This document shows positions 1-32,000 of a stretch of DNA of 32,000 nt, piece by piece. Origin of the DNA: an uncultured archaeon (GTDB lineage Archaea; Iainarchaeota; Iainarchaeia; Iainarchaeales; Iainarchaeaceae). The notes beneath the pieces were generated by a model. It was given only the letters and a program-made list of their open reading frames with translations. It was not told the DNA's origin and ran no database searches. A program made the translations under genes and the position numbers. Where the stretch lies: the NCBI GenBank assembly GCA_964577555.1, contig CAZNZM010000003.1, positions 5,837 through 37,836 of the forward strand, in the 5' to 3' direction. The stretch's first letter is position 1; the number at the start of each line of letters is the position of its first letter.

Positions 1-480
1 GAGCCGTTTTTTTTTGTTATTTTTTTTTGTTTGTTTTTTGCAAGCCAATTTTTTTGTCATTTTTTTTTTGAATTATTTTTTTGTTTTTTTTTGTTGTTTT
101 TTTTGGCGAGCCGTTTTTTTTTGTTATTTTTTTTTGTTTGTTTTTTGCAAGCCAATTTTTTTTGTCATTTTTTTTTTGAATTATTTTTTTGTCAATTATT
201 TTTTTGCAAGCCGTTTTTTATGGAATTTGTTTTTTTTGGCGTATTTTTTTTGTTTTTTTAGTTGATTTTTTTGGCAAACCACTTTTTTTTGTCATTTTGT
301 TTGTTTTTGCAAGCCTTTTTTTGTTTTGTTTTTTGTAGAGTTGTTTTTTTTTCATTTTTTTTCTTTGTTATTTGAGCCATTTTTTTTGTTTTTGTGTATT
401 AAAATGTTTTTTTTCTTTGTATTTTTCTTGAGTTTGTTTTTTTTTGGTTTAATGGAAAATCTTTTTAATTTTGACATTCA
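1..480 (+). repeat. Non-coding T-tract array built from RAGCC-T(7-9) units; contains a ~107-bp tandem duplication
   Basis: Units such as ggcgagccgttttttttt, gcaagccaattttttt and ggcaaaccactttttttt start at about 1, 40, 105, 147, 206, 273, 309 and 373. Bases 1 to ~85 are repeated almost exactly at 108 to ~192. The only ORFs are poly-Phe artefacts. Confidence 0.75.
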
Positions 481-489
481 TATTAATGC

Positions 490-879
490 ATGCCTCATTT
501 TGATGCGTATATTTTCAACAAGAAAGGTATTAAGCGTAACTTGACTTTGATACTTGATGAAGGCGATGGCATTTTGGAGTCAATAAAGCAAGGTATGATT
601 CAGCATGGTTTGAGCGAGGTTAAAATAGAAGGTGCTGAGGGGAAAGTAAAGGAGGCTTTGATAAATTATTTTGAGCGTAATCAGTTCAAATCCAGTGTTT
701 TGAAGGATTCTAATGTAATGCTTGCTTCTGGTTCTTTTAAATTGAGTTATGGGGATTTATATGGTTCTATGAAAATAGCTACTTCTGACAAGCCGCCTAT
801 GCATGGCACTCTTGTAAAAGGTATTGCGCATGATGGTTTTGTTATAAAGTTGTCTTTTATTGATCTAATTGATAAGTGA
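490..879 (+). CDS. PPC (DUF296) domain protein, putative DNA-binding
   Basis: ATG at 490, 129 aa. Read by eye, it fits the PPC/DUF296 pattern (LILDEGDGILESI ... ASGSF ... PMHGTLVKG ... VIKLSF). Confidence 0.55.
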   Translation: MPHFDAYIFNKKGIKRNLTLILDEGDGILESIKQGMIQHGLSEVKIEGAEGKVKEALINYFERNQFKSSVLKDSNVMLASGSFKLSYGDLYGSMKIATSDKPPMHGTLVKGIAHDGFVIKLSFIDLIDK

Positions 880-885
880 ATTTGC

Positions 886-1446
886 ATGAAGCTTTTTTTG
901 GCGACTAATAATAAGCATAAGGTTGATGAAATTTCAGCGTTGCTTTCAGATTATGGTGTTGGTTTAAGGCAAGCCAAGTTGGATCTTATAGAGCCTGATT
1001 TTGGTTCTTTGGAAGAGATTGCGAGTTATAAGGTTAAGCAGGCTTTTGACAAGCTTAAAAAGCCGGTTATTGCAGAGGATACTGGTGTTTATTTTTGTGG
1101 TTATAATAATTTTCCAGGCACACTTGCAAAGAGGGTTTTTCTTGGAATTGGTTTTGATGGTTTGGTGGCTTTGGTAAGGCTTTCAAAGAATAAAAAAGCT
1201 TATTTCAAGACAGTAGTTTCTTATTTTGATGGAAAAAGGTTGAAGACTTTTTCAGGGGTTCTTAAGGGCAGGCTTCTTGAAAAGGTTGTTTCTATTGAAA
1301 AGGACAGGCTTCCTTATGAGAAAATATTTGTGCCGGATGGTTTTTCAAAAGCTTTGGTTGATATTCCTTTGGATGAAAAAAACAAGTTTTCTCATCGTGC
1401 AAAAGCAGTGAAAAAATTTGGTGAATGGTTTAACTCTTTGCAATAA
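886..1446 (+). CDS. Non-canonical purine NTP pyrophosphatase (HAM1/RdgB/ITPase family)
   Basis: N-terminal LATNNKHKVDEI and C-terminal FSHRAKAV motifs typical of the family. 186 aa. Starts 6 nt after the upstream gene. A T8 run follows the stop. Confidence 0.85.
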   Translation: MKLFLATNNKHKVDEISALLSDYGVGLRQAKLDLIEPDFGSLEEIASYKVKQAFDKLKKPVIAEDTGVYFCGYNNFPGTLAKRVFLGIGFDGLVALVRLSKNKKAYFKTVVSYFDGKRLKTFSGVLKGRLLEKVVSIEKDRLPYEKIFVPDGFSKALVDIPLDEKNKFSHRAKAVKKFGEWFNSLQ

Positions 1447-1516
1447 TAAAATTTGCTTTTTTTTGTATTCTATTTTTAAATTTCTTTTACAATTGAATAA
1501 TTATGTTGTGGTTTTT

Positions 1517-1602
1517 GCGGGAGTCCCATAGCCAGGTCAATTGGGTCAGGTTCAGGGCCTGATGGCTCAGTGCCTTCGGAGGTTCAAATCCTCCCTCCCG
1601 CA
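1517..1602 (+). tRNA. tRNA-Leu (anticodon CAG), class II with long variable arm, no encoded CCA
   Basis: Acceptor GCGGGAG/CTCCCGC. Anticodon stem TCAGG/CCTGA with loop TTCAGGG. T arm GGAGG-TTCAAAT-CCTCC. 15-nt variable arm. Discriminator A. Confidence 0.85.
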
Positions 1603-1668
1603 TTCTAATGCTTGTTGTTTTTTTGCGTTTTTTAGTAAAATCAGGTTTTTAAAATAAAATAATTTTAA

Positions 1669-1686
1669 CGGCCCAATTTTGGGCCG
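1669..1686. terminator. GC hairpin between convergent tRNA-Leu and the small acidic ORF
   Basis: cggccc-aatttt-gggccg is a perfect 6-bp GC stem in an otherwise AT-rich spacer. It lies downstream of both convergent units. Confidence 0.4.
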
Positions 1687-1725
1687 AAATTGGAAATATT
1701 GGTTAATAATAGAAAATTATTTTTT

Positions 1726-1860
1726 TTAGTAGCTTTCATCAGCGTCCGTGTCTGAGTCGTCGCTGTCGAAATCGTCATCTTCGTCTTCGTCTTCAAAGTC
1801 GTCATCTGTGTCGAAATCTTCTTCATCTTCGAATTTTATTGTTTTTTCCATGATGTCCAT
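1726..1860 (-). CDS. Small (44 aa) extremely acidic protein, function unknown
   Basis: Not in the ORF track because it is under 60 aa. An ATG at 1860 is preceded by GGAGGT about 7 nt upstream, and the stop TAA is at 1726-1728. Hand translation: MDIMEKTIKFEDEEDFDTDDDFEDEDEDDDFDSDDSDTDADESY. The stretch is locally more GC-rich than its surroundings. Confidence 0.5.
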   Translation of the reverse strand: MDIMEKTIKFEDEEDFDTDDDFEDEDEDDDFDSDDSDTDADESY

Positions 1861-2010
1861 GTTTCAACCTCCGAAATTATGTTACTGAAACTTCCTTGCA
1901 TTAAATATTTAAAGCTGACGTCAAGGCGTTTTTTTAGAGTATTTTTTATTTTTTTCCGTTTTTTGGGGGTTTGTTAATTTAAAAACTCTTGCCAATACTT
2001 TTTGAAATGC

Positions 2011-2083
2011 GGGCTCGTGGTCTATTGGTTATGACGCGACCTTCACACGGTCGAGGTAGCAGGTTCAATTCCTGCCGGGCCCA
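2011..2083 (+). tRNA. tRNA-Val (anticodon CAC), no encoded CCA
   Basis: Acceptor GGGCTCG/CGGGCCC (one G-U pair). Anticodon stem CGACC/GGTCG with loop TTCACAC. T arm GCAGG-TTCAATT-CCTGC. A TATA-like tttaaaaa lies about 30 nt upstream. Confidence 0.85.
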
Positions 2084-2085
2084 TT

Positions 2086-2303
2086 TTTAACATAAGAATT
2101 TTTAGTTGGTTTTATAATTGTTTCTTGAATTTTTTAATTTTATATTTTTTCCAAGCCATTTTTAGACAATTTTATTTTTTTGTCTTTTGCATGTCTTTTT
2201 GCCAGCCAACGTTTTTTTTGAGTTTAATTTTTTTTTGTTTTTTTTTCGAGTATTTTTTTAATTATTTTTTTTGAGCTCAATTTGTTTTTTTTAATTGTTT
2301 TTT
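2086..2303 (+). repeat. T-tract intergenic spacer with RAGCC-T(n) units
   Basis: ccaagccattttt at 2151 and gccagccaacgtttttttt at 2201. T-rich on the + strand, between tRNA-Val (+) and the 3' end of the HerA-like gene (-). Confidence 0.6.
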
Positions 2304-4673
2304 TTACTCTCTGAATGCGCTTGCTGTTATTCCTGAGTCCCATGAGAGTCTTGGCCTCATTTTTACAAGCCAGATTTTTTCGGTTTCGTCGTCAAGTATT
2401 AGTGCGAAACCTTTTCCGCGTGGCATTTCTTGGTAGTATTTGTCAAAATTTTGATACAAATAGGATGGTCTTAGTTGTGAAACTGCTTCTATGTCTGGTT
2501 GTGCTGTCATTCTGTGTGATATGAAAATGTCGCATTGGCTTATGCAGTCAGGGTGTAGTTTGTTCGGCCTTTGCGTTGCCAATACTAGTGAAAGCCCTGG
2601 TTGTCTTCCGACTCTTACCCATTCAAGTAATGAGGAAAGGGCTATGCTGTCTTCGTCTTTTGGCATGAACATGTGTGCTTCGTCAATTAACATCCAGATT
2701 ATTGGAAGGTCGCTTTCCCGAGAAAATCCTTTGATGACTCTTATTTCTTCTTCTTTTCTGTATAGCATTCTTTCTTCAAAAAGTCTTTTTCCTATAATGC
2801 CTACTATTATGTCTCTTGTTCCTTCCATTCCTGCGGCTTGTCTGTATGATGAAACGTCTATTATTGTGATTGTGTTTGGCCTTGCTAAGTCTTTGATTTT
2901 TGAACCTTCTTTTTCAAATAAACCCCATGTTTTTGCTGTTGCAAATCTTCCTGCAACTGCATCCTTGACGTTTTTTTCCGATTCAGTATCGTTTTTTGCC
3001 GATTCTATCAGGTCATCCAAGCCATAAAAGGTGCCGAGTTTTGCTTTGGCGTTTTCAATTACTCTGGCAATTAGTGATCCTTCCGGTTCTTTCCATGAAA
3101 CTTTGAATAGGCTCATCCATTCGTGTGAATCAAGTTCTGATGTTCTTATTGTGAATGCTCCGTCTATTGGTAGATCTTTTCTTTTGTAAAATTCGAATTG
3201 TCCTTTTGGTACCATTACTTTTATTTCTATTGGCTCTGGTTTTAGTTCCCATTTTTCTAATTCCGACGTGTTGTTTTTTGTTGGTATTTTCATGCTCCAA
3301 AAAATTCCGACAGTGTCAATCACTATTACACTCATTCTTGACCTTATTTCTATTGGTTGTCTTGCAAATTCTTCTATGAGTATTCCAAGTGAGTAAGAAT
3401 TGTGCACTATAATATCATTTGCTATAAAGTTGTGCGTATTTGGGACGCTTATATCATATACTTCAAATTTTCCAGTTATTTCTTTTATTGAAGTGATTGT
3501 GTCCCAATAAATATGGTTTTCTGTTTGTGTTGTTTCGTTTTTGGTGTCTTCGTTTGTTTTGATTATTTGTAGCATTTTTTGTCTTGAATTTTTTTCGTTT
3601 GTTTCAATTGTAATCTGGTTTTCAATTTGTTGTGTTTTGATTTCGCTTTTTAATTCGCATAGTTTTATTTCTTCTTCAAATTTTTGAATGAAATCTTTTT
3701 TTATTTCTATTTCATATTTGGCGTCTTTTTTTTTGTTTGTCAGTTTGGAAACTATTCCGAATCTTAGCAAAAGATGTTGTATTTGTTTGGCCAATTTTTC
3801 CGATGCAAAATAGTATTTCATTGGTTCTTGTTGGTTGTTGCATTTGAAAAGGGTGTTTAGAAATAGTGCTAATTTTTCTTTTGGCAATTTGAAAATTTTT
3901 TCAGGAATTTGTTTGTCACTGGTATTTATGATTTTTGTGTTTATTAATAGTTCTTTGATTTTTTTAGTGTTTTTTATTGCAATATAATTAGGTTCTTTTT
4001 CTTGGATTATTTTGTTTTGGTTGTCGAGTTCTTTTATGCTTGTTTTCAAGTCTTGTTTTGTTTCTTCATTCAAGTTGTGGAATAGTATGTATTTTTTGTT
4101 GGTTGTGCCTGTTGCTATAAAATATGCTGTTAATTTTATTTCTTGGTCTTTCATGTTTTCGTTTCCGAAGATATCGAGTTTTTTTGCAGTGGCTATTTTG
4201 CTTCCAATTGAGAGTTCCTTTGCTGGTCTCCAGCCTTGTTCAGTTAGCAATGGGTGTTCTGGCGTGAGTTTTATTTTTTTGCCTGTTTCTAATTCGATTT
4301 CAAGCATTTTTTCTGTTTGTCTTTTGTAAAATTCGTCTTTGTATGCTTCTTTGATTTTGCATGAGTTGTTTAAAGACATTATTTTTCTTTTGTCTTTTTC
4401 CAAGTCTTTTATTTTAACAAGCGAGCCGTCTGATAAAGTTATTAATGTGTCTCCTTCAAGGCATTTGCCCCCGCCTCGCTTTCCGCAAATTAGCATCATG
4501 TGTGGTCTTGCTATGTCTATAAGTACTTTTCTGCCAAGCACTGGGTTTTCGCCTGAACTCATTACCACTTTGCCAACGTATGCTGTGCCTTTGGTGCCGT
4601 ATTTTTCTATGTCTTTTTGGTTTCTTCCAAGTATTGAAAAGTCGTTTCCTTGGTTGTTAGTTTCGTTTTCCAT
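2304..4673 (-). CDS. HerA/FtsK-superfamily (DUF87-like) P-loop ATPase interrupted by an intein
   Basis: Walker A GKRGGGK|S is split by the intein. Walker B is WMLIDEAH, and an ATQRP motif typical of HerA-type ATPases is present. The precursor is 789 aa; the spliced product would be about 434 aa. ATG at 4673. Confidence 0.75.
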   Translation of the reverse strand: MENETNNQGNDFSILGRNQKDIEKYGTKGTAYVGKVVMSSGENPVLGRKVLIDIARPHMMLICGKRGGGKCLEGDTLITLSDGSLVKIKDLEKDKRKIMSLNNSCKIKEAYKDEFYKRQTEKMLEIELETGKKIKLTPEHPLLTEQGWRPAKELSIGSKIATAKKLDIFGNENMKDQEIKLTAYFIATGTTNKKYILFHNLNEETKQDLKTSIKELDNQNKIIQEKEPNYIAIKNTKKIKELLINTKIINTSDKQIPEKIFKLPKEKLALFLNTLFKCNNQQEPMKYYFASEKLAKQIQHLLLRFGIVSKLTNKKKDAKYEIEIKKDFIQKFEEEIKLCELKSEIKTQQIENQITIETNEKNSRQKMLQIIKTNEDTKNETTQTENHIYWDTITSIKEITGKFEVYDISVPNTHNFIANDIIVHNSYSLGILIEEFARQPIEIRSRMSVIVIDTVGIFWSMKIPTKNNTSELEKWELKPEPIEIKVMVPKGQFEFYKRKDLPIDGAFTIRTSELDSHEWMSLFKVSWKEPEGSLIARVIENAKAKLGTFYGLDDLIESAKNDTESEKNVKDAVAGRFATAKTWGLFEKEGSKIKDLARPNTITIIDVSSYRQAAGMEGTRDIIVGIIGKRLFEERMLYRKEEEIRVIKGFSRESDLPIIWMLIDEAHMFMPKDEDSIALSSLLEWVRVGRQPGLSLVLATQRPNKLHPDCISQCDIFISHRMTAQPDIEAVSQLRPSYLYQNFDKYYQEMPRGKGFALILDDETEKIWLVKMRPRLSWDSGITASAFRE
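3399..4463 (-). mobile_element. Intein (355 aa) inside the Walker A motif, with a degenerate LAGLIDADG-like endonuclease domain
   Basis: Cys1 codon at 4461-4463 (CLEGDTLITL, block A). LTPEH (block B). VYDISV..HNFIANDIIVHN followed by +1 Ser (blocks F/G; Asn codon at 3399-3401). The central motifs LTAYFIATGT and LALFLNTLFKCNN align to LAGLIDADG positions but lack the acidic residues. Confidence 0.85.
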
Positions 4674-4812
4674 GTTATTTAGAACTGCTTTTTAGTATTT
4701 TAATATATATTCTGGCTGTTGGTTAATGGGAGTTAAGGGGGAGGAGGTTTCACATTTCTCTTAGGTGGGGGTTTAATAATTAGTTGAGAATGTTTTGCCT
4801 CCTTCCGCCTTC

Positions 4813-5298
4813 CTAGCCTTTTGCTAAGTATATCACTTTTTTTCCTGATTGGACTTTTTTAAGGTGTCCTTCTCTGTATAGTTTATTTAATCTTTGGCAT
4901 GCTGCGTTTAGTCCTTTATAATTTAGCATTGTTTTTATGTCTGTTGCAGTGCAGCCGCCTCTTTCTTCTATTGTTTTGAGTATGAGTTGGTCTTGTTCTC
5001 CTAGTATTTCAAATTTTGTTGTTTGTTGGTTTGGCTGGTTCTGCTCTTCAATTTTTGTGTTTTGGCTTGTTTTTAATGTAAGCATGATTTTGTCGAATTT
5101 GTCGTTTATTTCTTCTAATAATTTGTTTGTGTGTTCTCTTTCTCTGACTACTTTTAGCATTATTGCAGCAAGTATTTTGGGGTTTTCAGCGTGGGCTATT
5201 AAATTGTCTATTTCTTGCATTTCCGAAGCTTTTGGAATTATTTTTTCCAAAAATTCCTTTTCTTGAATTGCTTCCTTGAAAATATCATGACTATTCAT
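4813..5298 (-). CDS. Winged-helix (MarR/TrmB-like) putative transcriptional regulator with N-terminal helical region
   Basis: 161 aa. The C-terminal 60 aa (LGEQDQLILKTIEERGGCTATDIKTMLNYKGLNAACQRLNKLYREGHLKKV) fit a wHTH pattern. The ATG sits inside the phased TCATGA array. Confidence 0.5.
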   Translation of the reverse strand: MNSHDIFKEAIQEKEFLEKIIPKASEMQEIDNLIAHAENPKILAAIMLKVVREREHTNKLLEEINDKFDKIMLTLKTSQNTKIEEQNQPNQQTTKFEILGEQDQLILKTIEERGGCTATDIKTMLNYKGLNAACQRLNKLYREGHLKKVQSGKKVIYLAKG

Positions 5299-5335
5299 GA
5301 TTTATCATGATGATTCATGATATATAAATATTTAT
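5285..5335 (-). promoter_or_regulatory. Promoter/operator: TATA box plus four TCATGA palindromes at exact 10-bp spacing overlapping the start codon
   Basis: TCATGA at 5285-5290, 5295-5300, 5305-5310 and 5315-5320. A TATA-like tatataaatattta lies at 5321-5334. The gene's ATG (5296-5298) is inside the second palindrome and about 25-30 nt from the TATA box, which implies a leaderless mRNA. Confidence 0.5.
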
Positions 5336-5339
5336 CGCA

Positions 5340-5680
5340 TTAGGAAAACCAAATTCTTGTATAAAACCTTTTATTTAAGCCCCTATATAATTTATGGGGT
5401 TTAAGGTTTTTTTGGTGTTTTTTTGATTGAATAAAATATCATTGATTAGTATGTTTTTAAATCAATTGTTGGCTCATTTTTTTGTGTTTTTTCAGGTGTT
5501 TCTTTGATTTTTTAGTTTGTTGGTGCTATTTTAATATTTCCCTCGTATTTTTGTCCCTCAAAAGTTTTTTTTAATGGATTTTTGGGGTTATTAAAAATTA
5601 TTTATTTGTTTTTTTTGGGTTTTTGGTTGAATTTTCATTTTTTTTGGCTGGTTGGTTATTTTTTTTAGTGAAGGGCTTTT
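5340..5680 (+). repeat. T-rich intergenic spacer (weaker member of the T-tract repeat class)
   Basis: Lies between two - strand genes yet is T-rich on the + strand. Contains ggctcattttttt (~5471) and ttttttggctggttgg (~5641). Motif content is lower than in the other spacers. Confidence 0.35.
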
Positions 5681-6274
5681 TTATTGTGTTTGTTTTTCTT
5701 CAATAATTTTTGCTGTGTATGTTTTTATTTTAATTTCATTTATTCCTTTTTTCCATTCTTCTTTGTCAAGTCCTGCTTTTTTGCATAGTTCTGAAATGAA
5801 TTCTTCTTTTTTTGGCAATTGTTTCCAGACTTGTGGCAGGAATGTGGCTTTTCTTGTCCCTTTTTGCAATATTATTCCCTTGTTGTTTTTTAGTTTTTTT
5901 AGCAGTTCTTCTGGTGATTTGAATTTGAGTTCTTTTGGCTTTGAAAGTATTGATATTTCTATTTTGATATTTTCTATTTCGTCTTCTGTTGTTATGGGGT
6001 GAAATCGTGGATCGTAGAATGTTGCAAGAACTGCGTTTTTTATTATTGTTTCATAAAGTTTATTTTCAGGTTCAATATTTCCAATGCATCCATGCAGTTC
6101 ATCATTAAGGTATATTGTAACAAAGCACCCTTTTGTTTTTTTAAGTTCTTGAAACGGTATTTCTTTTGGTTTTATTTGCATTATTTTTTTGTATTTCATG
6201 AAGTGCCTTATTGAGGTTCTTGCCAATTTTAATGAGAATTTTTCTAATTCATTTTTCTTGTTCATGTGTCTCAC
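5681..6274 (-). CDS. AMMECR1-family protein (AmmeMemoRadiSam system protein A)
   Basis: LHGCIG motif and overall AMMECR1 pattern. The GTG start at 6274 overlaps the upstream stop (GTGA); an alternative ATG is at 6265. Confidence 0.85.
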   Translation of the reverse strand: MRHMNKKNELEKFSLKLARTSIRHFMKYKKIMQIKPKEIPFQELKKTKGCFVTIYLNDELHGCIGNIEPENKLYETIIKNAVLATFYDPRFHPITTEDEIENIKIEISILSKPKELKFKSPEELLKKLKNNKGIILQKGTRKATFLPQVWKQLPKKEEFISELCKKAGLDKEEWKKGINEIKIKTYTAKIIEEKQTQ

Positions 6275-7059
6275 TCAAAGAATGCGTATGCTCCATAGCC
6301 TACTACTGAATTTTTGTTTCCTGCAGTGTCTCCGGAATTTTTGTAATCAAGTAATTTTCCTTTCCAATTTAGTTTTTTTGCGATGTGCATTAATGCAATT
6401 ATTCCTGTTAGTCCGCAGGCTTCTATTTGGGTTGTTGTTTCAATGTCAAGGCTTGGTATTGCTTTGTTTGCTATTGAATCAATTGCAATTGCTTCGTCAT
6501 AGGTGTAATAGTGGCTTAGGTCAGAGCTTGCTATTATTATTGTGTCTTCGTCAATTAATTCTTTGATTTGTTCAGCTAGTTTTTCCGGGTTTATTTTTCC
6601 ATAGACAATCGGGTTTATCGTGAATTTTTTTAGAGAGCATTGTAGGAATGGTATTTGTGTTTCTATTGAATGTTCTTTTGAATGGCTGTGTGGGTATTGC
6701 ATGAATCCTTTTTCGGATGTTTTGACTTTTCCAAGTGGTGTTTCCCAATATTGTGCTCCTGAGTTTGCCGCGCCGTTAAATGGTATGAAGTGTGAAGGCC
6801 CTATTATGATTGTTTTCCATTGTTTTTTTTGTTCTAGTTTTTTTATAAGTGAATATGCTTTTCCTGCCACTATGCCTGAATAAATGTATCCTGCGTGTGG
6901 GCTTATGATTGCTTTTAATTTTTCATTAGGTTTTGTTTTTGTTGTTTGTGTGAATTTTTCTATCATGTCTTTTAGTTCTTTTGGGTTTGCTGGATAAAAA
7001 ATTCCTGCAACTGCTGGTTTTCTTGTTTTATTTCCATATTCCTGGTATTTTTTCTCCAC
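6271..7059 (-). CDS. MEMO1-family protein (AmmeMemoRadiSam system protein B)
   Basis: RKPAVAGIFYP and ISPHAGYIYSG motifs. GTG start at 7059, with no in-frame ATG upstream of the conserved N-terminus. 32-nt overlap with the radical SAM gene. Confidence 0.85.
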   Translation of the reverse strand: MEKKYQEYGNKTRKPAVAGIFYPANPKELKDMIEKFTQTTKTKPNEKLKAIISPHAGYIYSGIVAGKAYSLIKKLEQKKQWKTIIIGPSHFIPFNGAANSGAQYWETPLGKVKTSEKGFMQYPHSHSKEHSIETQIPFLQCSLKKFTINPIVYGKINPEKLAEQIKELIDEDTIIIASSDLSHYYTYDEAIAIDSIANKAIPSLDIETTTQIEACGLTGIIALMHIAKKLNWKGKLLDYKNSGDTAGNKNSVVGYGAYAFFE

Positions 7060-8077
7060 ATTCGCACCTTCCTTTATTAAGTGAAATTATTTTAGTGTTG
7101 TATCCGTTTCTTTGTATGAGTGTTTTGTTGCATTTTGGACAGAAAGTGTTTTCATGTATTGTTGAAACATTGCCAACATAGACATATTCTAATCCTGCTT
7201 TTTTGCCTATTTTATATGCTTTTTCAAGGGTTTGTATTGGGGTTATTTCTTTGTCAAGCATTTTATAATCCGGATGGAATCTTGTTATGTGCCATGGCAT
7301 TTTTTTATCCACTTGTGCTATGAATCCTGCTATTTGTGCGAGTTCTTTTTCTGAGTCGTTTTCGTTTGGAATTATCAGTGTTGTGATTTCTACCCAGATC
7401 CCAAGTTTTTTTGCCAGTTTTATAGTTTCTAGTACTGGCTCAAGTTTTGCTCTGCATGTTTTCATATAAAATTGCTCTGTAAATGCTTTGAGGTCAATGT
7501 TCATTGCGTCAAGGAATGGTTTTATTTTGTTCAAGCTTTCTTTTGATTCATAGCCGTTTGAGACAAAGACGTTTTTTATTCCTTTTTTGTGTGCAAGTTT
7601 TGCTGTGTCGTAAGCGTATTCGAAAAATATTGCTGGTTCGTTGTAGGTGTAGGCTATGCTTGGTATTTTGTTTTCGATGCAATATTCTACTATTTGTTCT
7701 GGTTCTAATGTTTGGCCGTATTCAGCCAATTCGCCTATTTTTATGGTTTGTTCTTTTTGTTCTTTGAATTTTATTTTTATTTCTCTTGTTGCTTGTGATA
7801 TGTCCCAGTTTTGGCAGAAAGTGCATCCGAAATTGCAGCCTATTGTTCCTATTGAAAATATTGTTGTGCTAGGTAGAAAGTGGAAAAGTGGTTTTTTTTC
7901 AATTGGGTCTATGTGGCATGCTGCTGCTTTGCCGTAAACTATTAGGTATAGCTCTCCTTTTTCGTTTTTTCTTACTCCGCATATTCCTGTTGCGCCTTCT
8001 TTGATTATGCAATAGTGTTTGCATGCAGTGCATTTTACTGCATCGCCTGTTTTTTGGAAGAGCATCGCTTTGTGCAT
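7028..8077 (-). CDS. AmmeMemoRadiSam system radical SAM enzyme
   Basis: CNFGCTFCQNW (CX3CX2C) cluster motif. N-terminal CTACKHYC...GICGVR cysteine motif. C-terminal CPKC...CECG motif. ATG at 8077. Confidence 0.85.
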   Translation of the reverse strand: MHKAMLFQKTGDAVKCTACKHYCIIKEGATGICGVRKNEKGELYLIVYGKAAACHIDPIEKKPLFHFLPSTTIFSIGTIGCNFGCTFCQNWDISQATREIKIKFKEQKEQTIKIGELAEYGQTLEPEQIVEYCIENKIPSIAYTYNEPAIFFEYAYDTAKLAHKKGIKNVFVSNGYESKESLNKIKPFLDAMNIDLKAFTEQFYMKTCRAKLEPVLETIKLAKKLGIWVEITTLIIPNENDSEKELAQIAGFIAQVDKKMPWHITRFHPDYKMLDKEITPIQTLEKAYKIGKKAGLEYVYVGNVSTIHENTFCPKCNKTLIQRNGYNTKIISLNKGRCECGEKIPGIWK

Positions 8078-8817
8078 GAAATATTTTGTTTTGAAAGTTG
8101 TTTTATTATTATTTTCATTGTAAAAAAAGCTTTTTTTTTATTGTTTTGTTTTTTTTGCGAATTGTTTTTTGGTATTTTTATTTTTTGTTTTTTTTGGCTT
8201 GTTTTTTTTATTTTTGTAATTAATTTTTTTTTGTTTTGATTAGTTTTTTTTATTTGTTTTTTTTGTCTTTTTTTCTTTTTTTTGTTTGGTTATGCAAGTC
8301 GTTTTTTTTGGTTTGTTTTTGCAAGCCATATTTTTTTTAGTCGAGTTTTTTTGTTTTTTTTTGTCTTGTTTTTTTACGAGCCGAATTTTTTTTGTCATTT
8401 TTTTTATAATTAATTTTGTTTTTGTCTTTGTTTTGTCTGGTTGTTTTTTTCAGATCGGTATTTTTGTTTTTTTTTGAAGTTTTTTTAGTTTTTTGTTTGT
8501 TTTTGGCGAGCCGTTTTTTTTGTCGTTTTTTTTGTTTGAAATTTTGTTTTTTTGGAGCCAATAAATTGTTTTGTTCGTTTTTTCATTTTTTTTAATTTTG
8601 ATTTTTTTTGTTCTGTTTGTTTTTGGCGAGCCACTTTTTTTGTCATTTTTCTTTTTTTGTTTTTTTTTAAAATTAAATTATTTTTGTTGTATTTGTCTTG
8701 TTTTTTTGGCCTGTTTTTCAGGCAACTGTTTTTTTTTAATTTGCTTTATTTTTTTTTTGGTTTTGGCTAGTCGAGTTTTTGTTAGTTTTTTTGAATTATT
8801 TTTTTTTTAAATTTTTT
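8078..8817 (+). repeat. 740-bp T-tract intergenic array with RAGCC-T(n) units
   Basis: Units at about 8293, 8321, 8377, 8505, 8553, 8625 and 8765 (for example ttttggcgagccgttttttttgtcg at 8501). Lies between two - strand genes but is T-rich on the + strand. All ORFs here are poly-Phe (+) or poly-Lys (-) artefacts. Confidence 0.75.
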
Positions 8818-9681
8818 TTATCTTAGATAGTCTAGTGTGCTTTCGAATATTCCTCTTGTAATGCCTGGGTTGTAGTTGAAGTATATGCTTTTTCCTATTA
8901 CGAGTCTTTTTTCAACAATTGCCGGGTAAGTCTTTCTGTCTATTCCTGTGCTTTGGATGTATGCTAATTCTTTTCCGTTTGATGTTACATCAAATGTTTC
9001 AAATATTGCGTCCCTCATTGGCTCTGCTGGGAACATGTCTATTCCTTCTAATATTCTGTGGTCTTCGTCTTCCCTGTAAATTTTTCCTCTTACTATGAGT
9101 TTGTTTGTGCATGTTGGTTGGTTGTTTACTACTCTGTCGCATTTTACTGGGACAATGTCGCTGAATGTGTTTTCCCAGCCAATGACGTCAAATGTGTCTG
9201 GTCTTCTTATTCCTGAGTCTCCTACTAGTATGAATCTTCCGCCGTTTTTTACAAATCTTTGTATTGCTTCGCCAAGTTTTTTTGAAACTGTTTTGTTTGC
9301 TTCTTGTGATTGGTCAAGCATTACTATTTTGTATTCTGCAAGTTGTTCTATTGGGTTTCTTTCTAAAGTGTCTGTTGTTTTCATGTGGTATTCTATAATG
9401 TCTCTGTTGTCGTTGAGAATGTCAATGACTTCTTGGCTGGTGCTTCCTATTATGAGCATTTTGGTTTTGTTTTTTCCCAAAAAATCAATTGATGTGGCGA
9501 GTGAACCTATTATTGGAGTGTGCCTGTCGATTATTCCGAAATTGAATGCCAAAAATAGTCCGATTATTAAAATTAGTACTAGTGGTATTACGCCTTCTAA
9601 ATGCACTCCTATTTTGTTTTGGATTGGTTCATCAAAGTCCGTTGCTGCTGGCATTTCCGGTTCTTGTCCGCCCTGATACAC
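8818..9681 (-). CDS. Membrane-anchored hypothetical protein (single N-terminal TM helix, about 230-aa extracytoplasmic domain)
   Basis: TM segment VIPLVLILIIGLFLAFNFGII. GTG start at 9681 preceded by AAGGTGA; alternative ATG at 9654. The domain was not recognised with confidence; GGRFILVGDSG loosely recalls GATase1/DUF4350-like folds. Confidence 0.5.
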   Translation of the reverse strand: MYQGGQEPEMPAATDFDEPIQNKIGVHLEGVIPLVLILIIGLFLAFNFGIIDRHTPIIGSLATSIDFLGKNKTKMLIIGSTSQEVIDILNDNRDIIEYHMKTTDTLERNPIEQLAEYKIVMLDQSQEANKTVSKKLGEAIQRFVKNGGRFILVGDSGIRRPDTFDVIGWENTFSDIVPVKCDRVVNNQPTCTNKLIVRGKIYREDEDHRILEGIDMFPAEPMRDAIFETFDVTSNGKELAYIQSTGIDRKTYPAIVEKRLVIGKSIYFNYNPGITRGIFESTLDYLR

Positions 9682-9835
9682 TGTTTTTTCACCTTCTACA
9701 ATTAACTTGTTAATATTTATTTTATTTGTTTTTTTAATACTTTTGTTTGGAGATATTAAAATCTTTTTTATATATAAATTTTATCGTTGAAAGTTTTTAT
9801 GGGTATGAATATAAATAATATTAATATTCAAAATA

Positions 9836-10027
9836 ATGTCGGGGTTGGTTTGTATGAAATTTACTAGAAGTTCTGTTGATTCTGGTCCTAGTTCTTCTAT
9901 AGGCATAATCAGGTTTTTTGATACTGATTCTGGCGGGCCTAAAATAAGGCCTGAATTTGTTTTGGGTTTTGCCGTGGTTTTTACTTTGATAATTGTAGCT
10001 ATTCAGCTTTTTACTAAAAAACCTTGA
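9836..10027 (+). CDS. secG: Preprotein translocase subunit Sec61beta/SecG (archaeal)
   Basis: SSSIGIIRFFDTDSGGPKIRPEFVLGFAVVFTLIIVAIQLF matches the archaeal Sec61beta signature (conserved loop followed by a C-terminal TM anchor). A TATA-like element lies about 25 nt upstream. The start could instead be at 9854. Confidence 0.75.
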   Translation: MSGLVCMKFTRSSVDSGPSSSIGIIRFFDTDSGGPKIRPEFVLGFAVVFTLIIVAIQLFTKKP

Positions 10028-10068
10028 TTTTTTTAGGTCTTTTTTAATTTTTTTTGTTTTTGTTGAGA

Positions 10069-11067
10069 ATGGTAGGTATGGGAAAAGATTTGGAGAAGAT
10101 AGCCAGAAAAAATGTTTTGCGTGAAAGCGAAGATGTTAAGGGAACAAAAATTGAAGGTTATGATTTTGACAAGGGTGTTGATTACGAGGCTTTGCTTTCA
10201 AGTTATTATGCAACAGGTTATCAGGCTACGCATTTGGCTAAGGCAATCAAAATAATTCGCGAAATGATTGATTCCAATTCAACTATTTTTTTGGGTTATA
10301 CTTCCAATCTAGTAAGTTCTGGACTCAGGGATGTTTTCAGGTTTCTTGTTCAGCATAAAAAGGTGCATGTTGTTGTTACGACTGCTGGCGGTATTGAAGA
10401 GGACATAATAAAGTGTCTTGGGGATTTTGTTTTGGGCGACTTTCGCGCTTCTGGAAAGGAGTTGCGAAAGAAAGGGATTAATCGTATTGGAAATATTTTT
10501 GTTCCGAATTCAAGGTATGTGCGTTTTGAAAAATTTCTTCAGCCATTGTTGGAAGAACTTTATTCTTGCCAAAAGGAAAGTGGAAAAATAATTTCTGTTT
10601 CTGATTTTATTTGGAAGATAGGTGAAAAAATAAATGATCCGAAGAGTATTTATTATTGGGCTTGGAAAAATAAAATTCGGGTTTATTGTCCAGCCATAAC
10701 TGATGGAGCCATTGGGGATAATATTTATTTTTTCAAGTATTCTTACCCTGATTTTATGATTGATATTAGCGAAGATACTAAGCGCTTAAACGATACGACT
10801 ATTGGGCAGGAGAAAACGGGGTTGATTATTTTGGGTTCTGGCGTTGTAAAGCACGCGATTCTCAATGCAAACATGTTTAGGAATGGAGCTGATTATGCTG
10901 TTTATATAAACAATGCGCAGGAATTTGATGGTTCTGATGCCGGGGCTTTGCCGGACGAAGCGGTTTCTTGGGGTAAAATACTTCCAGAAGCTTCAAGCGT
11001 AAAGGTTTTTTGCGATGCCACTATTGTATTTCCTTTAATTGTCGCCCAAACTTTTGCTAAAAAATGA
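10069..11067 (+). CDS. dys: Deoxyhypusine synthase
   Basis: TTAGGIEEDIIKC, ILGSGVVKH and DGSDAGALPDEAVSWGKI motifs. The track ORF starts at TTG 10054; the first ATGs are at 10069 and 10078. Confidence 0.9.
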   Translation: MVGMGKDLEKIARKNVLRESEDVKGTKIEGYDFDKGVDYEALLSSYYATGYQATHLAKAIKIIREMIDSNSTIFLGYTSNLVSSGLRDVFRFLVQHKKVHVVVTTAGGIEEDIIKCLGDFVLGDFRASGKELRKKGINRIGNIFVPNSRYVRFEKFLQPLLEELYSCQKESGKIISVSDFIWKIGEKINDPKSIYYWAWKNKIRVYCPAITDGAIGDNIYFFKYSYPDFMIDISEDTKRLNDTTIGQEKTGLIILGSGVVKHAILNANMFRNGADYAVYINNAQEFDGSDAGALPDEAVSWGKILPEASSVKVFCDATIVFPLIVAQTFAKK

Positions 11068-11211
11068 TTTTTCTTTTTTTGTCTTGTTTTTTTTGTTTTT
11101 TTTTGGCGAGCCGTTTTTTTTGTCGATTTTTTTGTTTTTTTTTTAATTTTTGTTATTTTTTTTGATTTTTGGTTTTTTTTGTTTGAAATTTTGTTTTTTT
11201 GTCTATTTTTT
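11068..11211 (+). repeat. T-tract spacer carrying the conserved ggcgagccg...gtttgaaattttg repeat block
   Basis: ttttggcgagccgttttttttgtcg at 11101 and ttttttttgtttgaaattttgtttttttg at ~11171 match the 8501-8552 block, with an extra insert between them. Lies between convergent genes. Confidence 0.7.
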
Positions 11212-14079
11212 TTAATTGAGTTGTAATGACATATAAAATTCTTTTTCTATGAATTTTTCCATTTTTTTATCGTTGGGTTGTACGTGTTTTATTTTTGTTC
11301 CGGTATTTTTTTCTATTTCGTTTTTGTATTTTTCAATAAAGTTTTTGTCTGAACAACTTATTTCCAATGTGACTATTTGGTCTGGGTTGAGTTTTGCGGT
11401 TTTTCTCATTTCTTGTATTCTTCTTCTAAGTTCCATGAGTTCCCATTCTTCTTTTAATTGCGTATCTGTTTCTATGTCTAGTAATATTTGTCCTTTTTGG
11501 GTTTCTTTTTGTGCGAATTTGCCTTTTGGACTTGTTTTTGTTTCTATAAATTCTTTGACGTTTGTTGAGTCTGCAATTATTTGTTTTGTGTTTGGGAATT
11601 CGTTGCCTGTTTTTGATATAAAAATCATTTTTTTGAGTGGCCATCTTAATCTCAATTTTTGTTCTTCTCTCAAGCTTAGGCATGCTTCAATTATTTCTTT
11701 TGCGTTTTCAACTTCTTTTTCAAGTTTTGTGTCTATCATTTTTTCATTTGGTTTTGGCATTGTTTGAAGATGGATTGATTCTGGGCTGTCTTTTGTTTTG
11801 TATTGCAGGTAATAGAATTCAGCCATGTGTGGAACTATTGGAGCCATTAGTCTTGTCAATGCCCAGAGTATTTCGTTGAAAATGTTGCTTAACTCTGTTT
11901 TTTCTTCTTTTGCCCTGTCTCTTATTGTTTTTATGTATGTTCTGCTGAATTCTTCTATTACGAATTTTTCTATGAGTTCTGTTACTTTGGCGTAATCGTA
12001 TTTGTTGTATTGTTTTATGACTTCTTTTTCAAGCGTGTTTAGTTTGCTTATTATCCATTTGTCTTCTGTTTTCATTTTTTTTGTGTTGAGTTCTTTGTTG
12101 TTTGGGAAACTCAATTCGAGGTATGTTGATGCGTAGTTGTAGCTGTTGTATAATGTGTTAAAGAATTTTGCAATGTCTTTGAATGCTTCCCAATCAAAAA
12201 GCATGTCTTCTCCTTTGAATTCTTTTGCCATGTAGTATCTGAGCATGTCTCGTTTGTGTTTTTGTATTATTTCTTGTGGCGAGACTATGTTTCCTTGGCT
12301 TTTTGACATTTTGTTTTTTTTAATATCAAGCACCATTCCGTGCATTGCTATTGTTTTGAATGGTTTTTCGTCAAAGCATATTGTGCTTGTGATGAGTTGT
12401 GAATTCCACCAGCCTCTTATTTGGTCTTTTCCTTCAACGTTGAATGCGGCTGGCCAGTATTTGTTGAACAATTCTTTTTTTGCAGGGTATCCTATGCTTC
12501 CCCATGAGCTTACTCCTGAATCAAACCAAACATCCAACACTTCTGGGATTCTTTTCATTGTTCCTTTGTTGCATTTTTCGCATTTCCATTTTACTTCGTC
12601 AATCCATGGTTTGTGAAGGTCTTTGATTTTGTCTTTGTAGTGTTCTTTGAGTTCTTTTTCTGATTCGAATACTTTTTGGTTTTTGCATGTGTCGCATATC
12701 CATATTGGCAGTGGTGCCCCCCAATATCTTTGTCTTGAAACTGGCCAGTCTCCGAGATTTTCAAGCCAGTTTCTGAATCTGTCTTTGCCCCATTCTGGTT
12801 GCCATACTACTGTTTCGTTTAATTGTATCATTCTTTCTCTTATTTTGCTGACTTTGAAAAACCATTGTGGGGTTCCTATCATTAATAGGGGTGTTTTGCA
12901 TCGCCAGCAAACAGGATAATCGTGTGTGTAATTGTGTTTGAAGACCAGAGCATTCATTTCTTTTAAGTCTGCAATTATTTCTTCGTCTACTTCTCTTGCT
13001 TTTTTTCCTTGGTATTTTCCTGCTTCTTCAGTCATTTTTCCGTCCAGGTTTACCGTTGTTATGATTGGCAATCCTGCTTTTGTGCCTGCGTCATAGTCTT
13101 CTTTTCCGCACCCTGGTGCACAATGTACTAATCCTGTTCCGTCTTCTAGGTTGACGTATCTTTCTGTCAGTATAACTTTGTAAGCGTTTTTTTGTTTTGG
13201 TAGTTTGAGATTTTTTTCTAAGGGGTTTTCGTATTCAATGCCTTCAATGTCTTTTCCTTTGAATTCTTTGATTATTATGAAACCTGCTTCTATTGCTTGC
13301 ATTAGTTGTTCCAACCTTTCTTTTGCAACAATCCATATTTCGTTACCTACTTGTGCTTCAACATAGTCAAAATTCGGGTGCACCATTACTCCTGTGTTGC
13401 TTGGCAGTGTCCATGGCGTGGTAGTCCATATTACAAGAAATTTGTTTGTTTCTTTTTTGATTTTGAACTTTACGTAGATTGATTTGTCTGTTTGTTTGGT
13501 GTATTCTATTTCGTTGTAGGCTACAGCTGTTTCACAATGAGGGCATACGTGCACTGGGTATTTTCCCAGGTAAAGGAGTCCTTTTTCATCCGCTTTTTTG
13601 AATGTCCACCATATTGCTTCAATGTATTCTTTGTTGAGTGTCAAATATGGGTTTTTCCAATCCATCCATACTCCGAGGTTTTCAAATTCGGCATTCATTA
13701 TGTCAATGTATTCTGTCGCGAATTTTCTGCATTCTTCGACGAATTTGTCGACGCCGTAACTTTCAATTTCAGATTTTGTTTTGAAGCCGAGTTTTTTTTC
13801 TACCTTGTTTTCTATTGGCAAGCCATGCGTGTCATATCCTGGTTGGTCCAATACTGAATATCCTTGCATTCTTTTTTGCCTGATTGTAATGTCTTTTATT
13901 ATTTTGTTAAGAGCAGTGCCAAGGTGTATGTTGCCTGATGCGTATGGCGGGCCATCCATCATGAAAAACCCTTCGCCTTTAGGGTTGAGTTTGTGTGCTT
14001 TTTCTGGTATTTTTTCTTTTATCCAGTATTTTCTGATTTCTTCCTCTTGGTTTAGGTCGTAATTTTTTGTGGTTGGCAT
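11212..14079 (-). CDS. ileS: Isoleucyl-tRNA synthetase
   Basis: HIGH-type motif PPYASGNIHLGT, KMSKS motif, CP1 editing region and zinc-type CPHC/CWRC motifs. 955 aa. ATG at 14079. Confidence 0.93.
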   Translation of the reverse strand: MPTTKNYDLNQEEEIRKYWIKEKIPEKAHKLNPKGEGFFMMDGPPYASGNIHLGTALNKIIKDITIRQKRMQGYSVLDQPGYDTHGLPIENKVEKKLGFKTKSEIESYGVDKFVEECRKFATEYIDIMNAEFENLGVWMDWKNPYLTLNKEYIEAIWWTFKKADEKGLLYLGKYPVHVCPHCETAVAYNEIEYTKQTDKSIYVKFKIKKETNKFLVIWTTTPWTLPSNTGVMVHPNFDYVEAQVGNEIWIVAKERLEQLMQAIEAGFIIIKEFKGKDIEGIEYENPLEKNLKLPKQKNAYKVILTERYVNLEDGTGLVHCAPGCGKEDYDAGTKAGLPIITTVNLDGKMTEEAGKYQGKKAREVDEEIIADLKEMNALVFKHNYTHDYPVCWRCKTPLLMIGTPQWFFKVSKIRERMIQLNETVVWQPEWGKDRFRNWLENLGDWPVSRQRYWGAPLPIWICDTCKNQKVFESEKELKEHYKDKIKDLHKPWIDEVKWKCEKCNKGTMKRIPEVLDVWFDSGVSSWGSIGYPAKKELFNKYWPAAFNVEGKDQIRGWWNSQLITSTICFDEKPFKTIAMHGMVLDIKKNKMSKSQGNIVSPQEIIQKHKRDMLRYYMAKEFKGEDMLFDWEAFKDIAKFFNTLYNSYNYASTYLELSFPNNKELNTKKMKTEDKWIISKLNTLEKEVIKQYNKYDYAKVTELIEKFVIEEFSRTYIKTIRDRAKEEKTELSNIFNEILWALTRLMAPIVPHMAEFYYLQYKTKDSPESIHLQTMPKPNEKMIDTKLEKEVENAKEIIEACLSLREEQKLRLRWPLKKMIFISKTGNEFPNTKQIIADSTNVKEFIETKTSPKGKFAQKETQKGQILLDIETDTQLKEEWELMELRRRIQEMRKTAKLNPDQIVTLEISCSDKNFIEKYKNEIEKNTGTKIKHVQPNDKKMEKFIEKEFYMSLQLN

Positions 14080-14103
14080 TTTGAATCAATTCCTATTTTG
14101 GTT

Positions 14104-14177
14104 TGGGAGTAGGAGGATTTGAACCTCCGACGCTTGGTGTATAAGACCAATGCTCTACCAGGCTGAGCTATACTCCC
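14104..14177 (-). tRNA. tRNA-Ile (anticodon UAU), no encoded CCA
   Basis: Reverse complement: GGGAGTA-TA-GCTC-AGCCTGGTA-GAGC-A-TTGGT-CTTATAC-ACCAA-GCGTC-GGAGG-TTCAAAT-CCTCC-TACTCCC-A. All stems are Watson-Crick and the anticodon loop is CTTATAC. Lies 24 nt upstream of the ileS ATG on the same strand. Confidence 0.85.
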
Positions 14178-14260
14178 GTTTTTTTGGAATAAAATTATTT
14201 TTCTTTGTTATTTAAATGCCTTAAATTAGGTTTAAAAAGATAAAGCTATTTTTTTGCTTT

Positions 14261-14611
14261 TTATATGCTTTTATTGTTGTTTGTGTTTATTTCGAATTTT
14301 GCTTGTGTTTCTTTTATTTCTGTTTGCCATCCTATTTCAAGTATTAGTTTGCCTTCAAATTTTTTTGTTTTGCAGTCGTTGAGAGTATAATATTTTCCTT
14401 CTTTTATTAGATCAGATTTTTCACCCCATATTTTCACTATTATTGCTCCTGTTTCATCGCCAGCCAGTGCATCTGTAACTTGGTAAATTTTTCCTGTTTT
14501 TTTTGATATTACTTCTTTTGGCTTGAGTTTTTCTTCGAATTTGAGTGTTATTCCGATTTTTTCCATGTGTGGTTTTATTTCGTTTACTTTTATTGTTTGT
14601 TTGCAATTCAT
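14261..14611 (-). CDS. Single OB-fold ssDNA-binding (SSB/RPA-like) protein
   Basis: 116 aa. The pattern DALAGDETGAIIVKIWGEK...YYTLNDCKTKKFEGKLIL is typical of archaeal OB-fold SSB/RPA modules. ATGA overlap with the upstream kinase gene. Confidence 0.55.
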   Translation of the reverse strand: MNCKQTIKVNEIKPHMEKIGITLKFEEKLKPKEVISKKTGKIYQVTDALAGDETGAIIVKIWGEKSDLIKEGKYYTLNDCKTKKFEGKLILEIGWQTEIKETQAKFEINTNNNKSI

Positions 14612-15147
14612 TTTTCTCTCTCTGATATTGTTTTCATTAAAACGTCCAATTGTGTGTATAGGTTTTTTTTTGTTGAATTGTTTATTATTTCGTATTCTGC
14701 AGAGTCTAGAACTTTTTTGAATCCTTTGTTGTGTATGTCCTGTTTGTCGCGTTCGAAGAATTCTTTTGGTGTTTGCGGATCAATTTTTGATTTTCTGTTG
14801 AATCTTGCGGATTTTTCAGAAGTTATTTTTACGTGTACGATTTTTGGAAATTTTTTCTTGAAAAATTCTATTTCTTCAATTGATCTTGGGCCTACTAGAA
14901 TTAGGTTGTCTTTTTCTTTTATTTTTTCGTCTAGAATTTTTGCTATTATGTCCATTCCTTTTTCTTTTCTGAGTTTGTCGCCTATTTCTATCATTCTTTT
15001 TTTTGTCGGTTTTTCTTTATTGGCTTCAATGTGTTCTGTTATTACTGAGCTGAACGTATAGCTTTTTAGTTTGTATTTTTTTGCAATGTATTTTGCCGCA
15101 GTGTCTTTGCCTGACCTTGCTAACCCTGAGATAATTATTTGAACCAT
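14608..15147 (-). CDS. P-loop nucleotide kinase-like protein (archaeal UPF0200/dephospho-CoA-kinase-like family)
   Basis: Walker A SGLARSGKDT at the N-terminus. LILVGPRSIEEIEFF and RF..R....DP....F..RD pattern as in UPF0200-type kinases. 179 aa. Confidence 0.55.
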   Translation of the reverse strand: MVQIIISGLARSGKDTAAKYIAKKYKLKSYTFSSVITEHIEANKEKPTKKRMIEIGDKLRKEKGMDIIAKILDEKIKEKDNLILVGPRSIEEIEFFKKKFPKIVHVKITSEKSARFNRKSKIDPQTPKEFFERDKQDIHNKGFKKVLDSAEYEIINNSTKKNLYTQLDVLMKTISEREK

Positions 15148-15229
15148 GTTTTCTTAGTATTTTAGCATGGCATAATTTCTTAATTGGATTTGGAGGATTT
15201 TTTGCATTGTTTTTTTTTACCAGTTTTGC

Positions 15230-15836
15230 CATTTTTTTTGAAAATTAAAATTTGTCTTTTTTTTTGTTTAATTTATTTTTTTTGCCAGAGCCAAATATTA
15301 TTTTTTTATTTTGTTTTTTTTGGCGAGCCGTTTTATTTTTTTCGTTTTTTTTGTTTGAAGTTTTGTTTTTTTGCAAGCCATTTTTTTGCCATTTTTTTGA
15401 ATTCTTTTTTTGTCAAGCTGTTTTTTTGGCGTATTTTTTTTGGCAAACCACTTTTTTTGTCATTTTTTTTTGAATTTTTTTTGTGAGTCGTTTTTTTTTT
15501 TTTTGTAATTATTTTTTATTTAAAATAATTTTTTTTGTCATTGGCTTGGTTTTTTTTGAATTATTTTTCCAATTTTTGTTTTTTTTTGTTTTAGCTGCTT
15601 TTTGTTTTTTTGTTATTTTTTTGGCGAGCTGGATTTTTTTTGTTTTTTTGTTTGTTTTTGTGGGGCATTTTTTTCATTTTTTTGTTGGGTTGTTTTTTTG
15701 TAAGTCAATTTGTTTTTTTTTGTTTTGAATTTAATTAGTTATTTTTTTGCTAGCCAAGTTTTTTGTCATTTTTTGTTGTTTTTTTGGTTTTGTTTATTTG
15801 TTTTGGCTGGCGTTTTTTTTCGCCAGCCTTTTATTT
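15230..15836 (+). repeat. ~600-bp T-tract intergenic array with RAGCC-T(n) units
   Basis: Units at about 15284, 15322, 15373, 15413, 15442, 15483, 15623, 15700 and 15750, plus the hairpin at 15805. 15318-15372 matches the 8501/11101 block, and 15424-15470 matches 236-297. Lies between two - strand genes. Confidence 0.75.
15805..15828. terminator. Perfect hairpin ggctggcg-T8-cgccagcc immediately downstream of the thermosome stop
   Basis: 8-bp GC-rich stem with a T8 loop, 9 nt from the thermosome stop codon (15837-15839), followed on the + strand by ttttattttt. Its left half resembles the dispersed ggcgagccgtttttttt unit. Confidence 0.5.
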
Positions 15837-17471
15837 TTACATGTCCATTCCCATTCCGCTTTCTGATGGCGGGTTGTTTGGGGTTTTGCTTTTTCCAGAA
15901 CCTGCTATTATGTCGTCAATTCTTAATAGCATTTCTGCTACTTCTGATGCTGATGCGATTGCTTGTGTTTTGACTTTTAGCGGTTCTGTTACTTTGTTGC
16001 TTTTCATGTCGTCTAGTTTGCTTGTATAGACATTTACTCCTATCCATTTTCCTTCCTTGTTTGCGTGTTTGCTTCTCAATGCTACTATTGTATCTATTGG
16101 GTCCATGCCTGCTGTTTCAGCCAAGGTTCTTGGTATGACTTCAAGAGACTCTGCGAAGGCTTCTACTGCTAATTGTTCTCTGCCTCCGACTGTTTTTGCG
16201 TAGTCTCTTAGTTTTAGTGCGACCTCGGCTTCGCTTGAGCCTCCGCCGTACACTATTTTTCCTATTTTTATTGCGGATGCTACTGCTCCTATTGCGTCTT
16301 TTACTGCTCTTTCGGCTTCGTCAACAACGTGTTCTGATCCGCCTCTTATGAGCAATGAGACGCTTTTTGGGTTTTTGCATCCTTCTACGAAAGTCATTGA
16401 GTCGCCTGATATTTTTTTCTCTTGGACTATTTTTGCTTTTCCAAGGTCTTCTTGTGTTAGGTCGTATACTCTTGACACTATTTTTGCGCCTGTCGCTTTT
16501 GCCAATGCATCCATGTCTGATTTTTTCACTCTTCTAACTGCCAGTATTCCTTCTTTTGCAAGGTAGTGTTGTGCTATGTCATCGATTCCTTTTTGGCAGA
16601 TTACGACGTTTGCGCCTGTTTTTTTTACTGTTTCAACCATTCTTTTTAGCATTGCTTCTTCGTTGTCAAGGAATGCTTGCAATTGTTCCGGATCTGATAT
16701 TTGTATTTTGGTGTCAGTTTCCGGGCTTTTTATTTCCATTGCGGCGTCTATTAGTGCTATTTTTGCATTTTCTATTTTTTTTGGCATTCCTGAATGTACT
16801 ACTTCTTTGTCTATTACTATGCCGTCTATTAGTTGTGAGTCTGAAAGACTTCCGCCAACTTTCTTTTCAACTTTTATATCATCGAGGTCTATTGTGACTT
16901 TTCCGTTTTCTTGTACTGCTACTTGTACAATTGCTTTCATGACAAGGTCTGCAAGGAATTCTTCTCCTTCCGCGCTTTTTCCAGTCATTGAAGTCAGGGC
17001 AATTTGTCTTAAGACGTTTTTATCATTTATTGTTATGTCTTCGGCCATTTTGTTGAAGTATTCTTTTGCTTGCTCTGCCGCAAGTCTATAGCCTTTAATT
17101 ATGACTGATGGGTGTATTTCGTCGTTCAATAGTTTTTCCGCTTTTTCAAGCAGGCTTCCTGCAAGAACCACTACTGTTGTTGTGCCGTCTCCTACTTCTG
17201 AATCTTGTGTTTTTGCTATTTCAACCATCATTTTTCCTGCAGGATGATCTATGCTCATTTCGCTTAAGATTGTTGCGCCATCGTTTGAAATTATGACGTC
17301 TCCTAAGTCGTCAACTATCATTTTGTCCATTCCTTTTGGCCCGAGCGTGCTTTTAACTGCTTGTGCAACAGCTCTTGCCACCAAAATATTTATTCTTTGT
17401 GCATCTCTTCCTTTTGTTCTTTTTGTCCCTTCTGGGAGAAATACTATTTGTTGATTCATGTCTTGAGCCAT
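15837..17471 (-). CDS. ths: Thermosome subunit (group II chaperonin)
   Basis: Full-length match to the thermosome pattern ([21 protein letters not shown]-type motifs, C-terminal GMGMDM tail). A strong AGGAGGGTGA Shine-Dalgarno sequence lies upstream of the ATG at 17471. Confidence 0.95.
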
Positions 17472-17497
17472 TTTATCACCCTCCTTTAAATGAAAAA

Positions 17498-17578
17498 ATC
17501 GCTGGTTAGAGAACTCAATCTCAATAAATTATTGCTGGATATAAAAGTATTTAAATTTATAGGTAAATTGCTGGATAT
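17498..17578 (-). promoter_or_regulatory. Thermosome promoter with repeated ATTGCTGGATAT boxes flanking a TATA element
   Basis: attgctggatat at 17531-17542 and 17567-17578 (perfect 12-mers, 36 bp apart) bracket tatttaaattta. A degenerate copy atcgctggtta lies at 17498-17508, nearer the Shine-Dalgarno sequence and ATG. Confidence 0.45.
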
Positions 17579-17596
17579 GCAAGTAATGTGTTTTTT

Positions 17597-18742
17597 TTAT
17601 TGTAGAAATTCTTTCAATTTTTTGTTGCTGTGGTGTTCTTTTTCTTTATTTTCGTTTTTTATTATTTCCATTCGTGGATGTGCGAGTTTTATGTCTTCGT
17701 GTTTTTCTATTTTTTCCAAAAAGTCTTTGATTATTGTGGCTTTAGTTTCCGCAATTGCATCTAAATCGGTTTGATAAATAACGTTAATTCCTATTGAAGC
17801 GGGTTCAAGCTTGATATGGATTTTTGGCTTTGGAATCGGCACTTCGTTGCTTGATTCGACAGTTTTCATTATGTTGATTTGTTCTTTGACTGTTTTTTTA
17901 AGAAAATCGCGTTTTATTTTTTTTGAGGCTTCTTGCAACAAATTCAATGCTTCCTGCCAAGCTCTTTTTTCTGCAAATGTTACGGGCACTTGTGTTTTGA
18001 CAAATTTTTTGACGTTTTCTTCGGTTATTTCTTCAACGATTTTTGCAGCTTTTCTCCAGTTGCTTTCGTATGTAATTGAAAACGTTATTTCATCAGTATA
18101 AAGTCCGCCATTTCTGGAATAGTTTAGAATTGGATTGGTGAGTATAAGTTCGTTTGGAATAGTTATTATTTGTTCGCTTTTATTGTTTGAATCAGCTTTG
18201 GAGCCTTGTATTCTGGTGTACATTAAGTGTATTGATTTGACTTCTCCTTTGATGTTGTTGACTTCTATTTTTTCTCCAAGATTGAACGGGTTTGTCGTTA
18301 TTATGGTTACCCAGCCGACAAAATTCATTATTGGTTTTTGCAGGGCAAATGTAACCCCAAAACCTATTAGCCCCAAAGAGGTTATTATTGCGCCAAAATC
18401 TTTGAAAAAAGTGAATAGCAGAATTATTACAATTATAAACCATACGATATAGGTATATGCTGCAATTATGAGTTTGGATTGGTTTTTCTTTCCTTTGTGT
18501 TCAAGGTATTTTTGCAGAATGGGTTTTGTTATATACAGAAATATTATTGTTTCTAATATTATAATTGACGCGTCTAAAATTTTTGGAAAAATACTGCTAA
18601 AAAAAGTTGGTTTGTCTCCGTATAATTGGCTTACAATGTTTGATATTTGGCTCCAATAAAAGAATATGAATAAGCCTACTATTAGCGCGGAAATTGCAAA
18701 TGTCAGATATGAAATAATGTTCCAAATTTTTGTTTTGTCCAT
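17597..18742 (-). CDS. Mechanosensitive ion channel, MscS family
   Basis: N-terminal TM helices followed by the MscS signature region (ALQKPIMNFVGWVTII..PFNLGEKIEVNNIKGEVKSIHLMYTRIQ). 381 aa. Confidence 0.8.
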   Translation of the reverse strand: MDKTKIWNIISYLTFAISALIVGLFIFFYWSQISNIVSQLYGDKPTFFSSIFPKILDASIIILETIIFLYITKPILQKYLEHKGKKNQSKLIIAAYTYIVWFIIVIILLFTFFKDFGAIITSLGLIGFGVTFALQKPIMNFVGWVTIITTNPFNLGEKIEVNNIKGEVKSIHLMYTRIQGSKADSNNKSEQIITIPNELILTNPILNYSRNGGLYTDEITFSITYESNWRKAAKIVEEITEENVKKFVKTQVPVTFAEKRAWQEALNLLQEASKKIKRDFLKKTVKEQINIMKTVESSNEVPIPKPKIHIKLEPASIGINVIYQTDLDAIAETKATIIKDFLEKIEKHEDIKLAHPRMEIIKNENKEKEHHSNKKLKEFLQ

Positions 18743-18856
18743 TTCATAATAAATAATGGTTTACATTTTAAACATTGATTGTTTTCTTTCTTGTCAAGTG
18801 TAATATATTATTAAAAGAACTTTTTTTCATTTTTGGTAAAAATTCAAGTGTCTTTT

Positions 18857-20131
18857 ATGCTGTCTGGGCCAACAAAATTTATTTTTGCATTTTTCGGAGT
18901 TTTGCTTTTTTCTTTTATTGTGCTTTCTGTTGATTTGTCTTCGCCTTTGGTTAATAATGATTCTAATAATAGCGATTTGAACTTTGGGTTTGACGAGAAT
19001 TTGAGTGTTTTGAAAAAAGACCAAAATAAAGTGTTTGATTATAATTATGGAGAAGAAACAGGTTTTGATTCAAATAGTTTTTTTGATTTGAATGCTGGCG
19101 GTGTTTTTGATGATGTTAATTCTGGGATTGATTTTAACGTTTCTGATTTGAATAATCATGTTGATTTTAATTCAAATTTTGATTTGAATGCTGGCAAAGT
19201 TTTTGGCGATGTTAATTCTGTTTTTGATTCTAATAGTTTTGATTTGAATGTTGGTGTTGTTGATTCCAATTCAGACCAAGTTTTTGACTTGAATAATGGC
19301 GTTTATGAAAGTTCTGAAAACGACTCTGTGCATGTGAAAAATTCTTATTATGGTGGTGTGGATTTTGTTAAATTGCGTGATGAAATTTCTAAAATGGAAT
19401 TCCAATATGATGCGCTAAAATCCGCTTTTAAGGATTCTTCAGGGGTTGAAAAAATTGCTTTGCGCAATCAGGCAGTGGAAAAAGCAAGGGTTATTTTGCT
19501 TTTGCAAACCGAGCTCATTATTTCCGAATTGGAATACGTAAAACCTGAAGTGGTTGATGTTTCAGAGGTTCAAAAATGTATTGATTATATTTCAGAAAAG
19601 AGGAAATTGCTTGAAGATGTGAATATTTCTTTGTCAAATCTTTCAGATATTTCTTATTCTTTGAGGTCTTTTTGGGAAAAGGAAAAACCTGTTGTGTTGA
19701 AAATGGTTCTTTTGTCTTCTTTGTCAAGAATTTCTGCAGCAATTGAAAAAATAGATTATTTTGTTTCGGGTTTTGAAAGTCTTTCTAATAAGCTTTCTGT
19801 TAGCGATGAAAATAAGGTGTTGTTGACTGGTGTTTCCAAGTTAAAATCCGATTCTGTTGCTTTGGTTTCGGTTGTTCAAAAAGTTTCTTTTGCAGAGTCT
19901 AAGGTTGATGTTAATTCTTATTTAGAATTTTATGATTCTGTGAGGGTCTCAATTGCTTTGGCTAATGCTCTTGCCAAAGAGGATTATGAGGTTATGGGTT
20001 ATCTTTATTTTGCGGTAAAAAATATAATTAATGGCATTGCTGTTCCGCGTGAGATTTCTTCAAAAGTTGATTCATACGTTTATAGCAGCATAAGAGATGA
20101 GCTTTTATTGTCGCTTGAAAATTTCGGTTAG
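18857..20131 (+). CDS. Secreted/surface protein: signal-anchor, N/D/S-rich FDLNAG tandem repeats, about 260-aa helical domain (cassette copy 1)
   Basis: The track ORF starts at TTG 18833; the first ATG (18857) gives MLSGPTKFIFAFFGVLLFSFIVLS. Coding repeats at 19075-19295. The helical domain is homologous by eye to the 23531 product (EKARVILLLQTELIISELEYVK versus EKTRLLLIAQLKAIIEKLKLVE). Confidence 0.6.
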   Translation: MLSGPTKFIFAFFGVLLFSFIVLSVDLSSPLVNNDSNNSDLNFGFDENLSVLKKDQNKVFDYNYGEETGFDSNSFFDLNAGGVFDDVNSGIDFNVSDLNNHVDFNSNFDLNAGKVFGDVNSVFDSNSFDLNVGVVDSNSDQVFDLNNGVYESSENDSVHVKNSYYGGVDFVKLRDEISKMEFQYDALKSAFKDSSGVEKIALRNQAVEKARVILLLQTELIISELEYVKPEVVDVSEVQKCIDYISEKRKLLEDVNISLSNLSDISYSLRSFWEKEKPVVLKMVLLSSLSRISAAIEKIDYFVSGFESLSNKLSVSDENKVLLTGVSKLKSDSVALVSVVQKVSFAESKVDVNSYLEFYDSVRVSIALANALAKEDYEVMGYLYFAVKNIINGIAVPREISSKVDSYVYSSIRDELLLSLENFG

Positions 20132-20142
20132 AGTGGTTTTTT

Positions 20143-20355
20143 ATGGTTTTGAAATTTGTTTGTTTTTTTCTTTTGTTGCTTTTTTTTGTTGGCTGCGTGT
20201 TTGAGCAAAAATCAGGTTTTTCTGATGTTGGTTTTGGTGATGCAAATAATAGTGTTAATTCAATGGTTGGTGTAGAAAAAAAAATCCCTGAATATGATCC
20301 TTTTGTGATTGTTCATGATGATTTTTTGAAAATTGATGTTAATGATTTTGGGTGA
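20143..20355 (+). CDS. Small lipobox-type secreted protein (cassette copy 1 partner)
   Basis: MVLKFVCFFLLLLFFVGC is a signal peptide ending in Cys. The C-terminal DDFLKIDVNDF resembles SDLELVEIDESTF of the 24631 product. Starts 11 nt after the upstream gene. Confidence 0.5.
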   Translation: MVLKFVCFFLLLLFFVGCVFEQKSGFSDVGFGDANNSVNSMVGVEKKIPEYDPFVIVHDDFLKIDVNDFG

Positions 20356-20944
20356 TTTTTTGGATTTTTCTTTTCCTGAATCGCTTGTTTTGTTTGCCAA
20401 GACAAGGCGTTTGAAATTGATTGGCAAGATAGCCAAGGGTTGGAGTTCTGAAATTTTTCTTGCAAAGGATTTTGACGGGGAGAAAGTTGTTCTTAAAGTT
20501 CTTAGTGAAAAATCCAATAGGCGGGAAATGGTTCAAAGGGAATCAAAAAATCTTGGCCTTGCCAATTCTGTAGGTGTTGGTCCAAAGCTTTATTTTTTTG
20601 ATGTTGTTGCCGGCGTTGTTGGGATGGAGTTTGTTGATGGTTTGCCTTTTGGCAAGTGGATTTTTTCAGGTGTTTCAAGGAAGGAGCTTGAAAGATTTAT
20701 TGGCGACCTTTTTTTGCAAGCCAAAAAATTGGATTTGATTGGGCTTGATCATGGACAGCTTGCCGGTTCGGGCAGGAATATTCTTGTGCGCAACGGGTTG
20801 CCTGTTATTATTGATTTTGAAAAGGCTTCTACTTCAAGAAAGGTTCATAATGTGAATGTTGTTGATTCTTTTCTTTTTAGAAGCCGCGGTTCAAAAGTAG
20901 TTGAAAAAGTGTTTTCTGTTTTGGGTTTGAAAAAAGAAAAATAG
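20336..20944 (+). CDS. Small protein-kinase-fold protein (RIO/Bud32/COG2112-like), possibly atypical active site
   Basis: Gly-rich loop IAKGWSSEIFLA, VVLKV lysine, GMEFVDG hinge. LDHGQLAGSGRNILV sits where HGDL..N is expected, followed by IIDFEKAS. The track start is TTG 20333; ATGs are at 20336 and 20342. Overlaps the preceding gene. Confidence 0.5.
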   Translation: MLMILGDFLDFSFPESLVLFAKTRRLKLIGKIAKGWSSEIFLAKDFDGEKVVLKVLSEKSNRREMVQRESKNLGLANSVGVGPKLYFFDVVAGVVGMEFVDGLPFGKWIFSGVSRKELERFIGDLFLQAKKLDLIGLDHGQLAGSGRNILVRNGLPVIIDFEKASTSRKVHNVNVVDSFLFRSRGSKVVEKVFSVLGLKKEK

Positions 20945-20946
20945 TG

Positions 20947-20968
20947 GGGCTTTGAAAGCCCTTTTTTT
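20947..20968 (+). terminator. Intrinsic-terminator-like hairpin plus T7
   Basis: gggctttgaaagccc (arms gggct/agccc) followed by ttttttt, immediately after the kinase-like stop. Shared with the convergent - strand gene. Confidence 0.5.
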
Positions 20969-21410
20969 ATTTTACGAATTTTCTGTCCACTTCAAGTATT
21001 AGGACGTCGCATGCCGCTTTTATTGATTCAAGTTGTTTGATTATTCTTTCTTTTTCCTTTTCAATGTCTTGTATGTTTTCATAAGGTTCTATTGCTTCTC
21101 TGAGCATTGCGCCATCAACATAAGTATATGGGTTTTGGTTGAGTTTTTGGGCTATTCTTTCAACCATTTTGCCAAGCCATATGTTCATTTCGTTTTTTAC
21201 TTGCCCTTTTATTTGTTTTCCCGGGCTAAGGTTCTTTCTAAGCATGTTTACAATTGTTGCTTTTGGGAATGGCAATTTGCTTTCGTCTATATTATCATCT
21301 TCTTCTGATTCAATTAGGTCTTGTTCTTTTTGAGGTTTTTCCTCTATTTTTTCAGCTTTTGGCGTTTGTTGAGCTTCATTGGTTTTTTTTAATTGTTGTA
21401 TAGATTGCAC
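20967..21410 (-). CDS. Histone-fold-like protein with acidic N-terminal extension and C-terminal coiled-coil (tentative)
   Basis: The core LPFPKATIVNMLRKNLSPGKQIKGQVKNEMNIWLGKMVERIAQKLNQNPYTYVDGAMLREAI fits the helix-loop-helix-loop-helix spacing of archaeal histone/NF-Y folds by eye. GTG start at 21410 preceded by GGGGGT. Confidence 0.35.
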   Translation of the reverse strand: MQSIQQLKKTNEAQQTPKAEKIEEKPQKEQDLIESEEDDNIDESKLPFPKATIVNMLRKNLSPGKQIKGQVKNEMNIWLGKMVERIAQKLNQNPYTYVDGAMLREAIEPYENIQDIEKEKERIIKQLESIKAACDVLILEVDRKFVK

Positions 21411-21601
21411 TGTTAAACCCCCTAGTAGATTAATTAAAAGTGATAGTTAATATGTCAAGCATACAAAATTTAAATGCTTCCATGGCGTTATTTTTGCTGT
21501 TGTTAAAATGGTTTTAATAATTTATTTGAGGCGTTTTATTGAAGGTATTTTTTTTGTTTTTGTTCTGATATTATATATACTATATATACTATTTACTTAT
21601 A

Positions 21602-22174
21602 ATGTCTTTGTTTGCAGGTTTTTTTATGAAAAGGGAAACAGGGCTTGTTCAAGTTTATTGGGGCAATGGAAAGGGCAAGACTACTGCTGCGCTTGGTTTG
21701 TGTGTTCGTGCTCTTGGCAGAGGTTTGAAAGTACATTTGGTGCAGTTCCTGAAGGGTGGAATTGAGGGTAATAAGGATTTTGAAGAGTATGGCGAACTTA
21801 TGTCGCTTAAGGAATTCAAGAATTTTTCTTATAAAAGATTCGGCATGAAAAAATGGGTTGTTGGAAAACCCGAGCCGGATCATTTGGCTCAAGCTGAAAT
21901 AGCCCTTGAACATTCAAAAAATGTTGTCTCTTCCGGAGCTTATGATGTAGTGGTGCTTGACGAGATTCTTTATGCGATTCAATTAGGTTTGATTACTGAG
22001 AGTGATGTTTTGGAGTTGATTAAGTCAAAGTCAAAATATTCGGAACTTGTCTTAACTGGTTCTCACATTCCTTTTCAAAATGTTTTTAATATAGCTGATC
22101 TTGTAACTGAAATGAAAAAGCATAAACATCCTTTTGATGCAGGGGTTCCGGCCAGAAAAGGAATTGAATTTTGA
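21602..22174 (+). CDS. cobA: ATP:cob(I)alamin adenosyltransferase, CobA/CobO/BtuR type
   Basis: GLVQVYWGNGKGKTTAALGLCVRALGRGLKVHLVQFLKG P-loop signature, VVLDEILYAI, and the ELVLTGSH...ADLVTEMKKHKHPF..GVPARKGIEF C-terminus. Alternative ATG at 21626. A TATA repeat lies about 25 nt upstream. Confidence 0.8.
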   Translation: MSLFAGFFMKRETGLVQVYWGNGKGKTTAALGLCVRALGRGLKVHLVQFLKGGIEGNKDFEEYGELMSLKEFKNFSYKRFGMKKWVVGKPEPDHLAQAEIALEHSKNVVSSGAYDVVVLDEILYAIQLGLITESDVLELIKSKSKYSELVLTGSHIPFQNVFNIADLVTEMKKHKHPFDAGVPARKGIEF

Positions 22175-22470
22175 ACGAGGAATACATAGATAAATAGGCT
22201 TGTTTTTTTAAGCAGGTTTTTTTGTCATTTTTGATTGTTTATTTTTTTGTTTTTTCTAAATTGAAAAAATATTTTTTTTGTCTTTTTGGCTTTGTTTTTT
22301 GCGAGCCTATCATGTCTTGTTAGTTTTTCATTTTTTGAGATTTGAGCCATTTTTTTGCAAGCCAGTTTTTTTTATGGCGTTTATTTTTTGCCTTGTTTTT
22401 TTGGTTGACTTTTCAAATAATTATTTTTTTTTTTAATTAGCTTTATTTTTTTTGTTTTGACTAGCCGTTT
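22175..22470 (+). repeat. T-tract spacer with RAGCC-T(n) units
   Basis: gcgagcctatc (~22301), tgagccattttttt (~22343), gcaagccagtttttttt (~22357), gactagccgtttttttt (~22460). Confidence 0.65.
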
Positions 22471-22578
22471 TTTTTGAGTCGAATTTTTATTTGGTCAAAA
22501 GTAAGCTTTTTGTTAAATATGGAAAATAATTTTTTTTTGCAGTTATCAATATAAAACCTCATTTGCTTTTTGTATTGT

Positions 22579-23418
22579 ATGCTTAAACCTGATAAATTGC
22601 TTTTTGCGCCTGCAGGCATACCTATTTGTACCGAGCCGCGCGATACCGAAAATGGCATCAGGACAACCAAAAAGTTGGGTTTGGGCGCCATGGAGTTGGA
22701 GTTTGTGCAAAGCGTTTTTATAACAAAAGATAAAGCGCCAGGCATTAGAAAGGTTGCTGAAGAGGAAGGAATTGTGCTTACTTGCCATGCCCCGTATTTT
22801 ATAAATTTGAATGCGGTTGAGCCTGAAAAAAAAGGGGCTTCAAGATCAAGAATAATTCAAAGCGCCAAAATACTTGAGCTTTGCGGGGGTTATTCTGTTT
22901 GTTTTCATCCTGGCTTTTATCTAAAAGACTCCAAAGCCCAGGCTTATAAAAACGTGAAAGAGCAATTGGCTAAAGTTATGGATGAAGTAAAACAACTTGG
23001 TTTAAAGGTGTGGATTAGGCCAGAAACAACCGGCAAGCCAACTCAATTTGGCTCTGTTGAAGAATTGTGTGATTTGAGTGCTGAATTTGATCAGGTTTTG
23101 CCAGTAATTGATTTTTCGCATTTGCATGCACGAACTAATGGCAAGTATAATTCAAAAGAGGAGTTTAAACATATTTTGGAGTTGATTGAAAAGAAAAACG
23201 GAAAAATTGCTTTGCATAACATGCATATTCATATTTCTGGCATTGCTTATAATGAAAAAGGCGAAAAAAATCATCTTGAATTGAATTCCAGCGACATGAA
23301 TTATCTCGCTGTGCTCGAAGTATTAAAAGAATTTGGGGCTAAAGGAGTGGTTGTTTCGGAAAGCCCTAATATTGAACAAGATGCTATTATGTTGCAAAAA
23401 AAATATGTTGATTTGTGA
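22579..23418 (+). CDS. nfo: Endonuclease IV-like / xylose-isomerase-like TIM-barrel protein (AP endonuclease family 2)
   Basis: LGLGAMELEF, CHAPYFINL, CFHPG, IRPETTGK and IDFSHLHAR motifs at the spacing of the metal-binding residues in Endo IV-family TIM barrels. The track start is TTG 22570; the first ATG is at 22579. Confidence 0.7.
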   Translation: MLKPDKLLFAPAGIPICTEPRDTENGIRTTKKLGLGAMELEFVQSVFITKDKAPGIRKVAEEEGIVLTCHAPYFINLNAVEPEKKGASRSRIIQSAKILELCGGYSVCFHPGFYLKDSKAQAYKNVKEQLAKVMDEVKQLGLKVWIRPETTGKPTQFGSVEELCDLSAEFDQVLPVIDFSHLHARTNGKYNSKEEFKHILELIEKKNGKIALHNMHIHISGIAYNEKGEKNHLELNSSDMNYLAVLEVLKEFGAKGVVVSESPNIEQDAIMLQKKYVDL

Positions 23419-23530
23419 TTATGCTTAATCAAAAAGCAAAAATTTTGCCAAAAATGTCCTAAAACAAGGTAAAAAGGTTTAAATTATACTTATTATATTA
23501 ATTAGTAAATTTATTTTAGGAGGTGTTTTA

Positions 23531-24634
23531 ATGATTTTTAAAAAATCATTTGTAATTGCCTCGTCTTTGATTTTTATATTGATGAGTGCAATAGCATTTT
23601 CAGAATCTGATAATACTACATCTGATAATACTACTAATACAGATGGCAGTAATACTGGTAGTGAACCGAATAAAGTTGTCACCAAGGTTCCAAATGTTGT
23701 AAAACCAAAACCGGTGGCTAATGTTGTTAGGCCTGTTCCTGATAGGAATTTTGTTAGGCCTGATGTTGTTAGGCCTGTTCCTGATAGGGATTTGAACCCA
23801 GTAGTTACACCATTTGTTAAAGCCAAGATTTTCGATAAGATAAAATCGGAATTGGATTCAAATTATTCAAATTTTTTGGCTGTAAAGGAAAAACTTAAAA
23901 TAGCAAAAGATAAAATCGAAAAGGAGAAAGTTAGAAAAGAATTGCAAGAAAAAACAAGGCTTTTGCTGATTGCTCAACTAAAAGCAATAATAGAAAAGCT
24001 AAAATTGGTTGAAAGCAATGGTGTTGCAGACGAGGAAACTAAAAGAGCTATTGAAGTTCTTGAAAAAAAATTGAATAATCTGCAAAATAGCAATGATTTG
24101 AATGTTTCAGATCTTCAATCAGTTTCCAGTGAGTCAAAGAAAATTTTTGAACGCAATGAAGCAAGAGTAAAGGCAAAAATCGGTCTTGAAATGGCTGAAA
24201 AATATCTTAAAACAATAGCCAAAGCCGAAGCCTATTCAAAAAGGCTTGGCGAAATAATTTCTTCCTTAAAAGCAGCTGGCAAAGATACTTCAAGGCTTCA
24301 AACCGCAAAAGAAAAGCTTGATAAAGACATAGAAAGAATAAAGTCGGTTGCTTTGTCTTTGAAGGAAAAGTTTGCCGCCGCTAATACTAAAGAAGAAACT
24401 CTTGAAGTAATGAAAGAAGCACACAATAAATTAAGAATTATTCATAAAGAAATCCAAAAAGATATTATTCTCATAAGGCTTGCTTTCATAGGAGCAAAAG
24501 AAATTTCTGAAAAAGGAGAATTATCTGTAAATACAAGCGATGAAATTGAAGAAGTCGTTTCAGGCGAAGCAAGTGCTGTAACTGAATTAAATGTTCCTTC
24601 AGAAGAATTAACTGCAGGAGGTGAAGCACAATGA
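23531..24634 (+). CDS. Secreted/surface protein: signal peptide, T/N/D-rich linker, VVRPVPDR repeats, about 270-aa K/E-rich helical domain (cassette copy 2)
   Basis: A strong AGGAGGTG Shine-Dalgarno sequence lies 6 nt upstream of the ATG. Signal peptide MIFKKSFVIASSLIFILMSAIAFS. A 24-bp perfect coding repeat occurs at 23724-23747 and 23763-23786. The helical domain is homologous by eye to the 18857 product. Confidence 0.65.
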   Translation: MIFKKSFVIASSLIFILMSAIAFSESDNTTSDNTTNTDGSNTGSEPNKVVTKVPNVVKPKPVANVVRPVPDRNFVRPDVVRPVPDRDLNPVVTPFVKAKIFDKIKSELDSNYSNFLAVKEKLKIAKDKIEKEKVRKELQEKTRLLLIAQLKAIIEKLKLVESNGVADEETKRAIEVLEKKLNNLQNSNDLNVSDLQSVSSESKKIFERNEARVKAKIGLEMAEKYLKTIAKAEAYSKRLGEIISSLKAAGKDTSRLQTAKEKLDKDIERIKSVALSLKEKFAAANTKEETLEVMKEAHNKLRIIHKEIQKDIILIRLAFIGAKEISEKGELSVNTSDEIEEVVSGEASAVTELNVPSEELTAGGEAQ

Positions 24635-24924
24635 ATGCGGCAAAAATAAGCGTTGTTTTCGTATTTTTGGCTTTTGCATTGGTTTTGGCTGGTTGTTCTA
24701 ATAAACCTGTTCCTCCTCCAAATCCACCTCAAAATGATGTTAAGGTTGATGTAAAGCAGGACAATCCTGTGACTGAAAAGCCTGCCAATGTAGAACCTGT
24801 TAAAGTACCTTCGGACGAATTAAACGATATTCAAAAGGAGCTTGCAGAAATGGAAAAGACCATTGAAAGTGAAAATTCGTCTGATTTGGAGTTGGTTGAA
24901 ATAGATGAAAGCACCTTCCAATGA
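24631..24924 (+). CDS. Small lipoprotein (LAGC lipobox), Pro-rich linker, acidic C-terminus (cassette copy 2 partner)
   Basis: MNAAKISVVFVFLAFALVLAGCSNKP has a canonical lipobox. ATGA overlap with the upstream gene. The C-terminal motif is similar to the 20143 product. Confidence 0.6.
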   Translation: MNAAKISVVFVFLAFALVLAGCSNKPVPPPNPPQNDVKVDVKQDNPVTEKPANVEPVKVPSDELNDIQKELAEMEKTIESENSSDLELVEIDESTFQ

Positions 24925-24950
24925 AGGTGCAATTTTCTTTATTTTTTTAC
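24911..24950 (+). terminator. Hairpin plus T-rich tail overlapping the lipoprotein stop codon
   Basis: gcaccttc-caat-gaaggtgc (perfect 8-bp stem, 24911-24930) followed by aattttctttattttttt. Lies between convergent genes. Confidence 0.55.
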
Positions 24951-24955
24951 TCTTT

Positions 24956-25186
24956 TTACTCTATTTTTTTTACAAAAATGCATGGAACTGGACAAGCATC
25001 TGCCGCTTCTTTGTTTTGATTGTACTTTGATTCGTCAATAATTTTTACTTCGACAGCTCCTTCTTTTTGCGAGCCTTGAAGGTGCGATTTGTCACCATCC
25101 ATTATCCAATCTTCAGGGTCTATTGCTGCGCATGCTCCGCAACCTATGCAAATTTCTTTTTGATGTTCAACTCTGAATTTTGCCAT
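24956..25186 (-). CDS. Small ferredoxin (single Fe-S cluster type)
   Basis: CIGCGACAAIDP ... ADACPVPCI cysteine pattern. 76 aa. Confidence 0.75.
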   Translation of the reverse strand: MAKFRVEHQKEICIGCGACAAIDPEDWIMDGDKSHLQGSQKEGAVEVKIIDESKYNQNKEAADACPVPCIFVKKIE

Positions 25187-25240
25187 GTAAAAACCTCTTT
25201 CGTAATATATGTTGGCTGTTGTTTTAAATGTTGTGCAGTG

Positions 25241-25702
25241 TTAAAGCCCGAATCCTTTAATTATTTCGTCTGCATGCGATTCTACTTTTGGTTTGTCAAT
25301 TATTTTGACGATTTTGCCTTTTTCATTTATTAAAAAGGTTGTTCTTGCAATTCCTAAAAATGTTTTGCCGTAAAGGCTTTTTTTCTTCCAAACCCCGTAT
25401 TTTTCAAGTACTTCCATTTTTTCGTCTGAAAGTATGGGGAAATTGAATTTGAATTTTTCAGCAAATTTTTTGTGGCTTTCCAATCCATCTTTGCTTATGC
25501 CGACAATTTCAATTCCTTTTTCCTTCAATTTGTCATAATTGTCCCTTATATTGCATCCTTGTATAGTGCATCCAGGAGTATCGTCTTTTGGATAAAAGTA
25601 AACTACAAGTTTCTTTCCTTTATAGTCTTTCAATTTGTGGATTTTTCCATTTTGGTCAGGCAAATTGAATTCAGGCGCTTTGTCCCCTTCTTTAAGCTCC
25701 AT
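25241..25702 (-). CDS. bcp: Peroxiredoxin, Bcp type (thiol peroxidase)
   Basis: KLVVYFYPKDDTPGCT active-site motif. The track start is GTG 25711; the ATG at 25702 is preceded by GGGTGA. Confidence 0.9.
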   Translation of the reverse strand: MELKEGDKAPEFNLPDQNGKIHKLKDYKGKKLVVYFYPKDDTPGCTIQGCNIRDNYDKLKEKGIEIVGISKDGLESHKKFAEKFKFNFPILSDEKMEVLEKYGVWKKKSLYGKTFLGIARTTFLINEKGKIVKIIDKPKVESHADEIIKGFGL

Positions 25703-25830
25703 TAAAATCACCCAAAACGATTTTGTTTTTTTTGCAAATAAATATTGTTTGGTTCGTTAAATAAAATCCATTGATAATTTTTTTGTAATTATATTAGTTT
25801 TTCTGCAATTCATCTAAAAAAATATTTTTT

Positions 25831-26133
25831 TTATGAATCTGATTTTATTGTGTTTATTTTGGGAATTGCAAAAAAAATCAAAAACCATGCCAAAATAACC
25901 GCCATTGACATTGCAATTCCAAGCATAAAGCTGTTTGTAATAATGCCTTCGGTTGTTTCTTCCAAAAAAGCTTCGCCTTCCAAAAATGCGGTTGCCTTGT
26001 CTGAAAAAATCATTATTGTCGAACCCCAAAACATTAATGCAAGATAATCTGTTTTATATTTTCTAAAATTCGGAAAAAGCAAGTAAATAAGACTTGTTGC
26101 AATTGAAAAAAACAACATTGTTATTAACCACAT
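25831..26133 (-). CDS. Small 3-TM membrane protein, paralog of the upstream gene
   Basis: 100 aa. Same architecture as the 26147 product, with by-eye similarity (TM - FWGST/IFGGS - acidic loop - TM). 13-nt gap to the upstream gene. Confidence 0.5.
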   Translation of the reverse strand: MWLITMLFFSIATSLIYLLFPNFRKYKTDYLALMFWGSTIMIFSDKATAFLEGEAFLEETTEGIITNSFMLGIAMSMAVILAWFLIFFAIPKINTIKSDS

Positions 26134-26146
26134 TTTCTCACTTTTG

Positions 26147-26491
26147 TTATGTGTTGTGGCTTGTTTTGGTTGTCTGAGGCACTAATATTTTTTCATAAAC
26201 CAAAACCATTGTAATCCATGTTAATATTATTAAAAACGCCATTGGAACCCCGATTTTTATCATTTCGTTTAGCATTATGCTTGTTGTTTCTGGCGATTCC
26301 ATTGCTGTCAAAAAAGGAAACCAAGGAACGATTTCCTGATGTGCATAATGTTCTACTGCCAGAGCCACTGAGCCGCCAAAAATCATTGTGTTAAGCCAAT
26401 TTATGCGCCAATTTGTAGGAAATTTTTTTCTTAATGCTGTTGTGATTATGCCTATTGTCAGGGGAACCAAAAAACAAGCCATGAAAAACAA
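26147..26491 (-). CDS. Small 3-TM membrane protein
   Basis: 114 aa from TTG 26491; the ATG at 26482 gives MACFLVPLTIG. Tandem paralog of the 25831 product. Confidence 0.5.
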   Translation of the reverse strand: MFFMACFLVPLTIGIITTALRKKFPTNWRINWLNTMIFGGSVALAVEHYAHQEIVPWFPFLTAMESPETTSIMLNEMIKIGVPMAFLIILTWITMVLVYEKILVPQTTKTSHNT

Positions 26492-26555
26492 TTCTTTGAT
26501 TTGAATTTAAATGTATTCTTTTCTGAAATAATGCAAAAAATTGCAAATTCGGTTT

Positions 26556-26705
26556 TTAGTTTGGCTTTTTTGCGAATTTTGTTATCTCCAAATTGCACGA
26601 TTTGTTTTTTTTGCACCAAGCTTCGCATTTTTCAGCCCATTGCCTTTCCTTATAATACAAGTTGCATTCTTCGCATTGAAAGAACTCAAAATATTTTTTT
26701 ACCAT
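26556..26705 (-). CDS. Small (49 aa) Cys-rich protein (CxxC ... C...C......C)
   Basis: Not in the ORF track. Hand translation: MVKKYFEFFQCEECNLYYKERQWAEKCEAWCKKNKSCNLEITKFAKKPN. ATG at 26705, TAA at 26556-26558. First gene of a - strand cluster with the two membrane paralogs. Confidence 0.5.
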   Translation of the reverse strand: MVKKYFEFFQCEECNLYYKERQWAEKCEAWCKKNKSCNLEITKFAKKPN

Positions 26706-26873
26706 AAAATACTAACCAAGTATTCAAATTAAATTTTTATTTGTTTTAACTATCGGCTTGTTGTTTTTATTGCTGGTTGATTAAATCAAAAAAAATCTCT
26801 TTTTTTGCTTTAGCTAATTTCAAGCAATTTTTTTTGATTCATTGCATTTGCTTTAAAATCATTGCATGTAAAG

Positions 26874-26958
26874 AAATTATGTGCGGCGTTGATGAACTGA
26901 CGATGACTCTGACCTTGTGGTATGAAGATAGATGGGCGAACTGAGCCGCACATAATTT
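26874..26958 (+). ncRNA. Candidate C/D-box sRNA enclosed by a 14-bp perfect terminal stem
   Basis: Stem aaattatgtgcggc (26874-26887) pairs with gccgcacataattt (26945-26958). C box tgatga at 26890-26895, then a 13-nt spacer. D' ctga at 26909-26912. C' tgaaga at 26923-26928, then a 12-nt spacer. D ctga at 26941-26944. The boxes read correctly only on the + strand. Confidence 0.5.
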
Positions 26959-26963
26959 TTATT

Positions 26964-27026
26964 ATGAAATCATTATTTGGGTTTTTAGTTTTTTTATTTT
27001 TTAGAATTAATGGTTTTTGGCAATGT
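26964..27026 (+). pseudogene. Detached 5' fragment (native ATG and signal-peptide N-region) of the pLGIC-like gene
   Basis: ATG at 26964 encodes MKSLFGFLVFLFFRINGFWQC. The last 6-7 codons lie in direct-repeat copy A, in the same phase as copy B in front of the channel ORF. Confidence 0.55.
27007..27026 (+). repeat. Direct repeat copy A (ttaatggtttttggcaatgt)
   Basis: Perfect 20-mer identical to 28440-28459. The similarity extends 2 more nt with a 1-nt T-run length difference. Confidence 0.9.
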
Positions 27027-27082
27027 GAGTTTGTGGTTGTTTGCCATTTTTTTTGTTTTTATTTTGAATGTTTCCATGCGAT

Positions 27083-27859
27083 TCACTTTTTGGCGGGTTT
27101 CTTTTTTTTGTATTTGAAGTGTTTTGCAATTGCCATTATTGCAGTTTTGTATTCAATCGGATTGTTGGCTAGGGCACCAATTTCGAATTCCCACTTGTCA
27201 TAAACTTTGTTGGCGTTTTTGAAAATCTGCTCAACAACAAATTTCTGGTTGATGTCTTTGAGTTTTTTCCTTACAAGCGGCAGGTCAATCGGGATTTTTT
27301 TCTGAATTATTGAATAGAGGTCAAAATAGTCCCTCGCTTTTTTTCTTTGAAAAAGCGTTCGAACCTTTTCCGCAATCAACTCTTTCTTGTTGAGTGTTGA
27401 AACTTCAAATTCTGGAATCTCATCATAAAAATGCGGAACCTTGTATTTTTGAGGCTTCAAATAAACACTAGCCTGCTTGTTCACGTCAACAACAATCTCC
27501 GGCCTCAAATCAGTTATTGTTTTGTAGGAAATTTTTAGCCTGAAAAAGTTTGGCGTCTGCTTGTCAAACTGTGTTCTGGTAAAAAATTCTTTGTGGCTTT
27601 CAATGATTTTAAGAATTGATTGTTTTGCTTTCTGTAAAGAGCCGATGCAAGTAAAGTCTAAGTCTTCGCTCAGCCTGTTGTGGTTGAGAAAAATCTTGTT
27701 CAACGCGGTCCCGCCTTTGAAACAAAGCGCTGGAACATCTCTGAGGAAATACAGTAATACAGTCAGGTAATAGTCTTTTTCCATGTAATAGAGGCCGAAT
27801 TTTTTGTCTGCCGCCAGGAAGCGCAGGCGGTTTTCGGTTATGGGCTTGATTTCAACCAT
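27083..27859 (-). CDS. abiEii: AbiEii/DUF1814 nucleotidyltransferase toxin (type IV TA)
   Basis: FKGGTALNKIF...RLSEDLDF nucleotidyltransferase motif and downstream KVRTL..R..ARDYFDLY motif, characteristic of AbiEii. 258 aa. Confidence 0.85.
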   Translation of the reverse strand: MVEIKPITENRLRFLAADKKFGLYYMEKDYYLTVLLYFLRDVPALCFKGGTALNKIFLNHNRLSEDLDFTCIGSLQKAKQSILKIIESHKEFFTRTQFDKQTPNFFRLKISYKTITDLRPEIVVDVNKQASVYLKPQKYKVPHFYDEIPEFEVSTLNKKELIAEKVRTLFQRKKARDYFDLYSIIQKKIPIDLPLVRKKLKDINQKFVVEQIFKNANKVYDKWEFEIGALANNPIEYKTAIMAIAKHFKYKKKKPAKK

Positions 27860-28338
27860 CCCATTACCTTTTCCTTAGAGGCTATTTTGAAAGAATGATT
27901 TTTGGTTTTTTGTTCGACAAATCCAACAAGATTTTTTGGTCTGATTCTCTTGAACACTATCTCTGTATCAAAGAGCTTGGTTTTGCCCTGTTTGTTGGTG
28001 CAAAAAACTTCTATTTTTCTGGGGATTTGGTCAACGAAACCCCAGTAATGCGCAGCGGCAAAACCGCCAATAAAATAATTCTTGCCATTAAAGATTTCGT
28101 CAATTACAATAAAGGGGTTTTCCGACCACTTGTTTTGATAGGCCCTTACTGGAACAAGGTAGTATTTTGATTTGTTGATCTTGATGACTCTTTTTTTAGC
28201 TTTGAGCCTGTTGATGTAAACCCGAAGTTCATTGGTGTTTTTAAAAAATTTCTTTATGTCCTCCCTTGAAAAAAAGTTTTTATCGTTGAGTTCGAGGAAC
28301 GAAACAACCTCAATTTCCTTGCTGGAAAGCCCCTTCAT
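27838..28338 (-). CDS. abiEi: AbiEi-family antitoxin / wHTH transcriptional autoregulator
   Basis: N-terminal wHTH region and YFIGGFAAAHYWGFVDQIPRKIEVF motif typical of AbiEi. 22-nt overlap with the toxin gene. Confidence 0.8.
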   Translation of the reverse strand: MKGLSSKEIEVVSFLELNDKNFFSREDIKKFFKNTNELRVYINRLKAKKRVIKINKSKYYLVPVRAYQNKWSENPFIVIDEIFNGKNYFIGGFAAAHYWGFVDQIPRKIEVFCTNKQGKTKLFDTEIVFKRIRPKNLVGFVEQKTKNHSFKIASKEKVMGWLKSSP

Positions 28339-28382
28339 ATTGTTACACCAAAATTAACATTTTATTAATTCTAATGTAACAA
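28339..28382 (-). promoter_or_regulatory. Candidate AbiEi operator: nested inverted repeats immediately upstream of abiEi
   Basis: ttgttaca (28340-28347) pairs with tgtaacaa (28375-28382). An inner pair is aattaa (28352-28357) and ttaatt (28365-28370). The repeats overlap AT-rich TATA-like sequence. Confidence 0.35.
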
Positions 28383-28439
28383 ACCAATTTAAATTTTTTG
28401 GTGTGAGAAAATCGAGTTATTTGTAAACAACAAGCACAA

Positions 28440-28459
28440 TTAATGGTTTTTGGCAATGT
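28440..28459 (+). repeat. Direct repeat copy B (ttaatggtttttggcaatgt)
   Basis: Identical to 27007-27026. Followed by a T9 run and then the TTG that opens the channel ORF. Confidence 0.9.
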
Positions 28460-28465
28460 TTTTTT

Positions 28466-29329
28466 TTGTTAGGTTTGATTGCTTTTGCTTCAGCTGAGCC
28501 GGCAAAAGTAAAGGTCGGGGTTTATGTTTTGAGTATTGGAAAATTTGAAGTGAGTACTGGTTCTTATACTGTGGATTTTTATTTGTCAATGAAATGTGAG
28601 AATGAATGCGATCCAAGCAATTTTGAATTTACAAATGGCAGGGCTGTTTCAGTGGATAAAATAATTGATTTGACTAATGAAAAATTTTATAGGATTCAAG
28701 CTGCTTTGGCTGAGAATATTGATTTGAAGCAATATCCTTTTGATGATCACTATTTGACAATCAGTTTGGAGGATAAAAAGAATACGATTGATGATTTGGT
28801 TTATGTGTTTGACGAACAGGCTTCTGGAGTTGATCCTTCTGTTGTGTTAGTTGGTTGGGATTTAACTGGTAATATTGGCGAGGTAACTACTCATTATTAT
28901 CCGCCGTATGATGAAACTTATTCTAGGTTTGTCTATAAAGTGCATATAAAGAGAATTTTTTTGGCGGCTGTGATGAAAACTTTTTTGCCTATTTTGTTTA
29001 TTGTTATTGTAGGTTTGCTTGCGTTGTTGATTCATGAGTCTGACAAGCTTTGGACAAGGATTGGAGTAAATACTTCTTCGCTTATAGCTTCAGTCATGTT
29101 TCATTTGAATGTAACTTCCAGCATTCCGCCTGTGGGTTATTTGACTTTTGCTGATAAGTTCATGATTGCTACTTATATTATTTTGATATTGAGTTTGTTG
29201 AGCACTATAATAATGATGAGGCATGCAAAACAAAAAGACGAGAAAATGCTTGAAAAAATTTATCATGTTTCTCTTTATGCAATACCTGTTTTTGCGCTAA
29301 TTTTATATGGTTTGGTAATTTTTTTGTAA
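28466..29329 (+). CDS. Pentameric ligand-gated ion channel (GLIC/ELIC-like, Cys-loop superfamily) homolog, 5' end displaced by the insertion
   Basis: Beta-rich N-terminal domain (VKVGVYVLSIGKFEVSTGSYTVDFYL, YPFDDHYLTISLE at the Cys-loop-equivalent FPFD position). Pre-M1 YSRFVYKVHIKR. Four TM helices, with the M2-M3 segment RIGVNTSSLIASVMFHLNVTSSIPPVGYLTFADKF. The only in-frame start is TTG 28466. Confidence 0.75.
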   Translation: MLGLIAFASAEPAKVKVGVYVLSIGKFEVSTGSYTVDFYLSMKCENECDPSNFEFTNGRAVSVDKIIDLTNEKFYRIQAALAENIDLKQYPFDDHYLTISLEDKKNTIDDLVYVFDEQASGVDPSVVLVGWDLTGNIGEVTTHYYPPYDETYSRFVYKVHIKRIFLAAVMKTFLPILFIVIVGLLALLIHESDKLWTRIGVNTSSLIASVMFHLNVTSSIPPVGYLTFADKFMIATYIILILSLLSTIIMMRHAKQKDEKMLEKIYHVSLYAIPVFALILYGLVIFL

Positions 29330-29331
29330 AA

Positions 29332-29359
29332 TTCAAATGCTTGATTGAAGTTTTTTTTT
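29332..29359 (+). terminator. Weak AT hairpin plus T9 after the channel gene
   Basis: ttcaa...ttgaa (29332-29349) followed by ttttttttt (29351-29359). Confidence 0.3.
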
Positions 29360-29403
29360 AACGTTTGGCATTTCGGAATCGATTTTTAATTTTATTTTTT
29401 TAT

Positions 29404-30195
29404 ATGTTTTTAGTTAAGATGTCTAAATCTAAGCGTGATTTAAGAAAGACTAAAATGCCTGGCAATTGGGTGCGTTTGGGTAGGCCTGAAAGAGAACGCA
29501 GACGATTTGCTTTTTCAAATGAAACTGCCTCTTTTCCTTCTGTAGAAATATTTGATAGACGGAGTCTTTGGAATGTTTTTGGCAGTAATATTAATGTAAT
29601 TGAACATGATTTAAATTTTAGAATTAGGGATCATATTAGGTCGTTGTTTAGTAATAATAGCAGAGTTGTTAATGTTCTTGATTTGGGTTGTGGCAAGGGT
29701 GTTGCGTTGAATGATTTGAAAAGGCTTTTTGGTGATAGGGTGAGGACTTTTGGACAGGTTGCAGCTGTTAGTCCTAGTGAAAAATATGAGGGTGTTGATA
29801 GGCTTTTGGTTGGTTCTTTGACTTTGCCTGACAAACCCCTTAGACTTGTCAGGGTTAATATGGGTATGAATGTTGAGTTGGATAAAAACATGGTTTTTAG
29901 GGCTAGGCCTATTATGGATTTGATTTATTCTTATTTTGGTACTTCTTATCATTCTTTTTTGAAATTAACTGTTTTAGAAGAGGTTATTAAGTGGCTTAGG
30001 CCTGGCGGAATTGCTGTTATCCAGTTTGACTGTTTTAGTCCTAACAGTCTTAAATTTAATGATGATGTTAGATTCAAGAATGAAATTGCTCTTTTATTGA
30101 GGCAATATAGAATTAATAATTTTGAATTTAAACGGACTGGTTCAGATTTATGGCCTACTGTTTTATTTTTTCAAAAACCGGTTGTTAAATTGTGA
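29404..30195 (+). CDS. Class I SAM-dependent methyltransferase
   Basis: Motif I VLDLGCGKGVAL and motif LRPGGIAVIQF. The start is uncertain: track TTG 29365, ATGs at 29404 and 29419. Confidence 0.65.
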   Translation: MFLVKMSKSKRDLRKTKMPGNWVRLGRPERERRRFAFSNETASFPSVEIFDRRSLWNVFGSNINVIEHDLNFRIRDHIRSLFSNNSRVVNVLDLGCGKGVALNDLKRLFGDRVRTFGQVAAVSPSEKYEGVDRLLVGSLTLPDKPLRLVRVNMGMNVELDKNMVFRARPIMDLIYSYFGTSYHSFLKLTVLEEVIKWLRPGGIAVIQFDCFSPNSLKFNDDVRFKNEIALLLRQYRINNFEFKRTGSDLWPTVLFFQKPVVKL

Positions 30196-30326
30196 GTGGT
30201 GTTCCAAGTATTTTCAATATTGCAAAGTGTTTTTTAGAAGCTAATGAAATTGCCAAAAATTTGTGGCGGTTGCGTAGTCTTGTGTGGGTATTAAGTGCTT
30301 TAGGTTATAGTAACGTCATTTTTTAA
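30192..30326 (+). CDS. Possible 44-aa small ORF coupled to the methyltransferase stop (GTGA overlap)
   Basis: Hand translation from GTG 30192: VSGVPSIFNIAKCFLEANEIAKNLWRLRSLVWVLSALGYSNVIF. It fills an otherwise unexplained 160-nt non-T-tract gap. No further support. Confidence 0.2.
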   Translation: MSGVPSIFNIAKCFLEANEIAKNLWRLRSLVWVLSALGYSNVIF

Positions 30327-30357
30327 TTATTTTTTTGTTTTGTCATTTGTGGTTTTT

Positions 30358-31110
30358 ATGAATGGCTTTACTGCTCATATTATTGTTAAGAATGAAGAAA
30401 GATTCATTAATTATGCTATTGAGTCTGCGCTTCTTATTGCTGATCAAGTTATTGTTTTTGATACTGGTTCTACGGATTCAACAATTGAAATAGTGCAATC
30501 TTTGGTTAGAAAATATCCTAATAAAATATTTTTTTTTGAGAAGGGTAATCAGAGCACAACTGGGCTTGTTGAATTGAGAAATGAAATGATAAAGCTTACT
30601 AAGACTGATTGGTTTTTTTTAGTAGACGGTGATGAAGTAGTCTCTATAAAAAATTTATCTGCTTTTTTAAATTTTTTTAGTTCTTTGTCTGAAAAAGTTT
30701 CAAGAGTTGAGGTGAATAGGCGTGATTTTATAGGAGATGCTAATTTAGTGGCAAGAAATAGTTTGGTTGGGCGGTTTTATAAGACAAATAAAATAGTTTT
30801 TTTTGGGGAATATCCTTTTGAATATCCTGTTTTGAAAGACTTTTCAAAAGAAACAATTGAATCTTTTTCTGTAAGCATTTCGGAAGATTTGGTTTTGTAC
30901 AATCATTTTACTTATTTTGCCCGTTCGCAAAAAGATAATGATGTAAAGTTTGGGAGACACTGGCGTAAGTTGCCTTTTCCAATATTATTGTATTTTGGGT
31001 CAAAACCTGTTCCAAATATTGATGAAAATTTGGTTGTTGCTTTGTTAAAATTTCCGATTTATAATTTAATTGGGTTGTTTAATAATATGTTGTTATTTAA
31101 TAGAAAATAG
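30358..31110 (+). CDS. Glycosyltransferase family 2
   Basis: HIIVKNEERFINYAIESALLIADQVIVFDTGSTDSTIEI and FFLVDGDEVV (DxD-type) motifs. The track start is TTG 30340; the ATG at 30358 gives MNGFTAHIIV. Confidence 0.75.
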   Translation: MNGFTAHIIVKNEERFINYAIESALLIADQVIVFDTGSTDSTIEIVQSLVRKYPNKIFFFEKGNQSTTGLVELRNEMIKLTKTDWFFLVDGDEVVSIKNLSAFLNFFSSLSEKVSRVEVNRRDFIGDANLVARNSLVGRFYKTNKIVFFGEYPFEYPVLKDFSKETIESFSVSISEDLVLYNHFTYFARSQKDNDVKFGRHWRKLPFPILLYFGSKPVPNIDENLVVALLKFPIYNLIGLFNNMLLFNRK

Positions 31111-31318
31111 TGATTTTTTTTTAATATAAATTTCATTTATTTTTTTTATTAAGATTTTGTTTTTAATTTTGGAATTGTTTTTTTTGTTATTTTTTTTGTA
31201 TTCTTTTTTTGTGAGCCATTTTTTTTATTTTCTTTTTTTTCGTTTTTTTTTTAATTTTAATACTTTGTTTTTTTTGTTTGTTTTGGTTTTTTAATACTTT
31301 CCTAAATTGTTTTTTTTT
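31111..31318 (+). repeat. T-tract spacer with an RAGCC-T(n) unit
   Basis: gtgagccatttttttt at ~31212. T-rich on the + strand. Confidence 0.55.
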
Positions 31319-32000
31319 GTGGTTGGCAAGAAGATTGTTCCTGCGGTTAGGGCTTTGGGCATAAAGCATGCGACTCGTGATGTTGTTCCGATTGCGCAGG
31401 AAGTTGAAAGGTCTGGTAAAAAGGTTTTGTATTTGAATATTGGGGACCCAATGGTTTTTGATTATCGTACTCCTGAGCATTTGTGGCAGGCTATTTTTGA
31501 GAATAAGAAAAATGCTGAGGGTTATTCTGATTCTTTGGGTTATTTGGGTGCAAGAAAAGCTGTTGCTGATTATGCTAAGCGAATGGGTGTTGGTGGTGTT
31601 TCTTGGGATGATGTTATTACTTTTGTTGGTGGGAGCGAGGCCATAATTTTTTCTATGCAGGCTCTTTTTAATCGTGGCGAGAATTGTCTTGTTCCTGTGC
31701 CTGGTTATTCTATTTTTACTGGGGAACTTGCTTTTTTGGAGTGCGAAGCTAATGGTTATTATTTGGATGAGGAGAATGGTTGGCAACCTGATGTTGATAT
31801 GATTGAAAGGAATATAAATGAAAAGACCAGAGCTATTGTTGTTATTAATCCTAATAATCCTACTGGTTCTGTTTTTTCTCGCGGTACTTTGAAAAAGATT
31901 GTTGACATTGCTGGTTCTCATGATTTGGTTGTTTTTGCTGATGAAACTTATGATCAGTTGTTGTTTGATGATGAAACTTTTGTTCCAATGGCTTCGCTTT
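31319..32000 (+). CDS. Class I/II pyridoxal-phosphate aminotransferase (alanine/aspartate aminotransferase-like), 3' end beyond the window
   Basis: Hand translation from GTG 31319: VVGKKIVPAVRALGIKHATRDVVPIAQEVERSGKKVLYLNIGDP...GYSDSLGYLGARKAVA...VINPNNPTGSVF...VVFADETYDQLLFD. No stop codon before the window end, so it is absent from the ORF track. TTG 31307 is an alternative start. Confidence 0.8.
   Translation, partial: MVGKKIVPAVRALGIKHATRDVVPIAQEVERSGKKVLYLNIGDPMVFDYRTPEHLWQAIFENKKNAEGYSDSLGYLGARKAVADYAKRMGVGGVSWDDVITFVGGSEAIIFSMQALFNRGENCLVPVPGYSIFTGELAFLECEANGYYLDEENGWQPDVDMIERNINEKTRAIVVINPNNPTGSVFSRGTLKKIVDIAGSHDLVVFADETYDQLLFDDETFVPMASL

Follow-up and report, generated by a model that had tools for sequence, protein, structure and literature searches.

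The DNA described here comes from a tiny DPANN archaeon (Ca. Diapherotrites). The window is the whole stretch of 32,000 nucleotides that was analysed (1..32000); together with the adjoining part, 41 kb of a 68-kb contig were read. Long intergenic spacers of the window hold arrays of short repeat units with oligo-T tracts (Table 1). The arrays are 150-750 bp long, contain 77-83% A+T (T.63-.75, A.07-.14, G.13-.15, C.03-.08) and total ~2.7 kb, or 3.0 kb counting 5340-5680, i.e., 8-9% of the window, close to the tenth estimated in an earlier sequence-only reading of this DNA. Two further arrays of the same polarity lie past the window on the same contig (~36226-36623 and 40574-41110). The flanking genes are in tandem on the + strand, in tandem on the - strand or convergent, and all eight arrays with both flanks known are in spacers with a gene 3' end. 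The eight spacers that had been grouped into one family match the intergenic intervals derived here, but two of them are not clear members: the spacer 5299-5680 has no informative 14-mer in common with any other spacer, and 2084-2303 has a single one.

Table 1. T-tract arrays and other features of the window
Feature	Position	Strand	Setting and details
T-tract repeat array	1..470	+	upstream of + gene at 490; cores GGCGAGCC and GCAAGCC
T-rich spacer, marginal family member	2120..2303	+	tRNA-Val (+) to 3' end of HerA-like gene (-); cores CCAAGCCA, GCCAGCCAACG
T-rich spacer, 53% T, not in repeat family	5299..5680	+	flanked by two - genes
Largest array, 66% T, 32 T7+ runs	8130..8817	+	flanked by two - genes
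Array, 75% T	11068..11211	+	convergent deoxyhypusine synthase (+) / IleRS (-) genes
Array, 63% T, 32 T7+ runs	15190..15836	+	between kinase (-) and thermosome (-) genes
Perfect hairpin GGCTGGCG-T8-CGCCAGCC from core motif	15805..15828		8 nt past thermosome stop codon (- strand)
Array	22190..22480	+	flanked by two + genes; cores GCGAGCC, GAGCCA, GCAAGCCAG, GACTAGCCG
AbiEii/AbiEi gene pair	27083..28338	-	four-fold sites unskewed, T 0.22-0.23
Array	31111..31318	+	flanked by two + genes; core GTGAGCCA

The claim that T-tract units in the long spacers have one orientation is borne out by the consensus GCRAGCCNTTTTTTT: with at most one mismatch (GCRAGCC-N-T7) it has 15 matches in the window, 15 of them on the + strand, when shuffles give an expectation of 0.27. 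Other definitions of the unit, applied to the same window, are also strongly biased to the + strand: AGCC-N0-3-T6+ is found 21 times on + and twice on -, the relaxed form RAG[CT][CTG]-N0-3-T6+ 41 and 3 times, GTCATTTTT 9 and 0 times, and T7+ runs 225 and 13 times. The run lengths are strongly non-random, with a peak at 7-9 (57, 68 and 34 runs of 7, 8 and 9 compared with 22, 15 and 10 expected) and just two runs of 11 or more. Throughout the 41 kb the composite units are on the G+T-rich strand. They are confined to spacers, with none in coding DNA; GCRAGCC by itself is found 13 times in spacers and, within genes, 6 times on + and once on -, which is near chance. In the earlier reading no reverse units had been noticed apart from the right arm of a hairpin at 15821-15828. 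This is true of the composite unit (15 vs 0) but not of the six-base core: GGCTTG, the complement of CAAGCC, is present on the + strand five times (0.5 expected), each copy preceding a + strand T-run of its own, and the bare core occurs in both orientations (18 vs 5). The strict polarity is a property of the T-run and the composite unit, not of the six-base core. The cores themselves form a decay series, GCGAGCC > GCAAGCC > GCAAACC / GCAAGTC / GCTAGTC.

As judged by sequence comparison, the arrays are homologous mosaics of related non-coding repeat copies. Different spacers have 23 distinct 20-mers in common (0.01 expected), the order of modules is the same across spacers, and homologous modules are present in at least eight separate spacers in one orientation. 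Modules of the array 15190..15836 are collinear with 100-300 of the array 1..470; a module of 11068..11211 matches 8501-8555, with internal expansion; and 8130..8817 contains the module GGCGAGCCG-T8-GTCG-T8-G-T3-GAAA-T4-G-T7 and, at 8309-8328, the wobble hairpin TGGTTTGT-TTTT-GCAAGCCA. The head-to-tail copies and local periodicity of tandem arrays are evident throughout, with Tandem Repeats Finder giving periods of 10-78 bp and 62-88% matches in every array, and a recent tandem duplication in the array 1..470 has left 1-85 and 108-193 100% identical bar one extra T. The shared 20-mers, this duplication and the core decay series support a common descent of the units as repeats that duplicate and decay. 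Of the earlier suggestion of decayed miniature mobile repeats, the decay is supported. The features of a MITE were not found: the arrays have no terminal inverted repeats (278 plus-strand and 0 minus-strand matches in BLAST between spacers) and no defined element ends. No array had an Rfam match at gathering score, and a search of the two largest arrays at E up to 1 gave one match at chance level (E = 0.35). The ancestral unit was probably a hairpin followed by a T-run, since there are nine wobble hairpins of the form GTTTG-T4-9-core (0.01 expected), in addition to the five reverse cores and the perfect hairpin at 15805-15828. The mean folding energy over all units (-2.3 kcal/mol) is not distinguishable from that of shuffles (-1.7 kcal/mol).

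The sequence-only reading had raised the concern that the arrays could be assembly or low-complexity artefacts. Short-read assemblies of run SRR12686701 do break within arrays, and in another sample one short contig has a terminal poly-T stretch that differs from the window. Nevertheless, the JGI contig Ga0394875_0000553 matches the window base for base across all arrays, and contigs of SRR12686701, an independent run, are 100% identical to it over the whole of 31111-31354 (the Logan assembly L168 spans this array) as well as in sections of two further arrays. Intact protein-coding genes also carry the same skew, and we regard an artefact as very unlikely.

Read on the + strand, four-fold sites in 1..32000 are ~60% T, 16% A, 13-18% G and 8-10% C in + and - genes alike: the values are T.61 and A.16 for + genes and, on the sense strand, A.58 and T.16 for - genes, which is ~58% T on the + strand. 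The composition of the arrays equals that of these four-fold sites. Of 43 genes, only a few are without the skew, whose sign is constant across 41 kb of the contig, and the polarity is tied to the chromosome strand and independent of the direction of transcription, as had been noted earlier. The AbiE pair, which is unskewed, is an internal control and shows that a gene acquires the skew gradually, with its time of residence. Since the whole strand appears to be mutating to T, genes as much as spacers, the direction of the repeats need not be a signal; with the same T bias at every neutral codon site, no signal is required for the polarity.

Comparison with sister genomes, which had been called for, showed that the relatives have no arrays and that their syntenic spacers are only 13-201 bp long. 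The thermosome-kinase spacer is 53-201 bp in relatives and 689 bp here, and the IleRS-deoxyhypusine synthase spacer is 13 bp in L171, the sole relative where these genes are adjacent, and 144 bp here. Two scans of sequence collections gave chance matches alone, and the one that covered 185,579 species genomes gave no locus with multiple unit matches. In six relatives with 83-93% thermosome identity there is no strand-linked skew. A second genome, GCA_038889715.1 (L172; 86% thermosome identity), is skewed and has the thermosome and IleRS block on the opposite strand: four-fold sites of these genes are 75-81% T there and 60-61% A here, and the deoxyhypusine synthase gene is shifted in the opposite sense, so that all three orthologues have opposite skews on opposite strands. 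GCRAGCC is absent from this genome, which has at most a decayed AGTCG-T form. The two skewed genomes are not mutual closest relatives when ranked by thermosome identity, so that either the trait has two origins or the skew distorts amino-acid identity. Substitutions on the T-rich strand, polarised against the unskewed relatives, include 21 G>T and 13 C>T here; in the skewed relative there are 30 C>T, 17 A>T and 12 G>T.

We consider it fairly probable that the arrays are 3'-end repeats that duplicate and decay and whose form is due to an extreme, strand-specific pressure for mutation of everything to T, probably linked to replication. The ancestral form would have consisted of a small GC hairpin and an oligo-T run behind it, like those that some genes of this genome have at their 3' ends, and it would have been amplified into arrays within one Diapherotrites lineage. 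Local tandem duplication and T-run slippage would lengthen the arrays, pieces of which would also be copied from spacer to spacer, a step that may need T-tract (micro)homology present in one orientation alone. The uniform direction would then be not a property of the repeats but the non-coding face of a pressure that drives every base to T, keeps G above C and gives synonymous codon sites the same composition in genes of either direction. The T-rich strand may be the one that stays single-stranded for longer, where deaminated C, lost purines and oxidised G would all be copied as A; the link to replication is inferred, there being no polarity switch in 41 kb of one contig. Strand asymmetry is generally ascribed to deamination in single-stranded DNA (PMC3269012), and in a complete Diapherotrites genome (Ca. 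Forterrea) the cumulative GC skew is that of a single origin, where cdc6 is located (PMC5905446). The arrays would serve as dense oligo-T terminators of + strand transcription, and a function need not be assumed. Against this explanation, the narrow T7-9 peak and the persistence of ~18 intact GC cores in spite of strong C>T pressure could be due to selection instead of a young age. The placement of the arrays in spacers with a gene 3' end and the relationship of the two skewed genomes, described above, also speak against it.

An alternative already proposed in the sequence-only reading is that of one-directional terminators or insulators, here taken to be selected, in which stacked oligo-T tracts, some with a weak hairpin, stop + strand RNA polymerase, including antisense and read-through transcription. 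Archaeal transcription canonically ends at T-runs of at least five on the non-template strand, and here 19 of 20 + genes have such a run (T5-T10) no more than 80 nt from the stop codon, while the units resemble a hairpin with a T-run and some do have a preceding hairpin. Arrays are present in 8 of 22 spacers with a gene 3' end and in none of 8 divergent spacers, which hints at function or constraint, although the enrichment is not significant (Fisher p = 0.07). Unlike archaeal terminators, however, the arrays stack tens of tracts over hundreds of bases when one or two T-runs are enough to terminate, so that 30 tracts stay unexplained; the three largest are flanked by - genes on both sides and would face no annotated + transcript; and the relatives manage with their short spacers. 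On the sense strand, only 9 of 23 - genes, and no - gene preceding an array, have a T-run of at least five after the stop, which means that termination is not the organising principle. We therefore regard selected terminators as unlikely. Slightly less likely still are replication-polar signals, either KOPS/AIMS-like translocase guides or primase zones on a T-rich lagging-strand template. The placement of every composite unit on the G+T-rich strand over 41 kb, a strongly skewed strand distribution such as the polar octamers also have, would fit, as would a polarity that tracks the chromosome strand and not the genes; archaeal/eukaryotic-type primases also favour pyrimidine-rich templates. Yet the background skew fully accounts for the polarity, and whereas KOPS and AIMS are conserved and spread through genes, the units here are spacer-confined, visibly decaying and lineage-private, with a core that occurs in both orientations and has at most a decayed counterpart in the other skewed genome.

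Alternatively, the units could be non-autonomous mobile elements that, like IS200/IS605, REP or PATE elements, insert by way of single-stranded DNA and whose orientation is set by fork direction, a possibility that we rate about as low as that of replication signals. Single-stranded DNA transposons insert with a bias relative to replication, and homologous modules of one orientation with traces of a palindromic ancestor, set head to tail in many spacers, do recall minisatellite-like arrays and REP/BIME clusters. However, most units are without a palindrome and all are strictly co-oriented and homopolymer-dominated, conserved subterminal hairpins and target-site duplications were, like defined ends, not found in the arrays, and no TnpA or RAYT-like gene was called within 41 kb. 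Matches between spacers on the plus strand alone, module mosaics and local tandem periods fit the dynamics of arrays rather than discrete insertions. It is more doubtful still that the arrays are structural DNA, i.e., bent, easily unwound or histone-excluding poly(dA:dT) that organises the nucleoid. Their A+T-richness and T7-9 tracts, together with a nearby called histone-fold gene (a faint Pfam match), would suit such a role, but the role does not need strand polarity, and the arrays are absent from relatives. The phased T-tract curvature suggested earlier is not supported: from start to start the tracts are most often 12-17 bp apart, a spacing that would cancel bending, and they show neither 10-11 bp phasing nor any other helical periodicity.

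It is also possible, though again unlikely, and to about the same degree as for selected terminators, that the chromosome of this lineage and of the second one, at 86% thermosome identity, is replicated or repaired asymmetrically in a mitochondrion-like way and that the arrays are useful as sites of lagging-strand priming or fork restart. One parental strand would remain single-stranded or unrepaired for long, e.g., during unidirectional or strand-displacement-like replication, or repair of uracil, abasic sites or 8-oxoG would have been lost on the lagging-strand template. If so, every lesion would be copied as A, neutral DNA would be driven to 60-80% T, and the T7-9 arrays would be more than debris, having been amplified through their usefulness.

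The strand-specific mutation pressure that we favour resembles replication-associated asymmetry with its G+T-rich leading strand (PMC5905446, PMC3269012) in that G exceeds C and T exceeds A at neutral sites regardless of gene direction, and in the opposite skews of orthologues on opposite strands. It differs in being far larger, with a four-fold T:A of ~4:1 here and 8:1 in the skewed relative, to our knowledge nearer to the values of animal mitochondria than to those reported for prokaryotes, and in the contribution of transversions to T (G>T, A>T) beside C>T. The CPR bacterium Ch65 and other UBA1400 Microgenomates have a G/C disparity over the whole chromosome (PMC7143001). Ch65 likewise combines a very small genome with a drastic difference in strand composition that is unrelated to the distribution of genes between strands; its disparity is between G and C (15% vs 30%), without one between A and T, and extends around the whole chromosome, whereas here T vs A dominates and is seen over 41 kb (PMC7143001).

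The polarity of the T-tract arrays is a property of the chromosome strand rather than of the repeat. The G+C content of the window is 29-41%, and its + strand is very T-rich over the whole length. At four-fold degenerate codon positions, which were taken as neutral, the + genes contain T, A, G and C at frequencies of.61,.16,.13 and.10, and the - genes, read on their sense strand, contain A.58, T.16, C.18 and G.08, equivalent to about 58% T on the + strand. The view of the sequence-only reading that polarity is independent of the direction of transcription is therefore upheld, with four-fold T on the + strand being about 60% in + and - genes alike. The composition of the arrays (T.63-.75, A.07-.14, G.13-.15, C.03-.08) is essentially that of the four-fold sites. 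All neutral DNA drifts to an extreme degree toward T on one chromosome strand, with G above C, and the arrays are homologous T-tract repeats that duplicate, decay and have the composition of the neutral equilibrium. The magnitude of the asymmetry, which turns synonymous sites 60-80% T on one strand, is the surprising part of the finding and the source of the array polarity. Strand asymmetry in prokaryotes is usually subtle and statistical; to our knowledge, an asymmetry of this magnitude is nearer to that of animal mitochondria than to that of reported prokaryotic chromosomes. The T bias is seen gene by gene, the main exception being the AbiEii/AbiEi pair, whose unskewed four-fold sites suggest recent horizontal acquisition. 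A block with weaker skew may have been inverted, or acquired later than its surroundings.

Features of the window (the second paralogous neighbour lies in the extension of the matching public contig)
Feature	Position or make-up	Strand	Remarks
AbiEii/AbiEi-like gene pair	27083-28338	-	four-fold T.22-.23, unskewed, unlike all neighbouring genes
Weaker-skew gene block	20967-26482		four-fold T.40-.59, A.17-.33; without arrays
3' flanks of - genes without a T-run	2224-2303, 8738-8817, 11132-11211, 15757-15836	-	examples
Array module	GGCGAGCCG-T8-GTCG-T8-G-T3-GAAA-T4-G-T7		present in three spacers
Array module	GCAAGCYG-T6-10-ATGGAA-T3-G-T8-GGCG		present in three spacers
Array module	GGCGTA-T8-GGCAAACCAC-T7-GTCA		present in two spacers
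Likely C/D-box small RNA	26878-26955	+	boxes TGATGA...CTGA...TGAAGA...CTGA, 12-bp terminal stem
49-aa ORF	26556-26705	-	CxxC...C...C pattern (zinc-ribbon-like); missing from the gene calls of the public contig
HerA/DUF87-type ATPase	2304-4673	-	789 aa, intein-interrupted; the intein contains a LAGLIDADG homing-endonuclease domain
Paralogous neighbours	29404-30195 and ~35404-36225		83% nucleotide identity over 227 bp (29802-30028 vs extension 35910-36136)

That polarity follows the strand and not the repeat is confirmed by GCA_038889715.1, a second strongly skewed related genome, in which orthologues located on opposite strands flip their four-fold skew. The syntenic thermosome-kinase-IleRS block lies on the T-rich strand there and on the A-rich strand in the window, its four-fold sites being 75-81% T in the former vs 60-61% A in the latter, and the deoxyhypusine synthase gene, oppositely oriented within the block, has the reverse four-fold pattern. 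When the ancestral state was approximated by four unskewed relatives and conserved four-fold codons were compared, the changes on the T-rich strand were all toward T in both skewed genomes (G>T 21 and C>T 13 in the window; C>T 30, A>T 17 and G>T 12 in GCA_038889715.1). Strand-linked skew is absent from six other relatives (thermosome identity 83-93%, 39-52% G+C), which have ordinary gene-sense codon bias only, and the trait is thus recent and restricted. The thermosome closest to that of the window (15837-17471), with 92-93% amino acid identity, is encoded by a contig of SRR11567540 whose genome has 49% G+C and is unskewed. The drop to 33% G+C and the extreme skew therefore arose over a short evolutionary distance, the thermosome having diverged by about 8% in amino acid sequence while the genome moved from ~50% to 33% GC.

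The arrays themselves are a genuine and unusual feature. All eight spacers named in the sequence-only reading are real intergenic intervals, and T7-9 runs make up all of them but 5299-5680; their estimated share of about a tenth of the window agrees with the measured array total of 8-9%. Most array T-runs are parted from the next by one base (G, A or C), and the other separators are short GC-containing words (GGCGAGCCG, GCAAGCCAA, GGCAAACCAC, GTCA, GAATTA). The unit GCRAGCCNTTTTTTT, allowing at most one mismatch, occurs 15 times, always on the + strand, vs 0.27 expected, as had been claimed for one-strand units; AGCC-N0-3-T6+ is found 21 times on + and 2 times on -, GTCATTTTT 9 times on + and 0 on -, and runs of at least seven T number 225 on + and 13 on -. 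An assembly artefact is contradicted by contigs of the independent run SRR12686701, which are 100% identical over one whole array and parts of two more. The JGI contig Ga0394875_0000553 (68,106 bp) also matches the window, the sole internal difference being a 42-bp in-frame indel at 23720, within a coding tandem repeat (VVRPVPDR-type), and its further 9 kb contain two additional arrays of unchanged polarity, bringing the contig sequence examined to 41 kb. A bisulfite-like or damage artefact was ruled out by intact proteins, by the C content of 8-10% at four-fold sites and by the agreement of independent samples. The SRR12686701 assembly tends to break within arrays; because arrays break short-read assemblies, genomes of this lineage are expected to be fragmented exactly at the array spacers.

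The arrays are mutually related beyond a likeness in composition, as judged from their shared words. Of the 20-mers containing no more than 13 T, 23 distinct ones are common to different spacers (0.01 in shuffles), as are 104 distinct 14-mers (3.4 in shuffles). Long collinear BLAST alignments between arrays, at 67-72% identity, were uninformative because low complexity aligns in many registers, and modules were compared through informative k-mers and module order with T-runs collapsed to their lengths; compared in this way, module order is conserved between different spacers. Tandem periods inside arrays are 10-78 bp, and one duplication is very recent, 108-193 being equal to 1-85 but for one T. 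The core decays in the series GCGAGCC > GCAAGCC > GCAAACC / GCAAGTC / GCTAGTC / GTGAGTC, as expected if C were replaced by T and G by A. The lengths of the T-runs form a sharp peak at 7-9, and runs longer than 10 are very rare; the peak is mild in the shorter spacers of the relative and is thus largely made of amplified copies, which would slip by one or two bases below an upper stability limit. Comparison with sister genomes, as proposed earlier, identifies the arrays as lineage-specific expansions, syntenic spacers being shorter in relatives: the thermosome-kinase spacer is 689 bp in the window vs 53-201 bp in relatives, and the spacer between IleRS and the deoxyhypusine synthase gene measures 144 bp vs 13 bp in GCA_038889715.1 (contig L171). 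Another contig of the latter genome, L172, contains short T-rich spacers (513-779, 5132-5414 and 12918-13035; 59-72% T) punctuated by AGTCG-T5+, with 5 matches to AGTCNTTTTT vs 1.0 expected, and this word may be a C>T-eroded AGCCG-T unit.

The single orientation claimed for the units holds for the composite unit, which is always on the + strand, but not for the six-base core, whose complement GGCTTG occurs five times on that strand vs 0.5 expected; all five copies have a T-run of their own after them. In nine units the core is preceded by GTTTG(G)-T4-9 (0.01 expected), with which it can pair through G.U, and a perfect 8-bp GC hairpin, GGCTGGCG-T8-CGCCAGCC, is located 8 nt beyond the thermosome stop. 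A hairpin in every unit is not significant overall and is significant for a subset. Given the reversed cores, the nine G.U-pairing units and the perfect hairpin, the ancestral unit was probably a small hairpin followed by a T-run. Hairpin and T-run elements occur at several gene 3' ends in the genome, and the repeat family is best regarded as 3'-end debris that has been amplified and is eroding.

Several functions had been considered for the arrays. Phased DNA curvature would require 10-11 bp phasing, which is absent, tract spacing having its peak at 12-17 bp. KOPS/AIMS-like signals do not fit units that are absent from genes, are decaying and lack conservation in the second skewed genome. The proposal of decayed mobile repeats was right in that the copies are related, duplicating and decaying, but MITE-like ends were not found, and spacers have no similarity to one another in reverse orientation. 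No known RNA families were found in the arrays, and scans for bacterial-type promoters and terminators gave chance-level results.

A role as one-directional terminators is made less likely by the location of the three biggest arrays between - genes whose 3' flanks lack any T-run. The usual archaeal termination signal is oligo-U. The + genes have T6-10 shortly after the stop, and most - genes have no T-run of at least four within the first 80 nt past the stop and thus miss the signal; the thermosome gene has its perfect hairpin in place of a T-run. The asymmetry in this way deprives about half of the genes of the usual termination signal. Arrays are present in 8 of the 22 spacers holding a gene 3' end vs none of 8 divergent spacers, a difference that is not significant (p = 0.07), making a preference for such spacers suggestive only.

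The asymmetry is probably tied to replication. In a complete Diapherotrites genome the skew is of the bacterial type, with a single origin at which cdc6 is located (PMC5905446), and in standard theory it is the strand left single-stranded that becomes enriched in G+T (PMC3269012). Transversions to T equal C>T in prominence, from which we infer that A is inserted opposite non-instructive lesions of the T-rich strand, namely uracil, abasic sites and oxidised G. Modules would spread between spacers via copying dependent on T-tract (micro)homology, and this homology, existing in one orientation only, would suffice to maintain all arrays in a common orientation. The asymmetry of the window may also be a whole-chromosome, non-flipping disparity of the kind described for the CPR bacterium Ch65 (PMC7143001), for which unidirectional or asymmetric replication has been proposed. 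The organism offers a natural system for the study of the lesions and the polymerase or repair losses behind archaeal replication skew, of the DPANN replication mode (one origin, unidirectional, or delayed lagging-strand synthesis), and of archaeal transcription termination without U-tracts on one strand.

The contig carries archaeal genes (thermosome, deoxyhypusine synthase, IleRS, Sec61-beta, tRNA-splicing endonuclease and NucS), and the closest named thermosomes are those of Candidatus Diapherotrites, a DPANN lineage. A scan of 185,579 species genomes with TTTTTGGCGAGCCGTTTT returned 58 single matches, mostly in unrelated bacteria, the only archaeal one being inside an ABC-transporter gene (L045). 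The TTTTTKGCRAGCCNNTTTTTTT scan of metagenome contigs returned 100 single-match loci, with none from this organism among the matches listed or re-scanned, and viral contigs gave 3 chance matches. At the stringency of both scans, the motif is private to the lineage. Homopolymer-rich metagenome contigs retrieved by the scan were rejected as C/T-rich, homopolymer-riddled sequence with no relation to this organism; five of them (L105, L120, L146, L084 and L134, from Ga0179593_*/Ga0179591_*) are chance matches with one-strand homopolymers, e.g., 124 A7+ runs in 13 kb, and look like error-laden reads.

The likely C/D-box small RNA, recognized by its boxes and terminal stem, has a sub-threshold match to Rfam archaeal sR2 (24.6 bits, E = 0.0026); the 600-bp spacer around it is not rich in T. 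The HerA/DUF87-type homologue in L172 is intein-free and is 429 aa long.

Follow-up and report, generated by a model that had tools for sequence, protein, structure and literature searches.

In the window, the whole 32,000-nucleotide stretch of archaeal DNA that was analysed, the forward strand carries two copies of one two-gene cassette, at 18857-20131 plus 20143-20355 and at 23531-24634 plus 24631-24924. All four orfs are present at the coordinates given by the first-pass annotation. In copy 1, large1 (P0001, 424 aa, 18857-20131) is predicted to have a signal peptide, followed by an N/D/S-rich stretch of disorder (residues ~22-164, nt ~18920-19348) that contains FDLNAG.VF.DVNS repeats, and by a six-helix domain (residues 170-423, nt ~19364-20125); the homologues P0006 and P0007 have N-termini that support the ATG at 18857 as its start. 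It is followed by small1 (P0002, 70 aa, 20143-20355), which has a signal peptide, a lipobox (FVGC) and the C-terminal sequence ...DDFLKIDVNDFG. In copy 2, large2 (P0003, 367 aa, 23531-24634) has a predicted signal peptide (AFS/ES), an N/T/S-rich linker (residues 24-93) with two copies of VVRPVPDR, a six-helix domain (residues 94-345, nt 23810-24565) and an acidic tail, while small2 (P0004, 97 aa, 24631-24924) has a lipobox (LAGC, with Cys22 at nt 24694-24696) followed by a linker rich in proline and by an acidic helix, and carries the C-terminal sequence LELVEIDESTFQ (nt 24886-24921). The FDLNAG.VF.DVNS repeat occurs as two copies plus degenerate ones, with DNA copies beginning at 19081, 19177 and 19237, and TRF reports repeat arrays at 19144-19189 and 23728-23788. 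Disorder is predicted for the N-terminal linker and repeat regions of both large proteins.

Putative expression signals accompany both copies. The start codon of small2 overlaps the stop codon of large2 (ATGA) and its Shine-Dalgarno sequence, GGAGGTG (24617-24623), lies within the last codons of large2, forming a translational-coupling junction on the forward strand (24617-24634); relatives show the same kind of overlap between large and small genes (-3/-7 nt). Upstream of large2 on the same strand (23478-23525) are a TATA-like sequence, TTTAAATTATA (23478-23488), and a Shine-Dalgarno sequence, AGGAGGTG (23518-23525), and the forward strand upstream of large1 (18743-18856) contains A/T-rich TATA-like stretches. 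Copy 1 is preceded by an MscS-type channel gene on the reverse strand (17597-18742) and followed by a divergent Bud32/RIO-like kinase gene on the forward strand (20360-20944). Loci of the DPANN-type order have this kinase gene as a conserved neighbour downstream of the cassette, which identifies copy 1 as the one at the ancestral site; functionally the kinase is probably outside the module.

Homology of the large proteins and of their small partners

The proposal that these are two diverged copies of one cassette depends first on the similarity of the large proteins, which could in principle reflect coiled-coil or low-complexity composition in unrelated secreted proteins, each followed by a small orf by chance. 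Direct comparison leaves room for that reading: BLASTP aligns large1 with large2 weakly (E 0.002, 22% identity over 192 aa), finds no alignment between small1 and small2, and JGI automatically names a homologue (P0005) as an SbcC-like coiled coil. Profile comparison does not. When four sequences of the copy-1 clade were compared with 20 other sequences by hhalign, two independent sequence sets aligned over 244 columns with Prob 99.85% and E 1.1e-30, far beyond what coiled-coil or low-complexity similarity produces. Furthermore, a six-frame search of the 979-kb genome found each large protein to be the only helical-domain match of the other (E 1.9e-6 and 8.6e-6), both match one and the same gene in relatives, the models of both have the same helix pattern, and more than 60 loci have kept the partner orf. 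The helical domains (~245 aa) of large1 and large2 are homologous as judged from these alignments, and spurious similarity of the large proteins is refuted, a verdict that does not extend to the homology statistics of small1; taken as an account of the whole cassette, it retains a negligible probability. The SbcC/SMC ATPase name can be set aside, given a signal peptide and a length of 367 aa that lacks head domains; the matches to SbcC (E 0.59) and TrlF (E 3.8e-4) are coiled-coil-level noise far below the cut-offs.

Large2 is nearer the family consensus than large1. The profile of the large-protein alignment (A1) scores P0003 at 1e-98 with P0003 itself included in the alignment, and P0003 as a single query matches relatives down to 1.9e-50. 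Read from the same alignment, the signal peptide would end at an AxA-type site, AFS/ES in P0003 and LS-VD in P0001. A loop motif between helices 4 and 5 (G-K-D-T/V-S) reads GKDTS in P0003, GKDV in P0007 and SDEN in P0001, and so appears degenerate in part of the copy-1 clade.

AlphaFold2 models of each large protein alone, a comparison called for by the first-pass annotation, share a six-helix pattern, with helix lengths of 31/35/19/57/30/42 residues in P0003 and 24/36/18/54/32/40 residues in P0001, all at pLDDT >90. With ~250 residues of long antiparallel helices the domain resembles F-BAR domains and the helical bimodular (HBM) sensor domains of TorS and McpS, and its pattern of two long and four shorter helices recalls the latter. 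Identity with either was rejected, the Foldseek matches being non-significant (E at least 0.02) and sequence matches absent. Foldseek found no significant structural neighbour for the two models (best E 0.28 and 0.024, TM 0.1-0.3, rmsd >11 Å), so the fold gives no hint of function.

The small partners are less uniform. In the partner-family alignment the lipobox follows the pattern [LVIF][ASFV]GC, with the G and C columns kept in at least 90% of sequences, and the extreme C-terminus carries a conserved motif, [FL]xE[LIV]DEsTF-x. Small2, ending in ...STFQ, is by its sequence a clear member, detected by a leave-one-out profile at E 4.6e-14 and by one built from mature regions only at E 2.5e-10. 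Small1, ending in ...NDFG, is not detected by the leave-one-out profile and has no counterpart of the acidic helix of the family; its clade can be aligned with the family at just two places, the lipobox region and the final 14 residues, the latter in the same register at a non-significant level (E 0.011, Prob 3.7%). Its assignment to the partner family is thus by position, lipobox and C-terminal motif. Of the likeness between the small proteins that was originally described, the lipobox cysteine stands in both, and the resemblance of the C-termini falls short of significance for small1. The genome encodes ~13 credible lipobox orfs, and archaeal lipoproteins and AliA have been reported in DPANN (PMC12462473). 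Signal-peptide cleavage and lipidation of the cassette proteins are expected from their motifs. The original description of duplicated, strongly diverged secreted pairs is supported, each pair comprising a Sec-type secreted protein and a lipobox protein, both predicted to be extracytoplasmic.

Distribution of the cassette

As the first-pass annotation had suspected, the cassette proteins belong to no named family: Pfam, NCBIfam, PADLOC, PHROGs and the PDB yielded no real match, and both family and module appear to be undescribed. An exhaustive HMMER search gathered 1,631 clusters in the large-protein family, which is present in 54/215 and 37/201 of the genomes surveyed. The pair is conserved across the DPANN-type order and in a second phylum that includes Methanolobus, Methanohalobium, Methanosalsum and Methanohalophilus, and occurs on three unrelated contigs as well. 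In the window's own taxonomic family, in 14 of 15 further loci of the DPANN-type order, and in the second phylum (10/10 and 20/20 loci), the large gene's stop codon is adjoined or overlapped by a small orf with a lipobox. The concern that the small orfs might not accompany homologues in other genomes is therefore answered: practically all of the homologous loci that were inspected have the lipobox orf right after the large gene. With the large proteins homologous (hhalign E 1.1e-30) and the partner orf conserved, the two pairs in the window are diverged copies of a single cassette. Tandem duplication of the cassette recurs elsewhere.

This distribution bears on the idea, put forward in the first-pass annotation, that the cassette is a host-interaction module or adhesin of an episymbiont, or that copy 1 at least was recruited to such a role after duplication. 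Several features of copy 1 favour it: the long disordered N/D/S-rich repeat region, the FDLN/VNS repeat that recurs with 69% identity in another secreted protein of the same genome, repeat numbers that vary among close relatives (P0006 versus P0001), and branches much longer than those of copy 2; the genome is moreover DPANN-sized (0.98 Mb). However, the methanogens that encode the large protein together with the same small lipoprotein are free-living organisms with genomes of 1.2-4.1 Mb, and the module is accordingly not a symbiont-specific device for contact with a host. In most relatives, including the window's own family, the gene pair is single-copy, with conserved housekeeping genes around it (thermosome, Bud32-like kinase), the helical domain rather than the variable region is the conserved part, and no adhesin-type domain was found. 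The host-interaction reading is weakly supported and unlikely as a whole, with a host-contact role possible for the diverged copy 1 and its variable repeat region. The cassette is instead an unnamed, widespread archaeal cell-envelope module that free-living methanogens also possess.

A divergent regulator, its operator and their loss

The first-pass annotation described the gene pair correctly and missed a third part of the module, which relatives possess and the window's genus has lost. Elsewhere, the cassette almost always has upstream of it, transcribed divergently, a gene for a membrane-spanning winged helix-turn-helix (wHTH) regulator, composed of an extracellular beta-sandwich, one transmembrane helix and a cytoplasmic DUF7343/MarR-like wHTH domain (DUF7343 at E ~1e-17, with weak CarboxypepD_reg matches). 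The regulator is linked to the cassette in 17 of 20 loci of the second phylum and in eight distant DPANN loci; within the window's own family it is found in 13 of the 14 cassette-bearing non-g1 genomes and in none of the four genomes without the cassette. Between regulator and large gene, the own family and one neighbouring family have two TAAAGYTTTA palindromes. In 9 of 13 loci the distance between the two is exactly 30 bp, and the palindrome pair occurs once per genome, at the cassette site only. In the genus of the window the regulator is found in none of five genomes. The palindromes are absent from the window, including the regions upstream of large1 (18743-18856) and large2 (23478-23525), and no palindrome pair lies elsewhere in this genome. 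Since regulator and operator are present in most other members of the family, their absence here is a lineage-specific loss and no ground for excluding the window's cassettes from the family.

The order of genes at the ancestral site is thermosome, regulator or MscS-type channel, large gene, small gene, kinase and orf147, which by position makes large1 the orthologue of the single gene found in the family; it is also the more diverged copy. The regulator was lost in the genus, with the operators absent from this genome and the MscS-type gene now occupying the regulator's place. The cassette would have been duplicated here. Copy 2 would have retained the features of the family, while copy 1, at the ancestral site, would have diverged, gaining the FDLN-type repeats and losing the GKDT loop motif, with its small partner losing the acidic helix. 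In the tree, the grouping of the copy-1 clade with the copy-2 clade has a support of only 29/77, so that acquisition of one copy by transfer is possible.

The linkage to a regulator raises another alternative, by analogy with ToxS/ToxR and CpxP/NlpE-CpxA: the helical protein and the lipoprotein might be co-sensors that modulate the wHTH regulator rather than its output. Regulator and cassette are tightly linked, divergently, and co-occur in two phyla; the extracellular domain of the regulator could meet the exported partners; and an operator pair unique to the locus in each genome is what would be expected of an autoregulated sensory unit. Yet in the window's genus the cassette has been retained, and even duplicated, although the regulator is gone, and G008 likewise has a cassette without regulator, so the pair must have a function of its own. 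A purely accessory role in signalling is accordingly doubtful.

Possible function in the cell envelope

Several known systems resemble the cassette in part. The small partner is automatically named Braun's lipoprotein (Lpp) by IMG in Methanolobus, and like Lpp it is a tiny lipobox lipoprotein whose mature part is a short linker and a helix, with a conserved and presumably functional extreme C-terminus; a role as a tether from the membrane to an outer component is plausible. Lpp cross-links through its C-terminal lysine, whereas the archaeal protein, in cells with no peptidoglycan or outer membrane, ends in ...DESTF-x, is strongly acidic and is always paired with a six-helix protein. Identity with Lpp was rejected on the grounds that no Pfam or NCBIfam Lpp model matches, the C-termini are ...STFQ and ...NDFG, and the genome context is archaeal. 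Phage spanins Rz/Rz1 likewise combine a helical protein that has an N-terminal hydrophobic segment with a small lipoprotein that is rich in proline and whose gene overlaps that of the helical protein, and spanin partners interact through their C-termini. Unlike spanins, the large protein appears from its motif to have a cleavable AxA-type signal peptide rather than a transmembrane anchor, and the genes are a chromosomal core pair of single-membrane archaea. Spanins were rejected because the neighbours are housekeeping genes with no phage or lysis context and the sole PHROG match is to the small2 lipobox (E 0.009). In Methanohalophilus mahii, the gene adjoining the cassette encodes DUF5667 (PF18915), a helical exported domain; DUF5667 proteins are, like the large proteins, exported, all-helical and of similar size, with a local resemblance in an AGKD(P/T)S loop. 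They are not the same family, given an hhalign Prob of 3.5% and no match of any family member to PF18915.

The relatives also recall ToxR/ToxS, CadC and Cpx in encoding a membrane-spanning DNA-binding regulator beside exported partners. As with CpxP and NlpE of the Cpx system, one cassette partner is all-helical and the other a lipoprotein, and an M48 protease of the HtpX type (HtpX being a Cpx regulon member) is a frequent neighbour in methanogens, occurring beside the cassette at 11 of the 20 second-phylum loci. In contrast to ToxR, the regulator has its MarR-like wHTH domain (DUF7343) at the C-terminus and the extracellular beta-sandwich at the N-terminus, the opposite topology, and in contrast to Cpx there is no histidine kinase; the resemblance is organisational only, and the window's genome lacks the regulator. 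CpxP/Spy (LTXXQ) was rejected, since Pfam scans of 25 + 10 members gave no match. An envelope-responsive function, in maintenance or stress, rather than adhesion is suggested only by the kind of regulator and by the M48 neighbour.

Considering these observations together, the two paralogous copies of this old archaeal envelope module probably encode a lipoprotein-associated extracytoplasmic envelope complex. The large protein would be exported by the Sec system and present its conserved ~245-residue six-helix domain after a variable, disordered and probably glycosylated linker. The small protein, translationally coupled to it, would be an acidic lipoprotein made of the lipobox cysteine, a flexible linker, the acidic helix and the C-terminal motif. 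Made in fixed proportion, the two may assemble into a complex on the outside of the membrane, in which the lipid-anchored small protein would grip the helical protein through its own C-terminal helix and motif, leaving the large protein's variable linker or appended domains to face outward. Charge on the helical domains does not consistently complement that of the acidic partner. The two TAAAG[C/T]TTTA palindromes of the own family and one neighbouring family, which lie before the TATA box of the large gene, are presumably the binding site of the regulator.

A more speculative and rather improbable extension is that beta-sandwich/wHTH regulator, six-helix protein and acidic lipoprotein constitute a three-gene archaeal system of a new kind for extracytoplasmic sensing and protection, in which the lipoprotein and the helical protein would report on or repair the envelope while the regulator controls its own expression through the paired palindromes. 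If so, the genus represented in the window would be a natural variant of that system, regulator-less and duplicated.

Homologous exported helical proteins in two gene pairs

The window carries two copies of a cassette, a gene pair for an exported large protein with a six-helix domain and a small lipobox partner. Copy 1 consists of large1 (18857-20131; P0001, 424 aa) and small1 (20143-20355; P0002, 70 aa), and copy 2 of large2 (23531-24634; P0003, 367 aa) and small2 (24631-24924; P0004, 97 aa), all four where the first-pass annotation had placed them, in a source genome (G000) of 979 kb that is 95.5% complete and in which the window spans C3:5837-37836. Alignment with the N-termini of homologues agrees with the ATG at 18857 as the start of large1, not the TTG at 18833. 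The repeats of both large proteins were confirmed at the protein and DNA levels, and large2 contains a perfect DNA repeat, TTGTTAGGCCTGTTCCTGATA, at 23724-23744 and 23766-23786.

The large1 and large2 proteins are homologous, beyond coiled-coil likeness, which upholds the similarity of the two helical domains noted in the first-pass annotation. Direct comparison by BLASTP is weak (E 0.002, 22% identity, 192 residues). In a six-frame HMMER search of the whole genome, each protein is the other's only helical-domain match (E 1.9e-6 and 8.6e-6), the repeat region of P0001 also matching one further secreted protein of G000; in a search of 40 related genomes, both queries retrieve the same single gene; and hhalign of a profile built from the four sequences of the copy-1 clade with a profile of 20 others gives a probability of 99.85% (E 1.1e-30, 244 columns). 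AlphaFold2 models of each large protein alone, built for the helical domains from a 25-row alignment, have the same six-helix pattern (pLDDT >90), with helices of 31/35/19/57/30/42 residues in P0003 and 24/36/18/54/32/40 in P0001. Disorder is predicted for the N-terminal linkers and repeats (pLDDT <50).

About 4 kb before the window begins, G000 encodes another secreted protein (L002, G000:C3:1036-1822), with FDLN/VNS-type repeats that share 69% identity with large1 residues 87-148; an assembly gap (a run of N) breaks its orf, and the repeat array has therefore probably been collapsed or left unresolved. Among distant members of the family (L069, L071/L072, L073), the six-helix domain is followed in some by C-terminal additions, namely Gly-rich beta-helix-like repeats (GTGT or GSG motifs), PKD domains or long D/E/S tails. 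Because these appendages vary, the helical domain behaves as a conserved base for them.

The family was not recognized initially, and database and fold searches likewise gave no known family. The four proteins, 25 family members and 10 distant members returned only coiled-coil or lipobox noise from Pfam, NCBIfam, PADLOC and PHROGs, and a sequence-profile search of the PDB returned only coiled-coil noise. Foldseek of both AlphaFold2 models against the PDB gave no match with an E under 0.02; the top matches repeatedly included F-BAR and TorS/McpS sensor domains, at TM 0.1-0.3. In Methanohalophilus mahii, a DUF5667 exported helical protein is encoded between the cassette and an M48 protease (L083:10079-11035), and its loop AGKDPS resembles the GKDTS loop of the six-helix family, but homology is unsupported (hhalign Prob 3.5%).

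The small lipobox partners and the spread of the pair

An exported helical protein and a small lipobox protein, both conserved, are encoded as a coupled pair. In copy 2, the start codon of small2 overlaps the stop codon of large2 (ATGA) and its Shine-Dalgarno sequence lies inside the last codons of large2, implying translational coupling. At 24617-24634 the translation signal dictates the protein sequence: the large proteins of this genus share a C-terminal GGE(A/E)Q that is encoded by the partner's Shine-Dalgarno sequence, GGAGGTG. The grouping of the two genes in the first-pass annotation holds in relatives. In the window's own family the small lipobox orf abuts or overlaps the large-gene stop, and it does so too at 14 of 15 further loci from the window's DPANN-type order, on three unrelated contigs, and at 10/10 and 20/20 loci from a second phylum, the group with Methanolobus, Methanohalobium, Methanosalsum and Methanohalophilus.

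In an alignment of 19 partner orfs, an almost invariant G-C lipobox is followed by a linker of low complexity and an acidic helix, with the motif [FL]xE[LIV]DE[ST]TF-x at the extreme C-terminal end. A partner profile built without G000 sequences finds small2 (E 4.6e-14, or 2.5e-10 without the signal peptide) and does not detect small1. The nearest relatives of small1, taken from contigs that carry the large1 homologues P0006 and P0007, form with it a clade that has a conserved lipobox and the ending DDFLK[IV]D[AV]NDFG and is missing the acidic helix. Of the likeness first drawn between the two small proteins, the lipobox stands for both (that of the small1 clade aligns with the main partner family, Prob 79%) and small2 is a clear family member, but the last 14 residues of the small1 clade match in the same register only at a non-significant E of 0.011; lacking a profile match, small1 is assigned by its position, its size, the lipobox and the motif. 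G000 has about 13 credible lipobox orfs, and lipoproteins and the lipidation enzyme AliA have been reported for DPANN (PMC12462473).

An origin of the small gene from a duplicated 3' end of the large gene, hinted at by the persistence with which MAFFT pairs the final helix and the tail of the large protein with the small protein, and by the peptide MNKQIL, present in both the large and the small protein of one locus, was rejected (hhalign Prob 0.2%). Locus L020 has a natural in-frame read-through of large into small (one TGA, 12-nt spacer). The charge of the helical domain has no consistent complementarity to the acidic partner.

Searched exhaustively with HMMER, the family profile yielded 1,631 clusters of 50% identity at E <= 1e-3 and 660 at E <= 1e-10. 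The family is present in 54 of 215 genomes sampled from the window's own phylum, all in the window's order among the matches listed, and in 37 of 201 genomes of the second phylum, several of which also have tandem cassette duplicates; there, 11 of 20 loci encode an HtpX-like M48 protease downstream of the cassette. Among named organisms, Methanolobus spp., Methanohalobium evestigatum (Metev_0894), Methanosalsum zhilinae (Mzhil_0862) and Methanohalophilus have the large protein as a "hypothetical protein", with partners annotated as "lipoprotein" or automatically as "Lpp". A literature search with the locus tags and accessions of members and with DUF7343, the domain of the regulator described below, found no papers.

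A dedicated regulator and its loss in the window's genus

A dedicated membrane-bound regulator belongs ancestrally with the pair. A DUF7343 gene lies immediately upstream of the large gene, and is transcribed divergently from it, in Methanolobus psychrophilus, M. mahii and one more archaeal contig; the regulator consists of a signal peptide, a CarboxypepD_reg-like beta-sandwich, one transmembrane helix and a C-terminal MarR-like wHTH. Profile searches located it at this position in three sets of loci: 17 of 20 from the second phylum, eight distant ones from the DPANN-type order, and those of 13 of the 14 cassette-bearing genomes of the window's own family outside its genus. None of the four genomes of that family without a cassette has the gene. 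Upstream of the large gene's TATA box, two TAAAG[C/T]TTTA palindromes are spaced exactly 30 bp apart in 9 of 13 loci of this family and one neighbouring family (represented by genome G038), and in the four genomes tested the palindrome pair occurs once per genome, solely at the cassette. Its position and conservation suggest that this is a putative paired operator to which the regulator may bind.

The window's genus has lost the regulator and duplicated the pair, with asymmetric divergence of the copies, and in G000, the one genome examined for it, the paired operator is absent. None of five genomes of the genus has the regulator, and it is absent from all orfs of G000; the TAAAGYTTTA palindrome is absent from the window, and no palindrome pair occurs anywhere in G000. 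With up to one mismatch, TAAAGYTTTA is under-represented in the whole window (4 found versus about 19 expected from shuffles). The sole DUF7343 protein of G000 (L084, G000:C2:88108-88638, 176 aa) is a different regulator with two transmembrane helices and a wHTH, adjoining an Hsp20 gene and a P-type ATPase fragment and unlinked to the cassette.

The gene order thermosome-regulator-large-small-Bud32-like kinase-orf147 in G038 corresponds to thermosome-MscS-large1-small1-kinase-orf147 in the window and in a JGI contig. This synteny indicates that copy 1 is at the ancestral site, with the MscS gene in the former position of the regulator. The kinase (20360-20944, + strand), which probably starts 5 nt past the stop of small1, is a divergent small Bud32/RIO-like protein (NCBIfam Bud32 E 1e-8, far below the cut-off) and follows the cassette as a conserved neighbour throughout the DPANN-type order. 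Copy 2 is 3.2 kb downstream of copy 1, between genes for an AP endonuclease and ferredoxin/Bcp, with identical neighbours in two other genomes of the genus; both copies are present in genome G001. In a phylogenetic tree, the two copy clades are well supported (99/98 and 100/99), each on a long stem, with longer paths for copy 1, and their union is not resolved (29/77), so that duplication within the genus is likely, short of proof.

Proposed role in the archaeal envelope

With its C-terminal helix and motif, the lipoprotein may anchor or partner the helical protein on the external side of the membrane, and the module may serve envelope maintenance or the response to an envelope signal. The first-pass annotation had offered a candidate cell-surface or host-interaction module, and host interaction is a tempting over-interpretation: the cassette is not a symbiont-specific device, and this reading is weakened because the module is present in free-living methanogens and sits in a housekeeping neighbourhood. 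For the diverged copy 1 a role in host interaction is possible; another secreted protein of G000 shares the large1 repeat region. A pure co-sensor role of the pair is also weakened, because the window's genus has retained the pair without the regulator. An envelope function is the reading preferred here.

To our knowledge, very little is known of how archaea build, tether and monitor structures outside their single membrane. The first archaeal lipoprotein biogenesis enzymes were identified only in 2025 (PMC12462473). The gene pair described here, without a name in any database, extends from tiny DPANN-type genomes to cultured methanogens and is nearly always accompanied by its own membrane-spanning transcription regulator; an operator with precise spacing was also seen in the window's family and a neighbouring one. 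Tethering by the lipoprotein, the signal of the regulator and the state of an envelope without the module could be tested in cultured Methanolobus, Methanohalophilus and Methanohalobium, while the window's genus, through regulator loss, duplication and asymmetric divergence, constitutes a natural experiment.

Follow-up and report, generated by a model that had tools for sequence, protein, structure and literature searches.

A 1.41-kb fragment carrying an AbiE toxin–antitoxin module lies inside the signal-peptide coding region of a channel gene in a small-genome Candidatus Diapherotrites (DPANN) archaeon. The insert, an AbiE cassette with ragged flanks (27027..28437, minus strand, 1411 bp), is bounded by direct repeats; positions refer to the 32,000-nucleotide stretch of DNA that we analyzed, hereafter “the window”. 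We consider it reasonably probable that the fragment arrived by a recent, one-off, recombinase-independent (i.e., illegitimate) insertion with a 21–22-bp target duplication, a mechanism that we infer from the architecture of the locus. An earlier note on this DNA had proposed that a minimal AbiE module recently entered a pLGIC-like gene at its 5′ end. This proposal is borne out by a relative with an empty site, by the foreign codon composition of the cassette, and by the identity of the two repeats.

The junctions are marked by two copies of a 22-bp sequence, AATTAATGGTTTTTGGCAATGT, with copy A at 27005..27026 and copy B at 28438..28459, identical at all 22 positions. Because the A at 28438, the first base of copy B, may instead belong to the cassette as its final base (microhomology of 1 nt), we give the target duplication as 21–22 bp. 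This is the longest exact direct repeat within 26000–29500; in dinucleotide shuffles (n = 300), the longest direct repeat averages 13 bp, with a maximum of 17. The earlier note described perfect 20-bp repeats; their coordinates (27007–27026 and 28440–28459) stand, while the exact length is 22 bp. With up to three mismatches allowed, the 20-mer matches only these two sites in the 32-kb window. In two large metagenome/genome collections, in which the source contig is absent, it has five chance matches with unrelated flanks, so it is not a dispersed repeat, a possibility that the note had raised for checking. Both copies encode INGFWQC and, as claimed, are read in the same phase. The repeat is probably native target sequence, since part of it, the right 13 nt, aligns at 12 of 13 positions with the 5′ coding region of the channel gene in a syntenic relative (L002; ~80% identity overall).

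The target gene is now in two pieces. The severed 5′ piece (26964..27026, plus strand) consists of the gene's initial 21 codons, native ATG included (MKSLFGFLVFLFFRINGFWQC); only the native frame is open here, and it now continues as an 80-codon junk ORF antisense to abiEii. The remaining body (28466..29329, plus strand) encodes 287 aa from a TTG and belongs to a GLIC-like pentameric ligand-gated channel: phmmer against the PDB matches residues 66–283 to GLIC with an E-value of ~6e-15 (5.7e-15), and Pfam PF02931 and PF02932 match weakly, below their cut-offs. Like the prokaryotic pLGICs GLIC and ELIC, the target gene specifies an extracellular beta-sandwich domain and four transmembrane helices; what sets the copy in the window apart is that the start codon and most of the signal peptide have been severed from it. 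The frame of the body is open from 28427, preceded by an in-frame TAA at 28424–28426, and its first start codon is the TTG at 28466, 10 residues before a cleavage-type site (ASA followed by EP). The ATG, the native upstream region, and two thirds of the signal peptide are all missing from the body.

Channel homologues (n = 597) are typically 295–308 aa long, with full signal peptides. The present ORF is abnormally short, with the G[VI]Y motif preceded by 17 residues, as against 26–44 in homologues (5th to 95th percentile of 95 sequences), in agreement with the earlier description of a TTG-started ORF with a signal-peptide stub. In silico removal of one repeat plus the insert (1433 bp) yields a continuous 310-aa channel ORF from the native ATG at 26964, as the note had predicted, and the resulting sequence is identical whether copy A or copy B is deleted. 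The reconstructed N-terminus, which the note had suggested comparing with homologues, has 40 residues before the motif, inside the 26–44 range. The interrupted gene is probably non-functional, or its product poorly exported. For annotation, this means that the 287-aa TTG-start “hypothetical protein” is a beheaded GLIC-like channel with its true start 1.5 kb upstream.

Just upstream of the channel start, outside the insert, is a conserved landmark, a C/D-box sRNA-like gene (26874..26958, plus strand). It has a C box (TGATGA, 26890–26895), a D box (CTGA, 26941–26944), and a perfect 14-bp terminal stem (26874–26887 / 26945–26958); its score against Rfam sR2 is 24.6 bits (E = 0.0013), under the gathering score of 42. 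The gene is kept in L002 and in L012, the genome with the closest cassette, a compensatory substitution (C-G to A-T) having occurred in the stem. The cassette is positioned 73 bp downstream of the sRNA gene, and the ATG at 26964 lies 12 nt past it.

L002 supplies the empty site that the earlier note proposed to look for. Its 100-aa and 111-aa genes, sRNA, and channel gene are present with no cassette, and the channel ATG comes directly after the sRNA (21 nt past it). DNA identity to the window is 81% and 78% on the two sides of the site. The signal peptide of L002 is 13 residues shorter than the reconstructed one, which is 33 aa long with an Arg in the middle. A second contig shows the same arrangement, in that the N-terminal extension of P0122 reads through the sRNA and continues directly as MKKFF. 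Searches for an empty allele of the same species yielded none: all three contigs with the exact upstream neighbor protein are filled, a look-up of P0121 returned no record, and the 310-aa protein is absent from a 5.8-billion-cluster search and from the P0001 cluster. Independent assemblies (L001/L009 and L010) contain these junctions as well; the insertion is not an artefact.

Between the repeats, ORF, Pfam, and PADLOC results confirm that there is only an abiEi–abiEii pair, as reported earlier. AbiE is a type IV toxin–antitoxin and abortive infection system studied in Streptococcus agalactiae and Lactococcus (Dy et al. 2014, PMC3985639; Beck et al. 2020, PMC7319586). The toxin gene, abiEii (27083..27859, minus strand), encodes a DUF1814 nucleotidyltransferase of 258 aa, matched by Pfam PF08843 (111.6 bits, E = 7.6e-32, cut-off 22.5) and PADLOC AbiEii (4e-41). 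Family members share motif I (hG[GS]), motif II (DhD) after x15, motif III (K...R), and motif IV (D) (PMC3985639). Here, AbiEii keeps G49 and G50 of motif I, then, after x15, D66-L-D68 of motif II, followed by K165...R172 and D177/D180, and these residues are invariant in 20 homologues. The putative antitoxin/repressor gene, abiEi (27838..28338, minus strand), overlaps abiEii by 22 nt and encodes a short form of 166 aa. PADLOC detects it (2.7e-23) over residues 4–157, corresponding to profile positions 2–146 of 252 only, and Pfam AbiEi_1 gives 16.6 bits, under the 22.2 cut-off; none of the matching profiles is as short as the protein. Among five cassette relatives in other archaeal genomes (L012–L016), the length of 166 aa and the antitoxin-first, overlapping layout recur in L013–L016, and the L012 copy of abiEi is intact.

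Upstream of abiEi, a putative promoter/operator (28339..28401, minus strand) is kept in all cassette copies. An 18-nt inverted repeat, TTGTTACA...TGTAACAA (28340–28357 / 28365–28382), lies between a TATA-like box (TTTAAAT, 28388–28394) and the ATG, and we assign this candidate role by analogy with AbiEi autoregulation (PMC3985639, PMC7319586). Judging from its sequence, the operon is apparently complete and intact, with a putative promoter/operator of its own. From what is known of the family, AbiEii would be a GTP-binding nucleotidyltransferase toxin and AbiEi the antitoxin, repressing the operon at the inverted repeat; jointly, they would constitute an abortive-infection/addiction module. 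The likeness to AbiE of Streptococcus and Lactococcus extends to the overlapping bicistronic operon, the DUF1814 motifs I–IV, and the inverted repeat between promoter and abiEi. By contrast, AbiEi in the window is the short form (166 aa, matching the first ~146 of 252 positions in the best PADLOC profile), and the putative promoter is archaeal in type.

The cassette is foreign to the host genome. Comparing GC content with the flanks, as the earlier note advised, gives 0.366 for the insert versus 0.331 for the rest of the window. The difference is greater for GC3, with values of 0.455 and 0.475 for the two cassette genes, outside the range of the host genes (n = 25; mean 0.294, sd 0.037, maximum 0.348). 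This bears on whether there was an insertion with duplication at all. The 22-mer might have been duplicated beforehand, with the cassette falling between the copies, or the cassette might be ancestral and have been lost in relatives. The 5′ region of the channel gene is indeed T-rich, indel-prone, and repetitive; from one shared anchor to the other it exceeds the L002 sequence by 29 nt, and T-tract/GGCA motifs are abundant in the genome. However, 22 is not a multiple of 3, so a target with two 22-mers would be frameshifted, whereas one copy leaves the 310-aa ORF open. Furthermore, there is no additional near-copy of the 22-mer at ≤3 mismatches, and an ancestral cassette fits poorly with foreign GC3. 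Lastly, whereas the flanks have diverged by ~20% from L002, no differences separate the two repeats, which dates the insertion after the split from L002. We regard both versions as highly improbable.

A search for relatives of the cassette, another check that had been suggested, places them in other archaeal genomes and in unrelated contexts. The insert matches L012–L016 over 27064–28401 with 77–86% identity; even the nearest relative reaches only 86%. The shared segments end at different, nested positions. Next to abiEii, comparison with L014 and L015 identifies the remnant of a third small ORF (27063..27077, minus strand), represented by its first five codons, METFK; this ORF has 72–78 aa in L014/L015 and is cut after 15 codons in L013 and after 5 in the window. 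At the right end, a cassette segment (28402..28437) is common to L012 as far as ...AAACAACARGCACA; the homology breaks off precisely at copy B's inner edge, with the terminal 15-mer matching at 14 of 15 positions. The 37-bp left-end segment (27027..27063; GTTTGCCATTTTTTTTGTTTTT) is common to no other cassette copy: it is without homology in L012–L016, has short exact matches to T-run sites of the host, and includes GCCATTTTTTT, which occurs seven times in the window. It looks like the host's own T-tract intergenic DNA. We rejected two further candidate features of the ends. For a decayed third copy of the target (27034–27073 versus 28444–28484, 31/41, p ~0.017), we found the evidence too slight, given that T-rich DNA makes up both stretches; the 27034–27073 stretch resembles the host's common T-tract/GCCA intergenic motif instead. 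An 11-mer at the right end, GCTTGTTGTTT, occurs four times in the window versus 0.16 expected; the contexts are otherwise unlike, and the pattern was chosen post hoc.

The structure of the ends is central to a second possibility, i.e., that the cassette is a non-autonomous transposable element, mobilized in trans by a transposase or casposase-type integrase making staggered cuts ~19–22 bp apart, whose repair would give rise to the duplication. An exact duplication of a unique target, as flanks this insert, is in keeping with such an element. Were three nucleotides of the repeat counted as element sequence, the ends would parse as 5′-TGTG...CACA-3′, a form found in many DDE transposons. Some IS4/IS1634-group elements leave long duplications of variable length, and casposon target duplications are 14–15 bp. 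The L013 cassette adjoins a TnpB/OrfB_IS605 gene; against this, IS200/IS605 elements produce, to our knowledge, no target duplication. The terminal inverted repeats are not significant: where the earlier note saw a 10/11 match, the best is 9/10 at other coordinates (27032–27041 versus 28429–28438), a level equaled by 36% of shuffles. The insert ends fold no better than shuffles (z −0.97 to +0.04), so that terminal hairpins and attC-like or IS605-like folds are absent. In addition, the ends are not conserved among the six cassette copies, the five others have no flanking direct repeats of at least 11–12 bp, and neither end has a second copy in the 39 kb of genome inspected. Such an element is a distinctly unlikely source of the insert.

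A third possibility is Campbell-type integration of a circular cassette bearing one 22-mer, either by an integrase acting in trans on a 22-bp att core, or by re-integration of an excised circle through 22-bp homology, which would spread the allele. This scenario has some appeal, since exact direct repeats of ~20–50 bp are the classical mark of attL/attR, an identical allele is present in several samples, and a cycle of release and re-insertion has been proposed by Kobayashi and colleagues. We nonetheless consider it unlikely. The 22-mer does not adjoin the cassette in any of L012–L016, and it has only chance matches in the genome and metagenome collections. Neither the cassette, nor the rest of the window, nor 7 kb beyond it contains an integrase or transposase gene, consistent with the earlier claim that the cassette has no recombinase gene. 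The channel gene is not repaired by the element, given the in-frame TAA before copy B, and re-integration would account for spread of the allele, not for the first event. Compared with att-bounded archaeal elements, i.e., tyrosine-integrase elements, integrative plasmids, and viruses, the insert likewise has exact repeats of ~20 bp or more at both junctions; it differs in having two genes only, no integrase, a repeat unlinked to other cassette copies, and a signal-peptide coding region rather than a tRNA gene as its target. Queries with the single AbiEii sequence and with a 20-sequence alignment found no relative in IMG/VR contigs that would point to a virus or plasmid vehicle.

Toxin–antitoxin genes are often found in integron gene cassettes, which are reported to occur in Archaea as well. 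The AbiE insert is similar to such cassettes as a promoter-proximal one- or two-gene unit without its own recombinase. It differs in that its ends have no attC-type fold and the window has no IntI or attI; moreover, we know of no integron insertion that yields a 22-bp target duplication.

The closest precedent comes from restriction-modification gene complexes, for which “insertion with long target duplication” has been described (Nobusato et al. 2000, Gene 259:99; Furuta, Abe & Kobayashi 2010, PMC2853133). The latter study looked for a complete module in an insert under 20 kb, with no mobility gene and a duplication >30 bp, whose repeat is single at the uninterrupted site of a relative; the >30-bp threshold was set because exact repeats of ~20–50 bp mark attL/attR. 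Duplications were typically ~100 bp, double-strand breaks were thought to be involved, and no archaeal case survived the screen (PMC2853133). As in those cases, a small addiction/defense unit (here 1411 bp, with both genes and a putative promoter) lies between direct repeats with no mobility gene, its GC content differs from that of the host, and genes can be struck or fused. The differences are that the duplication of 21–22 bp falls under the >30-bp criterion, that the host is archaeal, and that the repeat is single and genome-unique at the relative's empty site in the restriction-modification cases, whereas here the empty site is available only at ~80% identity. In addition, the module has no DNA-cleaving enzyme of its own, because it is a type IV toxin–antitoxin/Abi pair rather than a restriction-modification system. 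Our best reading is that the two are events of the same kind, here with a type IV toxin–antitoxin module in Diapherotrites. The earlier note called this mode of mobility poorly described, which is only partly so, since the same mode has been described for restriction-modification systems (PMC2853133); on toxin–antitoxin cassettes with target duplications, the literature searches yielded nothing specific.

Under the favored explanation, illegitimate insertion, a linear fragment acquired by horizontal transfer would have inserted once, recently, and without a recombinase, its ends being joined to the chromosome 21–22 bp apart with microhomology of at most 1 nt. There are three possible routes: (i) a staggered break could have been filled in; (ii) the fragment could have been joined to two genome copies; (iii) a replicative template switch could have restarted 21–22 nt back. 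Any of the three would leave the target copied on both sides. Post-segregational toxicity may then hold the insertion in place, because precise reversion through the 22-bp repeats would remove the antitoxin gene.

Several observations count against this explanation. At 21–22 bp, the duplication is under the >30-bp criterion and of a size seen in att cores used by site-specific recombinases. The searches uncovered no empty allele of this species, and the reconstructed signal peptide exceeds that of L002 by 13 residues. The part of the genome inspected for recombinase genes amounts to ~39 kb, and a transposase, casposase, or integrase encoded elsewhere may have acted in trans. Moreover, the L012 cassette is also near a homologue of the same sRNA, with an HNH endonuclease gene between them, an arrangement not predicted by a random one-off event. 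L012 has nothing in common with the window beyond the sRNA and the cassette. We rejected the simple version of homology-anchored transfer via the sRNA from an L012-like donor, because the DNA that separates sRNA and cassette in the window, copy A included, is the window's own. A cassette position downstream of the sRNA has thus been seen twice, in the window and in L012. On a broader view, AbiE cassettes of DPANN archaea could be unrecognized recombinase-less mobile defense units, inserted by a host or trans-acting activity that makes ~20-bp duplications and prefers the site downstream of the sRNA, with the toxin–antitoxin pair guarding against excision; we consider this very unlikely.

At the level of single base pairs, the locus shows that a defense/addiction module lacking its own mobile-element machinery can invade the chromosome of a DPANN archaeon and interrupt a gene. 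On the illegitimate-insertion reading, it would extend a mode of mobility described for bacterial restriction-modification systems to a toxin–antitoxin pair and to Archaea. It may also serve as a natural test of whether addiction stabilizes a harmful insertion: exact reversion is possible and would restore the channel, at the price of removing the antitoxin gene.

The insert carries two overlapping genes and no other coding content, both on the minus strand. The toxin gene, abiEii (27083–27859, −), encodes a 258-aa protein that matches Pfam PF08843 at 111.6 bits (cut-off 22.5) and the PADLOC model at 4e-41, with all the catalytic motifs of AbiEii kept. Its partner, abiEi (27838–28338, −), encodes 166 aa and is recognized by PADLOC (2.7e-23), with a Pfam match that is sub-threshold only; an 18-nt inverted repeat separates a TATA-like box from the abiEi ATG. 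AbiEii family proteins are GTP-binding nucleotidyltransferase toxins, and AbiEi family proteins neutralise AbiEii and repress the operon at inverted repeats (PMC3985639; PMC7319586).

As the earlier note claimed, the pair is bracketed by direct repeats, with only these two genes between them. The 20-mer TTAATGGTTTTTGGCAATGT occurs at 27007–27026 and 28440–28459, and a scan of both strands of the window, allowing up to three mismatches, found no third match. The repeat is real, but it had been given as 20 bp, and the exact repeat is 22 bp (AATTAATGGTTTTTGGCAATGT; 27005–27026 and 28438–28459, 1433 bp apart), i.e., two bases longer on the left side. This is the longest exact direct repeat within 26000–29500; dinucleotide-preserving shuffles of the same region (n = 300) gave longest repeats averaging 13 bp, with a maximum of 17 bp. 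Both copies are translated as I-N-G-F-W-Q-C. In-silico excision of the insert together with either copy yields the identical sequence, with one 310-aa ORF starting at ATG 26964, so the proposed rebuilding of a continuous ORF with a native ATG holds. An in-frame TAA (28424–28426) precedes the present channel ORF, whose first start codon is TTG 28466.

The present 287-aa ORF matches GLIC, a proton-gated channel (~6e-15, residues 66–283). The channel has 597 homologues at E ≤ 0.001, the best 120 of which are mostly 295–308 aa long. Nearly all of those inspected (24 full sequences, plus N-termini from a comparison of the G[VI]Y motif) have a normal signal peptide at the N-terminus and then ...V.VG[VI]YVL. 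Across 95 homologues, the offset of the G[VI]Y motif from the start is 26–44 residues (5th–95th percentile; median 29), compared with 17 in the present ORF and 40 in the reconstruction. The present ORF is therefore beheaded, consistent with the TTG start and stub of a signal peptide described earlier, and the reconstruction falls within the normal range, on its long side; its putative signal peptide is 33 aa long with an Arg mid-way. The insertion has probably deprived the channel gene of its start, upstream region, and two thirds of the signal peptide, and transcription from the old start would run antisense into abiEii. The severed start is now the beginning of a hydrophobic ORF of 80 codons (26964–27203, +) that extends antisense into the abiEii 3′ end. 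Downstream of the channel, a segment (29665–30028) of a methyltransferase-like gene (29365–30195) resembles L001 17266–17629 at 87% identity, a paralogue ~7 kb further along the same genome.

Relatives show the arrangement without the cassette. The closest channel homologue among the matches listed (P0002, 82% identity) lies on L002, a contig that on the upstream side is syntenic with the window: genes for 100-aa and 111-aa membrane proteins, then a C/D-box sRNA-like gene, and then the channel. In blastn comparisons, 26001–26966 aligns with L002 2579–3526 (81%) and 28447–29333 with L002 3547–4432 (78%); 27027–28437 has no counterpart in L002. The sRNA-to-ATG distance is 21 nt in L002 and 12 nt in the window (ATG 26964). 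A second empty site is provided by P0122, another member of the P0002 cluster, because its N-terminal extension, MTIDGRTEPHIFCFGVV-MKKFF, is translated sRNA leading straight into the channel. The rightmost 13 nt of the repeat (TTTTTGGCAATGT) match L002 at 12 of 13 positions just past the start codon; hence, the repeat is native 5′ coding sequence of the channel lineage. This 5′ region is T-rich and indel-prone, with an sRNA-to-13-mer distance of 62 nt in the window versus 33 nt in L002. The comparison of empty and filled sites is made with a relative at ~80% identity rather than with a same-species allele. Thus, the site proposed earlier is empty in L002 and P0122, but a same-species empty allele was not found: among the contigs found, the insertion is common to all.

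Both junctions are base-for-base identical in the independent assemblies L001/L009 (JGI 3300037501) and L010 (SRR12686701), which rules out an assembly artefact; L011 (JGI 3300043267) reaches only the left junction. Over 13.5 kb, the window and L001 are separated by 2 mismatches and a single indel of 42 bp; they are strains of one population. The indel is in-frame in a gene for a repeat-rich secreted or coiled-coil protein (23531–24634, +; 367 aa versus 381 aa in L001) and represents strain-level repeat variation, L001 being otherwise 99.98% identical. Since the repeats show no divergence from each other, against ~20% between the flanks and L002, the insertion is much younger than the split from L002, in agreement with the recent date suggested earlier.

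The small-genome archaeal setting was also correctly assigned: the name Candidatus Diapherotrites is attached both to thermosome neighbours at 80–87% identity and to the nearest named channel homologues among the matches listed, and the window carries archaeal markers (thermosome, deoxyhypusine synthase, C/D sRNA). Other features of the window include degenerate, roughly phased intergenic T-tract repeats (7–450, 2212–2306, 8135–8405, 11113–11211, 15263–15701, and 31155–31301), with periods of 10–13 bp and longer and cores of GGCA/GCCA or GCAAGCC (e.g., TTTTTTTGGCAAGCCAAT); 294 different 11-mers occur at least four times. A tRNA-Ile gene with anticodon TAT (14104–14177, −) directly adjoins the isoleucyl-tRNA synthetase gene (11212–14079). 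Isoleucine tRNAs of the UAU type are uncommon in archaea, where AUA is usually read by a modified CAU tRNA. A 789-aa ORF (2304–4673, −) contains an intein (splicing domain at residues 78–425) with a LAGLIDADG homing endonuclease.

The cassette is of foreign origin and behaves as a mobile fragment without defined ends. GC3 is 0.475 for abiEii and 0.455 for abiEi, against a host mean of 0.294 (sd 0.037, maximum 0.348; 25 window genes). This foreign GC3, the reading frame, and the identity of the repeats all conflict with the suggestion that the repeats pre-existed, or that the cassette is ancestral and was lost in relatives, which we regard as extremely unlikely. Related cassettes, with 77–86% DNA identity to 27064–28401, are found on five further contigs, whose contexts are unrelated: beside an HNH gene and a type I restriction island (L012), a TnpB gene (L013), an SRP54-prefoldin-L18A-eIF6 cluster (L014), and on two short contigs (L015 and L016). 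The TnpB/OrfB_IS605 gene (L013 6020–7177; GCA_964373795.1) lies ~350 bp from the cassette; L013 and L014 have in common a 1.57-kb unit at 92% identity, their remaining contexts being different.

On the promoter side, homology to L012 resumes past a 46-bp indel and stops at ...AAACAACARGCACA, precisely at the inner edge of copy B; the 22-mer is therefore not part of the cassette. Position 28438 (A) could be either cassette or target sequence, and would equal 1 nt of microhomology. On the abiEii side, homology to other cassettes stops near 27063. A third small ORF (METFKGKVR..., 72–78 aa) starts 5 nt past the abiEii stop in L014 and L015, and is reduced to 15 codons in L013 and 5 codons in the window (ATG at 27077). 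The 37 bp at 27027–27063 have no match in any other cassette copy and look like the host’s own T-tract/GCCA intergenic motif. An 11-mer at the right end of the cassette, GCTTGTTGTTT, occurs four times in the window (1610–1620, 26279–26289, and 26756–26766 on the plus strand; 28425–28435 on the minus strand) versus 0.16 expected, a pattern picked after seeing the matches, whose contexts are otherwise unlike.

The terminal inverted repeat claimed earlier (10/11) did not survive: it is 9/10 only, equalled by 36% of shuffles. At both cassette ends, folding is no stronger than in shuffles (z from −0.97 to +0.04), and no flanking direct repeats of at least 11 bp are present at the five other copies. 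The failed inverted repeats, the lack of conserved ends among copies, and the duplications missing elsewhere make it distinctly unlikely that the cassette is a non-autonomous transposon mobilised in trans, although such an element would fit the duplication and its ends could be parsed as TGTG...CACA. Domain searches of the cassette, of ORFs scanned throughout the window, and of the extra 7 kb of L001 found no integrase or transposase, in agreement with the earlier claim for the cassette. The lack of an integrase also counts against Campbell integration of a circle, site-specific or via the 22-bp homology, for which the circle junction would read ...AACAAGCACA + 22-mer + GAGTTTGTGG... The repeat length fits Campbell integration, by which the insertion could also have spread among members of the population; however, the 22-mer is unlinked to any other cassette copy and the channel gene was left unrepaired, and we consider this route unlikely.

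The C/D-box sRNA-like gene just upstream of the channel start (26874–26958, +; L002 3436–3520; L012 2206–2290, −) contains C, D′, C′, and D boxes and is closed by a terminal stem of 14 perfectly paired bp. Two other contigs conserve both of its 12-nt guide regions, and a compensatory change has occurred in the stem. The best hit in Rfam is sR2 at 24.6 bits, less than the gathering score, which places the gene outside curated families. The L012 cassette, the closest to that of the window (AbiEii 90% identical), lies just downstream of an sRNA homologue (82% over 85 nt), with an HNH endonuclease gene in between (region L012 1634–2290, sRNA included; JGI Ga0394676_46369); the 204-aa endonuclease starts MKQLF, and the window channel starts MKSLF. 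Beyond cassette and sRNA, L012 and the window show no further similarity. Two related cassettes beside one small gene are not predicted by a random event, and the sRNA neighbourhood could be a hot spot or could serve as a homology anchor. This shared position keeps alive the idea, in our view very improbable, that DPANN AbiE cassettes are recombinase-less mobile units that make ~20-bp duplications and favour sites downstream of C/D-box sRNA genes.

The most likely origin is insertion of a linear fragment by illegitimate recombination. The fragment would have consisted of the abiE operon with its promoter plus a few dozen bases from former neighbours, and its ends would have been joined to the target 21–22 bp apart, leaving the intervening stretch on both sides. 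This could have involved a staggered break that was filled in, joining to two genome copies, or a template switch restarting 21–22 nt back, three routes that are indistinguishable by sequence. Because exact reversion via the 22-bp repeats would remove the antitoxin gene, the insertion may be held in place by addiction.

Kobayashi and colleagues described restriction-modification units inserted without other mobile elements, which they named “insertion with long target duplication,” in several bacterial phyla; gene fusions were seen, and the authors suggested double-strand breakage as a common cause (PMC2853133; PMC3874152). Their screen required >30 bp, and no archaeal case passed (PMC2853133; PMC3874152). 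The insert described here shows the same pattern, but with a duplication of 21–22 bp. Our analysis supports the overall interpretation in the earlier note and confirms the observation behind it. This is a single event, whose mechanism we infer, and a further example of a known mode, with the module type and the domain of life being new. As a clean natural case, it makes the idea of addiction-stabilised insertion testable, and the old channel promoter, if still active, would produce antisense RNA against the toxin gene.
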